A DNA stretch of 64,000 nucleotides from sequence record OR896824.1; one strand, written 5' to 3'. The notes under the pieces are model-generated. The model was not told the DNA's origin. It made no database searches and worked only from the letters and a program-made list of their open reading frames with translations. The number at the start of each line of letters is the position of its first letter. Positions within the stretch are counted from its first letter, which is position 1. This document shows, in pieces, positions 1 through 64,000 of this stretch. The DNA comes from Escherichia phage SmurfNell. The translations under genes were made by a program, and so were the position numbers.

Positions 1-181
1 AAACCATGAAGATACCCCAACAATCATTATTGGGGATGGCTTAAGAAAGTTCTGAAAAGCCTGGAGTAATGGCTTGTAAACCCAATCACCACCAAAGAAT
101 AGCTTCTCACTATCTGGAGCATGATGGTGAGAGATGCTCGAATTGAGCACCCCATCAATATCCAGGAAAATCACAGGAGTA

Positions 182-370
182 TTACTTATTTCCACCAGTA
201 GCATCCCACGTCCAGACTTTAACTTCATCAGTAAAAGGAACTGGAACCTTCAATTCACCTTTACCCCACATAACAGATAGGAACAGAGAATAAATGGTAA
301 TCATACCGATTAGGTTGACAAACCATACTAGACCTTTCCAGATACCCTTAAAAATCTTCTTCACCATATT
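182..370 (-). CDS. small membrane protein (hypothetical)
   Basis: ATG preceded by AGGAGG RBS on minus strand; hydrophobic core LVWFVNLIGMITIYSLFLSV; the longer track ORF 182..490 probably starts here. Confidence 0.45.
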   Translation of the reverse strand, partial: NMVKKIFKGIWKGLVWFVNLIGMITIYSLFLSVMWGKGELKVPVPFTDEVKVWTWDATGGNK

Positions 371-507
371 CTCCCTCCTTAATAAGGAACTCTTTCCATT
401 CTGCTGTATCCTCATAGATAACGCAGAAATCATCACTCTTCCATGAGAAGTCATCAGTAGCAAATTCGAAACGGTAGCACCAACTACCATCTGGCCATAC
501 TAAAAGA

Positions 508-1359
508 TCACACATGCTTTTCTGGGACATAAATATTTCCCTCCATAAAAGCTTCAACTTGATCAATAAAGTGTTTATTACCAAAAACTTCGGCAGCTCC
601 AGCACGCCATACAGTAACACCACGTTTCTCATACTCAAGCTGTTCGTCATAACGAACTTGTGGGTTAACAACCATCATCTTAGTTCCACGACATACAGCA
701 GGAAATAATTCCCAGTTGAAGTTGATAACTTGGTTACTACAACCCACCACAATAACCATGTCATTGCTAGTAAGAGTATCAAACAGGTTGATTTGACCCA
801 TGTACCACGGAGCTGTCTCACCAAAGAACACCACGTTTGGTTTTACCCATTCGTAATCTTCAGGGGCAATCGCAGTATACCCAACATCTTCGATGATTTG
901 ATTGCGACCCTGATGATAGATCACCTCTTTCAAGTACCCGTGAGCGTGAATGATTTCATCACGAGGGATACCAGCACGTTCCAGAAGGTCATCAACGTTA
1001 GTAGTGAAGTTCTTCACGCTACCCGCATCATAACGCTGGAACCATTCTGCAATTCGCAGATGGGCAATGTTAGGCTCAACAGTCTGTAGTTCCTGACGAC
1101 GCATGTTGTAGAACTCATGAGTCTTGAGATACAGATCGTTACCATCTTCATCAATGCCAGGGAAACGAGCGCTGAAGTAGTTAGGATCATCTTCACCACA
1201 GAAGCGACGGAAGCCAGCTTCAAAGTTAGGCAAGCTACATACTTCCTCTAGATCGTACTCATCCCACAAAGATTTTCCACTAGCAGTATCAGTACGGAAA
1301 GCACGAACACCACTATCTACACTCAAACCTGCACCACTAACAACAATTAGTCTACGCAT
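508..1359 (-). CDS. SIR2-family NAD-dependent deacylase-like protein
   Basis: 283 aa ORF; N-terminal GAGLSVDSGVRAFR resembles the Sir2 GAGIS..SGIP.FR motif; HG dipeptide in IIHAHGY. Confidence 0.55.
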   Translation of the reverse strand: MRRLIVVSGAGLSVDSGVRAFRTDTASGKSLWDEYDLEEVCSLPNFEAGFRRFCGEDDPNYFSARFPGIDEDGNDLYLKTHEFYNMRRQELQTVEPNIAHLRIAEWFQRYDAGSVKNFTTNVDDLLERAGIPRDEIIHAHGYLKEVIYHQGRNQIIEDVGYTAIAPEDYEWVKPNVVFFGETAPWYMGQINLFDTLTSNDMVIVVGCSNQVINFNWELFPAVCRGTKMMVVNPQVRYDEQLEYEKRGVTVWRAGAAEVFGNKHFIDQVEAFMEGNIYVPEKHV

Positions 1360-1553
1360 TATACGATTCCTTGCTTGAATCCTTCGATGATATTTTGGAG
1401 CAGAATTGCTTCTTCTGGGCGAACCTTCTCTTGCTTAATAAGCATATCCAAACCAGCAATACAGGTAGCTACTCCAGCATTATACCCAGCATTCCACTGC
1501 TCCATAAGCATATTTTCTAAATTACTTTTTAGATTCTGATTCAAGAAGTCCAT
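1359..1553 (-). CDS. hypothetical protein
   Basis: Internal Met of track ORF 1359..1637; its stop overlaps the SIR2-like start codon. Confidence 0.3.
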   Translation of the reverse strand: MDFLNQNLKSNLENMLMEQWNAGYNAGVATCIAGLDMLIKQEKVRPEEAILLQNIIEGFKQGIV

Positions 1554-1725
1554 AAAGTTTTTCCTCCAATTCCATAATACGATTTTCGTAAGAAGCACGC
1601 AGCTTCTCGATGGACAAAGCACGAACTGTAACTTCATCTGAATTGATCGCTAGCTGAGCTAGATCTTCTGTTTCCATACGTCCGTTGTAAATTAAGCGAT
1701 ATTTAAGATGTTTTACGTTTTTCAT
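1522..1725 (-). CDS. hypothetical protein
   Basis: 67 aa ORF downstream of the nrdD operon, charged and helical. Confidence 0.35.
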   Translation of the reverse strand: MKNVKHLKYRLIYNGRMETEDLAQLAINSDEVTVRALSIEKLRASYENRIMELEEKLYGLLESESKK

Positions 1726-1734
1726 TCTTGTTCC

Positions 1735-2016
1735 TTAGTTCTGTACTGTAAATTCATTCTTATCACAGTGAGCATAATAATATCCATACATACGATAAAT
1801 TTTCACAGCCTTAGTAGACCCCTTCGATTCTTCATAATCAATCCAGAGCCACTTGTCTTTACCTACATAATGTACCCGAAACTTCTTAACTTTCTTATCA
1901 TTCCATGTTGCAACAACACGACGATAATCAAATCCGCCCAACCAATCTAGAGCCTTACGTTCTTCACTAGGCTCTCCAAGATAGGAAACATCTACTTTCG
2001 GAAGCAATTCGCTCAT
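1735..2016 (-). CDS. hypothetical protein
   Basis: 93 aa ORF immediately downstream of nrdD on the same strand. Confidence 0.45.
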   Translation of the reverse strand: MSELLPKVDVSYLGEPSEERKALDWLGGFDYRRVVATWNDKKVKKFRVHYVGKDKWLWIDYEESKGSTKAVKIYRMYGYYYAHCDKNEFTVQN

Positions 2017-2114
2017 AGCTTTCTCCTCTCAAATTTATAAATCAATTATACATAAGTTTTAGCTCGAAAGCAAATAAAATAAAAGCCAGGTCGACTAGCA
2101 ACCTGGCTGATTCA

Positions 2115-3989
2115 TTATTTAGCGCGAATGTCCTGATGTTTCACTCGACCCATAACCTCATGTTGTTTACCTGGGTTAAATGGACGAGCACCTGGATTTC
2201 CGAGATATCCACAAACTCGACGAGTTACCTCAAGAGTCTCAGGATCATGGTTGCCACAAATTGGGCATTTGAAACCATCCTCAGAAGCTATAGTTTCACC
2301 CAAGAACCCACATTCCCCACAAGAGTCTACTGGAGTATTAATACCAAAGTAATGAACTTTACTTGCGGCATAGTTAATAACCCATTCCAGTGCATCTGGG
2401 AATCGTTTCATATCCGGCAATTCCACATAGGAAATGCATCCACCAGAAGCAATTGGAGTAAAGTTAGACTCATAATCGAACTTCACGTTTGGAGCAACCT
2501 TACGTTCTACATCAAGGTGATGGGAATTAGTGTAATATCCTTTAGCCAGAATATCTTCATGCTCTGGAAAATACTCACGGTCTAGGCGACAGAAGCGATC
2601 ACATAGAGATTCAGATGGTGTAGCATATAGACTATACCCTAATTGAGTCTCTTCCTTCTTCTGATCAGCACGATCACGCATGTATTGTAGCACACGTTGA
2701 ACGAACTTGACACAAGACTCAGACATTGTATCTACATCTTTACCAAACATGAACTGCAACATTTCGTGGCAGCCTATATATCCTAGAGATACAGAAGCAC
2801 GCTTGTAGAAATGATCAAACACATATTCATCTGGCCCCAGACGTAATCCAAAGGCTCCTGACATATAGAGGATGGGTGCAGCTTTAGCTTGGATGTATTT
2901 TAAGCGATCAACCCTCCACTCCAATGCTTTTAACGCGGTATCCACACGCAGCTCAAGTAGATCGAAGAATAGATCAATATTTCCTTCCGCTTCGATAGCG
3001 ATTCGAGGAAGGTTTACGGAAACAACACCTAAGTTATTACGGCCAGAAGTTTCACCATCTTCCGCAGCAGCTAGGAATGATCGACAGCCCATAGAGACTT
3101 TGTAGTCTCCCGTAACTTCTACAACCTTATCATAACTGATGTAGTCAGGATACATACGTTCAGCAGTACATTTCATAGCTAACTTCTTGATATCATAGTT
3201 AACATCACCAGGTTTCATATTTACGCCATCACGCAAAACAAATACCAGTTTAGGGAAGATAGCTGTACGTTTATTGATACCCAAACCATCCATACGCACT
3301 TCTAAGATTGCTTTCTGTACAAGACGTGCTTCCCAGGAAGTTCCTAGACCAAAACCAAAGGTAATAAATGGACTCTGACCATTAGAGTTGAACATCGTAT
3401 TGATTTCATACTCTAGACCTTGACAGGCATCGTAAACTTCTTTCTCAGTCATTTCCGTAGCCATTACAGATGCTTTGGCTTCATCCTTAGTCCAACGCTT
3501 TGCAAACGCATGATTCTTATCATAAGACTTACGAACATAAGGAGCCAGTACTTCATCTAATCGGTCTACAGAAGTACCACCATATTGATGGGAGCTAACC
3601 TGAGTAATAATCTGAGCTGTAATAGCAGCCGCAGTAGTAATGGAGTTTGGCGTACTGATTTCAGCATTACCAACCTTCATACCGTTTTTCAACATATCTT
3701 CCAAAGCAACCAGGCAACAGTTAGTCATACCTAACACAGCGTAATCAGCATCATGGAAGTGAATATCACCAATCATGTGAGCATTTCGAATCTGGATTGG
3801 CATTTCTTCCAGAATCAGATATTTACTCAATTCCCCTGCAAGCATGTCCCTTTGTGTAGGGAAACGTTCTGAGGGCTTATTGGCATTATTAAACAGCAGC
3901 TCTTCATCTGCTGACCCTTCGATAATCTCTTTGCAGTTTCTAATTAACGCCTGCATTTCTTTATACTTTAGTTCTTCATTGCGATTCAT
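2115..3989 (-). CDS. nrdD: anaerobic ribonucleoside-triphosphate reductase (class III RNR)
   Basis: 624 aa; C-terminal glycyl radical motif RVCGYLG preceded by a CGECGF...CPICG zinc ribbon. Confidence 0.85.
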   Translation of the reverse strand: MNRNEELKYKEMQALIRNCKEIIEGSADEELLFNNANKPSERFPTQRDMLAGELSKYLILEEMPIQIRNAHMIGDIHFHDADYAVLGMTNCCLVALEDMLKNGMKVGNAEISTPNSITTAAAITAQIITQVSSHQYGGTSVDRLDEVLAPYVRKSYDKNHAFAKRWTKDEAKASVMATEMTEKEVYDACQGLEYEINTMFNSNGQSPFITFGFGLGTSWEARLVQKAILEVRMDGLGINKRTAIFPKLVFVLRDGVNMKPGDVNYDIKKLAMKCTAERMYPDYISYDKVVEVTGDYKVSMGCRSFLAAAEDGETSGRNNLGVVSVNLPRIAIEAEGNIDLFFDLLELRVDTALKALEWRVDRLKYIQAKAAPILYMSGAFGLRLGPDEYVFDHFYKRASVSLGYIGCHEMLQFMFGKDVDTMSESCVKFVQRVLQYMRDRADQKKEETQLGYSLYATPSESLCDRFCRLDREYFPEHEDILAKGYYTNSHHLDVERKVAPNVKFDYESNFTPIASGGCISYVELPDMKRFPDALEWVINYAASKVHYFGINTPVDSCGECGFLGETIASEDGFKCPICGNHDPETLEVTRRVCGYLGNPGARPFNPGKQHEVMGRVKHQDIRAK

Positions 3990-4182
3990 TATACTCTCCT
4001 TCTCTAACTAAGACTACTATTATAACTCATTCGAGGGCGGATGTCAATATAATTTTTCTCTTAGACATTGTATTTTGATCTGTGCTAAGAAAATTGATCA
4101 GAATGTCAAAATTTTATTGACACCACCATAACTTTTGTATAAGATATACACATAACTTAAAAATTTTGACAAGGAAATAAAA

Positions 4183-4674
4183 ATGAATACTGAAATAACA
4201 CAAGACCTACTAAGAACCTACTTTGACTATAAAGATGGAGAATTGTTTTACAAACCAACCTATAAAACCCCTGCGGGAAGAATATCCAAAAAAGCAGGTA
4301 AATCTGCCAGACTAACTCCGTGTAACGGGTACTATCGTATAAATGTACCAAGAATAGGTGTACAGAAAGAACATAGGATGATTTTCCTATATCATGAAGG
4401 ATACCTACCAGAAGTAGTAGATCATATTGATAGGGATAAAGAAAATAATAGGATAGAGAACCTTAGGGCATCTAATCTTCAGGATAACGCTATTAATCGC
4501 TCCATAAGTAAGAGTAATACCTCTGGTATTGTGGGTGTACATTATGATGAATCATATGGTAAGTGGGTTGTAACGTATAGGGGTAAGTACTTTGGAAGAT
4601 TCGATACTAAAGAAGAAGCTGCCGAAGTTAATGCTAATGTTCGTGCCCTTGATCAAACCCGTATAAATAGTTGA
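4183..4674 (+). CDS. HNH homing endonuclease with AP2-like DNA-binding domain
   Basis: HRMIFLYHEGYLPEVVDHIDRDKENNRIENLR HNH motif; C-terminal GIVGVHYDESYGKWVVTYRGKYFGRF AP2-like repeat. Confidence 0.75.
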   Translation: MNTEITQDLLRTYFDYKDGELFYKPTYKTPAGRISKKAGKSARLTPCNGYYRINVPRIGVQKEHRMIFLYHEGYLPEVVDHIDRDKENNRIENLRASNLQDNAINRSISKSNTSGIVGVHYDESYGKWVVTYRGKYFGRFDTKEEAAEVNANVRALDQTRINS

Positions 4675-4757
4675 GTATCTAGTACCACACATCTCCCAAT
4701 AAAAGCAAGCAAATTTTTTATTTAAAAGCAATATCATAGGCTTATTTAAAATTGTAG

Positions 4758-4786
4758 TTGCTTTCTCCCGTATATATTGGTATAAT
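4758..4786 (+). promoter_or_regulatory. sigma70-type early promoter (TTGCTT-17-TATAAT)
   Basis: -35 TTGCTT and extended -10 TGGTATAAT with 17 bp spacer upstream of phoH. Confidence 0.6.
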
Positions 4787-4859
4787 ATATTTGTAAGTTG
4801 ATAAACAAGATCTTTTTGTTGATCCTCTGTTAGCGAAGTACACTATAGGAGTGTTATTT

Positions 4860-5612
4860 ATGGGAAAAGCACGTCAAAAAAGAGAGAACCGCAATGGTTC
4901 AAGAAAGCGTGGCAACAAGTACGAGAGCAACGTAATTCAAGCAGATTTCTCTGGTGATTACGCCAATCCAGTTGCTAAACCCCTAGTTGGTAAAAACCGT
5001 GAGCAAAAATCATATATCAATATGATCAAGAACAACACAGTGACTGTGGGTATTGGTGAACCAGGTACTGGTAAAACCTTTATTCCATCCGTTCTTGCAG
5101 CTCAGGAACTCGTAGACATTCACTCAGATATTGAGCAAGTGATCCTCGTGCGTCCGAACGAACCTCTAGGTAAATCTCTTGGTATGCTCCCAGGTGATCT
5201 GGCAGAAAAGCTAGAGCCTTGGTTAGAGCCAATAGCTGATGGCATGAAATGGGCAATCGGTGATCACGCCTACAAAGGATATGTCGAACGTCAGAAAATT
5301 AAATTCCTGGCTATCGAACATGCCCGTGGCCGAACTTTCAACAACTCCTATGTAATTGTCGATGAAGCTCAGAATATCTCCGTTGAAGCAATGATCTGTC
5401 TCCTGACTCGTGTAGGACAAGATTGTCGTTTAATTATCTGTGGGGATATAGCGCAGAAAGACATCAAGGGTGATTCAGGTCTAGCACTTCTTATGGAAGT
5501 CTATGAGAAGTATGAAAACTCTCCTTTCTCTATGATCGAACTGATCGACAACGTTCGCTCACCAGAGTCTAAAGCATTCTACGATATCTTTAAGGATATG
5601 GGGAAGGTGTAA
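4860..5612 (+). CDS. phoH: PhoH-like ATPase
   Basis: Walker A GIGEPGTGKTF; ATG at 4860 with AGGAG RBS (track start 4851 is GTG). Confidence 0.8.
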   Translation: MGKARQKRENRNGSRKRGNKYESNVIQADFSGDYANPVAKPLVGKNREQKSYINMIKNNTVTVGIGEPGTGKTFIPSVLAAQELVDIHSDIEQVILVRPNEPLGKSLGMLPGDLAEKLEPWLEPIADGMKWAIGDHAYKGYVERQKIKFLAIEHARGRTFNNSYVIVDEAQNISVEAMICLLTRVGQDCRLIICGDIAQKDIKGDSGLALLMEVYEKYENSPFSMIELIDNVRSPESKAFYDIFKDMGKV

Positions 5613-5613
5613 T

Positions 5614-5856
5614 ATGGGAAACGTCGTACATCTGCACCGCAAAACTAAGATCCACCGTACTTCACTGAGTGCTGCTAATATGATTACACGTAAGGAAGGG
5701 GAAGAAAGTCCTAAGACTACCCTAGCGTGGAAAATTGTAGCCTCTAATCCAAATCGGCCTTTTAATTATAATGAACTTTCAACATCAGTAGATATTCTTC
5801 TGAGGGCGAATGCGAAAGCAAAAGTAATTAATCAAGCCGAAAAACTAGACTGGTAA
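5614..5856 (+). CDS. hypothetical protein
   Basis: 80 aa ORF, start overlaps the phoH stop. Confidence 0.4.
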   Translation: MGNVVHLHRKTKIHRTSLSAANMITRKEGEESPKTTLAWKIVASNPNRPFNYNELSTSVDILLRANAKAKVINQAEKLDW

Positions 5857-5911
5857 TATAGAAGGCCTGGGTATGAAAATATCCGGGCTCTTTTTATCTG
5901 TAAAATTGTAC

Positions 5912-5940
5912 TTGCAAAATGACCCAAAACAAAGTAGAAT
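5912..5940 (+). promoter_or_regulatory. sigma70-type promoter (TTGCAA-17-TAGAAT)
   Basis: -35/-10 hexamers with 17 bp spacer upstream of nrdA; implies the real nrdA start is the ATG at 5979. Confidence 0.45.
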
Positions 5941-5978
5941 ATTTCCTAAATCCTGATAACTACAAAAAGGAAAGCCAA

Positions 5979-8309
5979 ATGAGCCATCGCATAGAAAAAG
6001 TAATTAAACGTGACGGTACTGTAGAAGACTTTGCTCCTGAAAAACTCAATGGTTGGGCAGTGTATGGCTGCAAAACAGTTGATGTAAGCTGGTCATCCAT
6101 CACTATGGCTGCTCAAAAAACTCTACCTAAAGGTGTTGTAGACTCCGACACCCTAATGGATGCGTTAATTAAAGCCGCTGAAGGTCTTATCAAAGATAAC
6201 CCAGCATATGACGTGCCGGCTAAGGAATTACGTCTTGCGCAGATGCGTAAACGTCTATATGATTCCTTCGAGCCTCCTTCTCTGCGTTTCTTCCACGATC
6301 ATATGGTTAGTGTTGGAGCTTGGGAAGACATGAGTGCATGGATTACTGATGAACAATTTGAAGCTCTGAATCAAGTTATCGACCATGATCGTGATCGTTT
6401 ATTCACCAGTGGTGGACTGAAACAGTTCTTCGACAAGTATTCCCGTCGTAATATTGCAACTGGTGAAATTTATGAAACTCCGCAGTTTGCCTACATGGGT
6501 ATGGCAATGGCGATGCTATCTCAACCTAACTGGACAATTCTAGATGCAATCGACCTCTACAATGCAATGTCGCTCCACAAAATCAACGTTCCTACGCCGC
6601 CACTGGTTGGCCTGCGCTCTAGTGACCGTGGATTTGCTAGTTGCTGCCTCGTGGATTCCACTGACACGCTGGATTCAATCGACACAGCCGAGCACATCGT
6701 CTTCAAAATGGTCGCAGCCAGAGCGGGAATCGGGTATCATCTTGAAAGCCGATCAATTGCTGATCCGGTGCGAAATGGGGCATTCCCGCATTCCGGAAAA
6801 CTGCCATATTATAGACACATTGACCGATCAGTAAAAGCTAACACTCAGCAAACCCGTGGTGGTTCTGCTACTGTGTCTTACCCATACTTCGATCCTGAAA
6901 TCATTCAGTTGATGCAGGTTAAACAGCAACGTGCTACAGACGAGAATAAAATCGATAAGATGGATTACTCTCTGAGCTTTAACAACCTTCTGTTAAAACG
7001 TTACCTGAAAAACGAAGATATTACGCTAATGTCCTACTTCTACGCACCAGAAGTTCATAAAGCGTTTTATGGTGAAGATGAGGCTAAGTTTGAAGAAATC
7101 TACGTGGCAGCGGAGAAACGTGTGGCATCTCTTACAAAGATCGACCACGAAGGAAAAACAATTCCAGCAGCTCCTAGAATCTCTGCAAAAGAAATCCTAG
7201 ATACTTGGTTACGTATCCGTATGGAAACAGGGCGTATGTATGCTCATCACATTGGTGAATCTAACCGTCATGGTAACTTCCTTGACCCGATTCGTATGAC
7301 CAACCTTTGTGTTGAAATTACTCAGCCAACCCGTCCATTCCATCACATTACGGAACTGTATAAGACCCAAGATCAGTTAGACGATATGCGTCCAGAAGAT
7401 ATTGGTGAAGTATCTTTGTGTAACTTAGGTGGTGTTGTACTAGGTCGCATGGAATCTCTAGCTGAATGGGAGAAAACTTGCTACATCCTTCTGAAATTCG
7501 TTGATACAATCATCGAGATTCAGGACTACCCATTCCCAACCATGGAATACACGGCTAAGAAACGTCGTAACGTTGGTATTGGTCTGATGAACGCGGCAGG
7601 TGCAATGGCAGCAGAAGGTTTGGCTTACGAAGGTGTTGAAGCCCGTAACTGGATTCACCGTGAAGCTGAAAAGCTGTCCTACTTCCTGCACAAAGCCTCT
7701 GTACGTCTGGCTAAAGAACAAGGTGCATGTGACTGGTTTAATCGTACTAAACCATCCAAAGGAACTCTGGTAATCGACACGTACAAGAAAACTGTTGATG
7801 AACTGGTAACTGTAGGTCTAGAAATGGATTGGGAATCTCTGCGTGCAGATATTCTGAAATATGGTATGCGCAACTCTGTTCTGACTGCTCAGATGCCGGG
7901 AGAAAGTTCCTCTGTACTGCTAGGTGTTACTAACTCTATCGAGCCGCCTCGTAAGATTGTATCTATCAAGGGTAGTGCAGTGAATAAAGTAATTGCAATT
8001 GCTCCAGGTGCAACCGATTGGGATACATTAATGAGTTATAAACTGGCTTATGATGTAGATCGTATCGAGTGGATCAAATGGGTAGCAACCATGCAGAAAT
8101 TCTTCAGTCAGTCTATCAGTACGAATATGTACTATGACTACACCAAGTTTGAGAATGAAATCATTCCTGGTCCAGTAGTAGTTCGTGATTTCATGACTGC
8201 TGTTAAGTACGGCTGGAAAACTTGGTACTACGCTAACTTCAACACTGAAAATGGTGGTGGAGCTGGTGAAGAAGCAGCAGGTTGTGCATCAGGTGGTTGT
8301 ACTATTTAA
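5979..8309 (+). CDS. nrdA: ribonucleoside-diphosphate reductase alpha subunit (class Ia)
   Basis: ATP-cone-like N-terminus VIKRDGTVEDF; active-site NLCVEI motif; start set at second ATG with AAAGGA RBS (track ORF begins 5919). Confidence 0.85.
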   Translation: MSHRIEKVIKRDGTVEDFAPEKLNGWAVYGCKTVDVSWSSITMAAQKTLPKGVVDSDTLMDALIKAAEGLIKDNPAYDVPAKELRLAQMRKRLYDSFEPPSLRFFHDHMVSVGAWEDMSAWITDEQFEALNQVIDHDRDRLFTSGGLKQFFDKYSRRNIATGEIYETPQFAYMGMAMAMLSQPNWTILDAIDLYNAMSLHKINVPTPPLVGLRSSDRGFASCCLVDSTDTLDSIDTAEHIVFKMVAARAGIGYHLESRSIADPVRNGAFPHSGKLPYYRHIDRSVKANTQQTRGGSATVSYPYFDPEIIQLMQVKQQRATDENKIDKMDYSLSFNNLLLKRYLKNEDITLMSYFYAPEVHKAFYGEDEAKFEEIYVAAEKRVASLTKIDHEGKTIPAAPRISAKEILDTWLRIRMETGRMYAHHIGESNRHGNFLDPIRMTNLCVEITQPTRPFHHITELYKTQDQLDDMRPEDIGEVSLCNLGGVVLGRMESLAEWEKTCYILLKFVDTIIEIQDYPFPTMEYTAKKRRNVGIGLMNAAGAMAAEGLAYEGVEARNWIHREAEKLSYFLHKASVRLAKEQGACDWFNRTKPSKGTLVIDTYKKTVDELVTVGLEMDWESLRADILKYGMRNSVLTAQMPGESSSVLLGVTNSIEPPRKIVSIKGSAVNKVIAIAPGATDWDTLMSYKLAYDVDRIEWIKWVATMQKFFSQSISTNMYYDYTKFENEIIPGPVVVRDFMTAVKYGWKTWYYANFNTENGGGAGEEAAGCASGGCTI

Positions 8310-8317
8310 TAAAAACA

Positions 8318-8345
8318 AGGAGATCTTCGGGTCTCCTTTTTCTTT
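8318..8345 (+). terminator. rho-independent terminator
   Basis: 8 bp stem AGGAGATC/GGTCTCCT with TTCG loop followed by a T-run. Confidence 0.6.
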
Positions 8346-8355
8346 GAAATTTTAC

Positions 8356-8385
8356 TTGCTAATCGCTACCAGATTTGCTATAATA
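8356..8385 (+). promoter_or_regulatory. sigma70-type promoter ending 5 nt before the HNH start codon
   Basis: TTGCTA-18-TATAAT; ATG at 8391 lies 5 nt downstream of the -10, implying a leaderless transcript. Confidence 0.45.
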
Positions 8386-8390
8386 TCTAT

Positions 8391-8888
8391 ATGAAATTAA
8401 CACAGAGTAGATTAAAAGAGCTAATCTCCTATGACCCTGAAACTGGCGAATTTACCTGGCTCCCAAGAAAAACTTTAGCAAAGCATTTATGGAACGCTAA
8501 AGCAGGAACCTATGATAAATTAGGGTATCTTCGTATAAAAGTTGAAGGAGTTCAATATTTAGCTCATCGCCTAGCCTTCTTGTATATGACTGGAGAAATA
8601 CCAGAAGGAAAAATTGACCATAAAGATACTAATCCGTCTAATTGCGCCTGGGATAATCTCCGTGAAGCCACGAGTTCTCAAAATTCTATGAACTCGTGTG
8701 CAAGATCGGATAACCAGCTTGGAATGAAAAATATTCGTGTAAAAGGCACTTCATTTCAGGTTAGGATAGGCAAAGACGGCAAATCTTATACAAAAACTTT
8801 TAAAACCCTAGAAGAAGCTATAGAATGGAGAGACACCAAACTACTAGAACTTCATGGGGACTTTGCAAACAACGGAGAAGCTAAATGA
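8391..8888 (+). CDS. HNH homing endonuclease (free-standing, between nrdA and nrdB)
   Basis: EGKIDHKDTNPSNCAWDNLREAT HNH motif; C-terminal AP2-like repeat; stop overlaps the nrdB start. Confidence 0.75.
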   Translation: MKLTQSRLKELISYDPETGEFTWLPRKTLAKHLWNAKAGTYDKLGYLRIKVEGVQYLAHRLAFLYMTGEIPEGKIDHKDTNPSNCAWDNLREATSSQNSMNSCARSDNQLGMKNIRVKGTSFQVRIGKDGKSYTKTFKTLEEAIEWRDTKLLELHGDFANNGEAK

Positions 8889-10030
8889 CTACTTTACTTA
8901 ACTTAGAATGGGAACATACTAACGCTGATCTTTTCCTCGGTGATTCTTTGGGTATCGCAGATTATGTGCGTGTGGCACACCCCGAACTAGAGCGATTAGC
9001 TCTGTTGCAGCGTTCCCAGTTCTGGACTGAAACTGAAATTAGTCTTGAAGCTGATAAAAAGCAGTGGGGTAATCTCCCGCGTGATATTCAGGAAATTACT
9101 CTCCTGAACTTAGCATGGCAAACCCAAACAGATTCTTTCATTAGTCGTGCTCCTGAAGCAGCTATTATGCCACTTGTAAGCCGTCCTGAACTGGAAGGTA
9201 TGCTCAAGCAGTGGAGCTACTTCGAAGATCTGCACAGCCGTGCGTATAGTAATATTATTCGTAACGTTCTGACTGATCCAGCAGAATTTATTGATTCTGT
9301 AACTAAAAACCAAGAAGCATTTGCACGTATCGCAGATTCTGTTGAACTGTTTGATGAATTGTATCTGTTAGGTCAGTATTTCCTTGCAGTACGTGATCAT
9401 CGTGGTGATAATACTTATCCAGAAACTGAGTTCCCTGAAGTTAAACGTGAAACTCAGGCTAAGCTGTTAGATGCTTACTTTGCAATCTACGGTCTGGAAG
9501 CAATGCAGTTCTACGCATCCTTTGCATGTACCTTTGCTCTAGCAGAGAACGATATTCTGCAAGGTATTGCCAAGAACCTGCAACTAATTGCTAAAGATGA
9601 AGCTCTGCACACTCAAATGTCTAAAGCTATCATCCAGATTATGTTTCAGCAATTTGATAAAGATCTGGTAGATGAAGCATTAGCTAAAGCACCAGCACAA
9701 CTCCTAAAAACTCTGAAAACTGAGATTGAATGGGGTCACTTTATCTTTAAAGGCCGTAGTCTGATTGGTTTGAACGCAGAACTGCTTGAAGAATATCTTT
9801 ACTTTGTAGGACGTAACGCATTTATGCACATTGGTGTAGAATGGCCAAGCCACTTACCTGTAATTACTAAGAACCCTATTCCGTGGATTATGAACTGGTT
9901 GGATACTACATCTTTACAACCTGCTCCGCAAGAGATTCAGATTGGTGCAGCATATCGTGTAGGTCAGGTAACTGAAACCTCTGCTGATACTCTGAAAGAT
10001 CTTGGCAACGAATTTGAGGGTATGTTCTAA
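8885..10030 (+). CDS. nrdB: ribonucleoside-diphosphate reductase beta subunit
   Basis: 381 aa, size and position typical of NrdB directly downstream of nrdA. Confidence 0.75.
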   Translation: MTTLLNLEWEHTNADLFLGDSLGIADYVRVAHPELERLALLQRSQFWTETEISLEADKKQWGNLPRDIQEITLLNLAWQTQTDSFISRAPEAAIMPLVSRPELEGMLKQWSYFEDLHSRAYSNIIRNVLTDPAEFIDSVTKNQEAFARIADSVELFDELYLLGQYFLAVRDHRGDNTYPETEFPEVKRETQAKLLDAYFAIYGLEAMQFYASFACTFALAENDILQGIAKNLQLIAKDEALHTQMSKAIIQIMFQQFDKDLVDEALAKAPAQLLKTLKTEIEWGHFIFKGRSLIGLNAELLEEYLYFVGRNAFMHIGVEWPSHLPVITKNPIPWIMNWLDTTSLQPAPQEIQIGAAYRVGQVTETSADTLKDLGNEFEGMF

Positions 10031-10560
10031 TGATAGCAGCAATCTATGCAACTGGGCCGAATGGGGAGTTCGGCCTCAATGGTAAACTCCCTTGGGGTTC
10101 TTTCAAAGAAGAACTAGATATCTTCTATGCTACTTTGGATTCTCTAGCACCTGACAATATTATTGTAGGAGCAGGAACTTGGTTAGCATTCCCTGAGACT
10201 CTGCAAAAAAGAATACTAGGAGATTCTGACCTATTTATTTATGCAAATAGACCACTACCTAACTCTGTAGGATCAGCCACACGCATAAGTAACATTGGAT
10301 ACAGTCTACCTGATTTCCTCAAGGAAGAAGTAACTGTAGTATTAGGGGGAGCAACTCTGCTTCTTGAAATGTATGTCAAAAATCATCTAGATATGGCGTA
10401 TATCTCTACTATTACTTCAGCTACACCATTATCTGCTGATGTACATCTGCATCATCACATTACTTTAACTAATTCAATGGCAACTAGAATGGACTATGTG
10501 GCAGGACAGAATGCAGATAAAACGCTTTCATTCTTACAAGAATTGGTGATATTTAAATGA
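10030..10560 (+). CDS. dihydrofolate reductase
   Basis: N-terminal [22 protein letters not shown] matches the DHFR signature; start overlaps nrdB stop. Confidence 0.75.
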
Positions 10561-11411
10561 AGCAATATATTGAAACTGGAAAACGTATTCTTGAAGAGGG
10601 TGTATGGGTAACGAATCCTAGAACAGGGGTTCGTTGCCTAACCATTATTGATGCAGACTTTACCTTTAACGTAGGAGCAGGAGAACTGCCGCTAGTAACT
10701 ACTCGTAAAGCATTTGCTAAACAAGCAATAATGGAAATGATCGGATATCTCCGTGGGTACGACTCAGCAGCACAATTCCGCGCTATTGGTGTTAATACAT
10801 GGAATGCTAATGCAAATGAAAATATTGCCTGGCTAGGTAATCCATTCCGTAAAGGCGAGGATGATATGGGACGAGTCTATGGTGTTCAAGGACGTCATTG
10901 GACTAATTCTGATGGTATGGTATTTGATCAGTTAGCCAAAGTCTATCATAATTTGAAAAGAGGGATTGACGATCGTGGAGAAATTTTAACTTTTTGGAAC
11001 CCTGGGGAATTTCGTAGAGGATGCCTACGTCCGTGTATGCATACCCATCAATTCTCTATTTTAGGTGATACACTATACCTAAACTCTTTCCAGAGGTCTA
11101 ATGATTTCTTGCTGGGCCAAGTATTTAATATGGTGCAATGCTATGCACTTCTAGCTATTATGGCACAGATTACAGGTCTTAAGCCAGGTATTGCTCGTCA
11201 AAAGATTATTAATCTTCATATCTATGAAGATCAGTATAATGTTCTGATGGAGCACAAGCAATTCGATCGTGAACCTTTTGCACCTCCTACTTTAGAAATC
11301 AATCCAAATATTAGAACTTTGGATGATGTATTAACGTGGGTAAGTAAGGATGATTTTACTGTTCGTGGCTATGAACACCATCCTGCTATTGCATACCCAT
11401 TCACAGTCTAA
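10557..11411 (+). CDS. thyA: thymidylate synthase
   Basis: 284 aa; RPCMHTHQF active-site Cys region and RSNDF...GQVFN motif; translationally coupled to the DHFR gene. Confidence 0.7.
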
Positions 11412-11415
11412 TTCA

Positions 11416-11441
11416 AATAGCCCTTCGGGGCTATTATATTT
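11416..11441 (+). terminator. rho-independent terminator
   Basis: TAGCCC-TTCG-GGGCTA hairpin followed by T-rich tract after thyA. Confidence 0.55.
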
Positions 11442-11450
11442 AAATTTCAT

Positions 11451-11479
11451 TTGCTTACTGAGTGAAATTCAAATATAAT
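11451..11479 (+). promoter_or_regulatory. early promoter (TTGCTT-17-TATAAT)
   Basis: consensus hexamers with 17 bp spacer. Confidence 0.6.
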
Positions 11480-11509
11480 ATACTTCTAATTTGACAGAAG
11501 GATTTAATA

Positions 11510-12088
11510 ATGACAGCCATAGTAGCATTTAAATATAAAGATAAAGTATACTTAGCTGGTGATCGTATGGGTTCTAATGGCTATACGAAACTGCTGGTTA
11601 AAAATCCGAAAGTATTCAAAATCTCTGATGATTTGTACTTCGGATACACTAGTTCCTTCTACATGGGACAATTACTAGAGCATAGCTTTACTGTACCACC
11701 ACGTTTAGCAGATATTTCCGATGATAAATATTTATATACGGAAATAGTACCTAAATTACGTGATATGTTTAACCAGAAAGACTTTGGCGAAAAGAAAAAT
11801 GAAAAATATGCTGAACCTAATCTGGGACAATTTATTATGCTCTACAAAGGAAGAATCTTTATTTTCCAATCTAATGCTTCTATTCTAGAAGTTGAATATG
11901 CCGGTGTAGGCTGTGGAGGAGAAGATGTACTTTCCAGTATTCGTACAGGTTTAGCTATTGCGGATTGTCGAGCCACAGATTTAGATGTAGATGATATATT
12001 TGAAATCATTGATCTGGCTTTTACGCATTGTGCAGATTATATGTGTGGTGTATCTTCCCAACATGATGTTTTAGTAATTGGAGAATAA
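11510..12088 (+). CDS. Ntn-hydrolase / HslV-like (proteasome beta-type) peptidase
   Basis: N-terminus MTAIVAFKYKDKVYLAGD parallels the HslV TTIV...AGD start with Thr2 as likely nucleophile. Confidence 0.5.
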   Translation: MTAIVAFKYKDKVYLAGDRMGSNGYTKLLVKNPKVFKISDDLYFGYTSSFYMGQLLEHSFTVPPRLADISDDKYLYTEIVPKLRDMFNQKDFGEKKNEKYAEPNLGQFIMLYKGRIFIFQSNASILEVEYAGVGCGGEDVLSSIRTGLAIADCRATDLDVDDIFEIIDLAFTHCADYMCGVSSQHDVLVIGE

Positions 12089-12090
12089 AT

Positions 12091-12360
12091 ATGTCTATTC
12101 TTTTATCTGCTTTAGAAGCAAAACAAAATACTATTGCTAGTATTAAAAAGGAAGTAATTGACTTAGAGTCACTTATTGCCGTAGAGATTGACAAAGCCAT
12201 CAAAGATAAAGAATTTAATTGCCACATCCAGGGACTGACTGAATACTCAGAAAACGCTAGAAATAGCGTTATGCAAAAACTTAGCAAACTAGGTTATGTT
12301 GTGGAAGCTAAGTATGAACAGCGTGAAGGTTTTTGGCTTGAAATTGATTGGAGCAAATAA
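12091..12360 (+). CDS. hypothetical protein
   Basis: 89 aa ORF, stop overlaps the RNase H start. Confidence 0.45.
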   Translation: MSILLSALEAKQNTIASIKKEVIDLESLIAVEIDKAIKDKEFNCHIQGLTEYSENARNSVMQKLSKLGYVVEAKYEQREGFWLEIDWSK

Positions 12361-12836
12361 TGTCGGTTTTCCACATATATACAGATGGTGCATGTAAAGG
12401 CAATCCTGGTTTAGGTGCGTGGGGATTCGTTGTCTATAATGATAATGATGATCGTATTGGCTCTAAATCTGGCTTCAGCCCTAAAACTACTAATAACGAA
12501 ATGGAACTTACTGCAATTGTAGAAGTTCTTCGTTGGTCTACTAAGAAAGATAATCGTCCAGTAATTATCTACACTGATTCTGCTTACTGCAAAAATGGTA
12601 TGGAAAGCTGGATGTGGTCTTGGCAGAAGAAAGGCTGGAAGAAGGGAGATGGTGAAACTCCTCTTAATCTAGAACTCTGGCAAGAAGCATTTAAACTAAC
12701 TCAACAGTATATTAACTTCCATGATACCAATCCAACCTTTGTTAAGGTTAAAGGTCACTCAGGTATTCGTGGTAATGAAGAAGTTGATGCTCTATGCAAT
12801 ACTGTAATTACTGAGCAAGAACTTGCTGAGATGTAA
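12360..12836 (+). CDS. ribonuclease H
   Basis: YTDGACKGNPGLGAWG matches the RNase HI DGSC.GNPG motif; ATG at 12360 (track start 12348 is TTG). Confidence 0.8.
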   Translation: MSVFHIYTDGACKGNPGLGAWGFVVYNDNDDRIGSKSGFSPKTTNNEMELTAIVEVLRWSTKKDNRPVIIYTDSAYCKNGMESWMWSWQKKGWKKGDGETPLNLELWQEAFKLTQQYINFHDTNPTFVKVKGHSGIRGNEEVDALCNTVITEQELAEM

Positions 12837-12856
12837 TAAATAATTTAAAAATTCAC

Positions 12857-12885
12857 TTACTTAAAGCCCTCGAATTTAGTATAAT
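12857..12885 (+). promoter_or_regulatory. early promoter with embedded inverted repeat
   Basis: TTACTT-17-TATAAT; AAAGCCCTC (12863-12871) in the spacer is complementary to GAGGGCTTT (12904-12912) covering the RBS. Confidence 0.5.
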
Positions 12886-12912
12886 ATTCGTATTGAAAGT
12901 GAGGAGGGCTTT

Positions 12913-13191
12913 ATGCGAATTTACAACTCAAATTCATTAGGATTTAAACCTTTGAGAAAACGCGCACAATCTCCGCGTCAGATCAGAAAGGCAAATATTG
13001 GTGAGCCAGAAACTAGGCTTCCACCACCTCCGGAGCAGCGTCTAGTTTATCTAGATGAAGAATTAGCCGAAAGGGAACGCAAAGCTCAAGAAGAAATTGA
13101 GCGTAAGAAACTGTGTACTGCTCCTGCATATAACAAGGGTGGTTATCAGTACGTTTCCAGTGAGGAACAAGCTAAGATGATCGGCAGATAA
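12913..13191 (+). CDS. hypothetical protein
   Basis: 92 aa ORF with GAGGAGG RBS. Confidence 0.5.
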   Translation: MRIYNSNSLGFKPLRKRAQSPRQIRKANIGEPETRLPPPPEQRLVYLDEELAERERKAQEEIERKKLCTAPAYNKGGYQYVSSEEQAKMIGR

Positions 13192-13207
13192 TTTTTAAAA
13201 AATTCAT

Positions 13208-13236
13208 TTGCTAAACGCTTCAAAATTTCGTATAAT
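13208..13236 (+). promoter_or_regulatory. early promoter (TTGCTA-17-TATAAT)
   Basis: consensus hexamers followed by conserved ATAAATTGA box. Confidence 0.6.
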
Positions 13237-13274
13237 ATATCTCATAAATTGATCAACAAAAAGGAAAACAAATA

Positions 13275-13790
13275 ATGGCTAAGCAGAAAAACGCAAAAAC
13301 TCAGGCAGCTCCGGCAGTTAAAACTTTCGCTCAGACCGAAGCCAATCGTAAGGCTCGTCTGGAACGTCATCTGCGTAAGCATCCTACTGATGCTCAGGCT
13401 CAGACTGCCCTGAAGTCTGCGGCTCCGGTTCGCCAGAAGCCGAAGGCCAAGAACTCTACTCGCGCAACTGCTAAGCAGGTTGTGTTCATCAAGGGTGAAG
13501 GTCATAAGTCTGTACCGGTAACTCTGAGCTTTAACGGCGGTGCTGAGATGTTCGCCCGCAACGGTATGGCTCTGAAAGACTACGAAAAAGCAGTCAATCA
13601 GAAGCGTAAGCCAATGGCTGACGTAATGCGTGAATCCCGTGGACAGTTTGGCTCCGTTAAACCGAATATTTTCGGTGTAGAGTATAGCCGTGACAACGTT
13701 CGCGCTCTGTGCTACGGTATCGGTATTAAGTTTACTGGTGCTTCTGATCGTAAATCCGCTAAACCTACTCGTAAGCGTAAAGCGAAGTAA
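13275..13790 (+). CDS. basic hypothetical protein
   Basis: 171 aa, K/R/A-rich, codon usage suggests high expression. Confidence 0.55.
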   Translation: MAKQKNAKTQAAPAVKTFAQTEANRKARLERHLRKHPTDAQAQTALKSAAPVRQKPKAKNSTRATAKQVVFIKGEGHKSVPVTLSFNGGAEMFARNGMALKDYEKAVNQKRKPMADVMRESRGQFGSVKPNIFGVEYSRDNVRALCYGIGIKFTGASDRKSAKPTRKRKAK

Positions 13791-13851
13791 TGATTGATGG
13801 GGCGAAAGCCCCATATACTAACTCTTTCTCTGACTAATTAAGGATATTTTT

Positions 13852-14067
13852 ATGTTCTCTAAGAAACCACGTTCCGTTACTGAAATCGTTGCTTCCTTTA
13901 CCACTATTACTGATGAACTTCAAGCTCGTATTGAAGCTGACCAGAAAACTGCTGCTGATATTCAGAAACAGCAGGAAGAACTCGCTCTGAAACTGGCTGA
14001 AACCAATAAGAGTGAAAAATCTGCTCAAACTATTAAGGAAAATATCCTTAAACTGCTGGGCAAGTAA
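13852..14067 (+). CDS. hypothetical protein
   Basis: 71 aa helical ORF with RBS. Confidence 0.45.
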   Translation: MFSKKPRSVTEIVASFTTITDELQARIEADQKTAADIQKQQEELALKLAETNKSEKSAQTIKENILKLLGK

Positions 14068-14073
14068 TTTAAA

Positions 14074-14099
14074 TCAGGGGGCGAAAGCCCCTCTTATTT
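14074..14099 (+). terminator. rho-independent terminator
   Basis: AGGGGC-GAAA-GCCCCT hairpin followed by T-rich tract. Confidence 0.5.
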
Positions 14100-14108
14100 G
14101 GAGAAACT

Positions 14109-14321
14109 ATGCGTAACTTCGTTGCAAAGAATGATTTTAACCGTGCTAGCACTCACAAGTCTGCTAGAGACTACACTCGTCTTTCTAAACATGAGCTTCT
14201 AGAAGAAATCATGGAAGAAAACTGGGATGTTAGTGAAAATGGAACAGACCTGTTTGAAGAAGAGGAACTTCCTCTGAAAGACCCCAAACAGTGGGAGTCT
14301 ATTAAAGAGACAGCTCTTTAA
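14109..14321 (+). CDS. acidic hypothetical protein
   Basis: 70 aa ORF. Confidence 0.4.
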   Translation: MRNFVAKNDFNRASTHKSARDYTRLSKHELLEEIMEENWDVSENGTDLFEEEELPLKDPKQWESIKETAL

Positions 14322-14351
14322 TAGTTTTCTACAACAATAAAGGACATAATT

Positions 14352-15053
14352 ATGAAATTCAAGCCCTTTGGTATGCTGGACATTGAATCTCTAGGTACTC
14401 CAGGAAATTGCGGTACTACTCATATTGCAATGCCTTCTTTCGCTTTTGTAGCGATGCACGGAATTGATAAAGATCCTGATCTGGTATTCGTTACTCTAGA
14501 CGTTCAAGATCAGCTTAATGCGGGTGCTAAGGTAACTGCCTCTACTATTGCATTCTGGATGGATCAAGCTAAAAACAGTCCATCTGCGCTCCATATTATG
14601 GAGGCTCTAAATGGTCGTAATCCTAAGCTGATTGCCTTCCGTGATGGTAAGCATCACTGCACTAATGACGTAGGCTCTAATTATGCTGCCTTCTCTATGG
14701 CTCAGAACATTATGGAATTGTCTCTAGGAGATAATGCTCTGTATTACGGCAATGGCCCAGAGTTTGATATGACAATCTACTCTGCAAATACGTTCCATGC
14801 CGGAACCCATGAAGAAATAGTTCCGTGGAAATTCTGGAACTTAGGTAACGTTCGATCTTTCCGTAATCAGTGGATGCAAGCTGGTTATAGCTATAAAGAT
14901 CTAGAAGCCGAAGGTGCTAGCTGGGCAAAAGCTAAAATGGAAAAGATGGACACCATTCGTTATGGAATCTATCCTGTGAAGCATGATCCAGCATTCGATG
15001 CTTTAGTTGAAAGTTATTGTGTAGCCGTCATGATCGAAAAAATCAAAATTTGA
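14352..15053 (+). CDS. DEDD-type 3'-5' exonuclease-like protein
   Basis: LDIESLG (Exo I-like), YGNGPEFDM (Exo II-like) and HDPAFDA (Exo III-like H-x4-D) motifs. Confidence 0.45.
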   Translation: MKFKPFGMLDIESLGTPGNCGTTHIAMPSFAFVAMHGIDKDPDLVFVTLDVQDQLNAGAKVTASTIAFWMDQAKNSPSALHIMEALNGRNPKLIAFRDGKHHCTNDVGSNYAAFSMAQNIMELSLGDNALYYGNGPEFDMTIYSANTFHAGTHEEIVPWKFWNLGNVRSFRNQWMQAGYSYKDLEAEGASWAKAKMEKMDTIRYGIYPVKHDPAFDALVESYCVAVMIEKIKI

Positions 15054-15054
15054 T

Positions 15055-15083
15055 TTGCTTTCAGCTCCAAAATTCTGTATAAT
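15055..15083 (+). promoter_or_regulatory. early promoter (TTGCTT-17-TATAAT)
   Basis: consensus hexamers plus ATAAATTTGAGAGAAC box. Confidence 0.6.
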
Positions 15084-15123
15084 ATATTCATAAATTTGAG
15101 AGAACAACAAAAGGAAAATAATT

Positions 15124-15306
15124 ATGCCAGTATCTAAAAACGTCCGTAAAAATGGTAAAGTAGCAAAACGTAACCTGGGTCTGCGTCGTATGGCTGAGCG
15201 TCAGTCCGGCATCCAGAAAATCTTTAATGTACTGAATCGCGCCAACCCGAATATTGATAACAGTTCTGATACTGTTCTGCGCACTCTGCTGGCAATCGGT
15301 CTGTAA
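15124..15306 (+). CDS. small basic protein
   Basis: 60 aa, K/R-rich. Confidence 0.4.
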   Translation: MPVSKNVRKNGKVAKRNLGLRRMAERQSGIQKIFNVLNRANPNIDNSSDTVLRTLLAIGL

Positions 15307-15360
15307 TAGGCCGTTTTTAAAACAAATTCAAATCTCAAACTTCATATAAGGAAGCAAATA

Positions 15361-15999
15361 ATGACTACTCGTATCTCTAAAACTCGTGCTCTGGCAACTA
15401 TCAAGTCTCTGGAAGCTAAAATCCGTAAAGCTACTGAACAACAGCTTTTGATCGCTGTTGGTGAAGGTAAGGACAAGAACCAAGTTGTCGTTGGCGCTGC
15501 AATCGAAGTAGATGCTCTGTCTACTCGTATTAAGACTGATTTCCAGTCTCTGCTGGATATGATGTCCCAGCGTGATCAGCTGAAAGCTGCGCTGATCAAG
15601 AGCAATGCTGAAACTGTTGTAGAGATCGGTTCTCGCTCTATGACTGTTGCGGAAGCAATCGAAGCTAAGCGTTCTATGGAACTCAAAGCTCAGTTGCTGG
15701 CTAACATGCGTAAGCAGTTCCATGCTGCTACTGTTAAGTTTAACACTCAGAAGGCTCAGTTTGACGCCAAGTATGAGCGTCTGCAGGATACCATGGCTAC
15801 CCGCGACAAGAAGACTTCCGAGGATGAAGTTAAGATGCAGCTTAACCTGCTGGAACTCAAGAACACTCCGTTCCTGATCGATCCGCTGGAGCTAGAAAAG
15901 CTGATCAAGCAACACGACGAAGAATACCAGGACTTTGCAACTAACGTTGACTTTGTTCTGTCTGAGTCCAACGCCTCTACTTTCATCGAAGTAGAGTAA
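15361..15999 (+). CDS. hypothetical protein
   Basis: 212 aa helical ORF with AAGGAAG RBS. Confidence 0.55.
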   Translation: MTTRISKTRALATIKSLEAKIRKATEQQLLIAVGEGKDKNQVVVGAAIEVDALSTRIKTDFQSLLDMMSQRDQLKAALIKSNAETVVEIGSRSMTVAEAIEAKRSMELKAQLLANMRKQFHAATVKFNTQKAQFDAKYERLQDTMATRDKKTSEDEVKMQLNLLELKNTPFLIDPLELEKLIKQHDEEYQDFATNVDFVLSESNASTFIEVE

Positions 16000-16378
16000 T
16001 AATTTAAAAGACTAGTAAATCGGTAGACGAAAGCCCAAGCATCTTACCTCGCAGCAGCGGTTGAAATACGAGGTTAAATAAGACCGCTGACCATACTATA
16101 AAGTATAATCTATTGGAGATTATGTTTATTACACCAGCCTCTTAAGCTGAACTGTAAAAACGGTCGTTGGTAGTACCAACACAACTTCAAAGATCAACGC
16201 TCAAGTATGAAAGCTGAAAAGTTAAAAGAACTCAAACTTCTAACCTTCTAAAGCTAAAAGATGCAAAGTATTCGTTGATGATTCAAACCCTAGATCAAAG
16301 GTACATGGCTCATAAGATATGGCCTGTGGCGCCTCTAGGCTGTTTATCGGTTCACTAGTCTCTCAATTTAAAAATGTA

Positions 16379-16408
16379 TTTGCTAATTAGTTTAGTTTTC
16401 TATATAAT
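16379..16408 (+). promoter_or_regulatory. early promoter (TTGCTA-18-TATAAT)
   Basis: consensus hexamers plus AAATTGATGAGACGAGG box. Confidence 0.55.
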
Positions 16409-16438
16409 ATATTTTTAAATTGATGAGACGAGGCTATT

Positions 16439-16756
16439 ATGATTTTTCATATTCTGATTGATGATGTTCGTGACCTGCATGGGATGGATATTATCATTCG
16501 AACCCCCGAAGCCGCTATTGAGTTTCTGAATACAACCGATACCACCGGACATTTCGTTTATATGGATAATGATCTGGCTGTAGATGGTATGGAAGGTTAT
16601 CAAATTCTTCGTTTACTCCTAGAATTTGGACAGAGACCCAAGAAAGTGGTACTAGTAACCTCGAACCCTGTAGCTAAGCAGAACATGCGTAATGATTTGC
16701 TTGACGAAGGGTATCAAGAAAGCCCTAATCGTATTGAGTACGATTGGCCGGAGTAA
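16439..16756 (+). CDS. hypothetical protein
   Basis: 105 aa ORF. Confidence 0.5.
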   Translation: MIFHILIDDVRDLHGMDIIIRTPEAAIEFLNTTDTTGHFVYMDNDLAVDGMEGYQILRLLLEFGQRPKKVVLVTSNPVAKQNMRNDLLDEGYQESPNRIEYDWPE

Positions 16757-16761
16757 ATAAA

Positions 16762-17211
16762 ATGAAGGCAGCTTTGCTTCTAATAGCTGCCCTAACCTAT
16801 AGCTTCAATAGTCATGCTACCTACGACTCAAAGCAGATTGATTGCATTGCAAAAAATATCTACTTCGAAGCACGAGGTGATGGCACAAAGGGAATGATTG
16901 CAGTTGCACAGGTTACTAAAAACCGTGTAAACTCCGGTAAATTCCCTGATTCTTACTGTAAAGTAGTATATCAGTCTAACCAATTCAGCTGGACAGCTAA
17001 AAAACCTAGGGTTGATAAAACAGATGAGACTTGGCAAGTTGCTAAGAACTTAGCTAGAGTGATATACTACGTTGATTTACCACAAGATCCAACACAGGGG
17101 GCGTTATACTTCCATAGCGGTAAAGATAAACCGTACTGGACAAAGAAGTTTAAGAAAACAACGAAGATTCAAGGCCATACGTTCTACAAGCCTGTGGTTA
17201 AGAAAACTTAA
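16762..17211 (+). CDS. secreted cell wall hydrolase (SleB-like)
   Basis: Signal peptide MKAALLLIAALTYSFNSHA; IAKNIYFEARGD...AVAQVTKNRV...QFSW pattern of the cell wall hydrolase family; ATG at 16762. Confidence 0.55.
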   Translation: MKAALLLIAALTYSFNSHATYDSKQIDCIAKNIYFEARGDGTKGMIAVAQVTKNRVNSGKFPDSYCKVVYQSNQFSWTAKKPRVDKTDETWQVAKNLARVIYYVDLPQDPTQGALYFHSGKDKPYWTKKFKKTTKIQGHTFYKPVVKKT

Positions 17212-17219
17212 AAATTCGA

Positions 17220-17248
17220 TTGCTTAAAGACTTAAATTTCTGTATAAT
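17220..17248 (+). promoter_or_regulatory. early promoter (TTGCTT-17-TATAAT)
   Basis: consensus hexamers plus ATAAATTAATGAGAGG box. Confidence 0.6.
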
Positions 17249-17279
17249 ACTTTCATAAATTAATGAGAGGAAGCGAAAT

Positions 17280-17450
17280 ATGAAATCAGTTGTAATTATT
17301 GGTGTTAATACCCGTGGTATCCGTACTACGAAAACAGTTAAAACTACTAACGTTGCTGAAATTACTACAAACCCTAAGAAGTTTGATTTCGCCAAAGTCT
17401 CGGCAGTTATGACAGAACAATCTTTTAACCAAGCACTGGGAATTAAATAA
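17280..17450 (+). CDS. small hypothetical protein (56 aa)
   Basis: ORF below the track cutoff, found by reading downstream of the promoter; stop overlaps the next start. Confidence 0.4.
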   Translation: MKSVVIIGVNTRGIRTTKTVKTTNVAEITTNPKKFDFAKVSAVMTEQSFNQALGIK

Positions 17451-17893
17451 TGGAAGAAAATATTCTAAATGTTTTGCGTAGGGCTTTGCAGGAATCTAAG
17501 ATTGATGGCTCTGATAAAGAGGTAGCTAAAAGCTACCAGACCATAATCGAAGATCTTCAGCGTGTTGATAAAGACTTCATTACTTCTGAACAGTTTGTGT
17601 CTTATCTCAAAGCTCAGCTGAAAAGCATTAATCAGACGAAAGCTAAACTTCATGGTCAAGACCTTGATAATTATAGCTTGCAGTCTGCTCAGTATGAATA
17701 TATACTGAACAAATGGCTACAACAGTATCTGCCGCCTCAGCTTTCTGATTCTGAGATTCGCAAATACTTTGCAGAATTAGTTAAGTTGAACCCTGGGATT
17801 ACGAAGAGTATGCTGATGAAAGCGATTAAGGAAGAATTCCCTGGTCGTTATGACGGTGGCATCGCTGCTCAGGTTGCTGGCGAATTTAACTAA
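17450..17893 (+). CDS. hypothetical protein
   Basis: 147 aa ORF. Confidence 0.5.
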   Translation: MEENILNVLRRALQESKIDGSDKEVAKSYQTIIEDLQRVDKDFITSEQFVSYLKAQLKSINQTKAKLHGQDLDNYSLQSAQYEYILNKWLQQYLPPQLSDSEIRKYFAELVKLNPGITKSMLMKAIKEEFPGRYDGGIAAQVAGEFN

Positions 17894-17901
17894 AAATTGA
17901 T

Positions 17902-17930
17902 TTGCTAAACGCTTCAAAATTCTGTATAAT
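17902..17930 (+). promoter_or_regulatory. early promoter driving a non-coding region
   Basis: TTGCTA-17-TATAAT; no ORF of 60 aa or more follows for about 850 nt. Confidence 0.6.
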
Positions 17931-17936
17931 AGATTC

Positions 17937-18789
17937 ATAAATTAGAGAACAGCGAGCCGATTACGCTGAGTGAGTTTAGTGATTCCTACTAGGATAGCTA
18001 CTCCACTGAATAGAGTCGGTGAGTTGGAGACTAGTAAGTACTCTGAGAGAGGCTACGAGCTAACGCTTATTGCTATTGATAGGGAACTGAAAATCTGCGG
18101 AAAACTCGGGAGCTGTCCCGAAATCTCGTAAACTCTTCTCTAGTTTATGTTAGTGGGGTGTCGAACTGACTTATGTGATAACACTGCCGTCCTAGTATAA
18201 ACGGTAATATCAAACCGTAACTGGTGGAAGATGCAGGTTCGAATCCTGCGGTCGGAAAGAATCAGATAACTCGGGCTTATACCGGATAAGCATTCGCTGC
18301 TGTAGTACATACTATGACGGTTCAGGAGGTACGCCTCCTGATCAGTATTAGGTTAGAATCGAAACAGCTAAACCACGAGGAAACCTGACGGCCTCAACCA
18401 AACTCGGAACTCGGGATCACTGCCTAGTGTGTACCCCGTTTAACCTGAGACTAGGCATCCAGCTTCGCATCGAAAATCGGAGGTGCGATTCTAACAGACC
18501 GCGTGAATATGAGAGTGGGAAACGCTGACATGAGAGATGTCACTAATGGTGCCCAATAGTACAGGTAATTCGCGATAATTCCTGTTGAGCGGCAGCAGTA
18601 GGCTGGGAGTCATGACCTAAGCCTAACCGAGTTCTTCACATACGGAGAACATAACCACAAAGTCACCCTGACTTAAACTGGAAGATATTGTCTGACGGAA
18701 GGGCTGCAGAGCTTAATCTGAGGGGGCTGACCCTACCTACCGTCGGGTATCTTTAAGAGCTTTTATAAGAGTTCTTAAAAATACCTAAA
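17937..18789 (+). ncRNA. promoter-driven structured non-coding region (candidate RNA gene or tRNA precursor leader)
   Basis: No ORF of 60 aa or more on either strand; many GC-rich hairpins; tRNA-like T-arm GCAGGTTCGAATCCTGC at 18233-18249 without a matching acceptor stem. Confidence 0.3.
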
Positions 18790-18864
18790 CGGGGTGTAGT
18801 CTAAGGGATAGGCAGGAGTCTTCTAAATTCCTTTATGCAGGTTCGAATCCTGTCACCTCGGCCA
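18790..18864 (+). tRNA. tRNA-Arg (anticodon UCU)
   Basis: Hand-folded cloverleaf: acceptor CGGGGTG/CACCTCG, anticodon loop CTTCTAA, T-loop TTCGAAT, encoded CCA. Confidence 0.65.
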
Positions 18865-18890
18865 ATTTTATTAACTGCTAGGAAAATAAA

Positions 18891-19091
18891 GTGAAAACAC
18901 GATATATAGTAAAAGTAGTAGGTGAACATTCACAAGTAAATACCACCGATGTTACAGCGCTAGCATTTGAAGTAGTCTCCGGTATAGTCATATTTCATAA
19001 CGGAGATATCAAAGCTCCTGAATTTGCTGTGGATGCTAGCCTGTTTATTTCTGCAACTAAAGTAACTGTAGTAGCTAACCCTTCTAAATAA
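18891..19091 (+). CDS. hypothetical protein
   Basis: 66 aa ORF with GTG start directly upstream of the SPFH gene. Confidence 0.3.
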   Translation: MKTRYIVKVVGEHSQVNTTDVTALAFEVVSGIVIFHNGDIKAPEFAVDASLFISATKVTVVANPSK

Positions 19092-19102
19092 TAAGGAAAT
19101 AT

Positions 19103-20047
19103 ATGTTTACTAAAAACACTAAAGAACTGACTTCCGATCAAAAAGTAATTCGTACTATTAAACGTTGGGGCGTTGGTGCTGTAGTTGGTCTTGGCGCTCT
19201 TATTCTGGCTCTCAATTCCTATACAGTTGTTCAGGACGGTACGGTTAAAACTCAGACTTTCCTGGGTAAAGTTAGTCCTAATCCTGTATTGCCGGGGTTC
19301 CATATTGTCAACCCATTCGCCTCTTTTGATACTTTTAGTACGAAAGATATTTCTATGAAACTGGATAAACTTCAGGTTCCTAGCCAGGATAAGTTTAAGT
19401 CCACTGTTGACATTACCGTTATGTTGCAGTTTGATGGTGCTAAAGCTCCTATGAACCGTGTTAACGCAGGTACTCAGGATCAAGCTCTGAACAAGTACGT
19501 TGAAGAGAAGATGCTATCTACGATTCGTGAGTTTGGTAAGTCTGTACCAAAAGCACAAGATCTGTTCGACGCTAAGATTCAGGCTCAACTGCAAACTGCT
19601 ATTCAGCAAGAAGTAGAAGAGTACGCGCGTCCTTATGGTTACACGGTTAAGCAAGTATTCCTTCAGGATATTACTCTGCCACCTGTAATCATGGAACAGG
19701 TACAAAACACAAAAGTTCGTGAAGAACAAGTTAACGCCGCTAAAGCTGAATTGGCTCGTGTTGAACAAGAAGCACAGCAGAAAGTTAAGCAAGCTGAAGC
19801 TGATCGTTCTGCTCGTGAAAACATGGCAGTAGCTAACGAACGTGACGCAGATGCTAAACTGTACGCAGCTAAGAAAGAAGCTGAAGCTAACGCCGCGCTG
19901 CAACGTACCATTACTCCTGAAATGATTCGTTGGAAGCAGCTGGAAGTTGAAATGCTTCGTGCTGAAAAATACCAAGGTGGTGTACCGCAGACTATTGTTG
20001 GTACTGGCTACGATGGTCAAATGATCATGGATATGCGTAACAAGTAA
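19103..20047 (+). CDS. SPFH/band-7 (prohibitin/HflK-like) membrane protein
   Basis: N-terminal TM helix WGVGAVVGLGALILAL, central SPFH-like region, C-terminal Ala/Glu/Lys-rich coiled coil. Confidence 0.55.
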   Translation: MFTKNTKELTSDQKVIRTIKRWGVGAVVGLGALILALNSYTVVQDGTVKTQTFLGKVSPNPVLPGFHIVNPFASFDTFSTKDISMKLDKLQVPSQDKFKSTVDITVMLQFDGAKAPMNRVNAGTQDQALNKYVEEKMLSTIREFGKSVPKAQDLFDAKIQAQLQTAIQQEVEEYARPYGYTVKQVFLQDITLPPVIMEQVQNTKVREEQVNAAKAELARVEQEAQQKVKQAEADRSARENMAVANERDADAKLYAAKKEAEANAALQRTITPEMIRWKQLEVEMLRAEKYQGGVPQTIVGTGYDGQMIMDMRNK

Positions 20048-20069
20048 TAGTTACACGTAATCTTCGAAC

Positions 20070-20106
20070 CAAGCCCGCGTTTCCTCCGAGAGCGCGGGCT
20101 TTTCTG
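20070..20106 (+). terminator. rho-independent terminator
   Basis: AAGCCCGCG...CGCGGGCTT hairpin followed by TTTCTG. Confidence 0.55.
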
Positions 20107-20259
20107 TATTTAAGGCAAAAGAAAAGCCCATAAGTTATTCAACTAAGGTCTTTAGTATTTAATTCTTTAATTCTTTAGAATCATATACTATTATTGTAGC
20201 AACAACGTGCTACCACTAAATGCCTTGAGATTTTTCCACTAAAAAGTTTAAAAATTCGA

Positions 20260-20288
20260 TTGCTTGAACGCTAAATTCTCTGTATAAT
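20260..20288 (+). promoter_or_regulatory. early promoter (TTGCTT-17-TATAAT)
   Basis: consensus hexamers plus ATAAATTTGAGAGAGG box. Confidence 0.6.
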
Positions 20289-20318
20289 ATATTTATAAAT
20301 TTGAGAGAGGAATCAAAT

Positions 20319-21374
20319 ATGATTAAGACTGGTCTAGTAATTGGTAAGTTCGCGCCATTAACGCGTGGTCATATTAACCTAATAAACACAGCAGCAACTA
20401 TGTGTGAACGAGTTATTGTTGTAGTTAGTCATGATAATCGTTGGCTGGATAAGCAGAACACACGTGATCAGGAAGTATTACAGTTAAAGAATCGACTTCG
20501 TTGGTTAGAACAAACTTACGCGGATATTGAGCACATTTCGGTAGAGTACATTATTGAAGATGATATTCCTGAATATCCGAATGGTTGGCCGGAATATGCT
20601 AGAATCCTTAATGAAAATTACGGACATTTGCCTGAGATCACCGTTTTCTCTAGCGAACTAGACTATGATGCAGAATATAAGAAATATCTGCCGAAGTTTG
20701 GTCATTATATTGTAGATTCTGATCGGACTCGTGTTCCAATCTCAGCTACAATGATTCGTAATGATCTTATGAAGTATTGGGAGTTTCTTCCTAGCGTAGT
20801 TCGTAAAGATTACGTGCGTAAGGTTGTAATCATTGGGACTGAAAGCTCGGGAAAGACTACTTTAACAAAATACCTTGCGAAGCTATACAACACTTCGTGG
20901 GTAGAAGAATATGGCCGAACGTATTGTGAAGTTGATCTAGTTGGTAACGAAAATCTACTTATCAGTGAAGATTACAGTAAAATTGCGTTCAGACACAAAG
21001 AGCTAGAGTTTGAGGCAGAACGTACTGCAAATAAGATCATGTTTGTAGACACAAATGCTTTTATTACTGAGTTCTACCACAGACTTTATGAACATCGTAA
21101 GAATCCTGTGGTTACAGCAATTGCAAAAGAAGAACATTACGATTTAGTAATTGTTCTAGCGCCTACTGTTAAGTGGGTAGATGATGGTTTACGTATTAAC
21201 TCCGATCGTTCAATTACTTCTGAACTGTTCGAGCAGATGAAGAAAGAATTTCCAAATCAGTTCCCTGAAGGGCGTACTGTTTACATCGACTCCCCGGACT
21301 ACAAAGTTCGTATGGACGAAGCAGTAAACGCAGTAGACTGGCTGATTCATCACTTTAACGTTGGAGAGTTTTAA
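20319..21374 (+). CDS. nadR: NadR-like bifunctional NMN adenylyltransferase / ribosylnicotinamide kinase
   Basis: N-terminal GKFAPLTRGHINLI (nucleotidyltransferase HxGH-type motif) and central Walker A IIGTESSGKTT; ATG at 20319. Confidence 0.65.
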   Translation: MIKTGLVIGKFAPLTRGHINLINTAATMCERVIVVVSHDNRWLDKQNTRDQEVLQLKNRLRWLEQTYADIEHISVEYIIEDDIPEYPNGWPEYARILNENYGHLPEITVFSSELDYDAEYKKYLPKFGHYIVDSDRTRVPISATMIRNDLMKYWEFLPSVVRKDYVRKVVIIGTESSGKTTLTKYLAKLYNTSWVEEYGRTYCEVDLVGNENLLISEDYSKIAFRHKELEFEAERTANKIMFVDTNAFITEFYHRLYEHRKNPVVTAIAKEEHYDLVIVLAPTVKWVDDGLRINSDRSITSELFEQMKKEFPNQFPEGRTVYIDSPDYKVRMDEAVNAVDWLIHHFNVGEF

Positions 21375-21375
21375 T

Positions 21376-22053
21376 ATGACTAACTATCTTGTAAATGACT
21401 TTAAAAACTGGAAACCTTTGGAATATCTGTGGCTGTTTATAGCAGTCGCCTTTATTAGTTTAGCAAACTATAATGGTACAGCTCTAGATTGGGCTACTGC
21501 AATAACCAATGTGGTTTGTGTTATTCTGGTTGCAAAAGGACGTGTTTCCAACTATATTTGGGGCTTAGTGGGTGTTCTTACATATGGTATTACAGCTTTA
21601 AACGCAGATCTTTATGGTAACGCTGCACTAAACCTGCTATACTACGTTCCTATGCAGTTTTATGGAATGTACTTATGGCATAAAAATAAGCCAAGTAATC
21701 TGCCAGATGTTCCAACTAAGTTTCTGACTAAAGCCCAAGCTCTGCTGACTCTAGGGATTCTAGCAGTAGCCACGTTAGGGTATGGTAGTTTCTTAGCTAC
21801 TACAGCTGATCCATTCCCAATGCTCGATGCATTTACTGCGGTTGGTAGTGTGATCGCTATGTGGCTTATGGTTAAGCAGTATGCCGAGCAGTGGCTGATC
21901 TGGATTGCTATTAACATTGGTACTGTGTACATTTGGCTTGTAACTGCTCAATCTACAGGTGCATCTTATGCAATCCTAGCAATGTGGCTAGTATTCTTAG
22001 GTAACTCTATTATGGGAGCCTATAAAGGATACTTTGTACGCGTTAACAAATAA
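21376..22053 (+). CDS. pnuC: nicotinamide riboside transporter PnuC-like
   Basis: About 225 aa polytopic membrane protein rich in Trp/Tyr, translationally coupled to the NadR-like gene. Confidence 0.55.
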   Translation: MTNYLVNDFKNWKPLEYLWLFIAVAFISLANYNGTALDWATAITNVVCVILVAKGRVSNYIWGLVGVLTYGITALNADLYGNAALNLLYYVPMQFYGMYLWHKNKPSNLPDVPTKFLTKAQALLTLGILAVATLGYGSFLATTADPFPMLDAFTAVGSVIAMWLMVKQYAEQWLIWIAINIGTVYIWLVTAQSTGASYAILAMWLVFLGNSIMGAYKGYFVRVNK

Positions 22054-22100
22054 AGTAGTTATAGCCCTCGCTTAGAGGGCTATTATACAGAAATTTTCAC

Positions 22101-22129
22101 TTGCTTAATATAGAAAATTTCTGTATAAT
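22101..22129 (+). promoter_or_regulatory. early promoter (TTGCTT-17-TATAAT)
   Basis: consensus hexamers plus ATAAATTCGAGAGAGG box. Confidence 0.6.
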
Positions 22130-22159
22130 ATATTTATAAATTCGAGAGAGGAATCAAAC

Positions 22160-22456
22160 ATGAAACGCATTGTACTTGCATTGACTCTAGTATCTACTTC
22201 TGTATTTGCTGCTCCGCAACAGGAACTTTGTCAAGTTCAGGTTTGTAATAAGCTAGAACGATTTACTCTAAACATTTGGTCCCATATTAAAGATAATATG
22301 GGTGAACAGTGTTTTGATATTGTTCTGCCAAAAGAACAGGCTATTCCTGGTGCTGTTCTTAGCTCAGAATCACGTTGGTGGCAGGGTTCTTCTATCAATC
22401 CAACTAAGAAGTCAGTGACACGTATCAAACAAGTATATCAGTGCAAGGTTCAGTAA
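22160..22456 (+). CDS. secreted/periplasmic hypothetical protein
   Basis: Signal peptide MKRIVLALTLVSTSVFA; several Cys. Confidence 0.5.
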   Translation: MKRIVLALTLVSTSVFAAPQQELCQVQVCNKLERFTLNIWSHIKDNMGEQCFDIVLPKEQAIPGAVLSSESRWWQGSSINPTKKSVTRIKQVYQCKVQ

Positions 22457-22464
22457 AATTTCAC

Positions 22465-22493
22465 TTGCTTAATGTCGAAATTTTCTGTATAAT
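22465..22493 (+). promoter_or_regulatory. early promoter driving a tRNA operon
   Basis: TTGCTT-17-TATAAT, 15 nt upstream of tRNA-Ser. Confidence 0.6.
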
Positions 22494-22507
22494 ATATTCA
22501 TAAATTC

Positions 22508-22601
22508 GGAAGATTAACCCTAATGGTAAGGGAGCTGTTTGCTAAACAGCCAGTAGCTGTGGAGACACGGTGTGCCAGTTCGAATCTGGCATCTTCCTCC
22601 A
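22508..22601 (+). tRNA. tRNA-Ser (anticodon GCU), class II
   Basis: Acceptor GGAAGAT/ATCTTCC, anticodon loop TTGCTAA, long variable arm, T-loop TTCGAAT, CCA. Confidence 0.7.
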
Positions 22602-22606
22602 GATTT

Positions 22607-22684
22607 GGTTCTCAAGCTCATTTGGTATGAGCCGTCGCCTCATAAGCGAAAGGTAGGTAGGTTCGAATCCTCCGGGAGCCACCA
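22607..22684 (+). tRNA. tRNA with CAU anticodon (Met, fMet or Ile2)
   Basis: Acceptor GGTTCTC/GGGAGCC, anticodon loop CTCATAA, T-loop TTCGAAT, CCA. Confidence 0.7.
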
Positions 22685-22701
22685 ATTAATTAGGAGACTA
22701 T

Positions 22702-22887
22702 ATGTCACGCTTTCGAGAAATTGCTCAAGAGCTAGAAGAATGTGCCTGCCCAAAATGCTTCGGAGCAGGTGAATGGAACGATGCTGAACCTGGTGATACA
22801 TGGTATAATACATACGTTTGTACACATTGTAATAGTTCTGGTATTAATCCTGAATGCGGTATTTCTCTAGATATTGAGCGAGGCTAA
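22702..22887 (+). CDS. zinc-ribbon small protein
   Basis: CACPKC...CTHCNSSG double Cys pairs. Confidence 0.45.
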   Translation: MSRFREIAQELEECACPKCFGAGEWNDAEPGDTWYNTYVCTHCNSSGINPECGISLDIERG

Positions 22888-23221
22888 GATGGATATCTAC
22901 ACTACACCAGCAGTAAACCTGATTGGCTCTTGCCTTGTGCATTTCCGCTTCTTCCAAACGGATGATAGCAAAGAGGAGTATACCTATCCTCTGATGGATT
23001 TTCAGATTGAGGACTTCTTCCGTGAAGTGCGTAATATCTCTGAGAACTTCTATTATGGCATGGATAAGGAAGACTTTGACATTAAGTTCCCTATAATCTC
23101 TCGTTATTTCCTAGAGCAGTCCGATGCTCGGTTTGAGAAGATTGAACACATGGAAGTAGCCTGGGCTATCCAGTTCGAAATTACTGGCTTTGCTCGATAC
23201 ATTCAAGGTTACGAACTATGA
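22874..23221 (+). CDS. hypothetical protein
   Basis: 115 aa ORF. Confidence 0.45.
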   Translation: MSEAKMDIYTTPAVNLIGSCLVHFRFFQTDDSKEEYTYPLMDFQIEDFFREVRNISENFYYGMDKEDFDIKFPIISRYFLEQSDARFEKIEHMEVAWAIQFEITGFARYIQGYEL

Positions 23222-23313
23222 AATTAAAAGATTATTATATTGGTTGGTTTGTAGGACTAATAGTAGGATTTTCACTGGGCTACAACTTGTATCAACTGAT
23301 AAACTGATTACAT

Positions 23314-23390
23314 GGGGGTGTAATCGAATTGGCATAGGTACTGGACTTAAAATTCAGGTTTTGTGGGTTCGAATCCCACCACCCCTACCA
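23314..23390 (+). tRNA. tRNA with UAA anticodon (Leu-type), class I architecture
   Basis: Acceptor GGGGGTG/CACCCCT (G1-U72), anticodon loop CTTAAAA, 5 nt variable loop, T-loop TTCGAAT, A73, CCA. Confidence 0.55.
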
Positions 23391-23542
23391 AATTAAGGAA
23401 ATAAAAATGAAAGCTATTAAGAAAGCACTACGTAAATTTATGTACTGTCGTTTTCATAGCATCAAGTCTTCGACTAATGGTACGACTTATGATCGCTATG
23501 ATCCTAAGTTTGGCTTACATTCTAAATAACTGGAGAAAACAA

Positions 23543-23749
23543 ATGGCTAATCCTGAAATTACAGCACAACGCTTTATGCTGAAAGGAATTATTGCTGAAG
23601 CAGGCATGACAGAAGAAGTTGCAGATTTTCAAAAGCAATTCCTCAATATTCTCACTCAAGCCAAAGAGCTAGGAGAGAAAGAACATGACGCAGCTGTTAT
23701 GGCAATCACGTTGGTTGGGCTTGATCTGGCAGAAGAATCAGGAGTTTAA
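23543..23749 (+). CDS. hypothetical protein
   Basis: ATG at 23543 with GGAGAAAA RBS, inside track ORF 23477..23749. Confidence 0.45.
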   Translation: MANPEITAQRFMLKGIIAEAGMTEEVADFQKQFLNILTQAKELGEKEHDAAVMAITLVGLDLAEESGV

Positions 23750-23779
23750 CTCCTCCAAGCAGAAATTTTAAAAATGTAC

Positions 23780-23809
23780 TTGCTTTTTACTTAAGATTTC
23801 TGCTATAAT
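23780..23809 (+). promoter_or_regulatory. early promoter (TTGCTT-18-TATAAT)
   Basis: consensus hexamers plus ATAAATTGATGAAGGAG box. Confidence 0.55.
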
Positions 23810-23839
23810 AGTTATATAAATTGATGAAGGAGTTAACGA

Positions 23840-24115
23840 ATGTCAAAACGTGTTACTGCAACTGGTGTTGAAAGTGCTGTTTGTAAATCCTGGGGTGGCT
23901 GGGAAGGTGAGATTGAATGGCTTTATTTCTACGACGTAGAACTTCTGCCGGAAGTCAAAGCTAAATGTGTGGAAGCCGGTATGGCTCCTGATGCAAAGGC
24001 TGATATCGAAATCACCATGCCTAAGCTAGAAGGTCGTGTAATTACGCTCAATGATGATTATGAAGAAGTGTTCGAGCTTCCCTTCAAACTGAGTGTCACT
24101 CCTAGCTTCGAGTAA
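23840..24115 (+). CDS. hypothetical protein
   Basis: 91 aa ORF. Confidence 0.5.
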   Translation: MSKRVTATGVESAVCKSWGGWEGEIEWLYFYDVELLPEVKAKCVEAGMAPDAKADIEITMPKLEGRVITLNDDYEEVFELPFKLSVTPSFE

Positions 24116-24151
24116 CTGATATAGCACTGAGCAAGTTCTTTAAAATTTGAC

Positions 24152-24180
24152 TTGCTCAGTCCTTCAAATCTTGATATAAT
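24152..24180 (+). promoter_or_regulatory. early promoter driving a tRNA operon
   Basis: TTGCTC-17-TATAAT upstream of tRNA-Tyr. Confidence 0.55.
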
Positions 24181-24243
24181 AGTTATCTAATTTGGAAACA
24201 TATTTAAAAGTGTTTAAACTAGTATTTGAATATTTCTAAATAT

Positions 24244-24334
24244 GTTGGATTAGTATCGTAGAGGTAGCGAAGCAGACTGTAAATCTGCCGACTCGGAAGG
24301 GTCTCGGGTGGTTCGACTCCATCATCCAACACCA
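24244..24334 (+). tRNA. tRNA-Tyr (anticodon GUA), class II
   Basis: Acceptor GTTGGAT/ATCCAAC, anticodon loop CTGTAAA, long variable arm, T-loop TTCGACT, CCA. Confidence 0.7.
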
Positions 24335-24341
24335 AATTTAA

Positions 24342-24418
24342 GTCCTGTTAGACAAACTGGTAAAGTCACTACCCTTTCAAGGTAGGATTTGCGGGTTCGA
24401 TCCCCGCACAGGACGCCA
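24342..24418 (+). tRNA. tRNA-Glu (anticodon UUC)
   Basis: Acceptor GTCCTGT/ACAGGAC, anticodon loop CTTTCAA, T-loop TTCGATC, CCA. Confidence 0.75.
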
Positions 24419-24425
24419 ATTTCTG

Positions 24426-24503
24426 CATTCCTAGAGTGTTACTGGACAGCATGTCGGTCTCCAAAACCGTACGGTCTAGGTTCGAGTCCTAGTAGGTTTG
24501 CCA
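24426..24503 (+). tRNA. tRNA-like element, possible tRNA-Trp (anticodon CCA); acceptor stem unresolved
   Basis: T-arm CTAGG-TTCGAGT-CCTAG and encoded CCA at 24501-24503; candidate anticodon loop CTCCAAA; no canonical 5' acceptor strand found by eye. Confidence 0.3.
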
Positions 24504-24509
24504 ATATTT

Positions 24510-24584
24510 GCGACTTTAGCTGAGATGGATTAGCGTCTCCCTGAAAAGGAGAAGAGGTACGATCGTTACGTACAGGTTGCACCA
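24510..24584 (+). tRNA. tRNA-Phe (anticodon GAA) with atypical T-loop
   Basis: Acceptor GCGACTT/AGGTTGC, anticodon loop CTGAAAA, T-arm GTACG-ATCGTTA-CGTAC, CCA. Confidence 0.6.
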
Positions 24585-24595
24585 ATTTGAAGGAG

Positions 24596-24874
24596 ATGCT
24601 GATGCATCCTGAAAACTTCTTTATTTACTGTGCGGATAAGTCATTAAAACGCAGAATTAACAAAGTCTACCATTATCGTGCTAGTCAACAGCCTTATGTT
24701 TATGCTTTTGATGGAGAAACCATTCCACTAAAGCAGTTGGCATGTGATTACATGGTCTTGAAGAACTTTGATGAGACAAAGATCTCAAGCGTTCATAATC
24801 GACAGAATCCATTAACGTGGAAGTATAAGAAGAAAAAGAAAGGCATCAAATTTCTGAAAAATGTAGTTGCTTAA
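24596..24874 (+). CDS. hypothetical protein
   Basis: ATG at 24596 after GAAGGAG RBS, 12 nt after the tRNA-Phe CCA. Confidence 0.5.
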   Translation: MLMHPENFFIYCADKSLKRRINKVYHYRASQQPYVYAFDGETIPLKQLACDYMVLKNFDETKISSVHNRQNPLTWKYKKKKKGIKFLKNVVA

Positions 24875-24895
24875 ATCCTTAAAGTTCTGTATAAT
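24867..24895 (+). promoter_or_regulatory. early promoter (TTGCTT-17-TATAAT)
   Basis: consensus hexamers plus ATAAATTGAACTGGAGAAG box. Confidence 0.55.
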
Positions 24896-24924
24896 TATTA
24901 CATAAATTGAACTGGAGAAGCAAC

Positions 24925-25149
24925 ATGACAGAACAAGAATTAAAAGAACGTAAGCTGGTAATGCTTCGCTTACTAAACATTTTCTCTGGTATGGATGGTG
25001 GTATTGACTTCGTTCAACTACGCACTTTTGTAGAAGAAGCTGAAGGCGAATCTATTACTAAAATCCTTAAACATATGGGTTTATTACTAGACGCTGCTAA
25101 TGTAGCTACTGAATATAAATTAGAAGATCTACCGGAGCGTGTTTCATGA
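24925..25149 (+). CDS. hypothetical protein
   Basis: ATG at 24925 (track start 24907 is TTG). Confidence 0.45.
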   Translation: MTEQELKERKLVMLRLLNIFSGMDGGIDFVQLRTFVEEAEGESITKILKHMGLLLDAANVATEYKLEDLPERVS

Positions 25150-25337
25150 AAATGTTAGTTAAATTTAAGTGTTGTGGTTCTGAACATATTTTCACTCGTT
25201 ATAGAGAGTTTAAGATGTGTGAGTGTGGTAAGTCAGGCTATGATGCTGGAGATGGCTATTATGCTAGATCTATAGGACATTCTAAAGATCTAGAGTTTAC
25301 TAATCTCGAAAAGCAAGATAAATCGACCGTTGGCTGA
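25146..25337 (+). CDS. zinc-ribbon small protein
   Basis: CCGSEH...CECGKSGYD Cys pairs; 3' end overlaps the tRNA-Cys 5' end. Confidence 0.4.
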   Translation: MKMLVKFKCCGSEHIFTRYREFKMCECGKSGYDAGDGYYARSIGHSKDLEFTNLEKQDKSTVG

Positions 25338-25399
25338 ATGGCTTAGGCGGAGGCCTGCAAAACCTCCTTATGTGAGTTCGAATCTCATGCGGTCGTCCA
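25324..25399 (+). tRNA. tRNA-Cys (anticodon GCA)
   Basis: Acceptor CGACCGT/GCGGTCG, anticodon loop CTGCAAA, U73, T-loop TTCGAAT, CCA. Confidence 0.6.
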
Positions 25400-25406
25400 A
25401 ATTTTA

Positions 25407-25489
25407 GGGTCGTTAGCCAAGCGGTTTGGCGGTGGACTGTTAATCCATGTCGAAAGACAACGTAGGTTCGAATCCTACACGGCCCGCCA
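25407..25489 (+). tRNA. class II-type tRNA carrying a GUU (Asn-type) anticodon
   Basis: Acceptor GGGTCGT/ACGGCCC, anticodon arm GTGGA-CTGTTAA-TCCAT, 13 nt variable arm, G73, T-loop TTCGAAT, CCA. Confidence 0.55.
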
Positions 25490-25591
25490 TATTCTGTGTA
25501 GAGTTAAGTAAACCGGTAGCCAACCAGCTATCATTACTGATATTGAATTCAGTCACAGATACCATTTTCATTAATAACTGAGGAAATAGAT

Positions 25592-25777
25592 ATGACAACT
25601 CGTGCAATTGCTCGACTAGAAGCTGATCGTGATAGTCTGATTAATAATATTAAGGTTTGGGATCAAGAAATTGAAAACCAAAAACTGACATTAATTCAAG
25701 ATATGCAGCAACAGAATGCCCGTCGTGAAGCTCTAAAAGAGGTTGAGGAAGCTATCGAAAAACTCAAAACTGAGTAA
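25592..25777 (+). CDS. hypothetical coiled-coil protein
   Basis: 61 aa ORF with GAGGAAA RBS. Confidence 0.45.
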   Translation: MTTRAIARLEADRDSLINNIKVWDQEIENQKLTLIQDMQQQNARREALKEVEEAIEKLKTE

Positions 25778-25786
25778 ATAAATTAT

Positions 25787-25863
25787 GCGATCGGGGCTGG
25801 CTTGGTAATGGTACTCCCCTGTCACGGGAGAAAATGTGGGTTCGAATCCCATCGGTCGCGCCA
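25787..25863 (+). tRNA. tRNA-Asp (anticodon GUC)
   Basis: Acceptor GCGATCG/CGGTCGC, anticodon loop CTGTCAC, T-loop TTCGAAT, CCA. Confidence 0.75.
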
Positions 25864-25939
25864 ATTTTTGCAGGACGCTGGTATAGATAACCACCGCGTG
25901 GGAAGTGTCTATATTTAGAGCACTGCAAAACATAATAAT

Positions 25940-26015
25940 ACATCCATAGCTCAATGGTTAGAGCTACCGCCTCTTAAGCGGAGGGTTCTAGGTTCAAGTC
26001 CTAGTGGGTGTACCA
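25940..26015 (+). tRNA. tRNA-Lys (anticodon CUU)
   Basis: Acceptor ACATCCA/TGGGTGT, D-arm GCTC..GAGC, anticodon loop CTCTTAA, T-loop TTCAAGT, CCA. Confidence 0.6.
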
Positions 26016-26228
26016 AACATCAGAGTAGCGTGATGTACTGCAAAGACCCAAAGTCCGGGGTGGACTTCTTGATTCAAAGGAGCAGGCATTAATTATCATT
26101 CTAGCGTGGTGGAGAGGGGACACCAGCTTGCCGAGGGTAGAAGCTCGTTCGATTCGAGTGAAAGAATGGTTCTCGTAAATCCGCACAAGTGATAGCAGGT
26201 TCAAGTCCTGCCTAGATTGACTTATTAT

Positions 26229-26302
26229 GCGTTCGTAGTTAAAAGGTATAATTTTTGGTTGCCAACCAGAAGTTGAGGGTTCGATTCCCTCCGACCGCAC
26301 CA
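26229..26302 (+). tRNA. tRNA-Gly (anticodon GCC)
   Basis: Acceptor GCGTTCG/CGACCGC (one mismatch), anticodon loop TTGCCAA, T-loop TTCGATT, CCA. Confidence 0.65.
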
Positions 26303-26550
26303 AATTTAGGTTTCTGCTTCCTAGAGAACTGACGCCTAGATAAACAAGGCGATGAGTTTCCGGCCGGTTCTAGTCGCTGAAAATCCTCCCGACCAGGTAG
26401 GTGTAAGTAAACGAAAGTTTACTTATTAAGTAAGTCCGACACATCGGCGGGTGTGTTCTAGTACTTAAAGAAGGTCTCGCAAACTTTCTCGCTAGCATGA
26501 GTTGATAGCTCGGTGACTTACCTAATAAGTAAATTTATTAAAAAATGTAG

Positions 26551-26579
26551 TTGCTATTTAGCTTAATTCTCTGTATAAT
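26551..26579 (+). promoter_or_regulatory. early promoter driving a tRNA operon
   Basis: TTGCTA-17-TATAAT upstream of tRNA-Pro. Confidence 0.55.
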
Positions 26580-26611
26580 ATATTTTATAAAGTGAGTTAA
26601 CAAAGAATATT

Positions 26612-26689
26612 CTCCGTGTAGCTCAGTTTGGCCAGAGCGTTTCGTTTGGGGCGATAGGGTCGGGGGTTCAAATCCTCCCACGGAGACCA
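26612..26689 (+). tRNA. tRNA-Pro (anticodon UGG)
   Basis: Acceptor CTCCGTG/CACGGAG, D-arm GCTC..GAGC, anticodon loop TTTGGGG, T-loop TTCAAAT, CCA. Confidence 0.75.
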
Positions 26690-26695
26690 AACAAT

Positions 26696-26773
26696 TGCGG
26701 GTTAGATCTCTGGTAGAGATCGCTAGTCTCATAAGCTAGAAAGAGGTAGGTTCGATTCCTGCACCCGCTTCCA
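26696..26773 (+). tRNA. tRNA with CAU anticodon (second copy; initiator-like 1-72 mismatch)
   Basis: Acceptor TGCGGGT/ACCCGCT with U1xU72 mismatch, anticodon loop CTCATAA, T-loop TTCGATT, CCA. Confidence 0.65.
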
Positions 26774-26794
26774 ATTTAATAGAAGGATTTCTAA

Positions 26795-26959
26795 ATGAAA
26801 TTGTTTCGTTTAAAAGTAAGTGATATACGTTCTAGTAAAGATCGTAAGAAGTATCCACTAGCTCACTACGGTAAAGATGAAAACGAAGTGATGGCGGAAT
26901 TTGGTATTAATCATCCTTACTTGAAAATATACTCTATCAAAGAAGTATACATGTATTAA
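26795..26959 (+). CDS. small hypothetical protein (54 aa)
   Basis: ORF with AAGGA RBS between two tRNAs, below the track cutoff. Confidence 0.35.
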   Translation: MKLFRLKVSDIRSSKDRKKYPLAHYGKDENEVMAEFGINHPYLKIYSIKEVYMY

Positions 26960-26961
26960 AT

Positions 26962-27040
26962 AGATCGCTAGCTCAATTGGTTTAGCAGCACCCGGCTTTT
27001 AACCGGAAGGTTCTGGGTTCGAGTCCCAGGCGGTCTACCA
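26962..27040 (+). tRNA. tRNA-Lys (anticodon UUU)
   Basis: Acceptor AGATCGC/GCGGTCT, anticodon arm CCGG-CTTTTAA-CCGG, T-loop TTCGAGT, CCA. Confidence 0.75.
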
Positions 27041-27057
27041 ATTTAAAGGAATTTGTT

Positions 27058-27375
27058 ATGAATATTAACAAAGTTCTAGAAACAATATCAGAAATGTCTG
27101 GTAGAGCTGGAAAACGCTTTACTGAACTATGTATTAAAAATCAAAAAATACCAGAACATCAATGTCATTATTGTCGAGACTGTGAACAATACCATGAAAT
27201 GTGTGTGGTTGAAGATTGGATCTGGGATCAGATAAGAAAAGAACAATCCAAAGATATTGTTCTATGTTTTACTTGTATGGAACGACGTTTAGGACGTAAA
27301 ATTACTCTTAAAGATCTTAAACATGTTCCCTGTAACGCTCCTTACTTCATTGGTTTTAGAATGGAGAGATTTTGA
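27058..27375 (+). CDS. Cys-rich zinc-binding protein
   Basis: CHYCRDCEQYHEMC and CFTC motifs. Confidence 0.5.
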   Translation: MNINKVLETISEMSGRAGKRFTELCIKNQKIPEHQCHYCRDCEQYHEMCVVEDWIWDQIRKEQSKDIVLCFTCMERRLGRKITLKDLKHVPCNAPYFIGFRMERF

Positions 27376-27518
27376 TGATAATCTGGTTTTACTTAATGAA
27401 ACAAAAAGTCAAGCAGTACAACGTATTTTCTGCTGATTTTACTATTGGAATGTTCTTAGCAGGATTATGTGAGTTTCTGTTTGAAGCATTCTTAATCGGA
27501 AGTCTTTTGCTCGGTTAG
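27375..27518 (+). CDS. small membrane peptide (47 aa)
   Basis: Hydrophobic ORF overlapping the previous stop, below the track cutoff. Confidence 0.3.
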   Translation: MIIWFYLMKQKVKQYNVFSADFTIGMFLAGLCEFLFEAFLIGSLLLG

Positions 27519-27582
27519 TTTAATGGGAGAACCCCGTCTTTACACGGCGGTTGCGATAGTTCGATTCTATCACCGAGTACCA
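27509..27582 (+). tRNA. tRNA-Val (anticodon UAC)
   Basis: Acceptor GCTCGGT/ACCGAGT, anticodon arm CCGTC-TTTACAC-GGCGG, T-loop TTCGATT, CCA. Confidence 0.65.
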
Positions 27583-27601
27583 ATTAACTCAAAATAAGGA
27601 A

Positions 27602-27961
27602 TTGCAAATGCAATTATCAAGCAAGGTTCAAGGCTACTTCGGTCATGTAACAATGGAGTTCGCTATCTCTAAAGGTTGGGACTTCGAACAAGATTTAGCT
27701 GAGTTCTACAAAGATATTGATCTGAACGTACCGTACATGGGACTCTCTACTGGTCAGGAAATCACAGAAGCCGATGTATTCAAGGCAAGTCAAGGTGAGA
27801 TAACACCTAGTTTTGCCGAGTTCTGGTTAGGAATTACTCTGAAAGATGATGCACCGGATGGTGGTGTGGTTATGCAGAGTATGCACTCTGGAAGCTCTGA
27901 TTACCTTTTCGTTAGCGACGTTAAGGAAATACAAGAAATCTGCAAAAATGTACTTGCTTGA
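27602..27961 (+). CDS. hypothetical protein
   Basis: 119 aa acidic ORF. Confidence 0.5.
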   Translation: MQMQLSSKVQGYFGHVTMEFAISKGWDFEQDLAEFYKDIDLNVPYMGLSTGQEITEADVFKASQGEITPSFAEFWLGITLKDDAPDGGVVMQSMHSGSSDYLFVSDVKEIQEICKNVLA

Positions 27962-27982
27962 TACTTAATTTCTTGTTATAAT
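27954..27982 (+). promoter_or_regulatory. early promoter driving a structured leader and tRNA operon
   Basis: TTGCTT-17-TATAAT; transcript would start with the TTGATGAGGAGAAATCCTCATCAA hairpin. Confidence 0.55.
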
Positions 27983-28018
27983 ATTTATATAAATTGATGA
28001 GGAGAAATCCTCATCAAA

Positions 28019-28244
28019 GTTCACTAAGGTATTAGCTCGACCTAGGACTGGCTGCCAAAAAGCACGGTTGCAATTAGACCCCTAATGGCGGGGGATACTT
28101 TGCAAGAAGTTCTAGATTAGTCCACTAGATTCAGCGGCAACTGAATAGTGTATCGGGTTTGTGAAGAGCGGTTATCCTCTACTGGCTAATGTCTGAGGGT
28201 AATACGCACGCCGAGCTAATAGCCTTAGTAAACTTAAAGATTTT
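28019..28244 (+). other. non-coding leader between promoter and tRNA-Ala (possible small RNA)
   Basis: About 225 nt without an ORF, GC-balanced unlike the AT-rich spacers. Confidence 0.25.
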
Positions 28245-28318
28245 GGGGATATAGTTTAATGGTAGAACATCTGCTTTGCACGCAGAAGACGAGGGTTCAA
28301 CTCCCCCTTTCTCCACCA
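28245..28318 (+). tRNA. tRNA-Ala (anticodon UGC)
   Basis: Acceptor GGGGATA/TTTCTCC with G3-U70, anticodon arm TCTGC-TTTGCAC-GCAGA, T-loop TTCAACT, CCA. Confidence 0.6.
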
Positions 28319-28324
28319 AAATTT

Positions 28325-28400
28325 GGGGTCATAGGTTATTTGGTTAAACTTACTGCCTTGCAAGCAGTGGAACTCAGTTCAATTCTGAGTGACTCCACCA
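28325..28400 (+). tRNA. tRNA-Ala-like second copy (anticodon UGC)
   Basis: Acceptor GGGGTCA/TGACTCC with G3-U70, anticodon arm ACTGC-CTTGCAA-GCAGT, T-loop TTCAATT, CCA. Confidence 0.5.
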
Positions 28401-28413
28401 AATTAGAGGAAGC

Positions 28414-28875
28414 ATGGCTAGAACAGATATATTGGAAAGAAAGGATGAAATTCTTCTCTGGATAGAAGAAAATCAACCCAAAGCTGAAATTGCTAGAAGA
28501 TTACGCTGCAAAGTTGATACACTGAATACTTATCTGAAAAAGATGGGAATACAATATTCAGGTAACTCTGCTAGAAAAGGTTTTATACGTTCTGAGATAC
28601 AGGATGGGTATATTCCGGCAGTGAATTACTTTTACAAAAATAGCCCAATATCTTCTAGTCAGCTTAGAATAAAGATACTACGTGATGGCTTAAAACCTCA
28701 CAAATGTGAAAATTGTAATTTATCTGAATGGATGGGAGTTCCAATCCCCTTAGAGTTAGAGCATAAAGATGGTGATCATTATAATAATGAGTGGGATAAT
28801 TTAGCTTTATTATGTCCCAACTGTCATACACTAACAGATACACATTCAGGTAAGAATAAAGGAACATACGCGTGA
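28414..28875 (+). CDS. HNH endonuclease with N-terminal HTH, inserted in the tRNA island
   Basis: C-terminal HKCENCN...EHKDGDHYNNEWDNLALLCPNCH HNH motif. Confidence 0.75.
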   Translation: MARTDILERKDEILLWIEENQPKAEIARRLRCKVDTLNTYLKKMGIQYSGNSARKGFIRSEIQDGYIPAVNYFYKNSPISSSQLRIKILRDGLKPHKCENCNLSEWMGVPIPLELEHKDGDHYNNEWDNLALLCPNCHTLTDTHSGKNKGTYA

Positions 28876-28946
28876 TTGATGGAATTGGCATACATACCGT
28901 CCTTAGAAGTCGGGTTTTGAGGGTTCGAATCCCTTGTCACGCACCA
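28870..28946 (+). tRNA. tRNA with UAG anticodon (Leu-type), class I architecture
   Basis: Acceptor GCGTGAT/GTCACGC, anticodon loop CTTAGAA, 5 nt variable loop, A73, CCA; scaffold resembles the tRNA at 23314; 5' end overlaps the HNH stop. Confidence 0.5.
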
Positions 28947-28963
28947 ATTTTGTAGTAAACAAC

Positions 28964-29063
28964 GGAAGAGCAAATCGATAGGTGACGAAAACCGCTTGGA
29001 AAGTGGCTGACTTGTGAAAGCAGGCTTGAGAGTTCGAATCTCTCTTCTTCCGCCAAACAATAG
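28964..29063 (+). tRNA. tRNA-like element, about 100 nt, fold unresolved
   Basis: Complementary termini GGAAGAG/TTCTTCC, T-arm GAGAG-TTCGAAT-CTCTC, G73, CCA; too long for a standard tRNA. Confidence 0.3.
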
Positions 29064-29069
29064 AAGATA

Positions 29070-29151
29070 GGACGTAGTGGTACGTAACCGGTCTTGAAAA
29101 CCGGCCCGCTGTAGTGATACGGTGATGGTTCGACTCCATTATCTTCTGCCA
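29070..29151 (+). tRNA. tRNA-Ser (anticodon UGA), class II
   Basis: Acceptor AGAAGAT/ATCTTCT, anticodon arm CCGGT-CTTGAAA-ACCGG, long variable arm, G73, CCA. Confidence 0.7.
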
Positions 29152-29466
29152 AATCTTGAAGTATGCCGGAATCGGTAGACGGGGCTTCCTAAAGGGCGTA
29201 AGAGGAACATCCACTCCTCATAAGATACCCGAAAACGAGGCTGAGATAAATGGTCTATCTCGTGAAGGTTCAAGTCCTTCTGCTTCTTGATATTCAATGG
29301 CTCAAAGAGTAACGGTGCACCTTTCTAGAGAATTTTCTGGGCGAGAATCCAGAAGTAATCAACTAGTTGTTAGTGTGATGAGTTTCGGAGAGCCGCCACA
29401 ATTGAAGTCTTTAGAATGGGTATCGCCCTTTAGCCCCTCCGAAAGGGATAACTAGAGATTTCAATT

Positions 29467-29543
29467 GTGGCTATATCATAATTGGTTAATGATCCTGATT
29501 GTGAATCAGGCCTATGTGGATTCGAATTCCACTAGCCACCCCA
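29467..29543 (+). tRNA. tRNA-His (anticodon GUG)
   Basis: Acceptor GTGGCTA/TAGCCAC, anticodon arm CCTGA-TTGTGAA-TCAGG, C73, CCA. Confidence 0.75.
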
Positions 29544-29549
29544 AATATT

Positions 29550-29624
29550 GCGTCCTTATTTCAATGGAAAGAATGTAAAGCTACGAACTTTACGATCGGG
29601 GTTCGATTCCCTGAGGATGCACCA
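29550..29624 (+). tRNA. tRNA-Arg (anticodon ACG)
   Basis: Acceptor GCGTCCT/AGGATGC, anticodon arm GTAAAG-CTACGAA-CTTTAC, A73, CCA. Confidence 0.75.
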
Positions 29625-29648
29625 ATTAACTTATATAGGAAATAAAAT

Positions 29649-29849
29649 ATGGCTGATTTCTGCAAAGAATGCTCTATCGATATGTGGGGCAAAGATACTG
29701 GTGATCTTTCTGGTCTGATTACAGAAGCCGAAGTTAAAGAAGGCTATGGTGCTGTTGTAATCTGTGAAGGTTGTGGTATTATTCGTGTTGATCATAATGG
29801 TAAACGTCTAGAAGAACCAGATCCAATTGCCACGGTTCCTGTAGAATAA
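29649..29849 (+). CDS. zinc-ribbon small protein
   Basis: CKEC...CEGCG motifs. Confidence 0.45.
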   Translation: MADFCKECSIDMWGKDTGDLSGLITEAEVKEGYGAVVICEGCGIIRVDHNGKRLEEPDPIATVPVE

Positions 29850-29856
29850 AAATTAT

Positions 29857-29932
29857 TGGGATGTAGATCAATTGGCAGATCGTCGGCCTCTGACTCCGAA
29901 GGTTCCACGTTCGATCCGTGGCATCCCAGCCA
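29857..29932 (+). tRNA. tRNA-Gln (anticodon CUG)
   Basis: Acceptor TGGGATG/CATCCCA with U1-A72 and G73, anticodon loop CTCTGAC, CCA. Confidence 0.65.
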
Positions 29933-29938
29933 AATACT

Positions 29939-30014
29939 TGGAGAGTAGTGTAACGGTTAGCACAACGGCCTTTGACTCCGTTAATGGTAGGTTCGATTCC
30001 TCCTTCTCCAGCCA
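29939..30014 (+). tRNA. tRNA-Gln (anticodon UUG)
   Basis: Acceptor TGGAGAG/TTCTCCA with U1-A72 and G73, anticodon loop CTTTGAC, CCA. Confidence 0.65.
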
Positions 30015-30020
30015 ATTTAT

Positions 30021-30095
30021 GCGTGATTAGTTCAGTGGCTAGAATAACTGGCTTCCAACCAGTAGACACGAGTTCGACTCTCGTATCCCGCACCA
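30021..30095 (+). tRNA. tRNA-Gly (anticodon UCC)
   Basis: Acceptor GCGTGAT/ATCCCGC, anticodon arm CTGG-CTTCCAA-CCAG, T-loop TTCGACT, CCA. Confidence 0.7.
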
Positions 30096-30111
30096 AATAT
30101 AAGAAAACGTT

Positions 30112-30333
30112 ATGGACGTTTTTGAGTTTCGTAATAAAAACCCTAGTAGACGAGTTTTAATTATTGGTGAAACATATCGAGCTTATGAGCAAGAAGATGG
30201 TTCGGTTTTATTAAATGATGAAAAGCAAGGCTATAGTTTTCATCCAGAAGAAACATATGAGGAATTTCGTACTAAGTTTCTTTTACCAGACTGGCTAGCA
30301 ATAGCTGAGCAAAGAGAACCCGAAGATGGCTGA
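30112..30333 (+). CDS. hypothetical protein
   Basis: 73 aa ORF. Confidence 0.45.
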   Translation: MDVFEFRNKNPSRRVLIIGETYRAYEQEDGSVLLNDEKQGYSFHPEETYEEFRTKFLLPDWLAIAEQREPEDG

Positions 30334-30488
30334 TAATCTAAAGCTAAAGGTAGATAAACAAATGAAGTGCGTTGAGGTTGAGTTGGGTGAAGAACGTTTA
30401 AAACTCTCCTTCGAATTCTTACAACAGTTGGCTATGACAGTAATGTCTGATAAGTCTCCTGTATTTGAAAAAGAAATTCCGTTGAAAT
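30321..30488 (+). CDS. small hypothetical protein (55 aa)
   Basis: ORF overlapping the previous stop, below the track cutoff. Confidence 0.3.
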
Positions 30489-30500
30489 AACGGGTTTATT

Positions 30501-30575
30501 GCTCCTAAAGCATTGCTGGCGATGCAGTTGCCTTGTAAGCATCTGAACCGGGTTCGATTCCTGGTGGGAGCACCA
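30501..30575 (+). tRNA. tRNA-Thr (anticodon UGU)
   Basis: Acceptor GCTCCTA/TGGGAGC, D-arm GCAT..ATGC, anticodon loop CTTGTAA, T-loop TTCGATT, CCA. Confidence 0.7.
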
Positions 30576-30590
30576 AATTTAAAAATTCAT

Positions 30591-30620
30591 TTGCCTTCTC
30601 TCTTATTTCTTGTTATAATA
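30591..30620 (+). promoter_or_regulatory. early promoter (TTGCCT-18-TATAAT)
   Basis: consensus hexamers plus ATAAATTAATGAGAGGG box. Confidence 0.55.
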
Positions 30621-30649
30621 TTTATATAAATTAATGAGAGGGAAACCAA

Positions 30650-30943
30650 ATGAAACGTTATCTTTCTGTCGTGTTCCAAACTGGTGGTCAACGCTACACT
30701 TATGAATTTCCTGAGTCCTGGAAAATTAAAGAAGGTGATCAAGTTGTTGTATTAACACCTCGTGAAGGCTTCAAAGTAGTAACGGTTAAACAAGTATTTC
30801 CAAAAGATCACGAACCATCTAAGTCTATTCAGTACAAGATGATTCATGGTCTAGTTCGTAAAGTACCACGAACTGAGGTAGAAGTAGATAAGACTGGTGA
30901 AGCTAAATACCAGTATACTTCTTACTTAGATGAAATGATGTAA
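30650..30943 (+). CDS. hypothetical protein
   Basis: 97 aa ORF. Confidence 0.5.
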   Translation: MKRYLSVVFQTGGQRYTYEFPESWKIKEGDQVVVLTPREGFKVVTVKQVFPKDHEPSKSIQYKMIHGLVRKVPRTEVEVDKTGEAKYQYTSYLDEMM

Positions 30944-30944
30944 T

Positions 30945-31020
30945 GCTCTGATAGTTCAACAGGTTAGAACAGGCGACCGATAATCGTCAAATCTTGGTTC
31001 GATCCCAAGTCGGAGTACCA
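30945..31020 (+). tRNA. tRNA-Ile (anticodon GAU)
   Basis: Acceptor GCTCTGA/TCGGAGT, D-arm GTTC..GAAC, anticodon arm GGCGA-CCGATAA-TCGTC, T-loop TTCGATC, CCA. Confidence 0.65.
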
Positions 31021-31026
31021 AATTAT

Positions 31027-31099
31027 AGTTAGTTGGCAGAGCGGTTATGCACCTCCTTCATACGGAGCGACTACAGTGGTTCAAATCCACTACTAACTA
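31027..31099 (+). tRNA. tRNA with CAU anticodon (third copy), no encoded CCA
   Basis: Perfect acceptor AGTTAGT/ACTAACT, anticodon loop TTCATAC, T-arm AGTGG-TTCAAAT-CCACT; followed by ACTA rather than CCA. Confidence 0.45.
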
Positions 31100-31470
31100 C
31101 TAAACAGAGGATCAGGTAATTGTACCAGATCCTGCTGAGAAGAGAGTCCACATTCTATAAATGGCCGGGCGTGACAGCAGGAAGTAGACTGCAACTCCAT
31201 GCTATCCAGGAGTATAAATGTAGAAGCTAAGACTTTAGATAGCCATTGTCTTAGCGTGAGCAATCACGTAGTTGCAACAGACCTGGAAGATCGCAACGTT
31301 AAAATCAAAGTTCCAGTGCTTATTTATCTAATCGAGACCATCAATCTCACCGGAATGCTAGCACCCCAACAGTAGCTAGTGATTAGATAATAAGCAAGCC
31401 TGCCTTCCAGTTTTTATCTTGCTTCTGGGTTAACAAAAAGCTGAGCCAAATTCTAACATCAGGGAGATCT
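31100..31470 (+). other. structured non-coding region downstream of the tRNA island
   Basis: 370 nt without an ORF of 60 aa or more; higher GC than flanks; hairpins such as GGATCAGG...CCAGATCC. Confidence 0.25.
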
Positions 31471-31471
31471 A

Positions 31472-31840
31472 ATGAAAGCATATCAAAGTCTTAAGTCTGG
31501 CGTAATTAACATTGTTCATAACAATCAGATCATTCAACTATACTCTAAAGATGGTGAACTTAAACAGAAAGTTCTAGTTGAAGATCTAGAAGGTATCACA
31601 CCTCACTTTGACCCTGAGGCCTTTCGCATTGTAGATGTGGAAGTGGTTCCCCAAGTCGAGGGTGGTCAGCACCTAAATGTCAATGTGTTAAGCCGTGATC
31701 AGCTTTTGGATGCGCAGAAACATCCTGAAAAATATCCTCAGTTGACCATCCGTGTCTCTGGCTATGCTGTTCGATTTAACGCATTGACGCGTGAACAACA
31801 GAACGACGTTATTAGTCGTACATTTACTCAGGCGATATAA
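31472..31840 (+). CDS. grcA: autonomous glycyl radical cofactor (GrcA/YfiD-like)
   Basis: C-terminal [12 protein letters not shown]...[21 protein letters not shown] is nearly identical in pattern to the E. coli GrcA glycyl-radical domain (from memory). Confidence 0.8.
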
Positions 31841-31921
31841 TGGGGTTTGGATACGATTTCTCCCAGCTACGCAAGGTAGTCGAGCAAACTCCATTTATCT
31901 CCCAAGTTTTAGGAGAAATGT

Positions 31922-32215
31922 GTGGATCGAGCATTAAGACGCCATCACTGGCAACGTGTGAAAAACAACCGAAAGAAGTATTGGACAGTATTCCCTCATG
32001 AAGAAAGTCCTAAGCGGTTAGGCATTATTACTACCACGCCTTGCATCTGTTCTTGTTGGATGTGTGGGAATCCTCGCAAATACTATAAGAATAGTAAAGC
32101 AGGTATGAAAATCTCGGAGATTAAAAAGATGGATGCAATGATCTTAGGTATCGGATACGGCGAAGGTATTTCAAATGATGAATTTGATGGCTTCGTAGGT
32201 TTCGGTGAAGGTTAA
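31922..32215 (+). CDS. hypothetical protein
   Basis: 97 aa ORF, basic N-terminus, Cys cluster CICSCWMC. Confidence 0.4.
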   Translation: MDRALRRHHWQRVKNNRKKYWTVFPHEESPKRLGIITTTPCICSCWMCGNPRKYYKNSKAGMKISEIKKMDAMILGIGYGEGISNDEFDGFVGFGEG

Positions 32216-32223
32216 TTAATAAT

Positions 32224-32262
32224 AAACCCCGGCTATTGAATAAGTAGTCTGGGGTTTTCTTG
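32224..32262 (+). terminator. rho-independent terminator
   Basis: AACCCCGG...CTGGGGTT hairpin followed by TTCTT. Confidence 0.55.
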
Positions 32263-32279
32263 TATATAGGATTTTCGAA

Positions 32280-32465
32280 ATGAAAATTTTTAAAGTGAAC
32301 TATAGCGGCCTGTGGTTAGGTGGTACAGCTATTGTTGTTGCGGAAACTGCAGAAGAAGCAATCGAACTGGCTAGAAATCATAGAAGTTCTATAGAATTCG
32401 AGAATGTGACAGTAGAAGAACTCCCTAGCAGTGGGGTAGTATACAACGACAACGGAGATTACTAA
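32280..32465 (+). CDS. hypothetical protein
   Basis: 61 aa ORF. Confidence 0.4.
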   Translation: MKIFKVNYSGLWLGGTAIVVAETAEEAIELARNHRSSIEFENVTVEELPSSGVVYNDNGDY

Positions 32466-32523
32466 TGTTATATTTTGAAGTTCGTCCACATTAAGTTAAT
32501 TTAAAAGACTTAATGGAGGTAAT

Positions 32524-32919
32524 ATGAGCCGTACATATCGTAAACAATCTGGTGATCGTCACTGGCGTGATGCACATCGTTCTACTTATAATTTTCATAG
32601 CACTAATATCCGTATTCCGTATATCTACACGGATAGGGATGGTAAGCAGTGGAAATATTATCAAGTTCGATCCAATGAAGCATGGGCTAAAACTTGGGAT
32701 GAAATTGAGAAGGAGATTCAGGAAAATATCATTCGTAACGAGAAGAAAGATGGGCACTGGTGGGATTCTATTAGTAGAAGTGTTAAGTGGCATTCTAACA
32801 AAATGGTTCGTCAGGGAAACCGTCGTGAACTTCACCGTGTGATGAAAGATCCAGAAAATTACGACTATAATCGTGATCATGACCTGCGTAAGCGTGGGTT
32901 ATGGTGGGTTTACGACTAA
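32524..32919 (+). CDS. hypothetical protein (Trp/His/Arg-rich)
   Basis: 131 aa ORF with GGAGG RBS. Confidence 0.5.
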   Translation: MSRTYRKQSGDRHWRDAHRSTYNFHSTNIRIPYIYTDRDGKQWKYYQVRSNEAWAKTWDEIEKEIQENIIRNEKKDGHWWDSISRSVKWHSNKMVRQGNRRELHRVMKDPENYDYNRDHDLRKRGLWWVYD

Positions 32920-32936
32920 TTTCATAAATAATTCAT

Positions 32937-32965
32937 TTGCTAAAACCCTCTCCTTTTGATATAAT
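32937..32965 (+). promoter_or_regulatory. early promoter with embedded inverted repeat
   Basis: TTGCTA-17-TATAAT; CCCTCTCC in the spacer is complementary to GAGAGGG at the RBS. Confidence 0.5.
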
Positions 32966-32995
32966 ATTTATATAAATTGATGAGAGGGCTTTGAA

Positions 32996-33268
32996 ATGAA
33001 AGAAGCAGAAATTAATGAAATGGCTAGAATATTCATCGTTTCCTATATGCAAGGCAGTTGCAATAGTTTATTCGAGTCTGCTATAGTATTTCAGGAAATG
33101 TTAGCCGAGAAAGGCGTACATATGGAAGATACTGAAATTGAAGATCTTCTAATGGAAACTTGTAGTAGTGCTGAAGTCTTCCAGTGTGGTAACTGTAATT
33201 GGTGGTGTCCAGAGCATGATCGTTCTGAAGAAGGTTCCTACTGTTCCGATTGTGAAGGAGAAGAATAA
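32996..33268 (+). CDS. acidic Cys-rich protein
   Basis: CGNCNWWC...CSDC motifs. Confidence 0.45.
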   Translation: MKEAEINEMARIFIVSYMQGSCNSLFESAIVFQEMLAEKGVHMEDTEIEDLLMETCSSAEVFQCGNCNWWCPEHDRSEEGSYCSDCEGEE

Positions 33269-33567
33269 TGAATAAGTTTATTATTGCTCTAGTAATTTCA
33301 GCAGTTAGTTTCGGTTCTCTGGCATCTACCAAAGTTTCTATGAAAAATGGTAATGTTAAAGTTCAGCAGAATGGCATTACCACCGAATATGGTAAAGTAC
33401 GTGATGTAAAAGAACGTAATGGCAAAGTAGAAATATATACTAATAAAAACTTCTCTACTCCGGCTGTTACTGTTAGTAAACGTGGTGAAATCACTACTCA
33501 ACGTACTAATAGTTCTGATTCTTTTACTTGCCGTTATGACTGCGGCTTTGAAGGTGAAGATGAGTAA
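33268..33567 (+). CDS. secreted hypothetical protein
   Basis: Signal peptide MNKFIIALVISAVSFGSLAS. Confidence 0.5.
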   Translation: MNKFIIALVISAVSFGSLASTKVSMKNGNVKVQQNGITTEYGKVRDVKERNGKVEIYTNKNFSTPAVTVSKRGEITTQRTNSSDSFTCRYDCGFEGEDE

Positions 33568-33979
33568 TTTAGACCCTAGAATTAAACATGCAGTTGAAGA
33601 AATCCAAGATCAAATCGATGAGGATTTCACTGTTTGGTCAAGATTTGGTAATGGTGAAGGTTGTCAGCTTTATAGCATGAAAATGGGTATCTCGATTGAA
33701 CTTAGTATCAATCCCGAGGGTAACGTAGAAGCCCAACCCATGTTCAGTGTTCCAGGCTTCTCTGGATTTGTTATGGGCATGAAACTATGTCTACCAAATA
33801 AACATCTTTACCGTGTTATCTGTCAGCTAGAAACAATTAAACATTTCTTGCCAGAAGATAACATTAATGACTACTATCATGAAGTTGTAGCAGCTTACAT
33901 GATGAAAGAACGCAAACGTCGGAGAGCAGAACGTGAAAGAGCTAAATCTCAACAGTCTAGTACAGATTCCAGCAACTGA
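33566..33979 (+). CDS. hypothetical protein
   Basis: Internal ATG at 33566 of track ORF 33482..33979, chosen to avoid long overlap with the previous gene. Confidence 0.4.
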   Translation, partial: NLDPRIKHAVEEIQDQIDEDFTVWSRFGNGEGCQLYSMKMGISIELSINPEGNVEAQPMFSVPGFSGFVMGMKLCLPNKHLYRVICQLETIKHFLPEDNINDYYHEVVAAYMMKERKRRRAERERAKSQQSSTDSSN

Positions 33980-34229
33980 TGCTGTACTAGACTTCCTCAA
34001 GCAGGAACATATTAAGTTCTGGACTAACTATGCAGAACAGTACGAAGAAACTTCTAGTGCAATAACATTCGCGGATAAACGAATAGCTGAGTATACAGAT
34101 CCTAGAGTTAAAAATGGTATGATTACCTTACCACTTTGGGATGTAATGGAAAAGTTTGGTAAAGATTTGTGCCCAGGTTGTATACCATTGTTTGTTACTA
34201 TTCTAATTGACGAAAAGGATCTTAAATGA
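33933..34229 (+). CDS. hypothetical protein
   Basis: 98 aa ORF. Confidence 0.4.
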   Translation: MKELNLNSLVQIPATDAVLDFLKQEHIKFWTNYAEQYEETSSAITFADKRIAEYTDPRVKNGMITLPLWDVMEKFGKDLCPGCIPLFVTILIDEKDLK

Positions 34230-34510
34230 TTATCTCTCCATTTGCTTTGTGGTTTGTTATTGGTGCAGTTGTCGCGATTTACAGTCTGATTGATGATCTG
34301 TATATCTCTAAAAATAAAGATGTTATTCTTTATGTTATAAACAAATATCGTCCGCCAGAATTAGCAGAATTTGACGATGAAAAGATGTTCAAATTCATTA
34401 TGTCAGGTATGCTTATTATGGACACCTTGTTCGGGCCAGTAGCTACTTACTTCTTCTTCCGTAAAACTCGTAAGATGAAAAAGTTTCGCGCTGAAATGCA
34501 GAGCAAGTAA
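34226..34510 (+). CDS. small membrane protein
   Basis: Two predicted TM helices. Confidence 0.45.
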   Translation: MIISPFALWFVIGAVVAIYSLIDDLYISKNKDVILYVINKYRPPELAEFDDEKMFKFIMSGMLIMDTLFGPVATYFFFRKTRKMKKFRAEMQSK

Positions 34511-34626
34511 AGAACTCGCGTAGGACCGAGTTGCGTCACCTGCAACTGTTACGGATAAGGGAGTCGTGCCCCTTAGTGCGGTAAGTGGTGAGTTGGTCGC
34601 TGACCTCAACTTTAACTGGAGATATC

Positions 34627-34977
34627 ATGAGCTTTATTTTATTCATTGTAGCAGCATGGTTTATTATTGGTTTAGGCTATGCTATTGCAGTTATTCGTCA
34701 TCTGGATGAATATTCTGCTGAATGGTTTATTAAGTACCTACGTTTAGACGATCAAGAACACGAGTTCGACAGTGCTGAGGAAAGACAGGCTGTCCAGTCA
34801 ATGACTCCCAAAGAATGCTTGCTATACATGCGTGTTATTGGCTTCTTTGGTTTACTGGTTCTAGGGCCGATCGGTTCCACCATCGCCCCATACAAAGAAA
34901 CAGTTGCCGACATTAAATTATGGAGAACTGCCGGGTCGCTACGTCGTGCTAGAGAATTGAGTACCAAAGAAGATTGA
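34627..34977 (+). CDS. small membrane protein
   Basis: ATG at 34627; TM helices FILFIVAAWFIIGLGYAIAVI and GFFGLLVLGPIG. Confidence 0.45.
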   Translation: MSFILFIVAAWFIIGLGYAIAVIRHLDEYSAEWFIKYLRLDDQEHEFDSAEERQAVQSMTPKECLLYMRVIGFFGLLVLGPIGSTIAPYKETVADIKLWRTAGSLRRARELSTKED

Positions 34978-35063
34978 CATCAAGTCAACTTACTAGCAAA
35001 ATAATAATGACAAAGCCCAGCCTGCACTTTTGCGACTGGGCTATTTTTGTAATAAAATTTTAG

Positions 35064-35092
35064 TTGCATAGATGCCCAAACTTTTGTATAAT
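35064..35092 (+). promoter_or_regulatory. early promoter (TTGCAT-17-TATAAT)
   Basis: consensus-like hexamers. Confidence 0.5.
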
Positions 35093-35123
35093 ATGTTTAT
35101 AGATTGAGGCAAGAGGATTAAAT

Positions 35124-35822
35124 ATGAGAATCATTTCTAAATTCGCCGATGTGTATGACTTGCAGAACAGTTTATTCGACCCCGATCGTGTGTGGGAGCG
35201 TAAAACTGAAGAGTTACTGGTAAAAGTAACTGATGATGCAGAAAAGAACATTGTGCATAATCGCCAAGTATTTCGTGATGGTTCACTATCTTTCCGTGGC
35301 GACTTCGAATACTTTGTAAACCCACTGTTTGTTGCAGGTGAAGTTTACTGGTTACATGAGCTATACTGCTGGCATCCAGCATTTAGTTTCAAAACGTTCA
35401 ACCTCGACGCTATGTTCGATAAAATGGAAGAGATGGGATTACATGCTCGCTCTTACCTACTGGATAAGAGTCGTGTGGATGTTCGTGAAACAATGCGTGA
35501 TTTGCTTGTTGAAGCAAAACCTAAAGCAGAACGTATCTTGTCCGAGCTGCGTGTACCGATTGCATATGTGAAAGGTATTAAGAAGAACGATAACGACGAT
35601 GTTCGTAACTTCGTGATTCAGACTAACATTCGTTTCCATCAGTCCGGTATTCCGTGGCAGGAAATTGAAAGTAACTTATACCGTTTACACCAAGTTCTCG
35701 AACAGTATATCTTCGGTGTACTAGGAACTGGTGAGCCTGATATGATTAAAGTATCAGATAAAGACAGGTTAGCAGCACATGGATTTGATACAAAAACTTC
35801 TTTCAGGAATATGGCAAGGTAA
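35124..35822 (+). CDS. hypothetical protein
   Basis: 232 aa ORF. Confidence 0.55.
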   Translation: MRIISKFADVYDLQNSLFDPDRVWERKTEELLVKVTDDAEKNIVHNRQVFRDGSLSFRGDFEYFVNPLFVAGEVYWLHELYCWHPAFSFKTFNLDAMFDKMEEMGLHARSYLLDKSRVDVRETMRDLLVEAKPKAERILSELRVPIAYVKGIKKNDNDDVRNFVIQTNIRFHQSGIPWQEIESNLYRLHQVLEQYIFGVLGTGEPDMIKVSDKDRLAAHGFDTKTSFRNMAR

Positions 35823-36228
35823 GTGGTATATCCTGGGAGCAGGTATAGCGATAGGCATCGGATTCGGTGCTTATCACTTAGTAAATAAGGTAGAAACTCT
35901 AGCAGGTGATCTTGCAGTAGCTACTAAAAAGATCTCTTCTCTAGAGACTTCTCTTAATAATGTGAAAGCTGAGAGCGAACTTCGTGAGACTCGTATGAAT
36001 CAGTATTTCACAATGAATAATGTTTCCCAAGCAGATCTAGACAAGAAAATTAGTCAGCTTGATAAAGCGCTTAGTCGTCAAGACATTATAGCTGCAAAGC
36101 CTGGATTGGTTACATTAATTGCTAAAAAGCAGAGTAAGGAGTTCGAGGAAAGATTAGCATGTTTAACTGGAAACTTGGAGTACTGCTCGCAGCCGCAATC
36201 ACAATCACAGGCTGTGCAGAAGAAATAA
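35779..36228 (+). CDS. i-spanin-like (Rz-like) membrane protein
   Basis: N-terminal TM helix WYILGAGIAIGIGFGAY followed by a coiled-coil periplasmic domain; 3' end overlaps the lipoprotein gene in another frame. Confidence 0.45.
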   Translation: MDLIQKLLSGIWQGKWYILGAGIAIGIGFGAYHLVNKVETLAGDLAVATKKISSLETSLNNVKAESELRETRMNQYFTMNNVSQADLDKKISQLDKALSRQDIIAAKPGLVTLIAKKQSKEFEERLACLTGNLEYCSQPQSQSQAVQKK

Positions 36229-36512
36229 AACCAGAGCCTTCACATGAGTTAAAGCAAGCTCATGTTGACTGGCCCAAAGGACTTCAGCCGTGTAGCTTTG
36301 ATTTCAAATTCGAAAAGAAATTAGCTACAAATGGTGAAGATGGCGTAGTAGTTGTTGTACCATACAAAGATTGGAATGCAAAAGCAAAATGCGAGGAAGC
36401 AGTTTACTCTTACATTTCACGGCTGACTAGTATGGTTTGCTTCTACCGCCAAGATTTACAAGAAAAACGTTGCTTAGTTTACTATCCACCCATTACAAAT
36501 AGGAAAGATTAA
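36159..36512 (+). CDS. o-spanin-like (Rz1-like) lipoprotein
   Basis: Signal peptide with lipobox LLAAAITITGC; start embedded in the preceding gene. Confidence 0.45.
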   Translation: MFNWKLGVLLAAAITITGCAEEIKPEPSHELKQAHVDWPKGLQPCSFDFKFEKKLATNGEDGVVVVVPYKDWNAKAKCEEAVYSYISRLTSMVCFYRQDLQEKRCLVYYPPITNRKD

Positions 36513-37261
36513 TGTCAGTATTAGTCGGTTTACATGGTGAGGCTGGTGCAGGGAAAGATACCGTTGCAAAATTAATGATTGACTGGTGCAATGACACGTA
36601 TCCAACGTGTTTATCCCGTCGTTACAGTTTTGCTAAACCCGTTTACGAACTTGCATCCGTAATCCTCGGGGTAACTCCAGAGTTTCTGGGAGAGCGCAGG
36701 GGAAAAGAGATTAGTCAATGGTTTACAGTGACTCAATCTCAATTGGAGCGAGCTAGAGACGTATGGTTTAAGTACGGTATTGATAAGTTTGAGGACTTCT
36801 CGTACATTTGGCCGATTTTTGAAGGAAAATACCTTGATCCTCAGCAATTGATTGGACAAGAAGATGATGCACTCTATAGTGTGTTTATCTCCCCAAGAAA
36901 GATGCTACAGCTTGTAGGTACTGAGTTAGGAAGGCAGCTGGTGCATGAACGCATTTGGCTCATAATTCTGGAGCAATCCATCGCTAAAGACGACCCAGAC
37001 GTCGCAATAGTTACAGATGTGAGATTCCCTAATGAAGGAGAGTTAATCCGAGAAACCAATCATCTAGATATGGATTCTTTGTTGATAAATGTAGTACCAG
37101 CAGAGCAGGAATACACTATTAAGACAGATCATCCGTCTGAAAAAGGTATCCCAGCTAAATACATAATCCATGAACTGGTGAATCCGTTCATCGGTATGGA
37201 TAACCTTAAACTAGAAGTGTATAACTTCTGTGACTTAGAGCTAGAACCACTAGTTGGATAA
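36512..37261 (+). CDS. deoxynucleoside monophosphate kinase
   Basis: N-terminal P-loop VGLHGEAGAGKDT resembling the T4 gp1-type dNMP kinase motif. Confidence 0.55.
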   Translation: MSVLVGLHGEAGAGKDTVAKLMIDWCNDTYPTCLSRRYSFAKPVYELASVILGVTPEFLGERRGKEISQWFTVTQSQLERARDVWFKYGIDKFEDFSYIWPIFEGKYLDPQQLIGQEDDALYSVFISPRKMLQLVGTELGRQLVHERIWLIILEQSIAKDDPDVAIVTDVRFPNEGELIRETNHLDMDSLLINVVPAEQEYTIKTDHPSEKGIPAKYIIHELVNPFIGMDNLKLEVYNFCDLELEPLVG

Positions 37262-37273
37262 TTAAGGATCACT

Positions 37274-37873
37274 ATGACTAATAAGAAAGAAGAAAAGACT
37301 AACCTGTTCCACTCCGTTCACCAATCTAACGAGTATACTTTTTTCTTTGACGAGGAACTCGGGCCAGCAGATGAGTATCGTGACTTATCTATGATCCTGG
37401 TGCAGGCTAATGAAGGAGATGTCATTAATCTGATGATTAATGGGCCTGGTGGTTATGTTGATACTGCTGCACAGCTATCTAACCTGATCGCTAACTGTCG
37501 TGGAACGGTTATTGGACACCTGCTCGGTCCTAGTGCTTCTGCTTACTGCACAATCTTCCTGTCTTGCCACGGTTGGGTTGTTCATCCACACTCTACGCTT
37601 ATGGGACATACGTTCTCTGGCGGATTCTGTGAGAAGGGTCAAGAAATCAAGAAAGCCTATGAATCTTACAATCAGTTTGTAGAAGATATGATGCTCGATA
37701 TCTACTTCCCGTTCTTCTCCATCGAAGAAATTGAGGATATGGTAAAAGAGAACAAGAATATCTATCTCAACAGCAAGGAAATCAATAAGCGTATTGAGAA
37801 ATTGGCAGCATACCGCGAGGAGCAATTCAGCAAAGCTCAATGTCCTCACCCTGAGGAACATGGAGAAGTGTAA
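37274..37873 (+). CDS. ClpP-like serine protease
   Basis: INGPGG, GPSASAYC (Ser) and MGHTFSGG (His) align with the ClpP INSPGG...QAASMG...MIHQPLGG pattern. Confidence 0.55.
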   Translation: MTNKKEEKTNLFHSVHQSNEYTFFFDEELGPADEYRDLSMILVQANEGDVINLMINGPGGYVDTAAQLSNLIANCRGTVIGHLLGPSASAYCTIFLSCHGWVVHPHSTLMGHTFSGGFCEKGQEIKKAYESYNQFVEDMMLDIYFPFFSIEEIEDMVKENKNIYLNSKEINKRIEKLAAYREEQFSKAQCPHPEEHGEV

Positions 37874-37881
37874 GTAGTTTT

Positions 37882-37912
37882 AAGCCAGAGTTTAACGACT
37901 CTGGCTTTTCTT
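37882..37912 (+). terminator. rho-independent terminator
   Basis: AAGCCAGAG...CTCTGGCTT hairpin followed by TTCTTTTG. Confidence 0.6.
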
Positions 37913-37976
37913 TTGCCTAAAATTCTTCTTGACAACGACAAAATTTTGTGCTCCAGAAGTGATCTTTAAAAACACG

Positions 37977-38005
37977 TTGTAATTTTCCTCTAGAATTAGT
38001 ATAAT
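37977..38005 (+). promoter_or_regulatory. promoter with embedded inverted repeat
   Basis: TTGTAA-17-TATAAT; CCTCTAGA in the spacer is complementary to TTAGAGGAGG at the RBS of the holin gene. Confidence 0.45.
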
Positions 38006-38029
38006 GGTAATGGTTAGAGGAGGTTACAA

Positions 38030-38686
38030 GTGGAAAAGTTTCTACAACTATTAACGGTACTGCTCCAAGAAGCGAAAGATCCAGCATCGCTTCTTAAACG
38101 TCTGCTAACTATCTTAGTTGCTGTCATTATTTTCTTATTTGTTAGTAATACTAGCGAGGTGATGTCGTTCTTAAAGACTTTCTCCACGTCTGCGGTTTTA
38201 CAGGATGTTCAAACCCAAAGGATAGATAACTTTCCTAATATAGCGAGAGAAAAGAGCATGGTTCTTTTCTCCCAGACGGGTGCGGATGCTGTTTTTGTAG
38301 TCAAGTATAAACCCGATGCTATCAATGATTATTCCAACATTATTGCATGGGAAAGCAATGCGCAATTAGATAGGGCTGACTTGGCCGATAAAGCAGTAAA
38401 TAAGACGTCTGAGATGTATAGACGTCACCTAGAAGGTTTTAACTACGCTTCGGATTTAACTGTAAAGATTAATAAATACATGGGGGCAAATATCCCTTCG
38501 TTTAAAAACGTAACATTTAATTATATTTACACGTGTCCGTACTTCAACCTAAACAACATCTATGCTGGATATATTGGTGTTGCTTGGAAGGATAAACCCG
38601 TAGATAATGCCGACTCGGAACAATTTAACGAGTACTTAACAAAGCTCTGTTCACCACAGCAGAGATCATTAGGTAGATCAATATGA
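38030..38686 (+). CDS. holin-like membrane protein
   Basis: GTG start after GAGGAGG RBS; N-terminal TM helix LLTILVAVIIFLFV; stop overlaps the endolysin start. Confidence 0.45.
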   Translation: MEKFLQLLTVLLQEAKDPASLLKRLLTILVAVIIFLFVSNTSEVMSFLKTFSTSAVLQDVQTQRIDNFPNIAREKSMVLFSQTGADAVFVVKYKPDAINDYSNIIAWESNAQLDRADLADKAVNKTSEMYRRHLEGFNYASDLTVKINKYMGANIPSFKNVTFNYIYTCPYFNLNNIYAGYIGVAWKDKPVDNADSEQFNEYLTKLCSPQQRSLGRSI

Positions 38687-39096
38687 GTTTTAAATTTGGT
38701 AAAAATAGTGAAAAACAATTAGCTACTGTTAAGCCTGAGCTACAAAAAGTAGCTCGTAGGGCTTTAGAACTATCTCCGTATGACTTCACAATCGTACAAG
38801 GTATTCGTACAGTAGCACAAAGTGCCCAAAACATTGCTAACGGTACTTCATTCTTGAAAGACCCTAGCAAGAGTAAGCATGTGACTGGAAATGCCCTCGA
38901 TTTCGCACCATATATTAATGGTAAGATTGACTGGAAAGATCTAGAAGCATTTTGGGCAGTTAAGAAGGCTTTTGAACAAGCTGGAAAAGAACTTGGTATC
39001 AAACTTCGTTTTGGTGCTGACTGGAATGCCTCAGGGGATTATCATGACGAAATCGATCGTGGTACCTATGACGGCGGTCATGTAGAATTGGTTTAA
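38683..39096 (+). CDS. endolysin, L-alanyl-D-glutamate peptidase (M15-like)
   Basis: 137 aa; zinc-ligand pattern HVTGNALDF...DGGH typical of M15C peptidases. Confidence 0.75.
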   Translation: MSFKFGKNSEKQLATVKPELQKVARRALELSPYDFTIVQGIRTVAQSAQNIANGTSFLKDPSKSKHVTGNALDFAPYINGKIDWKDLEAFWAVKKAFEQAGKELGIKLRFGADWNASGDYHDEIDRGTYDGGHVELV

Positions 39097-39107
39097 ATAG
39101 TAAGTTA

Positions 39108-39135
39108 AGGCGGGCTTGTCCCGCCTTTTAAAGCA
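39108..39135 (+). terminator. rho-independent terminator
   Basis: AGGCGGG-CTTGT-CCCGCCT hairpin followed by TTTTAAAG. Confidence 0.6.
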
Positions 39136-39171
39136 AAGGGGGCTTTAAAAACTTAATGATAGGAGAAAGCC

Positions 39172-39588
39172 ATGTTTGCAGAACTATTCACCATGATATT
39201 ACTAGGAGTATGGAAAATAAGCCTAGTAGTTTTCATCTTAATGATAATTCTCACTGTTGTCGCACTAGTTACCCAAAATGATACATTAAAGAAAGTCGTT
39301 CATGGGCTAGAGTATATAATTATGGGCACATTCGGCGTTTGCAAATGCAACTGCCAGAGGAATACGAAATATTGTTGGCTTTGGATGGAGTTAGAGAACT
39401 GCATCACAGTAGCCCTGGCTGTCTCATTCGGTATGATTCTTATGGCCCTTACTCTAGCATTGATACCACTAATGTTAGCTGGGGGAGTCACGGCTTATTT
39501 CACCCTTTTCTCCCCTATACTTATGTATTCAATATATCCAATAACTATGTACTTAGTTAGGAAGAGATTCCCACATCAAGCACACTAA
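39172..39588 (+). CDS. polytopic membrane protein
   Basis: 138 aa with three to four predicted TM helices. Confidence 0.5.
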   Translation: MFAELFTMILLGVWKISLVVFILMIILTVVALVTQNDTLKKVVHGLEYIIMGTFGVCKCNCQRNTKYCWLWMELENCITVALAVSFGMILMALTLALIPLMLAGGVTAYFTLFSPILMYSIYPITMYLVRKRFPHQAH

Positions 39589-39602
39589 TATAAAAAAGTA
39601 GT

Positions 39603-39631
39603 TGACTTTCCACTGAAATTTTTATATAATA
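39603..39631 (+). promoter_or_regulatory. early promoter (TTGACT-17-TATAAT)
   Basis: near-consensus sigma70 hexamers. Confidence 0.6.
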
Positions 39632-39663
39632 TTTGTATAAATTGAATCAGAGGAGTTTCACAA

Positions 39664-40074
39664 ATGTCAGATCGTTACTATACTCAGATGGCTAACCATT
39701 ACAATATGGCTCCGTATGAATTGAACATCGCATTACGTGACCTCGATTCACCAGAGCGTGCAAAACTTGAGAAAAAGGCGGGAATTCGTATGTCTAGCAA
39801 GGGCAAGAAACTTACTCGTATTGACTTAAATACCATGCTAATGGAAGAGCTTGGCGTGAATATTGAAGGTCAGAAGTTGCCTCTCAATGTTCTTGAAACG
39901 ATGCTGGATAAAGTCAAAAAGAAAACCTATAAGAAAGTACAAGTACCGGAAGGCAGGCTAAAAGCCCCTTATCAGGCTGCTGTATCTGAGTGCTTAGGTG
40001 CTACCTTAGATCTTAGCACTGCAACTGTTAAAGTGATGAAGGCATTTTTGGAGGCCATTAATAAACATGAGTAA
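39664..40074 (+). CDS. hypothetical protein
   Basis: 136 aa ORF with GAGGAG RBS. Confidence 0.5.
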   Translation: MSDRYYTQMANHYNMAPYELNIALRDLDSPERAKLEKKAGIRMSSKGKKLTRIDLNTMLMEELGVNIEGQKLPLNVLETMLDKVKKKTYKKVQVPEGRLKAPYQAAVSECLGATLDLSTATVKVMKAFLEAINKHE

Positions 40075-40357
40075 ATTAGTATATCTACTGAAGGGATCTA
40101 CCTGCAATCCTTGTAAACTTTTCGAGCCTGTATTCGATAAAGTAGTACAGGACTACAGTCTAGAAGTTCATAAAGAGACTGATAACACAGAACTTATGCA
40201 GAAATTTGGCGTTCGTCAGGTTCCTGTAGTAGTTCTAGCAGATCGTCTCCCTAATGGTCGTGTGGAAGCCAACCACATTCTGATTGGTCGTCAACTTCGT
40301 AAAGAAACTATGCATGACGCAATAAAAAACTTCCTGGAAGATAATCCAGAAGATTAA
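40067..40357 (+). CDS. thioredoxin/glutaredoxin-like protein
   Basis: CNPC redox motif near the N-terminus and VPVVVL beta-strand. Confidence 0.55.
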   Translation: MSKLVYLLKGSTCNPCKLFEPVFDKVVQDYSLEVHKETDNTELMQKFGVRQVPVVVLADRLPNGRVEANHILIGRQLRKETMHDAIKNFLEDNPED

Positions 40358-40364
40358 TAAATCT

Positions 40365-40397
40365 AACCCAGATCTTAGCTGATCTGGGTTTTTTATT
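40365..40397 (+). terminator. rho-independent terminator
   Basis: ACCCAGATC...GATCTGGGT hairpin followed by TTTTTATT. Confidence 0.65.
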
Positions 40398-40399
40398 AC

Positions 40400-40428
40400 T
40401 TGCTTTCTGCTAAAAATTTTGATATAAT
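40400..40428 (+). promoter_or_regulatory. early promoter (TTGCTT-17-TATAAT)
   Basis: consensus hexamers plus ATAAATTGATGAGAGGAG box. Confidence 0.6.
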
Positions 40429-40459
40429 ATATGTATAAATTGATGAGAGGAGTATCACA

Positions 40460-40840
40460 TTGAATTACGCATATCTTATAATACATAACAACGTGGTCTG
40501 TGGTACTCGTGCTGTAGAGATGGGAATCACAGAAGAAAAGTATAACTCTTTGTCTAAATCGGAGCAAGAATACTATGTTGAACAGGCTGCTTGGGAATAT
40601 GCTGAGGCTTATCCCGAAGAACGTGAAGGCCGTGTTACTATTGTTGTTACTTTGGGGCTGGTGGGCTGTGATACCGAAGTTGATACAGATCTAGAAACAC
40701 TTGAAGAATGGGAAGAATTGGATATTGCAGAACAAAATGCTATCATCCGTCAATCTTTCTGGGAAGCAGTAGACTGTCACGTTGTCTTTGAGCCAAATGA
40801 TACAGAAGCTGAAAAACACACTAATTGGATGACTCGATAA
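40460..40840 (+). CDS. acidic hypothetical protein
   Basis: 126 aa ORF with probable TTG start. Confidence 0.4.
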   Translation: MNYAYLIIHNNVVCGTRAVEMGITEEKYNSLSKSEQEYYVEQAAWEYAEAYPEEREGRVTIVVTLGLVGCDTEVDTDLETLEEWEELDIAEQNAIIRQSFWEAVDCHVVFEPNDTEAEKHTNWMTR

Positions 40841-41703
40841 TGAAAAAAGAATTTAACCTGCACGAAATGTTAGTAGTACCAGACGATGTTAACCTGTTCT
40901 TCGTAGGAGATATTCACGGCTGTAATGATATGCTGGAAGATGCTCTTAAACTAGCAGGATATAAAGAAAAGCGTGACTATGTTGTCTGTGTTGGCGACTT
41001 AATTGACCGTGGCCCGCAGAACTTACAGGTTCTAGCCAAATTCTTATATAACCCACGCTTCCGCAGCGTTCGTGGCAACCATGATCAGTTTATGATTGCT
41101 GGTGACTACGCCAACTGGATGTATAATGGTGGAATGTGGGCAATGAATGATCTGGATACCGATACAATTAAAGGTATCGCAGAAGATATGGCAGTTAAAA
41201 TGCCAGTATTCATGACTGTACTCCATCGTGGCAAGAAATACGGTGTTGTTCATGGTGGAATACCATTCCAATATAAAGATGCGGGATTCGATGTACATAC
41301 ACCTAATTGGGACGATATTATTGATCATATCGCTGCAAGTGAAAATGATCATAATGATCATCCTAGTTATTACATTGAGCCATATCTATGGGATCGTGAT
41401 GTAATTCAGGAAATTGGTTTTCATCTGTCTAAGCAAGGTGCAGAGCACCCCTATTTCCAGCGTTATGCAGGATTTAAAGATGAACTGACTGTGGAAGTGC
41501 CAGAAGTTGAAAGTGTAGATTTCGTATTCCATGGTCACACTGGTGTTCCTTACCCAATTCTGTACAAGAACCGTGTTTATCTCGATACTGGCGGTGTTTT
41601 CAACGGGCAGTTGACGGTTGCGCAAGTTAATGATGAAGCCGGTAAAATCATGACATTTACCACAGATAAAAATGATAGCTGTGGTGTACAGAGGATTCTA
41701 TAA
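40840..41703 (+). CDS. serine/threonine protein phosphatase (metallophosphoesterase)
   Basis: GDIHGC, GDLIDRG and GNHD motifs. Confidence 0.8.
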   Translation: MKKEFNLHEMLVVPDDVNLFFVGDIHGCNDMLEDALKLAGYKEKRDYVVCVGDLIDRGPQNLQVLAKFLYNPRFRSVRGNHDQFMIAGDYANWMYNGGMWAMNDLDTDTIKGIAEDMAVKMPVFMTVLHRGKKYGVVHGGIPFQYKDAGFDVHTPNWDDIIDHIAASENDHNDHPSYYIEPYLWDRDVIQEIGFHLSKQGAEHPYFQRYAGFKDELTVEVPEVESVDFVFHGHTGVPYPILYKNRVYLDTGGVFNGQLTVAQVNDEAGKIMTFTTDKNDSCGVQRIL

Positions 41704-42071
41704 TGGAACGTGAAGAACGTTATGTAGTTATAAAGCTATCTGATATTGAGAAAGCCATAGAATTAGGGCATATCACTCAAAGTAACTTTACTACTTTGGA
41801 GCATATCTTGTCCAAACTATGGTATAGTCGAGCACAACGTGGTAAAGAGGATCTTAAAACAGTCGTAGTAGAGCATGATTGGCCAGAGTACGAAGAAGTC
41901 TGGAAGATGCTAGAGAATCGTGTTGAATTTGAACAAGCACGACAGGAAGAGGTTGACAAAGGCTACCAAGAAGCGAAAGAGCACCATGAGGTTTATGATG
42001 AAATATTCAAACTTCGTGGTATTAGTAGTTATTGTCAGGGTTGGAATAAATATGCGGAGGAAGTTCTGTAA
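41703..42071 (+). CDS. hypothetical protein
   Basis: 122 aa ORF. Confidence 0.45.
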   Translation: MEREERYVVIKLSDIEKAIELGHITQSNFTTLEHILSKLWYSRAQRGKEDLKTVVVEHDWPEYEEVWKMLENRVEFEQARQEEVDKGYQEAKEHHEVYDEIFKLRGISSYCQGWNKYAEEVL

Positions 42072-42277
42072 TGAAGAGATTACTACTATTATCAGTACTA
42101 ATACTAGCTGGATGTGATTCCTACGACGATAATATGAGATTTACTGCAGAAGATACAAAACACTTATGTGATGTAGCTGGAGGTGAGCTAGATTATTCCA
42201 GTATTCAAATTGGACTCACAAAAGGTATATTCTACGATAGTTATACTATTACATCCACATGTGTAAGGAATAAATAA
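42071..42277 (+). CDS. small lipoprotein
   Basis: Signal peptide with lipobox LILAGC. Confidence 0.5.
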   Translation: MKRLLLLSVLILAGCDSYDDNMRFTAEDTKHLCDVAGGELDYSSIQIGLTKGIFYDSYTITSTCVRNK

Positions 42278-42861
42278 TGAAAGTTAAATTCTGGAGTGAA
42301 CTCCACTTAGACCACCCAGGGATTCTTCGTTTTCGCCCCTGGTTTAAGAACATGAAAGAGCACGATGAGTATATCCTAGATACTTTGTCCAAGCACATTG
42401 GCAAGCGTACAAAACTTGTGCTGCTAGGAGATAGTGCCGTGGGGCGAGAAGGGTTGGCCAAGTTGAAGTCGGTTATCCACAACGTGCCTAACCAACTAAT
42501 TATGGGAAACCACGATGCTGAGCGTCAGGGTCTGCATATTAAAGATCTTGTAGACGTTTATGATGATATTCAGGCTCTAGGTAAGCAAACAGGTGGTGGC
42601 AAGAAGTTTTGGCTGTCACATTGTCCATTGCACGAAGCAGAACTTCGTGGTAGGCTAAACATTCACGGACATGTGCACACCAATTCTGTACGTGACCAAC
42701 GCTATATCAACGTCTCCTTTGAAATGAGTAAGACACCTATTTCCTTGGAAGATATCGTATCTGGCAAGTTTCAGACGTGGAACAAGATTGTTGATCCAGT
42801 AACTGGTGTTGTATCTGAAATTGATGCTGGCGATTTGGCGATGGGAGTATACGATGTTTGA
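42277..42861 (+). CDS. calcineurin-like metallophosphoesterase
   Basis: LVLLGDS, MGNHD and GHVH motifs. Confidence 0.55.
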   Translation: MKVKFWSELHLDHPGILRFRPWFKNMKEHDEYILDTLSKHIGKRTKLVLLGDSAVGREGLAKLKSVIHNVPNQLIMGNHDAERQGLHIKDLVDVYDDIQALGKQTGGGKKFWLSHCPLHEAELRGRLNIHGHVHTNSVRDQRYINVSFEMSKTPISLEDIVSGKFQTWNKIVDPVTGVVSEIDAGDLAMGVYDV

Positions 42862-42963
42862 TTTTGATGGAATGACTCGTGATATAGTTGTAGCAGCAGC
42901 AATAATTGTTGTTGTTTCTTTCTTACTTGGCGTAGGAATAGGTATTTTATTATAAAAATTCAG

Positions 42964-42992
42964 TTGCTAAAATACCTTAATTTCTGTATAAT
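42964..42992 (+). promoter_or_regulatory. early promoter (TTGCTA-17-TATAAT)
   Basis: consensus hexamers plus ATAAATTGATGAGAAGGAA box. Confidence 0.6.
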
Positions 42993-43022
42993 TACTTTAT
43001 AAATTGATGAGAAGGAATCAAA

Positions 43023-43454
43023 ATGCAAAAGATTGATAAAGCACTTTTAATCGCAACAGCAGATAAGTTTGAGCAAGTTAAAGCTACTTTTAAGGCAGTC
43101 TTTCAGTCCTATGTTCAAGACAAATCTAACCCTATTTCTGAGCGTTTGATGATGTGGGAATGTTTTGCTTGCAATGCTCTGCTAATTTCCGATTATAATG
43201 GAGAAGTATCTGAGGAATTGCATGAGATCTTTATTAATGAGGATACTCCACGCTATCAGTTAGTGAACTTCCAAGATCTAGCTGAGCAAGTTATTCCTGA
43301 TGATCTTTGGGACAAGTATTACGGTGATCCTGAAGAAGATGGTATGGAACCTGAGAAGTGCATCGAACTGATCTGTAAGGATCACATTGAAATTGCTGAG
43401 AAATTTGAGCTAGTATTTGCTTCTGAGTTCTCAGGTTTCGTTAACGATTGGTAA
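43023..43454 (+). CDS. hypothetical protein
   Basis: 143 aa ORF. Confidence 0.5.
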   Translation: MQKIDKALLIATADKFEQVKATFKAVFQSYVQDKSNPISERLMMWECFACNALLISDYNGEVSEELHEIFINEDTPRYQLVNFQDLAEQVIPDDLWDKYYGDPEEDGMEPEKCIELICKDHIEIAEKFELVFASEFSGFVNDW

Positions 43455-43471
43455 GTAAATAAAAAATTCAG

Positions 43472-43500
43472 TTGCTTCTAGCTTTAAAATTCTGTATAAT
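43472..43500 (+). promoter_or_regulatory. early promoter (TTGCTT-17-TATAAT)
   Basis: consensus hexamers plus ATAAATTAATGAGAGAGG box. Confidence 0.6.
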
Positions 43501-43532
43501 AAGTTCATAAATTAATGAGAGAGGAAATTCTA

Positions 43533-43784
43533 ATGGAAAACATGACTAAAACTGAAATGGCTAACGTTCTGGCAATTCTCCTCGATATGCAGGGTTTTGA
43601 AGGTCAGCTCATGAAGATGTCTATTCCGGCAATGAAAAAGATGTATGATTCTCTGAACAAGAATGCTATGGCATTCAACCTTGCGAAACAAGAAGCACGT
43701 TTTGCGAAAGAGCATCAGGCAACTGCCGAACGTCGTGCAGCATCTTTTGAGCGTGAAGTTAAGCAACTGAAAGGTAAGAAATAA
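43533..43784 (+). CDS. hypothetical protein
   Basis: ATG at 43533 (track ORF begins 43515). Confidence 0.45.
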   Translation: MENMTKTEMANVLAILLDMQGFEGQLMKMSIPAMKKMYDSLNKNAMAFNLAKQEARFAKEHQATAERRAASFEREVKQLKGKK

Positions 43785-44182
43785 TGACTAACGGAAAATT
43801 CTTACTTGTACTAGGGCTGAATGCCCTAGTCTCCCTAGCTATCACACTCGGTGTTAGTGACTTTATGCTTAATCAGCATGAGAAGAAAGAAGCTCTTGAA
43901 CAAGTATACATTAGCCCGGAAGTCAAAGAACAAGCAAAACGTAATAAAATGCTCGCAGAAGCAAACCTTGTGCTTAATCAAGCAGAGTTTGATATAGCTC
44001 TCTCAAAATATTCCGGTGCTAAAGTAAAAGATGCACACGTTATGAAAGACTTGGAAGAAATAAAGCATCAAATTGAAGAGGCCAAAAGATTTTGTAAATC
44101 AATTGACCAATCTTTAGAAAAAATCACGTTTTATAGAACTATAAGCCCATATATTGAATGTGGCAACGGAGTATTTAAATGA
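43784..44182 (+). CDS. membrane-anchored hypothetical protein
   Basis: N-terminal TM helix FLLVLGLNALVSLAITLGV. Confidence 0.45.
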   Translation: MTNGKFLLVLGLNALVSLAITLGVSDFMLNQHEKKEALEQVYISPEVKEQAKRNKMLAEANLVLNQAEFDIALSKYSGAKVKDAHVMKDLEEIKHQIEEAKRFCKSIDQSLEKITFYRTISPYIECGNGVFK

Positions 44183-44460
44183 TTACAGAAATTTTAATTG
44201 GATTGCTGGTTCTCACGACTTTAGCAGCAATTGGTGGAATCATTGGCATTCTTAATGCTAATAAAAATATGGAGAGGATGCGCCTCACCAATGATGGGCT
44301 AGTTAAACGCCTTGTCGAACAGGAAGAAGATATCGAATTAGCCCAAAGACGTTCAGATCTCCTTAAAGAAAAGCTAATGAATATTGAAACTCTTGTTGGT
44401 AACACTAAACTTCCTATTAAAGTCCTGCGCGCTCAGGTAATCACGGAGATTAAGAAATGA
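44179..44460 (+). CDS. membrane-anchored hypothetical protein
   Basis: N-terminal TM helix followed by coiled coil. Confidence 0.45.
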   Translation: MITEILIGLLVLTTLAAIGGIIGILNANKNMERMRLTNDGLVKRLVEQEEDIELAQRRSDLLKEKLMNIETLVGNTKLPIKVLRAQVITEIKK

Positions 44461-44702
44461 TGTTAATTATCTTAGCTTTTTATCTGGTTATTGTTGGTGT
44501 TCTGGTTACTAAGTATCATACCTGGACCCCGAAGAACGTTGGTAAAGTAGCACTGTTTGTTCTGCCAGTTCCTATCATCATCGTTGCAATGCTGTTCACG
44601 ATGTTGGCTGGTAAAGTGACAAAAACTGACGTTAAACGCATTGTAGACGAACTACAGCAATCTTCTGACATGATCGAGGATATTCTGAAAGATGAAGCTT
44701 AA
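44457..44702 (+). CDS. small membrane protein
   Basis: Two TM helices. Confidence 0.45.
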   Translation: MMLIILAFYLVIVGVLVTKYHTWTPKNVGKVALFVLPVPIIIVAMLFTMLAGKVTKTDVKRIVDELQQSSDMIEDILKDEA

Positions 44703-45024
44703 TTTTAGTGAATTAACCCTGCTGGACGAGTTTCTAGGTTTTGTTACTGAACGTGGGTTTATTAATGTAGATCCTCAGACACTAGAAGTCTTGCAATCCA
44801 TCCAGAATAAAACTAAAACAGATCTGGAAGACTTATGGCGACCACTTTCTGAGCTAACTCCTCTTAATATGAAAGTGATTGTTAAAAATATTGAAACTGG
44901 TGAAGAACGTGAGATGGTTCGTAAAGAACTGGCTAATAGTTATTCTCCAGAGTCCCTAGTGATGCATCATGACGATGAACCAGAAACACTTTGGACAGCC
45001 CATTATATGTGGCGTCTGCCTTGA
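44692..45024 (+). CDS. hypothetical protein
   Basis: 110 aa ORF. Confidence 0.45.
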   Translation: MKLNFSELTLLDEFLGFVTERGFINVDPQTLEVLQSIQNKTKTDLEDLWRPLSELTPLNMKVIVKNIETGEEREMVRKELANSYSPESLVMHHDDEPETLWTAHYMWRLP

Positions 45025-45124
45025 TTGATTTAACAACTGTTACGGCAATCCTAATCTTCGGTTTAGTGGTTGCCGTTTTCATAATCGTTGAGCAGGCCAA
45101 AGTAATACGGAGACTTAAAAATAG

Positions 45125-45325
45125 ATGATTAATTTTTATAACCCTAACTTGCAGAAAGCAACGTGGGATTACTTTATAATTCTACCAGCTTTTATGTTAA
45201 GTTGTGCAATCATTAACATTATGTATCAAGAAGCTGGTTGGACAGTCCAAGATTTCCACATTTCACAAGTTCTTCCTTTCATGTATGAAGGCGTTATCGC
45301 AGCAATAAATGGAGTTCGTAAATGA
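45125..45325 (+). CDS. small membrane protein
   Basis: 66 aa with central hydrophobic segment. Confidence 0.35.
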   Translation: MINFYNPNLQKATWDYFIILPAFMLSCAIINIMYQEAGWTVQDFHISQVLPFMYEGVIAAINGVRK

Positions 45326-45789
45326 CAGCACTGCAAAGATTACAGAATTACTGGTTTGATGGCCAATTTAATGATTTATTCATCCAGTTGTTTGTCGAAA
45401 CGAACGGACGTTTTAATTACCGCTTCTTTAATACTTTCCATGAAACGAAGTTCTCGCATACAGAGATTAACGCAGCGATTCAAGATCTCACTGGTTCTAA
45501 GGTAATTCCTTATCGTGATGTAGATTTTGCACCTGACTGTTTTGGTTTTGAACTGTTTAAGAAAGCATATAAGTTCGGTAAGTTCGAAGATGCACGACAT
45601 TGGGTTCATGACTTCTGGTATAATACCGATATCGTCCCTAGCCGTGTACTGATCCTCAACTGGATTGCTAAACAACATCCGCCGAAGGCACAATCGGCAT
45701 TCCTTCCAACTGATACAGGAAATCTTTACCATGACACAAAAGAAAAATCCAGTGCTAGAGCAGATGAAGCAGTTGGAGAAGCAGATTGA
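45322..45789 (+). CDS. hypothetical protein
   Basis: 155 aa ORF. Confidence 0.45.
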   Translation: MTALQRLQNYWFDGQFNDLFIQLFVETNGRFNYRFFNTFHETKFSHTEINAAIQDLTGSKVIPYRDVDFAPDCFGFELFKKAYKFGKFEDARHWVHDFWYNTDIVPSRVLILNWIAKQHPPKAQSAFLPTDTGNLYHDTKEKSSARADEAVGEAD

Positions 45790-46114
45790 GGAAGGAAGCG
45801 TTGATGGACAGTCAATTGTCAATCATGCTTTTGATCTTACAGTAGGATGTGCTAATCCGCTGGTGGCAGGTGAAACAGCAGATATTCTTGGGCTTTTAAT
45901 GGCAGTTGGCCAGTTAATCGAGATTACCCAAGAAGAGCTAGACAATGATGAAGAAGTAACTGTTCATGATGTTCTTGGTGCTCTAGATCTGATTGTTAAT
46001 GCTTATGCCTATAAACGCCGCCACTCAATTGATGAATATCTAGTTTCTCGTGAGATTACCGAATCTCTTCTGGAAACTGCTGATATGGCCTTAAACGGCA
46101 AGCAACTTCACTAA
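45731..46114 (+). CDS. acidic hypothetical protein
   Basis: Internal ATG of track ORF 45665..46114. Confidence 0.35.
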   Translation: MTQKKNPVLEQMKQLEKQIEEGSVDGQSIVNHAFDLTVGCANPLVAGETADILGLLMAVGQLIEITQEELDNDEEVTVHDVLGALDLIVNAYAYKRRHSIDEYLVSREITESLLETADMALNGKQLH

Positions 46115-46158
46115 TCCTAGAGGCCAGGACTTAATTGTTCTGGCCTTTCGTGTATACT

Positions 46159-46677
46159 ATGAGAGATAAAATAAACGAATTACTTTATGAGGAAGCATTA
46201 CAGTTTCCCATAAATAGATTCACTAAATCAGATGGATCTATTAATAGAATTAAACTCAAACAACTTCATCCAGACTTCCAGCAAGATGCACTTAATCTAA
46301 TCTTTATCAGGAGAGCTGTAGAAGCACATGGTAAGTTCTTTGGATATGAAAGAGTTAAGTATAGAACTATGCAACAGCAGGTTGAGATCTATTGCCCAGA
46401 TCACGATGGTTACTTCTTACAAACTGCACGGTCTCACTTAGAAGGACATGGTTGCCGATTATGTGCTCATAAAGTTGTAACACGCTTAACAGAATATGGA
46501 GTGTATACCGTACCAGCACCTTTCCACAAATTTGTAGTTGACGGTGAGCACATAATTTGGTATAATAAAGATCAAAAGTTAAAACAGGAGTTAAAGAAAG
46601 ATGGAGTACGTAGTCTGGTCAAACCCCTTAGCTCTACTCTCCCACAAACTGTTCAAGACGACGTGGGGAAGGAATGA
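46159..46677 (+). CDS. hypothetical protein with Cys/His cluster
   Basis: CPDHDGYF...HGCRLCAH; ATG at 46159. Confidence 0.4.
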   Translation: MRDKINELLYEEALQFPINRFTKSDGSINRIKLKQLHPDFQQDALNLIFIRRAVEAHGKFFGYERVKYRTMQQQVEIYCPDHDGYFLQTARSHLEGHGCRLCAHKVVTRLTEYGVYTVPAPFHKFVVDGEHIIWYNKDQKLKQELKKDGVRSLVKPLSSTLPQTVQDDVGKE

Positions 46678-46887
46678 GATAATTGTTAACGAGAGTCCTC
46701 TTAATCATCAACATCCTTTAGTTCCAGCTCTCTACAAGATTATTATAAATGGTACAGGATACCTAGTAGATGATTTCGGTAAAGAGTTTGTACAAAAAGC
46801 CATAGACAACAATAACATTTCTATGGGCGAATTAATTAATAGAGCATCTAACTTTGATAAGAGTTGGATGTTAATTTGGAGTAACTA

Positions 46888-47121
46888 ATGGAATATGTAT
46901 TAATTATCTTAGCAATTGCATTAGTATTTGCTATTAACACTGCTGTGCATAAGACTCGTGAAGCCAATCAGGTTATTGACGATAACGTGAAGTTGCGTAG
47001 CAAAGTTACTAATCTCAAACAACAGCGTGAAGCTCTGAAGTTATTCGTGGCTCAAGGTAGCCTAGAGCATGCACCGGAAGACTTCATTGTTTATCTTAAA
47101 CGTTACATGGGAATCAAATAA
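46888..47121 (+). CDS. membrane-anchored hypothetical protein
   Basis: N-terminal TM helix VLIILAIALVFAI. Confidence 0.4.
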   Translation: MEYVLIILAIALVFAINTAVHKTREANQVIDDNVKLRSKVTNLKQQREALKLFVAQGSLEHAPEDFIVYLKRYMGIK

Positions 47122-47306
47122 TGGAAACATTACTTCTTATATTACTGGGCGGTTCACTCTTAACCATTCTAGGCTTGATAATTGTATGTAGTCGCCTCAA
47201 TGTTAAGAATCTAGAATTAGATAGTGAGAATCAGATTCTTAACCGAGAAATTAAACAACATAATATCGCAGCTCGTAAGCTGTTAGATAAACTGGAGAAT
47301 AGATAA
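47121..47306 (+). CDS. membrane-anchored hypothetical protein
   Basis: N-terminal TM helix LLLILLGGSLLTILGLIIV. Confidence 0.4.
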   Translation: METLLLILLGGSLLTILGLIIVCSRLNVKNLELDSENQILNREIKQHNIAARKLLDKLENR

Positions 47307-47917
47307 TGTTTACACAACAAACCATTAAAGTAGTTGCAGATCATGAACTCGACACATGGGATTACAGCTTTAAAGATCTGACTGCTACAGTACAGTTTAA
47401 ATCTATGCAACTGTCGTTTTTGCACATTGATCTTCAGGCTTGCAAAGAGTTTCAGGCTAAGCTCATGAATGCTCGTAAGATCTTTGGCACGGCTCGCATC
47501 CCGGCTGATAATCTGATTAATGCACTAATCGATGCTGGATACAAACTCGTGAAGACTGAGGTGAACCGCCCGAGTACTCCAGTAACTATTCGAGATCCGT
47601 GGCAGTCAGGGCCAATCGCAATGCTGAATAATTCTGATAAAAGATTAATGTCGGATTTGCACAATGTTCCGTGTGGTGGCGTGGTAAGTAATACGCAATC
47701 ATATAAGTTTGGGGAAGCATCTAGTGTAGACGAGTGGAATAAAGCTGGAGTTGCAATGATGAGTTTCGCAAAGGATCGCGGAGCACAGGAAGACTCCGGA
47801 GTTTCTAGGAATTCGTACACAATTCGTTTAAGCAATCCTAGCAAAGAAGGTGAGCTTGAAGAAATGTTAACGAAAGTATTCGAAGCTATTGATGCAGATA
47901 AGGCTAGAGGTCGTTAA
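47306..47917 (+). CDS. hypothetical protein
   Basis: 203 aa ORF. Confidence 0.5.
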   Translation: MFTQQTIKVVADHELDTWDYSFKDLTATVQFKSMQLSFLHIDLQACKEFQAKLMNARKIFGTARIPADNLINALIDAGYKLVKTEVNRPSTPVTIRDPWQSGPIAMLNNSDKRLMSDLHNVPCGGVVSNTQSYKFGEASSVDEWNKAGVAMMSFAKDRGAQEDSGVSRNSYTIRLSNPSKEGELEEMLTKVFEAIDADKARGR

Positions 47918-48648
47918 TGAAAGATTTGGCAGTAAAATTTAAGAATATTCTAGCCCTCGCTAAGGGGGCTGATCATCGCTGTTTCTCTGATCTAACCGCT
48001 GGGGAGAAACATGCAGTAATGTTTGTTTGTGAGATGTTCCCTGCTAGATGGGAAGGTGGTAAGATTAAGTATGATAACAAAGCTGCAAAAGCTGACCTTG
48101 CTTACTCTTACGTTGATATGAATAAACTTCTCAAGTCTTTAGACCCAACTGCTAAAGGCCACATGGGAAACTATATTCACGTTATTATTGATGAACCTCT
48201 CCCAGCTTATAGAGAAACATCCGCTAGAGAAGCATTAGAAGCATATCCAGAACAATTATACATTCCACCTAAGAAATGTAAGTTCGATCATCTTCCAACA
48301 TTAGCATTTGAAACTAGCATCACATTTGAAGATATTTATAGAACGATTGGAGCTGTAGTAGCACGGATTGCAGTGGCACATTATCGTGATATAGAACTTA
48401 CTACAGCGGAAGATTATATTCTATATGCTATTCATGATGAAAAGGATTCTTTCAAACGTTTAATGGATGCCCTAGGATTAGGTAGTCTCACTGCGCTTGT
48501 GCTTAACCAGGCTCCTAGAACCAAGCGTTATGCAAAAGGATCTATTACTCTCGAAGAAACAGGATCTACATCTTCATTCCTTGCTACATATATTTATCTA
48601 GCATCTAAAGGAATCTATCTAAAGGCTAGAAAGAATGTCACTATATAA
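47917..48648 (+). CDS. hypothetical protein
   Basis: 243 aa ORF. Confidence 0.5.
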   Translation: MKDLAVKFKNILALAKGADHRCFSDLTAGEKHAVMFVCEMFPARWEGGKIKYDNKAAKADLAYSYVDMNKLLKSLDPTAKGHMGNYIHVIIDEPLPAYRETSAREALEAYPEQLYIPPKKCKFDHLPTLAFETSITFEDIYRTIGAVVARIAVAHYRDIELTTAEDYILYAIHDEKDSFKRLMDALGLGSLTALVLNQAPRTKRYAKGSITLEETGSTSSFLATYIYLASKGIYLKARKNVTI

Positions 48649-48991
48649 AGTATATATTCTTGCAAATAGGGATCTGACGAAGATCCCTAAGAGAACAAAG
48701 ATCGGTATTAGTATGAATCCACATAATAGGATTCAAACACTAAACTTAGATAAGATAGTTTATCGAGGTTTTGACGATCTATATGTGTATGGAATCTATG
48801 AAACCCACAATCCTAGAGATCTAGAAGCCGCTGCACATATCTACTTTAAGAAATACCGCTGTAACTTAAAAGGATTCGAAGGATGCACAGAGTTCTTTGA
48901 TATTCACCCACAACTTGCAGAACGATTCCTATTAAATACAGGAGCCAAGAAGATTTACGAACCCAATATCAATCTCGAAGAGGATGTATAA
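48635..48991 (+). CDS. GIY-YIG-related (T5orf172-type) domain protein
   Basis: N-terminal YKVYILAN...KIGISMNPHNR resembles the GIY-YIG-like T5orf172 signature. Confidence 0.35.
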   Translation: MSLYKVYILANRDLTKIPKRTKIGISMNPHNRIQTLNLDKIVYRGFDDLYVYGIYETHNPRDLEAAAHIYFKKYRCNLKGFEGCTEFFDIHPQLAERFLLNTGAKKIYEPNINLEEDV

Positions 48992-49008
48992 ACGTTAACA
49001 AAATCTTC

Positions 49009-49038
49009 TTGACAACTCATTGTGGCACATGTTATAAT
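49009..49038 (+). promoter_or_regulatory. sigma70-type promoter (TTGACA-18-TATAAT) facing the repeat region
   Basis: Perfect hexamers; no ORF follows. Confidence 0.5.
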
Positions 49039-49078
49039 AATCTCATAGATTAAAAACAACTCTTGTTTTGAACTCTAG

Positions 49079-49190
49079 GGGCGATGATTATTACACTTAG
49101 TATTACGTCTATACGTTGCGACAGCACGAGTATAGATCTAATTACTAAGTCTTCCGTAATACTCACGCGCCCCACGGGTAAGCTCTCATG
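49079..49190 (+). other. large imperfect hairpin, candidate small RNA or processing/terminator structure
   Basis: Nested inverted repeats GGGGCG...AGTATTACG / CGTAATACT...CGCCCC and CTATAC/GTATAG, followed by T-rich tract. Confidence 0.3.
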
Positions 49191-49316
49191 AAATGGGGGC
49201 TACTTTACTTTTTATTTATATGAATATATTTAAAGGCAATATTAACGTTCAAGATGATACACCTGTTGCCGCTCATCTGCTAGGATGGCTCAACACTTTC
49301 TTCTAGACTCCTAAGT

Positions 49317-49420
49317 TTCTAGGAAAACTCTCGCCAACTCAGGCGGTTTTCATGTTCCTAGAAACTCCAGCAATAGGTGGTTTAATACAGGGCGGTTATA
49401 GGGAGGGCGGTTATTTCTAG
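49317..49420. repeat. short direct repeats (GGCGGTT-type and TTCTAGRAA-type)
   Basis: GGCGGTT at about 49333, 49390 and 49405; TTCTAGGA/TTCTAGAA at about 49317, 49356, 49415 and 49477. Confidence 0.45.
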
Positions 49421-49456
49421 GAGACATTTTTTGAAAACACATTTCTGGAAATTACT

Positions 49457-50059
49457 GTCGGATTTGCACACTGTGTTTCTAGAAATTTATGGTCGGATTT
49501 GCACATTGATAGGAGTCTCCAAAGTTTTTAGGAACACTGAAAATAGCAGCATTATTTCGGGCCGAAGGCCCATGTTTGCCTGAGTTTTTTAGAGTCCCAG
49601 GAATTTTCACTTGTCAAGCTATTTTGCCCCATTTTGCTAATAAAATTTCGCAGAATCTCCACTTATCTCAATTCTATCCAAAACATCCCACATTATCCCC
49701 AAAAACGCAGCAAACCGGTGCTGAAGCACCACTACAGCTGCACCCTCCATAGTTCCTCCCAAAAACCTCGTCGGATTCGCACTTCTCCCCAAACCCACAC
49801 AATCACACACCCTCTCATCGAAGTCACAAAAATATTCCTGAAACCATAAATCTGTCTCCTAGCAAACTCATGTCGTATTTGCACATATACGGCTGGATTT
49901 GTGCGCAGCACGAGTCTGCCCGAGTTTTTAGGAAAATTCATTGTCGGATTCGCACACTATAAAAATATTTGCCATCGGATTTGCACACTACCAAAAATTG
50001 TCGGATTCGCACATACACGCTGGCACGTAATCCGTGGGGGCAAATGTCGGATTTGCACA
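49457..50059 (+). repeat. iteron-like array: nine direct copies of 14 bp motif GTCGGATT(T/C)GCACA
   Basis: Copies near 49457, 49492, 49770, 49872, 49893 (degenerate), 49943, 49974, 50000 and 50046, all in the same orientation. Confidence 0.7.
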
Positions 50060-50095
50060 AAAGCGCAGGGCAAATAGAAAATGCCCTGCCTGCCG

Positions 50096-50258
50096 AAATG
50101 CAAATGATAATGAGATTGATTCGCATTTGAGAAGTTGAATGCGAATGCGAATGAGAATAGTTATCATTTGACTACCGGAATACGAATGAGAATGATTCGC
50201 ATTTAGGAAGGGAAACGCGAATGATAATGAGAATGATTCGCATTTAGGAAGCGAAGTG
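50096..50258 (+). repeat. three direct repeats of about 27 bp, GA(A/T)TGAGAATGATTCGCATTTAGGAAG-like
   Basis: Copies near 50108, 50184 and 50228; each contains inverted GCGAAT/ATTCGC arms. Confidence 0.6.
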
Positions 50259-50277
50259 AGAAACACTGTTATTTAAG

Positions 50278-50286
50278 TTATCCACA
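50278..50286 (+). promoter_or_regulatory. DnaA box (TTATCCACA)
   Basis: Exact match to the consensus DnaA box. Confidence 0.5.
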
Positions 50287-50368
50287 GGTTTATTAACAGC
50301 ACGATTTGACTTGACAAAATCCTAGCGATTTTGAGGCGTTTTCAACAGACTTATCAACAGGTTATTCT

Positions 50369-50386
50369 ACTGTATATTTATACAGT
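50369..50386. repeat. 18 bp palindrome ACTGTATATTTATACAGT (copy 1)
   Basis: Perfect dyad symmetry; core repeated at 54387. Confidence 0.6.
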
Positions 50387-50418
50387 ATTTCTGTGTAGTG
50401 AATAACTCTAATATAGCT

Positions 50419-50448
50419 CTAAAACGCTCTGTAACGCATTCTAACGCG
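50419..50448 (+). repeat. 30 bp direct repeat CTAAAACGCTCTGTAACGCATTCTAACGCG (copy 1)
   Basis: Near-identical copy at 54811-54842. Confidence 0.6.
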
Positions 50449-50533
50449 TTTATTTTTGGAGGAGGTATTTTAATAAGGGGAAATTTGTTTGCAGGCAGAA
50501 AAGGCGGGGCCAGATAGTTGCGCCCCGTTATTA

Positions 50534-50728
50534 TTAGTCTGGTAGTCGATGTGTGATCTTTTCGCTTTCGCCGTAGGAGTCTACCAAATGTTGATAGTAA
50601 CCATCGTTATCATAAATCACTTTATCATAATCGCCACGCTCCACCACTTGCCGATTTTCCCGCGTATCAGGCACAAAGAAAGTATCAACGGTAACAGTAG
50701 TTTTAGTTACAACAATTTTATCACTCAT
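50534..50728 (-). CDS. hypothetical protein
   Basis: 64 aa ORF, first gene of the minus-strand cassette. Confidence 0.4.
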   Translation of the reverse strand: MSDKIVVTKTTVTVDTFFVPDTRENRQVVERGDYDKVIYDNDGYYQHLVDSYGESEKITHRLPD

Positions 50729-50858
50729 AACGCCATCGCTCCTAGAATGAGAATGATTATCAATATCATTGTAAAGCCATTACCAAATCGTAAACGCTGG
50801 GAATGTTTCCCAGCGGTATTATTAGATTTATGGCTTTGTGTTTTTCGCCACCAGCTAT

Positions 50859-51071
50859 TCACGGTTTTAAATTCTCTATAGTTAATTTTGCGCGGATAGT
50901 AATTCCGTATAATTCGCCTCCCTTGTTTCTTACATCAGGTAGCCAGTCCCACAATTCAGGGTATCCGCTTAAAATTCCTAGCGATGCAAGATTAGCAATA
51001 AAACCGGCTATAGTAACCGCTTCCAGTGAAATAGTTACACGATTATTAATAACTAAAGTAAACTTTTTCAT
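50859..51071 (-). CDS. hypothetical protein
   Basis: 70 aa ORF. Confidence 0.4.
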   Translation of the reverse strand: MKKFTLVINNRVTISLEAVTIAGFIANLASLGILSGYPELWDWLPDVRNKGGELYGITIRAKLTIENLKP

Positions 51072-51412
51072 TGCGCCACCTTTCGAAACGCTGTTTCGAT
51101 ACTTTCAGCGGTTGATTGAATATACGCGCCTTTCATAATCAGGCGCTCCGTACATACTTTGCGGAAAATGTCAATAAATTCATTTTCATTTTCCGCTATT
51201 AACGCTTCCCCCATAACCTGAATATCGCATGAGTTAAAAGTAAGAAACTGAAAGGCAAGCTCGCGAGCGACAACGGCAGAAACTTTATAATGTGCTTTGC
51301 CTTCATAGATATTAACCACGCCTTTATAAACTGGTGAAAGCTGATTTAAATAGTTTGCTAACAATGCCGGACGGCAATTAGCAACAAAACGATTGCCCTC
51401 ATAAATAACCAT
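51068..51412 (-). CDS. hypothetical protein
   Basis: 114 aa ORF, translationally coupled to the downstream gene. Confidence 0.5.
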   Translation of the reverse strand: MVIYEGNRFVANCRPALLANYLNQLSPVYKGVVNIYEGKAHYKVSAVVARELAFQFLTFNSCDIQVMGEALIAENENEFIDIFRKVCTERLIMKGAYIQSTAESIETAFRKVAQ

Positions 51413-51521
51413 TTGTCAACCTCCTAAAGCTGGGAAAATATCATGTACATTTTTAAAACAAATGCGGCGACGGAACATACAACGCCAACGGTAGCAAACG
51501 CTAGAGCAATATATAAGGATC

Positions 51522-51734
51522 TCATAATACCCCACGAAACGCAGCGTAAAAAGTAGCAAAGTGTTTAACCGTTTCGGCTATCAAATTGCCACGCTTGTCA
51601 AATTTCTTTTCTGTAACACGGAAAGCGTTTTTGTTGCGTGCTACATATTCGATTTTACAATCTGGACGCTCGAACGTGTTAACATCCACCAGCTTAAAAC
51701 CTTTGTAACGGGCAAGGGAAACATTCTTTAACAT
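51522..51734 (-). CDS. hypothetical protein
   Basis: 70 aa basic ORF. Confidence 0.45.
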   Translation of the reverse strand: MLKNVSLARYKGFKLVDVNTFERPDCKIEYVARNKNAFRVTEKKFDKRGNLIAETVKHFATFYAAFRGVL

Positions 51735-51736
51735 TT

Positions 51737-51886
51737 TTATTCCCCTTTACCAGTCATACAGCCTAACAAGTAAGAAAACCCCGCGATACCTGCTCCAATA
51801 ATAACCACGTTAACGCCGAAAGCTATTACAAACAGTGATAAAATAGCGCCCAAGATACTAGCTAGAATAGATCGAAAAATAACCAT
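51737..51886 (-). CDS. small membrane peptide
   Basis: Hydrophobic ORF below the track cutoff, read from the minus strand. Confidence 0.3.
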   Translation of the reverse strand: MVIFRSILASILGAILSLFVIAFGVNVVIIGAGIAGFSYLLGCMTGKGE

Positions 51887-51932
51887 TTTATTAGCTCCTA
51901 GAAATTAGGGGATAATATACCCCCTTTATTAA

Positions 51933-52160
51933 TTACATTAAAACAATTTTTGCCGCTTGCTTTTTAGTGCAATGGTTAGCTTTCAATTCATCCAGCAAAA
52001 ATCCGGCGGTTTGCTGGTCAATCTTGTCATTGTCGTAAAGCCCCTGAATGGTAACATAAGTTTTACCTATGCCGAACTCAGAAACCATAACGCTGACAAT
52101 AGCGGGAACGGATACCCATTCCATACCGTTAAAAATTGCAGAAGATGATGAATGTACCAT
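51933..52160 (-). CDS. hypothetical protein
   Basis: 75 aa ORF. Confidence 0.4.
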   Translation of the reverse strand: MVHSSSSAIFNGMEWVSVPAIVSVMVSEFGIGKTYVTIQGLYDNDKIDQQTAGFLLDELKANHCTKKQAAKIVLM

Positions 52161-52209
52161 TTTAACGCCTCCTAGAAATCAGGGAAAATTTTCAACCCAC
52201 CGTTTCGGT

Positions 52210-52245
52210 GTAAAGGCATTATAACAAAAAAGGTCGCCATAATAG
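52210..52245 (-). terminator. rho-independent terminator (minus strand)
   Basis: AGGTCGCC...GGCGACCT hairpin with a T-run on the minus strand. Confidence 0.5.
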
Positions 52246-52267
52246 GCGACCTTTACAAAACTTTACA

Positions 52268-52762
52268 TTAGACTATTTCTAATGCTTCAACATTAAAACA
52301 GCGTTTTAGTTCTTTCTGTAAAACGGCATATTCATCCCAACGGGAATTATCAGGAATATAAACAAGCTGTTTTAATCGGTTTGCGTATAATAACGCCTTG
52401 TTACCAATTATTTCCGCGCCACCGTGTTTAATAATTAGTTTCATAACGGTATTAATAGGATCGCCACCATTTACATAAGTACCGGACTTACTCAATTGAT
52501 AATGATAAAGACTCGCATATACATTATCATTTTCAATCCATTCCCCTGTTTCTTCATCTTCTTCCCCATCGCTACCGAAACGAGAAGCATTATCATATGC
52601 GTGTTCGTTCGCGAAAGCGTCCAGATCACAGCCAGTGGGAACAAAATGTTCCTCCGTCCAGCCTTCCCCACAATAGCCAGTGTGACAATCAACTAAAACG
52701 ATCATATCGTGTTTAGCTTCACTCACACTTTCTAGCGAAAAGCCATATTTTTCTTCTGACAT
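52268..52762 (-). CDS. acidic hypothetical protein
   Basis: 164 aa, Asp/Glu-rich. Confidence 0.5.
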   Translation of the reverse strand: MSEEKYGFSLESVSEAKHDMIVLVDCHTGYCGEGWTEEHFVPTGCDLDAFANEHAYDNASRFGSDGEEDEETGEWIENDNVYASLYHYQLSKSGTYVNGGDPINTVMKLIIKHGGAEIIGNKALLYANRLKQLVYIPDNSRWDEYAVLQKELKRCFNVEALEIV

Positions 52763-52775
52763 AATTAGTCTCCTA

Positions 52776-53084
52776 TTAATTAGCAGGGAAATAAAGAGAA
52801 TTTGCTACACCGTAAAACCCTTTATTCAAGAAAATTACGTCATCACGGACTATTTCATCCACTCCATAATCCAGCAAAGTTTCACCTGCAAAAATACATA
52901 GCCAGCCATAACCACGATCAAAGAAAGCATGATAATTATTAGCGCTTTCTACATGTTCCCATAAAAAGGGACGCCCTTGCTTTTCCCATACAGGAATATT
53001 GATTTTATCATCTGAATAATTAACGTGGGGGCTATTCGGCATTTTTTCGGCTAATTGCGTCAACATGATTTGATTCAGTTGCAT
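52776..53084 (-). CDS. hypothetical protein
   Basis: 102 aa ORF. Confidence 0.5.
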   Translation of the reverse strand: MQLNQIMLTQLAEKMPNSPHVNYSDDKINIPVWEKQGRPFLWEHVESANNYHAFFDRGYGWLCIFAGETLLDYGVDEIVRDDVIFLNKGFYGVANSLYFPAN

Positions 53085-53135
53085 AATAAGTAGTCTCCTA
53101 ACAATTAACAGGGAAATAATCCCCGCTAGTAATTA

Positions 53136-54137
53136 TTATTCTGTTTCGGTGTTAGTGGTAAAGGTAGAAATATCGATACCTTTTACCATTTCGTCGATCA
53201 TTTCCGCAATATTGAAACTCTGTACCATTTCCAACATTGCCGCTTCCATTGCCGCGCCTGCTACCGCTTTCGCTTTCTGATTAGTCGGGGCGTACTGGTC
53301 AACCGCTACGCTTAACAGGTTAGTGATCACTACGCGACCAATCGGAGTATCAATATAACCTTTAATCATAAACGGCGCTTTTTTAGCCGCTACTTTTGTG
53401 ATTTGAGTCAATGCAATTTTACCCGCTTCCAGTTTAGCAGCGTTTACAACGGCAGATTTGTTAGCAGCAACGATAGAAGATACTTTAGACATAATATTTC
53501 CTTTATTTTCAGTAGTTTGCGCATTTGCGCTTGAAGTTTGAGAGTTTACAGCCTGTTTTGCTACGTTGTCAAGCGGTAAAAGTGTAAATCCAGCATTTGC
53601 AACGTTTGATTCATTCCCATACTCTAAATAATCGTTAGGGATCAACATGTTACCGCTAGCGCGTTCAAAGCACAATACGCCAGTTGTTTCGATTGCGTCA
53701 CTATCAGCACCTTTATAACTGGATGATAATTCACGCCAGATACTATTTAATAACGATCCGACACTATCCAATCTGATATTATTTATTTTTGTTGCTGTTA
53801 CCTGCTCCTTTTCTTGCACGTTATATAATCGCGCAATGTAACCACTATGAGACTCACTATAACCAACAATGATAAAATCAATATCAGTTCCCCGACTATT
53901 ACGGAAAATGTGATAATCACGGTTGAAAATTACTAGCGCCCTTGTCTGGTCTAGTAATAGCGTGAAATCATCGACTGAATAATGAGTATCATTATTATCT
54001 AAAATATCCTCGTGAATTTTTTCAACCATTGCGGCGGTGTGCTGAATACTTGCCGCACTACTACCATCTAGCAGGTTGCGCAAACTACCTTTAACAATAG
54101 TTGCGTTTGCTGGTACTGCAATTCTTACAGTAGACAT
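53136..54137 (-). CDS. hypothetical protein
   Basis: 333 aa ORF, first gene of the leftward unit. Confidence 0.55.
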   Translation of the reverse strand: MSTVRIAVPANATIVKGSLRNLLDGSSAASIQHTAAMVEKIHEDILDNNDTHYSVDDFTLLLDQTRALVIFNRDYHIFRNSRGTDIDFIIVGYSESHSGYIARLYNVQEKEQVTATKINNIRLDSVGSLLNSIWRELSSSYKGADSDAIETTGVLCFERASGNMLIPNDYLEYGNESNVANAGFTLLPLDNVAKQAVNSQTSSANAQTTENKGNIMSKVSSIVAANKSAVVNAAKLEAGKIALTQITKVAAKKAPFMIKGYIDTPIGRVVITNLLSVAVDQYAPTNQKAKAVAGAAMEAAMLEMVQSFNIAEMIDEMVKGIDISTFTTNTETE

Positions 54138-54386
54138 TTCTTTGTCTCCATCATTAATCGGTGAGTGAATGATATAGATAATTGTTCGCTAGGGGCAAGA
54201 AAAAAGAAAAGGTTTTTTATTCCTTGCCTAACGCTTGTTTTTATGCTAATCGCGCGTTTTCTATTTCTAGCTATCTGTAAGCGTACACAAGGCTTTATTA
54301 TAATAAGGGTAGCAGTGAGAAAACGCCGTGTAGCGTGTTCTAGGCCGCTTAAATTTGATTGCGGTTGTTACTGCTACCATTCTACC

Positions 54387-54402
54387 CTGTATATTTATAC
54401 AG
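54387..54402. repeat. palindrome CTGTATATTTATACAG (copy 2)
   Basis: Same dyad core as 50369-50386. Confidence 0.6.
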
Positions 54403-54424
54403 TAGGATAACCTGTATATAAGTC

Positions 54425-54433
54425 TGTGGATAA
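54425..54433 (-). promoter_or_regulatory. DnaA box (TGTGGATAA)
   Basis: Exact reverse complement of TTATCCACA. Confidence 0.5.
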
Positions 54434-54473
54434 GTCGCCAAATCGTCGCCTATTGCGTCAAGTTATTTTGTGC

Positions 54474-54482
54474 TGTGGATAA
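54474..54482 (-). promoter_or_regulatory. DnaA box (TGTGGATAA)
   Basis: Second exact copy 49 bp from the first; one-mismatch copy AGTGGATAA near 54758. Confidence 0.5.
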
Positions 54483-54810
54483 CTTTGTGAATAACCTAAA
54501 TGATAGTGGTTCTCACTTAGCCGATAGTTTCTTATAGTTATTATTTCTCTTTAATTTATATGTATATTATATAATATAAAATAGTTAGTTGGCTAATAGG
54601 TTTTTAGAGTATTAATAGTCTGCTAACTGTTTCGGCTGTTACAATCCACCAGCGTGATCATCATCCTAGCGATTATTAGTCTGCTAATGATCTGATACAC
54701 GTCCAGACTTATTTGTCAATGCAAAATAATAGCAGAAAATACTTTTTTGAAAAATCAAGTGGATAACTCATTAAATTTCATTTTTGCTTTTTGTATAAGT
54801 TATTAACAGC

Positions 54811-54842
54811 CCCTAAAACGCTCTGTAAGCGATTCTAAGCGC
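54811..54842 (+). repeat. 30 bp direct repeat (copy 2)
   Basis: CCTAAAACGCTCTGTAAGCGATTCTAAGCGCC, near-identical to 50419-50448. Confidence 0.6.
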
Positions 54843-55244
54843 CTCAAAGGAAAAGATAAGCAATCATAAGGGGTACACCGAGAAAACCTCACCACGAGGA
54901 TTTTAGATTTTGTCAAGTAGGCAAGAGCAGATATAAATGAAAAAATTACTTGCTAAAATGGTTGTTTTAGTGTTATTCGCGCGCTCGTTTCATTAAATTT
55001 AGTGCGCCGCTGGATGTTTGCGGAGACTGGTTTTCTTTACGTTTCTTTACAAAAATAAGGTTGCGCCCTTCTCGGTATTCTCCTATTATTTATCACGTAG
55101 GGCGGCAATGACGAACTACACGGCGGGGATAACAGCGATTGACAGTCTGTTTGACCTTTCAAAACCCTGCCATGCTCTTTAAAAATTAGGGAACATCTTA
55201 AAGCCTATCGGCGGTAAACTTAGATATTATAAGGAATCGACGAT

Positions 55245-55454
55245 ATGAAACAAACGCTTTTGATCACTGGCAAGCCTATCAAGTCACTTGATAGCAGAAC
55301 AAAAAATTTGTTGACAGTAGCGCAAAGATCGGTAAAATACCGATTCAAGCAATACAAGAAAGGTAAGCAGCAAGGTCTGGAAATGGTGTGGCGTAATATA
55401 ATGATTGATTTATATAACTCACATCAAATCGAAAAAAGTTTAAAAAACGCTTGA
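55245..55454 (+). CDS. hypothetical protein
   Basis: 69 aa basic ORF with AAGGAA RBS. Confidence 0.4.
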   Translation: MKQTLLITGKPIKSLDSRTKNLLTVAQRSVKYRFKQYKKGKQQGLEMVWRNIMIDLYNSHQIEKSLKNA

Positions 55455-55620
55455 CACGCTAGCCGATAGGTTTTAAGATGTTCCCCGTAGTAACTGCTCT
55501 TTAACAATTTGGAAAAACGGTAATGTTTAGGCTAACTCCTAGCGGATTATAATCTAATAGCGTTTCAAAGTATCGAGGCGCTATTGTGGAATAATCCCCC
55601 AATAAACCGGAGTATTAAAA

Positions 55621-55872
55621 ATGCAAAACGTTATTACCGCGCCGAAAGTAGGTCAATCTGTATTCATTCCTTTTGTTACTAAAACGGATGAATTAACCGG
55701 AAAAGTCGAACGTATTAAAGGTGCGGCGCTTGATCCTTTCGATAAAATCGAAGCGGTCTACGCGGAAACGGAACGTAGCAACAACGGCAAGCCTATTTAT
55801 AATGTTCGCGTTAAATCTGGCGACGTTGTAAAGATCATTCAGAAGGATGATAAATGGCAAGCCATAGCATAA
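55621..55872 (+). CDS. hypothetical protein
   Basis: 83 aa ORF. Confidence 0.45.
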   Translation: MQNVITAPKVGQSVFIPFVTKTDELTGKVERIKGAALDPFDKIEAVYAETERSNNGKPIYNVRVKSGDVVKIIQKDDKWQAIA

Positions 55873-55972
55873 ATTAGTGTTACTTTTATATTCCCCTGAA
55901 ATATGGGGAATATATGGATTAACATTAGTTAATCATAATCCCTTAATTAATAATTGAATGGAGTATTAAATT

Positions 55973-56389
55973 ATGTCTAACGTTAAAACCGAAAAAACCG
56001 CAAAATTCTCTTGGAGCGAAGAAAACACCGAAAAAGCTGTTTCTATGTATTCTGAAATGGTTGCTAAAAGCGGCATTGAATTTGCTAACAGTGACGGCCT
56101 AAAAGAAATTGCCGCCGCCGTTGGCGCTGCTAGTCCGGTGTCTGTACGTTCTAAACTGACAAGCGCAAAAGCGTACCAGAAAAGTGATAAACCGCGTAAA
56201 GTTGGCGGCGGGTCTAGTGTCCGTAAAGCTCACTATGTGCGCGTCATTGCTAAACATGCCATTGATAGCGGCATTGTAAAAGACGCTGACGATCTGGCAA
56301 GTCTTGAAAGTGCAAAACTGGAAACGCTGGACGCCGTAGCGCAATTGTTAGGCGTAGCGGAGGAAGTAAAACAGGCCGCAGGTGAATAA
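55973..56389 (+). CDS. hypothetical protein
   Basis: 138 aa ORF. Confidence 0.5.
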   Translation: MSNVKTEKTAKFSWSEENTEKAVSMYSEMVAKSGIEFANSDGLKEIAAAVGAASPVSVRSKLTSAKAYQKSDKPRKVGGGSSVRKAHYVRVIAKHAIDSGIVKDADDLASLESAKLETLDAVAQLLGVAEEVKQAAGE

Positions 56390-56429
56390 ATTTTAATTAG
56401 CGGGGAATATTCCCCGCTATAATTTCCCT

Positions 56430-56675
56430 TTGACCGGAGTTATTAAAATGATTTTCTTTCCTAGTGAAGCGTTTATTTTAGGTTTATTTATAGTTGCCGC
56501 TATATTTATATTTAATTACGGCAAATATATAATCTCTATTATCGGCATTAATTCAGCTTATGCCGCTGATATGTTTAAACGTCAAGCTAATAAACAAAAA
56601 TATCTGGCGATTATATTTTTAACGCTGGCTATTAGTTGCGGGTTTAGTTCTAGTCTTATGCCAATTCTAGAATAA
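56430..56675 (+). CDS. small membrane protein
   Basis: Two TM helices. Confidence 0.45.
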   Translation: MTGVIKMIFFPSEAFILGLFIVAAIFIFNYGKYIISIIGINSAYAADMFKRQANKQKYLAIIFLTLAISCGFSSSLMPILE

Positions 56676-56783
56676 TATTGCAAATTATAACGCCTTTTAA
56701 ATTGTCCTCACTTCAGGCAAGGCGTTATATTTGGCAATATTGCCAGTATTAATATTTATCCCTTTATAGGAGTTGATTTAGTT

Positions 56784-58448
56784 ATGAATATTTCCGCAGA
56801 AAAACAAGCTCAAATTCTGAAAATGGCCGCAGATTTTAACTTCTACGGTAAGCGTTTACGCGCTACTAAATTGGAAGTTTGCGACGATATTTCAAAAGCT
56901 GTTTATGATACGCCGAAACATTCGACCGCAATTTGTGACTGGCTGGAAGCAAATAAGCCAGCGAAACCTAAAGCGGCAAAAGCTGAAAAGGCGATTAAAA
57001 ATGATGATCGCCCCGAAGCGGCGGGAATTGTTTCTAGTACCGTTGAACAATGGGAAGTTAAATCCGGTCGCCGTTTTATTCTAACGTCGATTCAAAATAA
57101 TACTTTCCCGCATAAAAACTTTTTAGCAAGTCTGGAAAAATTCGCTGAATATTGCGGCGCTGAATTGCTGATTAGTAAATTCATTTATAATAAAAATGGA
57201 TTCCAGAACGGGGAAGGGGCAAACGGTATTAAATACGATCCCGCATTTGATAAATATGTTTGTGATAAAAACGTATTTTTAAATAACCGCCGCTTTGCTT
57301 TCATGGCTGAAATTAACGTTTTACCAACGGCAGATTATCCGCTTTCAGGATTCGCAGAAACCGCCACGGCTTTAAATATCGAAGGTCTGGCAATTGGTCA
57401 CGCAAAAATTACCGCTGAAAGTGTTCCCGCGCTTAAAGGTGAAGTAGTGCGCCGTATGTATTCAACCGGAACGGCTACGCTTAAAAACTACATTCAGCAG
57501 AAAGCAGGTCAAAAAGCTGAGGCTTTACATAATTACGGCGCTTTGCTGGTGGAGTTCGACGACGACGGAGAATTTTATTGCCGCCAGCTTGAAACAATGG
57601 ATGAAAGCGGAATGTTCTATGATTTGAATGTTTGCGCTATGCCTACCGGATGTTTTGAAACGTCCGATCATGTTCTAGGCTTGCAATATGGCGATATTCA
57701 CGCCGAAAAACTAGATGATGATTGCGCCGTCGCTTCATGGGCTAGTGAAAACAGCTTGCTTGATATTCTTAAACCGAAATATCAATTTATTCATGATGTG
57801 CATGATTTTACATCGCGTAACCATCACAACCGCGCTAGTGGTGTATTCCTTGCGAAACAATACGCCGCCGGACGTGATAAAGTTATTGATGATCTTATTG
57901 ATACGGGTCGCGTATTAGAGTCTATGGAGCGTGATTTCTCTCAAACAATCATTGTGGAATCTAACCATGATTTAGCTCTTTCACGCTGGCTTGATGATCG
58001 TAACGCTAACATTAAAGATGATCCCGCAAACGCGGAATTGTATCACCGTCTAAACGCTGCGATTTACGCCGCTATTGCTGAAAAAGATGATACCTTTAAC
58101 GTGCTAGATTACGCCTTGCGTAGTGTCGCAGGTTGCGAATTTAACGCTATTTTCCTGACTACTGACCAGTCATTTAAAATCGCTGGCATTGAATGCGGCG
58201 TACACGGTCACAATGGCATTAACGGCAGTCGGGGCAATCCTAAGCAGTTTAAAAAGTTGGGACGCCTTAACACTGGTCACACTCACACGGCTAGCATTTA
58301 CGGCGGCGTTTATACCGCTGGCGTGGCGGGGTCGCTTGATATGGGCTACAACGTGGGCGCGTCAAGCTGGACGCAAACGCATTTAATTACCTATGCAAAC
58401 GGGCAACGTACTTTGATTGATTTCAAAAACGGTAAATTCTTTGCATAA
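56784..58448 (+). CDS. A1-like pre-early protein with metallophosphoesterase motifs
   Basis: 554 aa; GDIH, SNHD and GHTH motifs; size and context resemble T5 A1 (recalled as about 556 aa). Confidence 0.5.
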   Translation: MNISAEKQAQILKMAADFNFYGKRLRATKLEVCDDISKAVYDTPKHSTAICDWLEANKPAKPKAAKAEKAIKNDDRPEAAGIVSSTVEQWEVKSGRRFILTSIQNNTFPHKNFLASLEKFAEYCGAELLISKFIYNKNGFQNGEGANGIKYDPAFDKYVCDKNVFLNNRRFAFMAEINVLPTADYPLSGFAETATALNIEGLAIGHAKITAESVPALKGEVVRRMYSTGTATLKNYIQQKAGQKAEALHNYGALLVEFDDDGEFYCRQLETMDESGMFYDLNVCAMPTGCFETSDHVLGLQYGDIHAEKLDDDCAVASWASENSLLDILKPKYQFIHDVHDFTSRNHHNRASGVFLAKQYAAGRDKVIDDLIDTGRVLESMERDFSQTIIVESNHDLALSRWLDDRNANIKDDPANAELYHRLNAAIYAAIAEKDDTFNVLDYALRSVAGCEFNAIFLTTDQSFKIAGIECGVHGHNGINGSRGNPKQFKKLGRLNTGHTHTASIYGGVYTAGVAGSLDMGYNVGASSWTQTHLITYANGQRTLIDFKNGKFFA

Positions 58449-58500
58449 TTAAATTTAATCGGCGGTTGAAATATACCGCCATTAATAAAAGGTTTATTAA

Positions 58501-58758
58501 ATGAATATTGTATTACCTAAAACACTGGATAAAAAGCAGTATATAACGCCGGATGATATGGAATGCGGCAAGGTATACCAATTCGATTATATGTTGGCTA
58601 GTCCGACGAATACAGGTTGTATTATTGCAGTTGATACCCGTGATAATGACGTATTAACGTTTAATGATTATTCTGACTTTATGGAATGGTTAGATGATCA
58701 AAGTATTACTAATAACGGCGAATTAACGCCGTATCAATTAACAATTGCAATTAAATAA
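58501..58758 (+). CDS. hypothetical protein
   Basis: 85 aa ORF. Confidence 0.45.
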   Translation: MNIVLPKTLDKKQYITPDDMECGKVYQFDYMLASPTNTGCIIAVDTRDNDVLTFNDYSDFMEWLDDQSITNNGELTPYQLTIAIK

Positions 58759-58794
58759 GTTAATCCCGTAATTAAATAATCTGGAGTCATAAAC

Positions 58795-59187
58795 ATGAAA
58801 AACCAAAACATTCCTTTTGATCGTGCTACTTCTTCCATCGTTCTAGTTTATTCTAATGGCGAACGTTATCACGTCGAGGCGGGGCAAGTTAATTTCGATT
58901 TGCTGAATTATAACGACGCTTTGCAGGTTACTACCTTTGCTTATGATACCGGCAAAGTGGCAAGCCATACAAAAGCAAAAGGCGTTTACGCTGATACTTT
59001 GACAGTGCAAACAATTATTATTGATGCGCTTAAATCCGGTCTAGCGTTTGCAGTTGTTAAGCCGTGTCCGGTCTGCAATCCCGAAGCTAGCGCGATGGTT
59101 TACACTTGCGCGGGGATTCGCTCTAGCGTACATGGTGAAGATCTTAGCTTTATCGCCGATGCTCTCGCTTTTGGTCTGGCGTTCTAA
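58795..59187 (+). CDS. hypothetical pre-early protein
   Basis: 130 aa ORF between the A1-like and HAD phosphatase genes. Confidence 0.45.
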   Translation: MKNQNIPFDRATSSIVLVYSNGERYHVEAGQVNFDLLNYNDALQVTTFAYDTGKVASHTKAKGVYADTLTVQTIIIDALKSGLAFAVVKPCPVCNPEASAMVYTCAGIRSSVHGEDLSFIADALAFGLAF

Positions 59188-59274
59188 TAGTTAATTGAAC
59201 ATTGCCAGCTAATCTAATATAATTAGCTGGCAAGATTGAATTAACCTAAATCCCTTAAATGGAGAATGTAACAA

Positions 59275-60009
59275 ATGAATCAAGTCAATATGAATATTAC
59301 CCGCACTTTCCCGCATATTTCCCGCGTTATGATTTGGGATTTAGACGGTACAATCATTAACTCAATGCACCGTGTCGGGCCTTGTTTTGATGATAATGGG
59401 AATTTAGATTTAAATAAATATTCCCGCGAAGCCTGCAAGCATGATTTAATTATGCAGGATTCTTTATTGCCATTGGTTGAATATATGCGCCAATGTATGA
59501 ATGATCCCAATACCTTAAACCTTATTTGTACCGCTCGCTTAATGGGTAAATCTGATTATTATTTCTTGCGTAAACAAAGTCTAAGAGGGCGCGGAAATAG
59601 TAATATTCGCGTATTTTCCCGCGATACATTACATAAATACTTTGAAGCTGGTAAGGTTAGCGAAATATATCACAGCAAAGACGCTGTATATAAGTCTTAT
59701 TACTTTGAACTGTTTAAACAGCTATATCCTAACGCTGATTTTACGATGATTGATGATCATAAAGGTGTATTATCAGCGGCGGCAAGTGCTGGATTTAAAA
59801 CGCTGGACGCTCAAGCCGTTAACGATATCCTATCAATCGGCGTAACATTGATCGGTGAAACCTTTATTGATGAATCGCTTGATGATGATAACGATTATCA
59901 ATTCCTAGCCGAACGTTTAAAAATGTGTTGGGAAGGTATGACCGAGGAAGAACGCGAGGAATATAGTACCACACCTCAACAATTCATTGATAAATTAAAA
60001 GTTGCCTAA
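59275..60009 (+). CDS. HAD-superfamily 5'-deoxynucleotidase-like (Dmp-like)
   Basis: HAD motif I IWDLDGTII near the N-terminus; 244 aa. Confidence 0.5.
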   Translation: MNQVNMNITRTFPHISRVMIWDLDGTIINSMHRVGPCFDDNGNLDLNKYSREACKHDLIMQDSLLPLVEYMRQCMNDPNTLNLICTARLMGKSDYYFLRKQSLRGRGNSNIRVFSRDTLHKYFEAGKVSEIYHSKDAVYKSYYFELFKQLYPNADFTMIDDHKGVLSAAASAGFKTLDAQAVNDILSIGVTLIGETFIDESLDDDNDYQFLAERLKMCWEGMTEEEREEYSTTPQQFIDKLKVA

Positions 60010-60166
60010 CAATTAAAAATAAAATAGTCACACTGTGTAATGATAACATGGTGTGACTATTAGCTTGCTAAGTAAGGGGCGGTAATGAGACTCATTCTCA
60101 TCTAGGGAACCTCTGGGCACACCTTCATGTGTAATCTTATGAGATTTGGCAAAAGTCAAATTAGCG

Positions 60167-60463
60167 CTATTTACGGACTGACTGCTTGAGAATAGACTGC
60201 CATAGAGGGTCAGTCTTAACAAGATTATTGATGTACTCAATAGCTTCATCAAATCTCATAAATCCTTCTGGAATTTCCGAAGACTTAGGAAAAACTTGTA
60301 ACATCTCTTGGGTGATACCCATCTTTTCAAGTTCTTCTTGAGTTATCTCAAACTTACCGAAAAACCGCCCGAATTCTTTCATGAGCTTCTCCTGTCTACC
60401 GGCTTGTCTCCTGATTCTGACATACGAAATCTCCTCCGCGATGCCCGAGATCCATCCGACCAC
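60167..60463 (-). CDS. hypothetical protein
   Basis: 98 aa ORF in a GC-rich patch. Confidence 0.35.
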   Translation of the reverse strand: MVGWISGIAEEISYVRIRRQAGRQEKLMKEFGRFFGKFEITQEELEKMGITQEMLQVFPKSSEIPEGFMRFDEAIEYINNLVKTDPLWQSILKQSVRK

Positions 60464-60616
60464 TCTCGCTCAAACTCCTCCCGTTTCTCCGCAAACCTCC
60501 GCTCCCTTTCCGAAAGCTCCCGCGATACTCCCGCAACATATTCACGATGCTTGTTAATAGCCCCGAGTGTTCCGAAGATTCCCGCAAGTACCCCGATAAT
60601 GAAGATAGCTACAAAG

Positions 60617-60811
60617 CTAAACATCTAATTCCCTCTCAAGTTGGTGAATACGTGCCCGATCATTACATTGGGAGTCCAGTAACTTATCCATATTAATATT
60701 AAGCTGGGTGACTTTATCCTCTAGCCGCTGTATACGGTTGCGATGTGAAGTCATATATCCAACAATCCAGACAAGCCATACTACAAGTGTAATAAATCCT
60801 AACCAATCCAT
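60617..60811 (-). CDS. small membrane protein
   Basis: N-terminal TM helix WLGFITLVVWLVWIVGY. Confidence 0.4.
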   Translation of the reverse strand: MDWLGFITLVVWLVWIVGYMTSHRNRIQRLEDKVTQLNINMDKLLDSQCNDRARIHQLERELDV

Positions 60812-60987
60812 TATTTGTCTCCCCGCAGCTTACGTTCTATACGGGCTAAGTGGTTATCTAGAATGCACTGCCCGATAATTACCACAACTAGTAAAGCAAT
60901 AATCACTACTTCCATTATAACCACCCCGCCATAGCTGCTAACCAAAAGAGTACAAAGATAAAGAATAACACAGTCCCGAATCCGAAA

Positions 60988-61302
60988 CTATTTATCCAAC
61001 TTTCGTACACTTCCCCGCGTCTGTTCTTTCTTCTGTTGTCGTCTGACATCTCTTTGCTTCTCCTGTAGTCCTGGTATTTGGAATATCCTAGCAATTGCAC
61101 GAACCATTATGACCGTCCCGATAAGATCCATTACTTCATCGAAGCCGGATTCTTCTAGTAAGAAGGATGTTCCCATCACATCTTCCATTGTATCTTCTAT
61201 GACGTCTTGAATGATTTCGTTAATTGCATCATGTATTGCTTTAGTCCTGGGATCTATTTCAAAGTTAACAGGTTCCTGAAAGGACTTTTCTTCATCTTGC
61301 AT
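60988..61302 (-). CDS. acidic hypothetical protein
   Basis: 104 aa ORF. Confidence 0.4.
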   Translation of the reverse strand: MQDEEKSFQEPVNFEIDPRTKAIHDAINEIIQDVIEDTMEDVMGTSFLLEESGFDEVMDLIGTVIMVRAIARIFQIPGLQEKQRDVRRQQKKEQTRGSVRKLDK

Positions 61303-61376
61303 TGTGTTTGCTACCTGTACCTCATCCCAGAAATAAAAATTTTTGTTTACTTCGAGATCTTTTTACTTTATACTAA

Positions 61377-61643
61377 TTACAAGTGACCAGATTGTTCTAG
61401 TTTAAATTTGCAATCGCCATATTTGAGATCAAACTGTGACAAATCCCACCACCCAAACTTAGTGCGTAACTGAGTTTTAGGGAATCGGTAGCCCACAGTA
61501 CGTGCTTCTCGAATATCTAAAGCATAGTGTTCTTCACCAACATGACCATAAGACTTCACATATGCCTTACAAAATGGCTCGGGAGCTGGCACACAACCCG
61601 TCAACACTACTGCTGCAACTACGATGGCTAGTAACTTTTTCAT
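61377..61643 (-). CDS. Llp-like lipoprotein (candidate receptor-blocking superinfection-exclusion protein)
   Basis: Signal peptide with lipobox AVVLTGC; divergently transcribed from the adjacent large tail-protein gene. Confidence 0.5.
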   Translation of the reverse strand: MKKLLAIVVAAVVLTGCVPAPEPFCKAYVKSYGHVGEEHYALDIREARTVGYRFPKTQLRTKFGWWDLSQFDLKYGDCKFKLEQSGHL

Positions 61644-61726
61644 AATCGTTCCTCTGTTTAATTTATAAATATATTATAGCAAAATAGAGGGATCTAAGCA
61701 AATACATTTTTAAAGAAGGAGATTGT

Positions 61727-63508
61727 ATGAGTTTTTTCGCAGGAAAATTTAGTGATGGTAAAACTGTATTATCTCTAAACGCTGCTAATGGTGGTGATAT
61801 AAATCAGCACTACTCTCCAAATACTAATAGTATCTTCCACTCAGATATGCCATTTGTCCTAGTTGATGGGACTTACGAGGCTGCTCTAGGTGATGCAGGT
61901 AATGGGTATTTTGTTACTCAGATGCCTTGGGATATTATAAACATTAAATCCAATGATCCTGGTAGAGTTATACTAACTGCTATTGAGATAAACGGTACTC
62001 ATAGAGGATTCCTCAATGGTACTCAATCTCAGGTTGGCCAGATGCTAAACTTTTTTGAAGATCAACCACGTGCTGGCGCTGAGTTAGCTCTAACTTCTGC
62101 TTTTGCAATCGGTGATAGTCTAGCTCATGGTACTTATACGTATAATGGTAGTCTTGGTCATGAGGAATCTATTGCTCGGCAAGGAACTGGAGGTACTTTA
62201 CTACAGTCTTCCGGTTTCCAGATCTATAGACCTGGTGGTGTTTCTGCTGGTGAAGCCATTGCCAGAGCCTGGGCTCTTATTGGGTTTCCTTCAGGAGTTT
62301 CAGTACCTCCACTAGATGCAGCAAATACAGATTATTGGGATCCTAACTGGCAGGCGCCTATTGGATCTGCTGGCAGAGGGCATGATCATTTTTATGTATG
62401 TAACTCTAATATACGTGGATTTGTAGGTAAAAAAGGGGAGATACCTTCTAATGTAAACATTAACTACCAATCCCCCTCCTTTCCTACTAAAGTATATGTT
62501 TGTAGGGGTTCTACGACTAATATGGCTGCGCAAGCCACTAGAAAGGTATATGTACAGGACTGGTATAACGTTACTCCTACTAAGGTTATTTGGTATGTGC
62601 TAAATCTGCGCTATTCTAATGGTAATATGGGAGTTTCTGGTAATCCATTTACTGGTTCTGATATCCTTATTTCTCCCTCTAATTTTACTATTAAAGGGGT
62701 TAGTTTACCAAATACAGGATATAAATTCATTAACCAGAATGCCTTTGGAAACTTAGGCTATCGCCCTGATATGGAGTATGTTGGTAATAATGCTGCATAT
62801 ACTGGAGTTTTTGGTGATAATACTGCACGATGTGAATTTATAGGCTCCAGTAATGGTGGATTGTGGTCACCCATTAACTATGGAGGTGCAGCTTCCCAAA
62901 TTAGCCTTTATAAATTTGGTGTAGGTAAACAATGGTATGTAGATACTAATACTAACTCCATTGGTAATGAACATGGACCTGTATGGAGTCCTAGTACAGT
63001 ACCTTTAAGGTTATTCCCTAGCAATGTTGTCAGTACTTATGTTGGGGATGACCTCAATCCATCTTATCCTGCAGCAGGTGATTACTACCAGCCTTTAGCA
63101 ACAGTCTGGTTAGGACTGCCTAACACCAACTCTACTATCATATTAACTACCGAAGTTATTATGGGCAACATTAACACTGCGGGACAACGTGTTAGTACAT
63201 ACAGTGGGCAGGCCTGGCGTGTACAAGGTAGACGCCAACAGAGTTACACTGCGGGGGATGGTATATTTCACCAAATCCTTACCCTACCACCTGGCTATCT
63301 AGTACCATATCACAGTACAACTTCCTATAGTTACACACAAACTTGGGCTAGTAGACCTAATGAGATGGCTTTTCGTAGAAATGGGTATATTTATACAGTA
63401 AAAAACCTTGGTAACGGTAACGTTGAATTAGGAGTTATTATCCATGCTGCCGAAGCAGCTGCTATCTTCTTACCAAGACTACGTGTAACAGTTCAACGCC
63501 TAACCTAA
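61727..63508 (+). CDS. putative receptor-binding tail protein (pb5/Oad-like by position)
   Basis: 593 aa Gly/Asn/Ser/Thr/Tyr-rich protein; assignment rests on synteny with the lipoprotein gene. Confidence 0.4.
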
Positions 63509-63519
63509 AGGAGGATATA

Positions 63520-64000
63520 TGGCAAATGATGTATTAGTTCCCGATCTCATGTCTCCCGAAGGCATGGATGTTATTGAAGCCTACTTACAGTGTGGTAGTG
63601 ATATTCCTGCCGCTGCTCGTAGTCTTGGGATGTCCGAGATTGCATTTCGTGATATAATGAATCGTGGAGAAGTTAAAAACTATCTCAACGATATATTTAT
63701 GGAAAGTGGCTTCCGTAATCGTGACCGTTTATTCGGAGTTCTTGACGAAGTTATCAAGCGTAAGCTGGAAGAACTTGAAGAAACTGGCATGGGTTCTGAC
63801 CAGGATATCATGGATATTCTCTGGAAGGCGCACAAGATGAAGATGGAAGAAATGAAAATGATGGTAGAACTGGAGAAAGTGAAGGCAGCAGCCCGTACTC
63901 CGGCTAACCAGACTAATATTCAGAATAATATTATTGCTGGAAGTGGTGACGAAAACTATATGAATCTTATTACCGCTCTAGCAGGAGGAGGTAAGAGATA
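63520..64000 (+). CDS. hypothetical protein, 3' partial (possible HTH DNA-binding or small terminase-like)
   Basis: Strong AAGGAGG RBS; runs off the window end. Confidence 0.3.

Follow-up and report, generated by a model that had tools for sequence, protein, structure and literature searches.

A subset of the early promoters in the 64,000-nucleotide stretch of Escherichia phage SmurfNell DNA analyzed here (OR896824.1; hereafter, the window) sits within long imperfect inverted repeats, which run from the UP/-35/spacer region of the promoter to the Shine-Dalgarno (SD) sequence and start codon of the following gene. The best reading of this arrangement, to which a probability of about 0.6 is attached, is that it would insulate the translation of these genes from transcripts reading in from upstream. 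The phage is a T5-like siphovirus with 99% identity to Salmonella phage OSY-STA; the window is its early region, and five embedded promoters were identified there, all on the plus strand, with -10 hexamers at 12880, 16403, 30614, 32960, and 38000 (sites 1, 5, 4, 2, and 3, respectively). The helices are 16-23 bp long, and the arms lie ~40 nt apart, enclosing a loop of ~30 nt; the -10 hexamers are located in the hairpin loops, and the predicted transcription start falls between the arms. A sequence-only reading had described a recurrent promoter architecture in which spacer octamers of three promoters (12857, 32937, and 37977) are complementary to the downstream SD region. This complementarity is real (9/9, 7/7, and 7 Watson-Crick pairs, respectively), but each octamer is only the core of a longer helix, to which the -35/UP region and the start codon also contribute. 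Moreover, the architecture is not general, being present in only ~5 of the 24 promoter-gene pairs in the window (about 20%), and the three promoters were an incomplete list, lacking both site 5 (16403) and the strongest of all, site 4 (30614).

Inverted repeats around five promoters

At site 1, the -35 sequence is TTACTT (12857-12862) and the -10 hexamer is TATAAT (12880-12885), located in the hairpin loop. The spacer contains AAAGCCCTC (12863-12871), and the exact reverse complement of this sequence, GAGGGCTTT (12904-12912), directly abuts the ATG at 12913. The 5′ arm (12849-12871) consists of an outer AAAUUC (12849-12854) and an inner UAAAGCCCUC (12862-12871), the latter comprising the final -35 base and spacer positions 1-9, and the 3′ arm (12904-12922) consists of GAGGGCUUUA (12904-12913), which covers the SD through the first base of the ATG, and an outer GAAUUU (12917-12922). 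The gene (12913-13191) encodes a 92-aa protein of unknown function (phrog_4593), a homolog of T5p088. No terminator was visible in the intergenic sequence upstream of this site.

Site 2 carries the -35 sequence TTGCTA (32937-32942) and a -10 hexamer at 32960-32965, likewise in the loop. Here, CCCTCTC (32946-32952) finds its exact complement, GAGAGGG, at 32982-32988; these seven bases of the octamer quoted earlier pair, but the eighth does not, and the helix resumes as AAA/TTT past a single A.C mismatch. The 5′ arm (32932-32952) is composed of an outer UUCAUUU (32932-32938) and an inner AAAACCCUCUC (32942-32952), which corresponds to the final -35 base and spacer positions 1-10, and the 3′ arm (32982-33000) is composed of GAGAGGGCUUU (32982-32992) and AAAUGAA (32994-33000), with the start codon at 32996. 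The gene (32996-33268) encodes a 90-aa protein (phrog_2855).

The strongest of the five is site 4, where the 5′ arm (30586-30607), composed of UUCAUUUG (30586-30593) and UUCUCUCUUAUU (30596-30607), starts 11 nt past a tRNA-Thr gene (30501-30575) and overlaps the -35 sequence TTGCCT (30591-30596) and spacer positions 1-11. The loop contains the -10 hexamer (30614-30619), and the 3′ arm (30633-30654) is formed by AAUGAGAGGGAA (30633-30644), containing the SD, and CAAAUGAA (30647-30654), containing the start codon at 30650. The gene (30650-30943; 97 aa, phrog_4760) is a homolog of T5p056 and is immediately followed by a tRNA-Ile gene. At site 5, the whole element spans 16355-16432 (minimum free energy [MFE] -28.1, z -5.1): the 5′ arm (16358-16380) lies upstream of and extends into the -35 sequence at 16380-16385, and its 3′ partner (16406-16429) covers the end of the -10 hexamer (16403-16408), the initial transcribed region, and the SD region of a gene encoding a cREC_REC-domain protein (16439-16756).

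Sites 1, 2, 4, and 5 have the appearance of early promoters, sharing the canonical T5 early architecture of an A-rich -43 region, TTGCTw, a distance of 17-18 nt, TATAATA, and TAAATT at +7 (PMC3326045, PMC7472727). Site 3, with the -35 sequence TTGTAA (37977-37982) and a -10 hexamer at 38000-38005, departs from this consensus in its discriminator, GGTAAT, which does not have the ATATT given as a rule for T5 early promoters (PMC7472727), and in having no TAAATT (ATAAATT) box. Its 5′ arm (37977-37993) consists of UUGUAAUUU (the -35 TTGTAA and 3 nt), a bulged U, and CCUCUAG (spacer positions 5-11), and its 3′ arm, UUAGAGGAGGUUACAA (38014-38029), includes the SD and the entire spacer up to the GTG start codon at 38030. 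Watson-Crick pairing runs uninterrupted over TCCTCTA/TAGAGGA (7 bp); the CCTCTAGA first proposed is not complementary to TAGAGGAGG over its full length. The gene (38030-38686) encodes a T-type holin (PF11031, E 2.6e-114) and precedes the endolysin gene. An intrinsic terminator with an 11-bp stem followed by a T-run (37882-37907) sits between a Clp-protease-like gene and the holin promoter. A search of the entire window against Rfam identified tRNA matches only, with no cis-regulatory family at the gathering threshold.

Predicted folding and swap controls

When the spacer was compared with the 20 nt before the start codon, counting contiguous Watson-Crick pairs, a match of at least 7 was found in 3 of the 24 native promoter-gene pairs, precisely the three flagged initially, and in 3.1% of 552 swapped pairs, an excess that is just marginal (binomial P about 0.04). 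This narrow result favors the view that the repeats are a functionless by-product, in which the common T5 spacer (a.gcTTcaaa) has pyrimidine-rich variants that match purine-rich SDs by chance and the resulting quasi-palindromes are extended by template-switch mutation or promoter-cassette recombination, with no selection for regulation; UP/-35 and start regions also share motifs (TTCATTTG vs CAAATGAA) that pair by default. When full helices were considered, 12880, 30614, 32960, and 38000 had duplex energies ranking within the top 1% of the swapped pairs; averaged across all 24 promoters, native and swapped pairs did not differ.

The geometry is as the sequence-only reading described it: with the 5′ arm located ahead of the -10 hexamer, RNA from the gene's own promoter does not contain this arm, and upstream-derived RNA contains both. 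For the read-through RNAs at 12880, 30614, 32960, and 38000, the predicted MFEs were -20, -24.1, -18.5, and -22.1 kcal/mol (z = -3.5, -5.7, -3.4, and -2.5, respectively), and the own-promoter RNAs folded with z > -1.2. The predicted MFE and centroid folds and the opening energies have the SD and/or start codon paired in the upstream-initiated RNA, and G.U pairs are present in the helices. Opening the start-codon region (positions -15 to +4) was predicted to cost, in the own transcript vs the read-through transcript, 5.3 vs 15.3 kcal/mol at 12880, 6.7 vs 24.6 kcal/mol at 30614, 4.9 vs 14.3 kcal/mol at 32960, and 6.4 vs 14.7 kcal/mol at 38000 (median difference across the 24 promoters, 3.4). In the predicted folds, the SD and start codon are strongly occluded in the long RNA only, as had been proposed, and the predicted effect is as large as that of the T4 gene e hairpin, which has been validated by experiment. 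When upstream regions were swapped as a control, the native one outperformed 22-23 of 23 foreign ones at these sites (permutation P = 0.006), and at site 5 the native value was 12.1 vs a swapped mean of 7.3, with 0 of 23 swaps as high. These controls retain composition and the common motifs, yet they abolish the effect; furthermore, the perfect complements of 9, 12, and 17 nt contain non-SD bases such as GCTTT and ACA. Both points argue against a by-product.

Retention and recurrence in related phages

The proposal had been tied beforehand to conservation of the complementarity in related phages, and the complementarity is retained. In 86 of 86 distinct ortholog variants (107 loci), the read-through value exceeded the own-transcript value by at least 5 kcal/mol, and putative promoters are annotated in the T5 record at all four orthologous sites. 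At site 2, the window type AAAACCCTCTC/GAGAGGGCTTT, the common type AAACCTCTCTT/GAGAGAGGTTT (11 bp), and the L102 type AAAGAGCCTCT/AGAGGGCTTT covary, with one pair changed from U-A to C-G and another from C-G to G-C, and 97% of cells are paired. Many relatives match the site 2 query as far as the start codon only, the downstream gene differing among T5-like phages, and the same cassette precedes three different genes; the cassette borders act as recombination points for gene shuffling. Within-genus variation is small, however, and the spacers of hairpin-free promoters are equally conserved, so conservation alone is uninformative. Single changes preserve pairing in about half of the cases, roughly as expected from transitions alone, and several isolates carry uncompensated arm changes (L006, L009, L062, L100, L112, L050, and L051). 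For the gene at site 1, neither such a promoter nor a hairpin accompanies the more distant homologs (61-67% identity), which counts against the insulation reading.

The feature recurs across four genera with differing sequences. In Klebsiella phage Spivey, a homing-endonuclease gene is preceded by TGTCCTCCATTT/AAATGGAGGACA (perfect 12 bp, MFE -31.5, z = -5.8) and the holin promoter represents another independent case; PM135 provides a further one, UUGCAAAACUCCUUAA/UUAGGGAGUUUUUCAA (z = -5.4). In swap controls with T5 and with Spivey, the observed count was reached by 0 of 5000 permutations in each phage, and when the ribosome sites of 64 early-region genes of T5 were ranked by occlusion, four of the top five were the promoter-embedded ones. 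The uncompensated mutations, the cassette borders as recombination breakpoints, and the resemblance of L095, with its perfect 24-bp stem, to a palindrome-perfecting template switch are in keeping with a by-product, but its recurrence with different sequences in four genera, its persistence in every ortholog variant, and the ranking of the T5 sites make this explanation unlikely.

Proposed translational insulation and alternative mechanisms

In the proposed mechanism, the upstream arm would be supplied by the UP element, the -35 sequence, and the first half of the spacer, the downstream arm by the SD, often through the start codon of the next gene, and the loop of ~30 nt would hold the -10 hexamer and the transcription start. 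RNA reading in from tandem early promoters without terminators, from tRNA-cluster transcripts, or by terminator leakage would carry both arms and fold into the 16-23 bp hairpin, hiding the ribosome-binding site, and RNA from the embedded promoter, without the 5′ arm, would have an open ribosome site. What the analysis establishes is the sequences with their predicted folds, a statistical excess, and conservation or recurrence in relatives; hairpin formation in vivo, a reduction of translation by the hairpins, and abundant read-through RNA are inferred. A scan of 28000-39500 detected no terminator-like site upstream of sites 2 and 4. At site 3, the strong terminator just upstream limits read-through to terminator leakage and leaves little to silence, which counts against insulation; in addition, folding is slowed by the ~30-nt loop, and ribosomes could bind co-transcriptionally before the hairpin forms.

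The mechanism would be a new member of a kind already known from the T4 genes e (lysozyme), soc, 49, and I-TevI, which have inhibitory initiation-region hairpins with a promoter within the 5′ strand, the gene e hairpin cutting lysozyme synthesis about 100-fold (PMC3014915). In both systems (here by prediction), long RNA initiated upstream has its SD and/or start codon paired, and a promoter in the DNA of the 5′ arm or loop gives rise to transcripts that do not contain the 5′ arm and are translated. By the measure used here, opening the T4 gene e site costs 16.4 in the long RNA vs 2-4 with the late 5′ ends (about 3), compared with a predicted 14-25 vs 5-7 in the window. The targets are also alike: lysis genes, for the holin here and for lysozyme in T4, and homing endonucleases, in Spivey and as I-TevI in T4. 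The phages considered here, however, are siphoviruses of the Demerecviridae, not Straboviridae; the promoters are of the host sigma-70 -35/-10 type with the arm inside the spacer, rather than late TATAAATA promoters; and the loops of the predicted hairpins are long (~30 nt). For T5-like phages, this device has apparently not been described so far: the T5 promoter descriptions found treat the spacer as promoter sequence only, and none mentions complementarity to the ribosome site.

The hairpins might instead act in RNA processing or stability, as RNase III substrates or with RNase E sites in the AU-rich loop, so that polycistronic early or tRNA-precursor RNA is cut into units, as by RNase III in T7 early RNA, or processed fragments are shielded by 5′ or 3′ stem-loops; SD occlusion would then be secondary or relieved by cleavage. 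Stems of 16-23 bp with small internal loops (20-23 bp at sites 4 and 5, and the perfect 24-bp stem of L095) suit RNase III, for which ~20 bp of mostly continuous duplex was taken as the yardstick, the loops are AU-rich, and site 4 is flanked by two tRNA genes, in a region where precursors have to be processed. Nevertheless, the 3′ arm is invariably the SD/start region rather than any convenient sequence, which indicates that translation is what the hairpin targets; the arms invariably enclose the transcription start, a position unneeded for processing; and no RNase III processing of T5 RNA was found in the literature searched. Processing is unlikely, to about the same degree as a by-product; it is compatible with insulation and does not exclude it.

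Attenuation or termination of upstream transcription, which would curb build-up from tandem strong promoters, is still less probable. The comparison is with the PeSL cassettes of RB49/phi1 and other T4-type phages (PMC2839356, PMC4122927), in which an early promoter is joined to a transcription-terminating stem-loop and which mediate cassette shuffling (PMC2839356). The embedded promoters resemble them in combining a strong sigma-70-like early promoter, an AT-rich upstream region, and a stem-loop before small ORFan genes, and in the use of cassette borders as recombination points at site 2; UUU also ends the 3′ arm at sites 1 and 2. PeSL stems, however, are compact GC-rich hairpins (GGGG...CCCC) wholly within or next to the promoter that act as terminators, with the SD outside, whereas the stems described here extend across the transcription start and have the SD as their 3′ arm. 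The scan of 28000-39500, which covers sites 2, 3, and 4, called only the terminator at 37882-37907 and none at the hairpin arms, and loops of ~30 nt with no proper U-tract are unlike intrinsic terminators. Identity with PeSLs (given also the arms ~40 nt apart) and, within 28000-39500, with intrinsic terminators was accordingly rejected. Action at the DNA level, as operator half-sites for a phage regulator or as cruciforms modulating promoter activity, is highly improbable: the inverted repeats do flank the -10 element and T5 class switching is unexplained (PMC7472727), but arm sequences that differ at each site provide no common operator, arms ~40 bp apart make cruciform extrusion unfavorable, and the G.U pairs work in sense RNA only.

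Insulation of translation from read-through therefore remains the preferred reading. Two further points count against it: the hairpin is confined to ~20% of promoters, and no temporal logic is evident at four of the five sites, where embedded and upstream promoters alike have an early-type appearance. The likely role at these four is insulation or dosage rather than early/late timing. Since both arms are present only in read-in RNA, translation of the T-type holin and several small proteins of unknown function, and of a homing endonuclease in relatives, would be insulated from upstream transcription and set by each gene's own promoter.

Predicted hairpins between early promoters and ribosome-binding sites

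Many T5-like siphoviruses (Demerecviridae), among them Salmonella phage OSY-STA and Escherichia phage IrmaTschudi, share 99.3% identity with the 2-kb piece surrounding the promoter whose −10 hexamer lies at 12880. The early region of the window (11 to 47 kb) contains small ORFs, approximately 30 tRNA genes, and approximately 25 canonical T5 early promoters, which consist of an A-tract, TTGCTw, a 17-nt spacer, TATAAT, and an ATAAATT box, with a start codon approximately 30 nt downstream. The strong early promoters of T5 are classic tools, as in the pQE vectors. Their consensus has already been published (PMC3326045), and putative promoters are annotated in the T5 record AY692264 at the orthologs of all of the sites discussed here. 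The −35 element of the 12880 promoter (12857–12862) reads TTACTT in the window versus TTGCTT in 27/27 close relatives examined, probably a down-mutation judging from the sequence. The −10 region can also pair in part with the ATAAATT box that follows it (UAUAA...UUAUA; 32960–32980 and other early promoters), and this pairing appears as a small hairpin inside the loop of the large structures described below.

A sequence-only reading had proposed that a spacer octamer is complementary to the downstream ribosome-binding site at three promoters, with −10 hexamers at 12880, 32960, and 38000. At 12880, AAAGCCCTC (12863–12871, spacer positions 1–9) is the exact reverse complement of GAGGGCTTT (12904–12912), which adjoins the ATG at 12913. 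At 32960, CCCTCTC (32946–32952) pairs with GAGAGGG (32982–32988), the eighth quoted base being unpaired and the helix resuming as AAA/TTT beyond one A·C mismatch; at 38000, the quoted octamer is not complementary throughout and reduces to a contiguous 7-bp match, TCCTCTA/TAGAGGA. When a contiguous match of at least 7 is counted, as in that reading, it occurs in 3/24 native promoter–gene pairs versus 3.1% of 552 swapped pairs, an excess that is only marginal (P about 0.04).

RNA folding predicts that these octamers are the cores of longer helices, which form in RNA initiated upstream and containing both arms (read-through RNA). The 12880 helix combines AAAUUC/GAAUUU with UAAAGCCCUC/GAGGGCUUUA (MFE −20.0, z = −3.5); that at 32960 combines CCCUCUC/GAGAGGG with flanking pairs, including UUCAUUU/AAAUGAA across the start codon (MFE −18.5, z = −3.4); and at 38000, UUGUAAUUU.CCUCUAG pairs with UUAGAGGAGGUUACAA over 16 bp up to the GTG (MFE −22.1, z = −2.5). 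Two further sites were found: the site with the strongest helix, overlooked before and with its −10 at 30614, where UUCAUUUG..UUCUCUCUUAUU pairs with AAUGAGAGGGAA..CAAAUGAA over 20 bp spanning the Shine-Dalgarno (SD) sequence and AUG (MFE −24.1, z = −5.7); and one with its −10 at 16403, where 16358–16380 pairs with 16406–16429 (MFE −28.1, z = −5.1). The −10 hexamer and expected transcription start are located in the loop at every site. RNAs initiated at the embedded promoter, which lack the 5′ arm, showed no unusual structure when folded (z between −0.4 and −1.1), and strong structure is thus confined to read-through RNA, as had been anticipated. Rfam searches at gathering thresholds returned only tRNA matches, and the hairpins match no known RNA family. 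The hairpins were also considered as intrinsic terminators, which was rejected since there were no terminator-like calls at 32960, 38000, or 30614.

Occlusion was expressed as the free energy (kcal/mol) needed to keep the start-codon region (positions −15 to +4) free of pairing. It rises from 5.3 in the own transcript to 15.3 in read-through RNA at 12880, from 6.7 to 24.6 at 30614, from 4.9 to 14.3 at 32960, and from 6.4 to 14.7 at 38000. Across 24 promoters, the difference has a median of 3.4. For T4 gene e, this measure is 16.4 in the long early RNA and 2–4 in RNAs with late-promoter 5′ ends; the gene e hairpin reportedly lowers lysozyme synthesis approximately 100-fold (PMC3014915), and the occlusion predicted here therefore falls within the range of a validated case.

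In the best-supported reading, to which we assign a probability of about 0.6, read-through RNA would fold with the upstream half of the promoter acting as an anti-SD, and translation of the target genes would then hinge on RNA from their own promoter. The analysis shows the sequences, their predicted structure, and its specificity, conservation, and recurrence; from these we infer that folding occurs in vivo, that it affects translation, and that read-through RNA is abundant. The hairpins might instead be elements that stabilize RNA or direct its processing by RNase III or RNase E, an unlikely explanation taken alone, yet one compatible with translational control by the anti-SD.

Specificity, conservation, and recurrence

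In a swap test, the 70 nt upstream of the −10 were exchanged among 24 promoters, which preserves composition as well as common motifs. Native upstream regions outscore 22–23 of 23 foreign ones at 12880, 30614, 32960, and 38000, and all 23 at 16403; among the 24 window promoters, four sites lie more than 5 kcal/mol above the swapped mean versus 0.88 expected (P = 0.006). Four such sites apiece were detected in T5 and Klebsiella phage Spivey (14 promoter–gene pairs each), a count reached in 0/5000 permutations. The genome-wide test in Proteus phage PM135 yielded one very strong case and a count that is not significant (P = 0.13). No difference between native and swapped pairs is seen in the average over the full set of promoters; the architecture described as recurrent does recur, at a subset of promoters, but it is not a general feature. 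When 64 early-region gene starts of T5 are ranked by occlusion of the ribosome site, four of the top five are promoter-embedded (hypergeometric P about 0.01). The third most occluded of these 64 genes is nrdA (start at 2591 of the T5 locus; 18.3 kcal/mol), which has no promoter before it and, on this folding estimate, may be under separate translational control.

Conservation in related phages, another expectation of the sequence-only reading, was borne out: all four structures are retained in T5, where the read-through value exceeds the own value by 12.7, 17.0, 12.9, and 8.7, and a difference of at least 5 kcal/mol is kept in 86/86 distinct variants among 107 IMG/VR loci. The 32960 site is informative because its arms exist in several versions without a change of register, namely the window type (AAAACCCTCTC/GAGAGGGCTTT), a common type (AAACCTCTCTT/GAGAGAGGTTT, 11 bp), the T5 type (GAGGGAGGTTT, two G·U pairs), and that of locus L102 from a relative (AAAGAGCCTCT/AGAGGGCTTT). 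Covariation there comprises U-A to C-G at one pair and C-G to G-C at another, and 97% of cells are paired versus 34–65% when the partner is slid by 1–3 columns.

Pyrimidine-rich spacers and quasi-palindrome dynamics could also have given rise to the hairpins as a by-product devoid of function, an explanation that we consider improbable. Several isolates carry uncompensated single arm changes, which count against selection, and about half of the single changes in the arms keep pairing via G·U, as expected from transitions alone, so that this tally offers no evidence for selection. Column by column, the spacers of a hairpin promoter and of the next hairpin-less promoter in the same 27 genomes are both nearly invariant, with indels blurring the columns, and this comparison is uninformative on the hairpin. 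The within-genus evidence is modest because uncompensated changes exist and hairpin-less promoters are equally conserved. More distant homologs of the gene downstream of 12880 (loci L029–L034) have neither an equivalent promoter nor a hairpin. At one locus (L095, 1865–1940; IMG/VR 3300045988_054024), the 32960 cassette is a perfect 24-bp palindrome (MFE −38.9) in which the entire spacer, together with the −10, is complementary to the leader; the cassette lies directly 3′ of an extra inserted 184-aa ORF and looks like the product of a template switch that perfected the quasi-palindrome.

Stronger comparative evidence is recurrence in other genera with unrelated arms. In Spivey (Sugarlandvirus), the difference exceeds 10 at 5/14 promoters, including the holin promoter (arms AACUUCCUC/GAGGAGGUU) and that of a gene for a homing HNH endonuclease, whose arms pair perfectly over 12 bp, TGTCCTCCATTT/AAATGGAGGACA (MFE −31.5, z = −5.8); PM135 (Novosibvirus) contains UUGCAAAACUCCUUAA/UUAGGGAGUUUUUCAA (z = −5.4). 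The holin hairpin fades with distance: T5, the window, and Spivey show it clearly, Eos and PM135 show it weakly, and Vibrio phage Kronos lacks it.

Target genes and their transcriptional surroundings

No terminator-like sites were found upstream of 32960 and 30614 in a scan of 28000–39500, and none is visible in the sequence read at 12880; read-through from tandem promoters is expected at these three sites. Within 30501–31100, the 30614 site lies 11 nt past tRNA-Thr, and its gene, a 97-aa ORF with its own promoter, is followed directly by tRNA-Ile; the ORF is thus enclosed by tRNA-Thr and tRNA-Ile/tRNA-Met inside the cluster of approximately 30 tRNA genes, so that long transcripts of this ORF would be tRNA precursors. 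The genes downstream of 12880, 30614, and 32960 belong to phrog_4593, 4760, and 2855, with no known function, and the product of that downstream of 16403 (16439–16756) has a cREC_REC (cyclic-phosphate processing receiver) domain (PF20274, E 1e-15).

The 38000 site precedes a T-type holin gene (38030–38686; PF11031, E 2.6e-114) followed by the endolysin gene. The T5-like holin is clearly homologous to the T4 holin t family (Phage_holin_T), sharing approximately 30% identity with T4-like t genes; its label in the T5 GenBank record is only "putative lysis protein." A strong terminator (37882–37907) lies immediately upstream, and the holin would therefore be doubly insulated. The ATATT discriminator is a mark of T5 early promoters (PMC7472727); the holin promoter has neither this discriminator nor the ATAAATT box. 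It may be of a different class, and the likeness to T4 gene e would then be complete. Between the terminator and this promoter is a conserved element, TTGACA-N12-T(A/G)TG(C/A)T (37929–37952), whose 12-nt spacing is shared by T5, Spivey, Eos, and PM135, representing four genera; a role as a distal holin promoter feeding both arms was considered and rejected, since this spacing is too short for sigma-70.

Downstream of the 32960 cassette (from 32996 in the window; loci L088–L115), at least three unrelated genes follow in different T5-like phages, switching at ATGAAA, and the match to Klebsiella phages is restricted to the cassette of approximately 70 bp itself. The promoter/RBS cassette behaves as a recombination module.

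Relation to known systems and implications

This shuffling, in which the following gene differs among phages from the start codon on, is common to the cassettes and PeSLs; the cassettes are not themselves PeSLs, and their geometry is unsuitable for PeSL-like attenuators, making that explanation quite improbable. DNA-level operators or cruciforms are still less plausible, since the arm sequences vary from site to site and the helices use G·U pairs.

The anti-SD reading shares its logic with T4 genes e, soc, 49, and I-TevI (PMC3014915), and a lysis gene and a homing endonuclease are among the targets in both. Unlike the T4 cases, the hairpins here occur in another phage family, with sigma-70 −35/−10 promoters, an arm inside the spacer, long loops, and upstream promoters mostly of the same class. 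A search for hairpins or RBS complementarity at T5 and T5-like promoters retrieved only the promoter consensus and work on gpT5.026, and no description of promoter-embedded RBS hairpins for T5-like phages was found in this literature, which omits much older T5 work.

A broader proposal is tentative, and we lean against it in full: between a fifth and a third of the early promoters of Demerecviridae would act as "self-bypassing" translational insulators with the upstream half as anti-SD, such that, even under massive tandem-promoter read-through, chosen genes (T-type holin, homing endonucleases, and tRNA-cluster ORFans) are translated from no RNA other than that of their own promoter; holin lysis timing would be set by promoter choice, as with T4 lysozyme, and the cassettes would also be recombination modules moving promoter, anti-SD, and SD between genes.

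An anti-RBS built into T5-type promoter cassettes would matter in practice when these are reused in constructs that are also transcribed from upstream. With a single host polymerase, T5 schedules its gene classes in a way not yet explained (PMC7472727). If the hairpins work as predicted, they would add a post-transcriptional layer to T5 control, in which the protein output of certain genes is set by the promoter of the RNA, and a holin gene would be tolerated in a heavily transcribed early region without premature lysis; an unrelated phage family would then have evolved on its own, using sigma-70 promoters, the solution known from T4 lysozyme and I-TevI.

What the first reader, a model, noticed from the sequence alone, without database searches (positions are those of the whole stretch)
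17902..18864. Consensus early promoter drives about 850 nt with no ORF, ending in tRNA-Arg
A full-strength promoter (TTGCTA-17-TATAAT) is followed by about 850 nt lacking any ORF of 60 aa or more on either strand. The region is GC-richer than the surrounding coding DNA, full of stable hairpins (for example CAGGAGG-TACG-CCTCCTG at about 18325), and contains an orphan tRNA-like T-arm (18233-18249) before a complete tRNA-Arg(UCU) at 18790. This is unusual for a compact phage genome and may be a long structured RNA, degenerate tRNA genes or a cis-regulatory RNA.
Basis: seen in the sequence. Interest (0 to 1): 0.6.

Follow-up and report, generated by a model that had tools for sequence, protein, structure and literature searches.

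The report
Large structured phage RNA (RNAX)
This gene-free stretch is the local copy of phage T5's "RNAX", an approximately 850-base, heavily folded non-coding RNA with a built-in tRNA look-alike; its existence has been noted in the T5 reference annotation, but its job is unknown and it resembles the giant self-assembling RNAs found beside tRNA clusters in other phages.

Summary
The window matches Escherichia phage SuperGirl, a T5-like Epseptimavirus. Positions 17894-18890 are its longest stretch with no ORF of 60 aa or more. A T5-type early promoter lies at 17902-17930 and tRNA-Arg(UCU) at 18790-18864.

The interval is orthologous to rnaX, which the T5, BF23 and DT57C/DT571-2 records annotate as "stable RNA with unknown functions", next to promoter P16-17 and abutting tRNA-Arg. 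SuperGirl lacks this annotation and carries two small CDS calls that look spurious.

Comparison of about 45 distinct homologs shows a real, large structured RNA:
- Invariant short motifs separate helices that change sequence but keep pairing. The 3' core is 96.6% paired, with 28 of 41 pairs showing double changes.
- The central arm is 98.3% paired in a MAFFT alignment made without reference to the structure.
- The "orphan T-arm" is a complete tRNA-like elbow module on top of a covarying 12-bp helix. It is not a free pseudogene.
- No Rfam family other than tRNA matches.
- Divergent relatives occur in Klebsiella, Providencia and Proteus T5-like phages.
- Two hairpin loops carry self-complementary sequences. 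One changes between palindromes across lineages, as in GOLLD and OLE kissing loops.

Function is inferred only: an accessory, dispensable trans-acting RNA of the tRNA island, possibly self-assembling.

The parts
17902..17930 (+). Sigma-70-type T5 early promoter (TTGCTA-17-TATAAT). The likely start is A17937.
   Evidence: Found by the consensus scan. Conserved in all homologs. Annotated as 'promoter P16-17' in T5 and BF23 and as a T5-consensus promoter in AKFV33.
17937..18789 (+). RNAX, a large structured non-coding RNA of about 853 nt. The 5' end is inferred from the promoter. The 3' end is inferred to be made by RNase P cleavage at the 5' end of tRNA-Arg.
   Evidence: Homologous to the annotated misc_RNA rnaX of T5 (719 nt), BF23 (784 nt) and DT571/2 (636 nt). 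Supported by covariation. Contains no conserved ORF. Matches no Rfam family other than tRNA.
17937..17949 (+). P1, 5' strand (AUAAAUUAGAGAA). Pairs with 18136-18148.
   Evidence: A 12-15 bp duplex is kept in all 21 distinct end combinations. Short forms such as DT571/2 and AKFV33 keep it as a simple hairpin with compensatory changes (AAAUUAGAUG/CAUCUAAUUU). Changes in strand length are coordinated on the two sides.
18136..18148 (+). P1, 3' strand (UUCUCUAGUUUAU).
   Evidence: RNAalifold also recovers the inner 6 bp.
17950..18135 (+). Optional 5' domain enclosed by P1. It holds the P2 hairpin (17950-17968), a variable hairpin (17969-18008), a variable sub-domain, and the hairpin CGGGA-GCUG-UCCCG (18107-18120).
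   Evidence: Absent from T5, DT571/2 and AKFV33 and present in most other homologs. The variable hairpins differ in sequence between lineages but stay self-complementary.
17956..17960 (+). Pseudoknot, loop side (GCCGA in the P2 loop). Pairs with UCGGU at 18016-18020.
   Evidence: Partners covary across genera: GCCGA/UCGGU in T5-like phages, GCAUA/UAUGU in Providencia phages, GCAGA/UCUGU in Proteus phages. One Epseptimavirus variant (L007) has a U.U mismatch in the extended version of the pairing.
18016..18020 (+). Pseudoknot, 3' side (UCGGU within the conserved GAAUAGAGUCGGUGAGUU).
18166..18179 (+). Long arm helix, 5' strand (CUGA-C-UUAU-G-UGAU). Pairs with 18261-18274.
   Evidence: On a MAFFT alignment of 21 distinct sequences, all 12 pairs are 99.6% paired and 6 pairs show changes on both sides. 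No shuffle out of 500 reaches the observed covariation score, and the slid controls collapse.
18186..18257 (+). tRNA-like arm: acceptor-like stem, D-arm and T-arm with the canonical elbow nucleotides, and a degenerate, lineage-variable 'anticodon' arm.
   Evidence: Rfam tRNA score of 29.3 bits, and 29-38 bits in homologs. ARAGORN does not call it in the window. In other phages ARAGORN assigns inconsistent identities, Ser(act) and SeC(tca). It is replaced by a short hairpin in L006 and L007, and it carries a long extension in the Klebsiella types.
18261..18274 (+). Long arm helix, 3' strand (AUCA-G-AUAA-C-UCGG).
18275..18291 (+). Hairpin GCUUA-UACCGGA-UAAGC.
   Evidence: Two of its 5 pairs covary (UA, CG, AU at one pair; CG, GC at another) and it is 100% paired.
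18292..18512 (+). Variable middle region. It includes the hairpins 18322-18339 (CAGGAGG-UACG-CCUCCUG) and 18465-18488 (UCGCA...UGCGA).
   Evidence: Replaced by unrelated sequence in Tequintavirus. The 18465-18488 stem covaries: UCGCA/UGCGA, UCACA/UGUGA, UUACAUA/UAUGUAA.
18513..18684 (+). Conserved 3' core, a multi-helix junction. It is closed by GUGG (18515-18518) pairing with CCAC (18655-18658). Components: H1 18526-18542; a helix 18547-18554/18589-18597 that encloses H2; H2 18561-18585; H3 18600-18624; H4 18631-18650; H5 18661-18673.
   Evidence: RNAalifold consensus. Covariance model R1 recovers divergent sequence types at 30-64 bits. The structure is 96.6% paired, 28 of 41 pairs have double changes, no shuffle out of 500 matches it, and the slid controls give 7 pairs at most.
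18570..18575 (+). Self-complementary UCGCGA in the H2 loop, a candidate symmetric kissing-loop site.
   Evidence: Other lineages carry different palindromes at this position: CGCGCG (T5), CUCGAG, GUGCGCAC, CCGCGG, and UCGCGA again in Providencia and Proteus relatives. Shuffle probabilities are given. One exception was found: RN29 has UAGCGA.
18609..18616 (+). Invariant self-complementary GUCAUGAC in the H3 loop.
   Evidence: Identical in every T5-like and Klebsiella-phage variant examined, while the H3 stem covaries.
18684..18779 (+). 3' terminal domain: an irregular long hairpin (18684-18751, with helices 18684-18687/18748-18751 and 18692-18702/18736-18746) and a terminal 12-bp hairpin (18752-18763/18768-18779).
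   Evidence: The terminal hairpin is recovered by RNAalifold. The proposed long helix holds in three of the four sequence types, with some double changes. The T5 type could not be aligned, so this domain is only moderately supported.
18790..18864 (+). tRNA-Arg(UCU), co-transcribed with RNAX. Its 5' processing site defines the RNAX 3' end.
   Evidence: ARAGORN and Rfam at 49.3 bits. rnaX abuts tRNA-Arg in the T5, BF23 and DT571/2 annotations.
17450..17893 (+). Upstream gene, homolog of T5.081, weakly YqeY/GatB-tail-like. Given as context and as a candidate RNA-binding partner.
   Evidence: Pfam YqeY at 23.8 bits, below the cutoff of 27. It is syntenic with the RNA in Tequintavirus, Epseptimavirus, Priunavirus and Novosibvirus, but was not found in Sugarlandvirus.

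Best explanation
SHOWN. The interval is the SuperGirl ortholog of the T5 gene rnaX. It is a large RNA of about 850 nt, read from the + strand. The fold is under selection, not any reading frame.

Its architecture, from 5' to 3':
- A terminal helix P1 encloses an optional 5' domain that contains a pseudoknot.
- A long coaxial arm is tipped by a tRNA-like elbow module.
- A lineage-variable middle region follows.
- A conserved 3' multi-helix core carries invariant loop and joining motifs.
- A 3' terminal hairpin domain ends the RNA.

INFERRED, how it is made. Host sigma-70 RNA polymerase starts at the early promoter, near A17937. RNase P cleavage at the 5' end of the adjoining tRNA-Arg releases the RNA from the downstream message. 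RNAX then accumulates as a stable RNA, as the T5 annotation states.

INFERRED, how it works. It is a trans-acting accessory RNA of the phage tRNA island, of the same functional kind as the GOLLD and ROOL RNAs. I estimate a probability of about 0.35-0.4 that it forms homo-dimers or higher oligomers through the two self-complementary loops, H2 (a palindrome that changes between lineages) and H3 (GUCAUGAC, invariant). In that model the tRNA-like elbow is displayed at the end of a long arm, to engage a tRNA-binding factor or to act as a decoy for one. The benefit would be conditional, for example protection of the phage's translation supply in hosts that carry tRNA-targeting defences, because the gene is lost without harm in laboratory deletion mutants.
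For: Identity with rnaX:
- BLAST and covariance-model matches to the annotated rnaX of DT571/2, DT57C, BF23 and T5, with the same order of T5.081 homolog, promoter, RNA and tRNA-Arg.

Structure:
- 3' core: 96.6% of cells paired, 28 of 41 pairs changed on both sides, 0 of 500 shuffles as good, slid controls give 7 pairs at most.
- Central arm, on a MAFFT alignment that was not fitted to the structure: 98.3% paired, 12 pairs with double changes, 0 of 500 shuffles.
- P1 is kept in all variants, with compensatory changes and coordinated length changes.
- The pseudoknot covaries across three genera.
- Many G-U pairs occur on the + strand. They would be A.C mismatches on the - strand, which fixes the strand.

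Not coding:
- The largest ORFs are 53 and 56 aa.
- The 53-aa ORF is lost in a near-identical relative.
- The antisense ORF has no codon-position bias, with 22/42, 27/43 and 26/44 variable columns.
- Indels are not multiples of three.

Breadth:
- 573 phage records match at BLAST level.
- The family is present in Tequintavirus, Epseptimavirus and Sugarlandvirus, with a divergent version in Priunavirus and Novosibvirus.
- It is absent from bacterial genomes and from E. coli.

Self-complementary loops:
- The H2 loop carries UCGCGA, CGCGCG, CUCGAG, GUGCGCAC or CCGCGG in different lineages, and UCGCGA again in Providencia and Proteus relatives. The H3 loop GUCAUGAC is invariant.
- The product of the shuffle probabilities for the four independent H2 types is about 1e-5.
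- The same signature, a switch between palindromes, was used as evidence for intermolecular kissing loops in OLE and GOLLD, whose multimers were solved by cryo-EM (PMC12286853).

Dispensability and context:
- The T5 st(0) deletion runs from inside T5.081 to just before tRNA-Asp and removes rnaX.
- The roughly 8-kb tRNA-rich region that T5 loses spontaneously carries anti-retron functions.
Against: - No experimental data on the transcript could be read here. 'Stable RNA' rests on annotation lines in GenBank records from one laboratory, and no paper on RNAX was found.
- Function is entirely inferred.
- The kissing-loop idea is only suggestive. Individual loop probabilities are modest, 0.006 to 0.29.
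- In the commonest type the predicted loop exposes only CGCG, and two lineages have only CGCG.
- One genome, RN29, has UAGCGA, which is not self-complementary.
- The Providencia and Proteus relatives lack the GUCAUGAC loop.
- The tRNA-like arm is replaced by a plain hairpin in some Epseptimaviruses, so it cannot be indispensable.
- The YqeY-like neighbour is missing from Sugarlandvirus and its Pfam score is below threshold.
- Alignment A3 was fitted to the model, which inflates pair counts to some degree.
- The 5' variable domain and the 3' terminal domain could not be tested formally, because MAFFT misaligned them.
Confidence: 0.6

Rival explanations
1. RNAX works as a monomeric ribonucleoprotein. 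The small YqeY/GatB-tail-like protein encoded immediately upstream (T5.081 homolog, 17450-17893) binds the tRNA-like elbow. The complex acts on tRNAs or on tRNA-handling enzymes, and the palindromic loops are intramolecular or protein-binding features.
For: The order YqeY-like gene, RNA, tRNA-Arg is conserved from T5-like phages to Providencia and Proteus phages. GatB-tail/YqeY domains are tRNA-binding modules (established knowledge). The elbow nucleotides A14, G18G19, A21, G53, U54-A58 and C56 are intact in the arm (read against the Rfam alignment). T5.081 and rnaX are lost together in the st(0) deletion.
Against: The Pfam YqeY match is weak, 23.8 bits against a cutoff of 27. Sugarlandvirus keeps RNAX but shows no homolog of the protein; only 3 of the 454 matching records are Klebsiella phages. 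Some Epseptimaviruses keep the protein but have lost the tRNA-like tip.
Confidence: 0.15
2. The interval is a cis-acting leader or processing platform. The long structured 5' region exists to control transcription, processing or stability of tRNA-Arg and the downstream 66-aa and SPFH/band-7 genes, and has no role of its own once cut off.
For: No terminator-like site follows tRNA-Arg on the + strand within 17000-20000, so the same promoter probably also serves the downstream genes. In T5 the next annotated terminator lies beyond T5.080.
Against: The RNA keeps its conserved core where the downstream context differs. Two ORFs lie between it and tRNA-Arg in Sugarlandvirus and Priunavirus. A homing-endonuclease gene is inserted before tRNA-Arg in several Epseptimaviruses. 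A size of 640-1300 nt with invariant loop motifs is far more than known leaders need. The T5 annotators list it as a stable RNA species.
Confidence: 0.1
3. The interval is a graveyard of decayed tRNA genes: spacer DNA between the promoter and tRNA-Arg that contains one or more tRNA pseudogenes and is not selected as a unit.
For: The element sits at the edge of a 30-tRNA cluster. One module scores as tRNA at the Rfam threshold. Wang et al. annotated it as a pseudo-tRNA in T5.
Against: Only about 72 of 853 nt are tRNA-like. The rest has non-tRNA helices with extensive compensatory change and invariant motifs across genera. The flanks of the tRNA-like module pair with each other in a covarying 12-bp helix.
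Confidence: 0.04
4. The interval encodes one or more small proteins, such as the CDS called in the SuperGirl record at 17970-18131 (+) and 18140-18310 (-), or a product made through an unusual start codon or a frameshift.
For: Automatic annotation calls small CDS here in many records.
Against: The CDS calls differ from record to record. The 53-aa ORF disappears in a near-identical relative. The antisense ORF shows no third-position excess and its homologs differ in length by non-multiples of three. Every frame carries 12-26 stop codons. Whole modules are swapped or deleted between relatives.
Confidence: 0.02
5. The conserved features act at the DNA level, for example as protein-binding palindromes, a replication or recombination site, or a nick site, and not in RNA.
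For: The conserved loop sequences are DNA palindromes (TCGCGA, CTCGAG, CCGCGG, GTCATGAC).
Against: The helices tolerate G-U pairs on the + strand only. The palindromes sit in the loops of covarying RNA hairpins. The annotated T5 nick sites lie elsewhere.
Confidence: 0.02

Closest known systems
RNAX (gene rnaX) of bacteriophages T5, BF23, DT57C and DT571/2, annotated as 'stable RNA with unknown functions'
   Same: Homologous sequence, with conserved blocks at 78-85% identity and covariance-model scores of 172-218 bits. Same position between the T5.081 homolog and tRNA-Arg(UCU). Same promoter, P16-17.
   Different: The SuperGirl and Epseptimavirus version has the optional 5' domain of about 185 nt (17950-18135) that T5 and DT571/2 lack. 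It also has a different middle region and a different 3' terminal-domain sequence. No structure or function of RNAX has been published that I could find.
[quoted passage not shown]
   Same: Encoded by phages next to tRNA islands. Longer than 600 nt. Conserved 3' region with a variable 5' region. A tRNA or tRNA-like element can be embedded in it. Symmetric loops switch between palindromes. Function unknown (PMC12286853, compared).
   Different: No match to the Rfam model, even at E <= 10 on the isolated region. The motifs and helices differ. The hosts are Enterobacterales and the phages are lytic T5-like phages. Multimer formation has not been tested for RNAX.
ROOL RNA (Rumen-Originating, Ornate, Large)
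   Same: A phage or prophage RNA near tRNA islands, with a pseudoknotted ornate fold. It forms RNA-only cages through kissing loops and its function is unknown.
   Different: No Rfam match. RNAX has an integrated tRNA-like arm and a modular, mosaic domain content.
Small stable RNAs of phage tRNA clusters: T5 RNAI, RNAIII, RNA1, RNA2, RNA2H and RNAIV, and the T4 stable RNAs C and D (the T4 RNAs are cited from my own knowledge)
   Same: Non-coding, co-transcribed with phage tRNAs, released by tRNA-processing enzymes, and of unknown function. Homologs of several T5 species are present elsewhere in this window.
   Different: They are 100-170 nt long. RNAX is 5-10 times larger, has its own promoter and has a multi-domain fold.
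tmRNA and bacterial Y-RNA-like YrlA, non-coding RNAs that carry a tRNA-like domain (cited from my own knowledge)
   Same: An acceptor, D-arm and T-arm elbow mimic is embedded in a larger RNA, with the anticodon arm replaced.
   Different: ARAGORN finds no tmRNA and Rfam gives no tmRNA or YrlA match. The acceptor end of the RNAX module is not free. It continues into a 12-bp helix, so aminoacylation is implausible.

Membership tests
T5-type RNAX (rnaX) | Sequence and profile homology to the annotated rnaX genes | tested here: met
   BLAST to DT571/2, DT57C, BF23 and T5. Model R1, built from the 3' core, scores the T5 locus at 171.9 bits, DT571/2 at 212.6 and the SuperGirl locus at 197.5.
T5-type RNAX (rnaX) | Genomic position: own early promoter downstream of the T5.081 homolog, with the 3' end abutting tRNA-Arg(UCU) | tested here: met
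T5-type RNAX (rnaX) | Accumulates as a stable RNA in infected cells | not testable with these tools
   Only the annotation note 'stable RNA with unknown functions' is available. No primary paper is held in the library.
GOLLD RNA | Match to the curated Rfam covariance model | tested here: not met
   cmscan of 17890-18880 against all 4227 Rfam 15 families at E <= 10 returns only tRNA and a spurious plastid motif. Eight homologous loci give the same result.
GOLLD RNA | Phage-encoded, adjacent to a tRNA island, more than 600 nt, with a conserved 3' part and a variable 5' part | tested here: met
   compared with the description in PMC12286853. This is a resemblance, not evidence of homology.
GOLLD / ROOL / OLE-type self-assembling RNAs | Homo-oligomer held by symmetric kissing loops, with loop palindromes that covary | tested here: inconclusive
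   The H2 loop switches between CGCG-, UCGA- and GCGC-centred palindromes and the H3 loop GUCAUGAC is invariant. One genome breaks the palindrome. Assembly itself cannot be tested here.
ROOL RNA | Match to the curated Rfam covariance model | tested here: not met
Functional (decoding) tRNA, applied to the module at 18186-18257 | Cloverleaf scoring above the Rfam tRNA gathering threshold | tested here: met
   29.3 bits against a gathering score of 29, so borderline. Homologs score 29-38 bits.
Functional (decoding) tRNA, applied to the module at 18186-18257 | Regular anticodon arm with a consistent anticodon across orthologs | tested here: not met
   ARAGORN does not call it in the window. Elsewhere it gives Ser(act) or SeC(tca). 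The arm is a 3-bp stem with a 6-nt loop here, is extended by a long hairpin in the Klebsiella types, and the whole tip is replaced in L006 and L007.
Functional (decoding) tRNA, applied to the module at 18186-18257 | Free 5' and 3' acceptor ends after processing | tested here: not met
   The sequences flanking the acceptor-like stem form an internal loop and a covarying 12-bp helix. Whether RNase P nevertheless cuts here cannot be tested with these tools.
tmRNA | tRNA-like domain plus tag reading frame, detectable by ARAGORN or Rfam | tested here: not met

The most novel reading that the evidence does not exclude
RNAX is a third, independent class of phage tRNA-island RNA, after GOLLD and ROOL, that assembles into an RNA-only homo-oligomer. 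Assembly would use its two self-complementary loops. The oligomer would display tRNA-like elbows on long arms and would serve as a decoy, sponge or container for tRNA-directed host factors, such as anticodon nucleases of defence systems. Because it sits in T5, a genetically tractable model phage of E. coli K-12, the function of this whole kind of RNA would become directly testable.
Probability: 0.3. Interest if true: 0.85.

Novelty: new member of a known kind. Interest (0 to 1): 0.58.

Why it matters
Large RNAs (over 600 nt) with complex folds and no known function are rare. The best-known phage examples, GOLLD and ROOL, also lie beside tRNA clusters. They were recently shown to form large RNA-only cages, but their function is unknown and their hosts are hard to work with.

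RNAX has sat in the T5 reference annotation as a single unexplained line. It is missing from Rfam and from most T5-like genome records, where spurious small proteins are often called in its place.

The results here give an experimentally accessible system for asking what such RNAs do:
- RNAX is a covariation-supported, multi-domain RNA.
- It is conserved across at least five genera of Demerecviridae.
- It has an integrated tRNA mimic and candidate kissing loops.
- It sits at the edge of the T5 tRNA-rich region (TRR), which is dispensable in the laboratory and carries anti-retron functions.

There are also practical consequences. The family deserves an Rfam model. The CDS calls inside it should be removed from annotations of T5-like genomes, several of which belong to phages used in therapy and biocontrol collections.

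Tried and rejected
- Known RNA families. Rfam 15 was searched at permissive thresholds on the region, the tRNA island, the whole window and eight homologous loci. Only tRNA matched. Membership of GOLLD, ROOL, tmRNA, ribozyme, intron and riboswitch families is therefore rejected at profile level.
- Host mimicry. blastn of RNAX against 5,426 complete E. coli genomes found nothing.
- Bacterial or prophage origin. The universal 23-nt motif is absent from 185,579 species genomes. It was found only in 11 metagenome contigs and 29 IMG/VR contigs, all T5-like.
- Coding potential. Rejected.
- Literature. Five full-text searches and one look-up found no paper that describes RNAX. Only context on the T5 tRNA-rich region was found.
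- RNAalifold on MAFFT alignments of the 5' domain and of the 3' terminal domain. This recovered only the invariant helices, because the variable sub-domains are misaligned. A hand-drawn structure for the terminal domain fits three of the four sequence types.
- An early reading of a small hairpin GUC-GAACU-GAC at 18161-18171 was dropped in favour of the covarying 12-bp long-range helix.
- A possible intramolecular partner for the H2 loop, CCGCG at 18499-18503, was dropped because Tequintavirus lacks it.
- The band-7 protein was tried as a synteny marker for distant relatives. It is shared with T4-like phages and was not useful.
- Prospective test of the palindrome rule on five newly fetched genomes. 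Four conform but add no new loop type, and one (RN29) violates the rule.
Full report
WHAT IS THERE

The 991 bases around the finding are 100% identical to Escherichia phage SuperGirl (MZ501105; Demerecviridae, Markadamsvirinae, Epseptimavirus). They are 99% or more identical to many Stitch-like Salmonella and E. coli phages.

- The promoter-like site TTGCTA-17-TATAAT lies at 17902-17930.
- No ORF of 60 aa or more occurs on either strand. The maxima are 56 and 53 aa.
- G+C rises to 0.45-0.50, against 0.33-0.41 in the flanks.
- The hairpin is at 18322-18339 and the T-arm at 18233-18249.
- tRNA-Arg(tct) is at 18790-18864.

Positions 17894-18890 form the longest stretch of the 64-kb window that no ORF of 60 aa or more covers, 997 nt against 834 nt for the next.

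The promoter pattern alone is no better than chance in this AT-rich DNA: 5 sites were found and 5.4 expected. What counts is that this site is conserved in position and sequence in all homologs. It is also annotated as promoter P16-17 in T5 and BF23.

One detail needs correction. The T-arm is not orphan. It is part of a complete tRNA-like module at 18186-18257, which reaches the Rfam tRNA threshold (29.3 bits).

IT IS A KNOWN BUT UNCHARACTERISED GENE

In the T5 reference record AY543070 the homologous interval is annotated misc_RNA rnaX, 'RNAX, stable RNA with unknown functions'. It is 719 nt long, starts at promoter P16-17 and ends exactly where tRNA-Arg begins. The same annotation is found in BF23 (784 nt) and in DT57C and DT571/2 (636 nt).

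The other T5 record (AY587007) marks only a pseudo-tRNA there. SuperGirl and most other records have no RNA feature. Instead they carry a changing set of small 'hypothetical protein' calls.

I found no paper that describes RNAX. Rfam 15 has no family that matches it, whether tested on the region alone at E <= 10, on the whole window, or on eight homologous loci.

ANATOMY FROM COMPARISON

I collected about 45 distinct versions from GenBank phages, IMG/VR and metagenomes.

The element is a mosaic. Short invariant motifs are separated by segments that differ completely between lineages yet remain self-complementary. The invariant motifs include:
- CAGCGAGCCGAUUACGCUG
- GAAUAGAGUCGGUGAGUU
- UAAACUCUUC
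- GUGGGGUG
- ACACUGCC
- GAUAACU
- AAGUGGGAAA
- GGAGUCAUGACC
- AUAACCAC
- AGUCACCYUGACUWWAACUGGAA

Lengths run from 640 nt (DT571/2) to about 1300 nt (Klebsiella Sugarlandvirus).

Formal covariation tests:
1. The 3' core (18513-18684). RNAalifold on 14 sequences gives a junction closed by GUGG/CCAC with five inner helices. A covariance model built from it recovers three other sequence types at 30-64 bits. On the resulting 24-sequence alignment, 96.6% of cells are paired and 28 of 41 pairs show changes on both sides. No shuffle out of 500 reaches these values. Sliding the partners by 1-3 columns leaves 7 such pairs at most. This alignment was fitted to the model, which favours the structure somewhat.
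2. The central arm (18150-18303). Here the alignment is plain MAFFT, made without reference to the structure. A 12-bp helix (18166-18179 with 18261-18274), the acceptor-like stem, the T stem and the hairpin 18275-18291 are 98.3% paired, with 12 pairs changed on both sides. No shuffle out of 500 matches the cells paired, the cells changed on both sides or the covariation score. The count of further pair types was not distinguishable from shuffles (227 of 500).
3. P1. The first 13 nt of the transcript (17937-17949) pair with 18136-18148 in every variant. The short forms that lack the 5' domain keep P1 as a simple hairpin with compensatory changes.
4. The pseudoknot. The P2 loop and the conserved downstream segment covary across genera: GCCGA/UCGGU, GCAUA/UAUGU and GCAGA/UCUGU.

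Frequent G-U pairs on the + strand fix the strand.

NOT CODING

- The 53-aa ORF disappears in a near-identical relative through 1-nt indels.
- The recurrent antisense ORF has equal variability at the three codon positions: 22/42, 27/43 and 26/44.
- Homologous segments differ in length by non-multiples of three: 129, 154, 155, 168 and 169 nt.

THE tRNA-LIKE MODULE

Its acceptor-like stem, D-arm and T-arm keep the nucleotides that build the tRNA elbow. Its 'anticodon' arm, in contrast, varies:
- It is a 3-bp stem with a 6-nt loop in the window.
- It covaries in other lineages.
- It carries a long inserted hairpin in the Klebsiella types.
- The whole tip is replaced by a short hairpin in two Epseptimavirus variants.

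ARAGORN gives it no identity in the window, Ser(act) in T5 and SeC(tca) in phage 26175I. Its flanks pair with each other. It is therefore a tRNA-derived structural arm of RNAX and not a free pseudogene.

RANGE

- BLAST finds the element in 573 phage records, nearly all Tequintavirus, Epseptimavirus and Sugarlandvirus.
- The universal motif is absent from 185,579 bacterial and archaeal species genomes.
- RNAX has no similarity to E. coli genomes.
- Following the upstream YqeY-like gene led to Providencia (Priunavirus) and Proteus (Novosibvirus) phages. There a promoter-driven, ORF-free element of about 700 nt lies before tRNA-Arg.
- That element shares several features with RNAX, in a partly different order and without the GUCAUGAC loop: the P2-plus-pseudoknot unit, UAAACUCU, a T-arm, the GUGUCGAAC...UUAUGU...AACACU / AAGAAUAGGAUAACUG arm, the GCUUAUA hairpin, and a hairpin whose loop is GUCGCGAA.

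HOW IT MAY WORK

Shown: a promoter, a long structured RNA and an abutting tRNA.

Inferred from established knowledge of tRNA operons: RNase P cleavage at tRNA-Arg releases the RNA.

Two observations point to a mechanism.

First, the loop of hairpin H2 is self-complementary in nearly every lineage, but with different sequences:
- UCGCGA in the commonest type
- CGCGCG in T5
- CUCGAG in a second type
- GUGCGCAC in a third type
- CCGCGG in the Klebsiella phages
- UCGCGA again in the Providencia and Proteus relatives

The H3 loop GUCAUGAC is invariant. Adjacent self-complementary bases cannot pair within one loop. A switch between palindromes is the signature used to support the symmetric intermolecular kissing loops seen in the cryo-EM structures of OLE and GOLLD (PMC12286853).

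The individual probabilities are modest, 0.006-0.29. Their product over the four independent types is about 1e-5. Two lineages have only CGCG. One genome (RN29) has UAGCGA, found when I tested the rule on five further genomes. I therefore rate self-assembly at about 0.35-0.4.

Second, the gene is dispensable and lies in a region rich in conditional functions. The T5 st(0) deletion runs from inside T5.081 to just before tRNA-Asp and removes rnaX. The roughly 8-kb tRNA-rich region that T5 strains lose spontaneously protects against retron systems that cleave tRNA.

My best reading is an accessory, trans-acting RNA. It may be oligomeric, and it may use its tRNA-like elbow to bind or divert a tRNA-directed factor.

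A monomeric ribonucleoprotein with the YqeY-like neighbour is the main rival. It is weakened by the sub-threshold Pfam score and by the absence of that protein from Sugarlandvirus.

COMPARISON WITH WHAT IS KNOWN, AND NOVELTY

The element is a member of the T5 RNAX family. Homology and synteny were tested and met. Stability in cells could not be tested.

It works like, but is not a detectable member of, the GOLLD and ROOL families. The shared features are phage origin, a tRNA-island location, size, a conserved 3' part with a variable 5' part, an embedded tRNA-like element and palindromic loops. The Rfam models do not match.

I file it as a new, unannotated member of a known kind. What appears to be new is the evidence for its fold, its domain mosaic, its range across Demerecviridae and the kissing-loop signature.

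Interest is moderate to high. The existence of the RNA is not a surprise to T5 specialists. However, an ornate RNA of unknown function in a model coliphage makes the open question of what such RNAs do directly testable.

Noticed in passing
window 17970-18131 (+) and 18140-18310 (-): The SuperGirl record annotates two hypothetical proteins (bas29_0079 and bas29_0080) inside RNAX. Neither behaves as coding: the first ORF is lost in a near-identical relative, and the second shows no codon-position bias. Many T5-like records carry similar, mutually inconsistent CDS calls in this interval.
   Followed up: yes
loci L007, L031, L064-L066 and L092, between the RNAX 3' hairpin and tRNA-Arg (equivalent to window ~18789/18790): A CDS of about 510 nt, named an HNH homing endonuclease in some records, is inserted exactly between RNAX and tRNA-Arg in several Epseptimaviruses. 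This suggests a homing site at that junction.
   Followed up: partly
T5 (L005/L030), KookSpook (L035) and metagenome locus L072; equivalent to window ~18661-18683: These genomes carry an insertion of about 85 nt bounded by a duplicated AGTCACCTTGAC(T/A)TAAACTGGAA motif, so the invariant H5 hairpin occurs twice.
   Followed up: no
window 29155-29298, 28030-28164, 26435-26486, 26097-26221: Homologs of the T5 small stable RNAs RNA1, RNA2H, RNAIV (partial) and RNA2, all annotated in T5 and all of unknown function, lie between the tRNA genes of this window.
   Followed up: partly
window 54411-55244 and 48992-49633; tandem repeats at 49940-50017 and 50103-50245: These are the next-largest stretches without an ORF of 60 aa or more (834 and 642 nt). 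Two imperfect tandem arrays lie nearby (31 nt x 2.8 and 41 nt x 3.7). Rfam at gathering thresholds finds nothing there.
   Followed up: no
window 17450-17893: Different records name the T5.081 homolog upstream of RNAX 'recombination-related exonuclease', 'tRNA amidotransferase' or 'YqeY-like'. Pfam supports only a sub-threshold YqeY match (23.8 bits against a cutoff of 27). It stays next to the RNA from T5 to the Proteus phages but was not found in Sugarlandvirus.
   Followed up: partly
locus L095 (Salmonella phage vB_STy-RN29) 1303-1475: This genome's RNAX has point changes at two otherwise invariant features: the H2 loop is UAGCGA instead of UCGCGA, and the H5 stem is GUCC instead of GUCA. 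The BLAST match to the rest of the element is also truncated. This may be a decaying copy or sequencing errors.
   Followed up: no
window 17894-17948, and other promoters in the fetched loci: The roughly 55-nt promoter block upstream of RNAX recurs at 80-90% identity at several other early promoters of the same genomes. The T5 record AY587007 annotates these as 'repeat c'.
   Followed up: no
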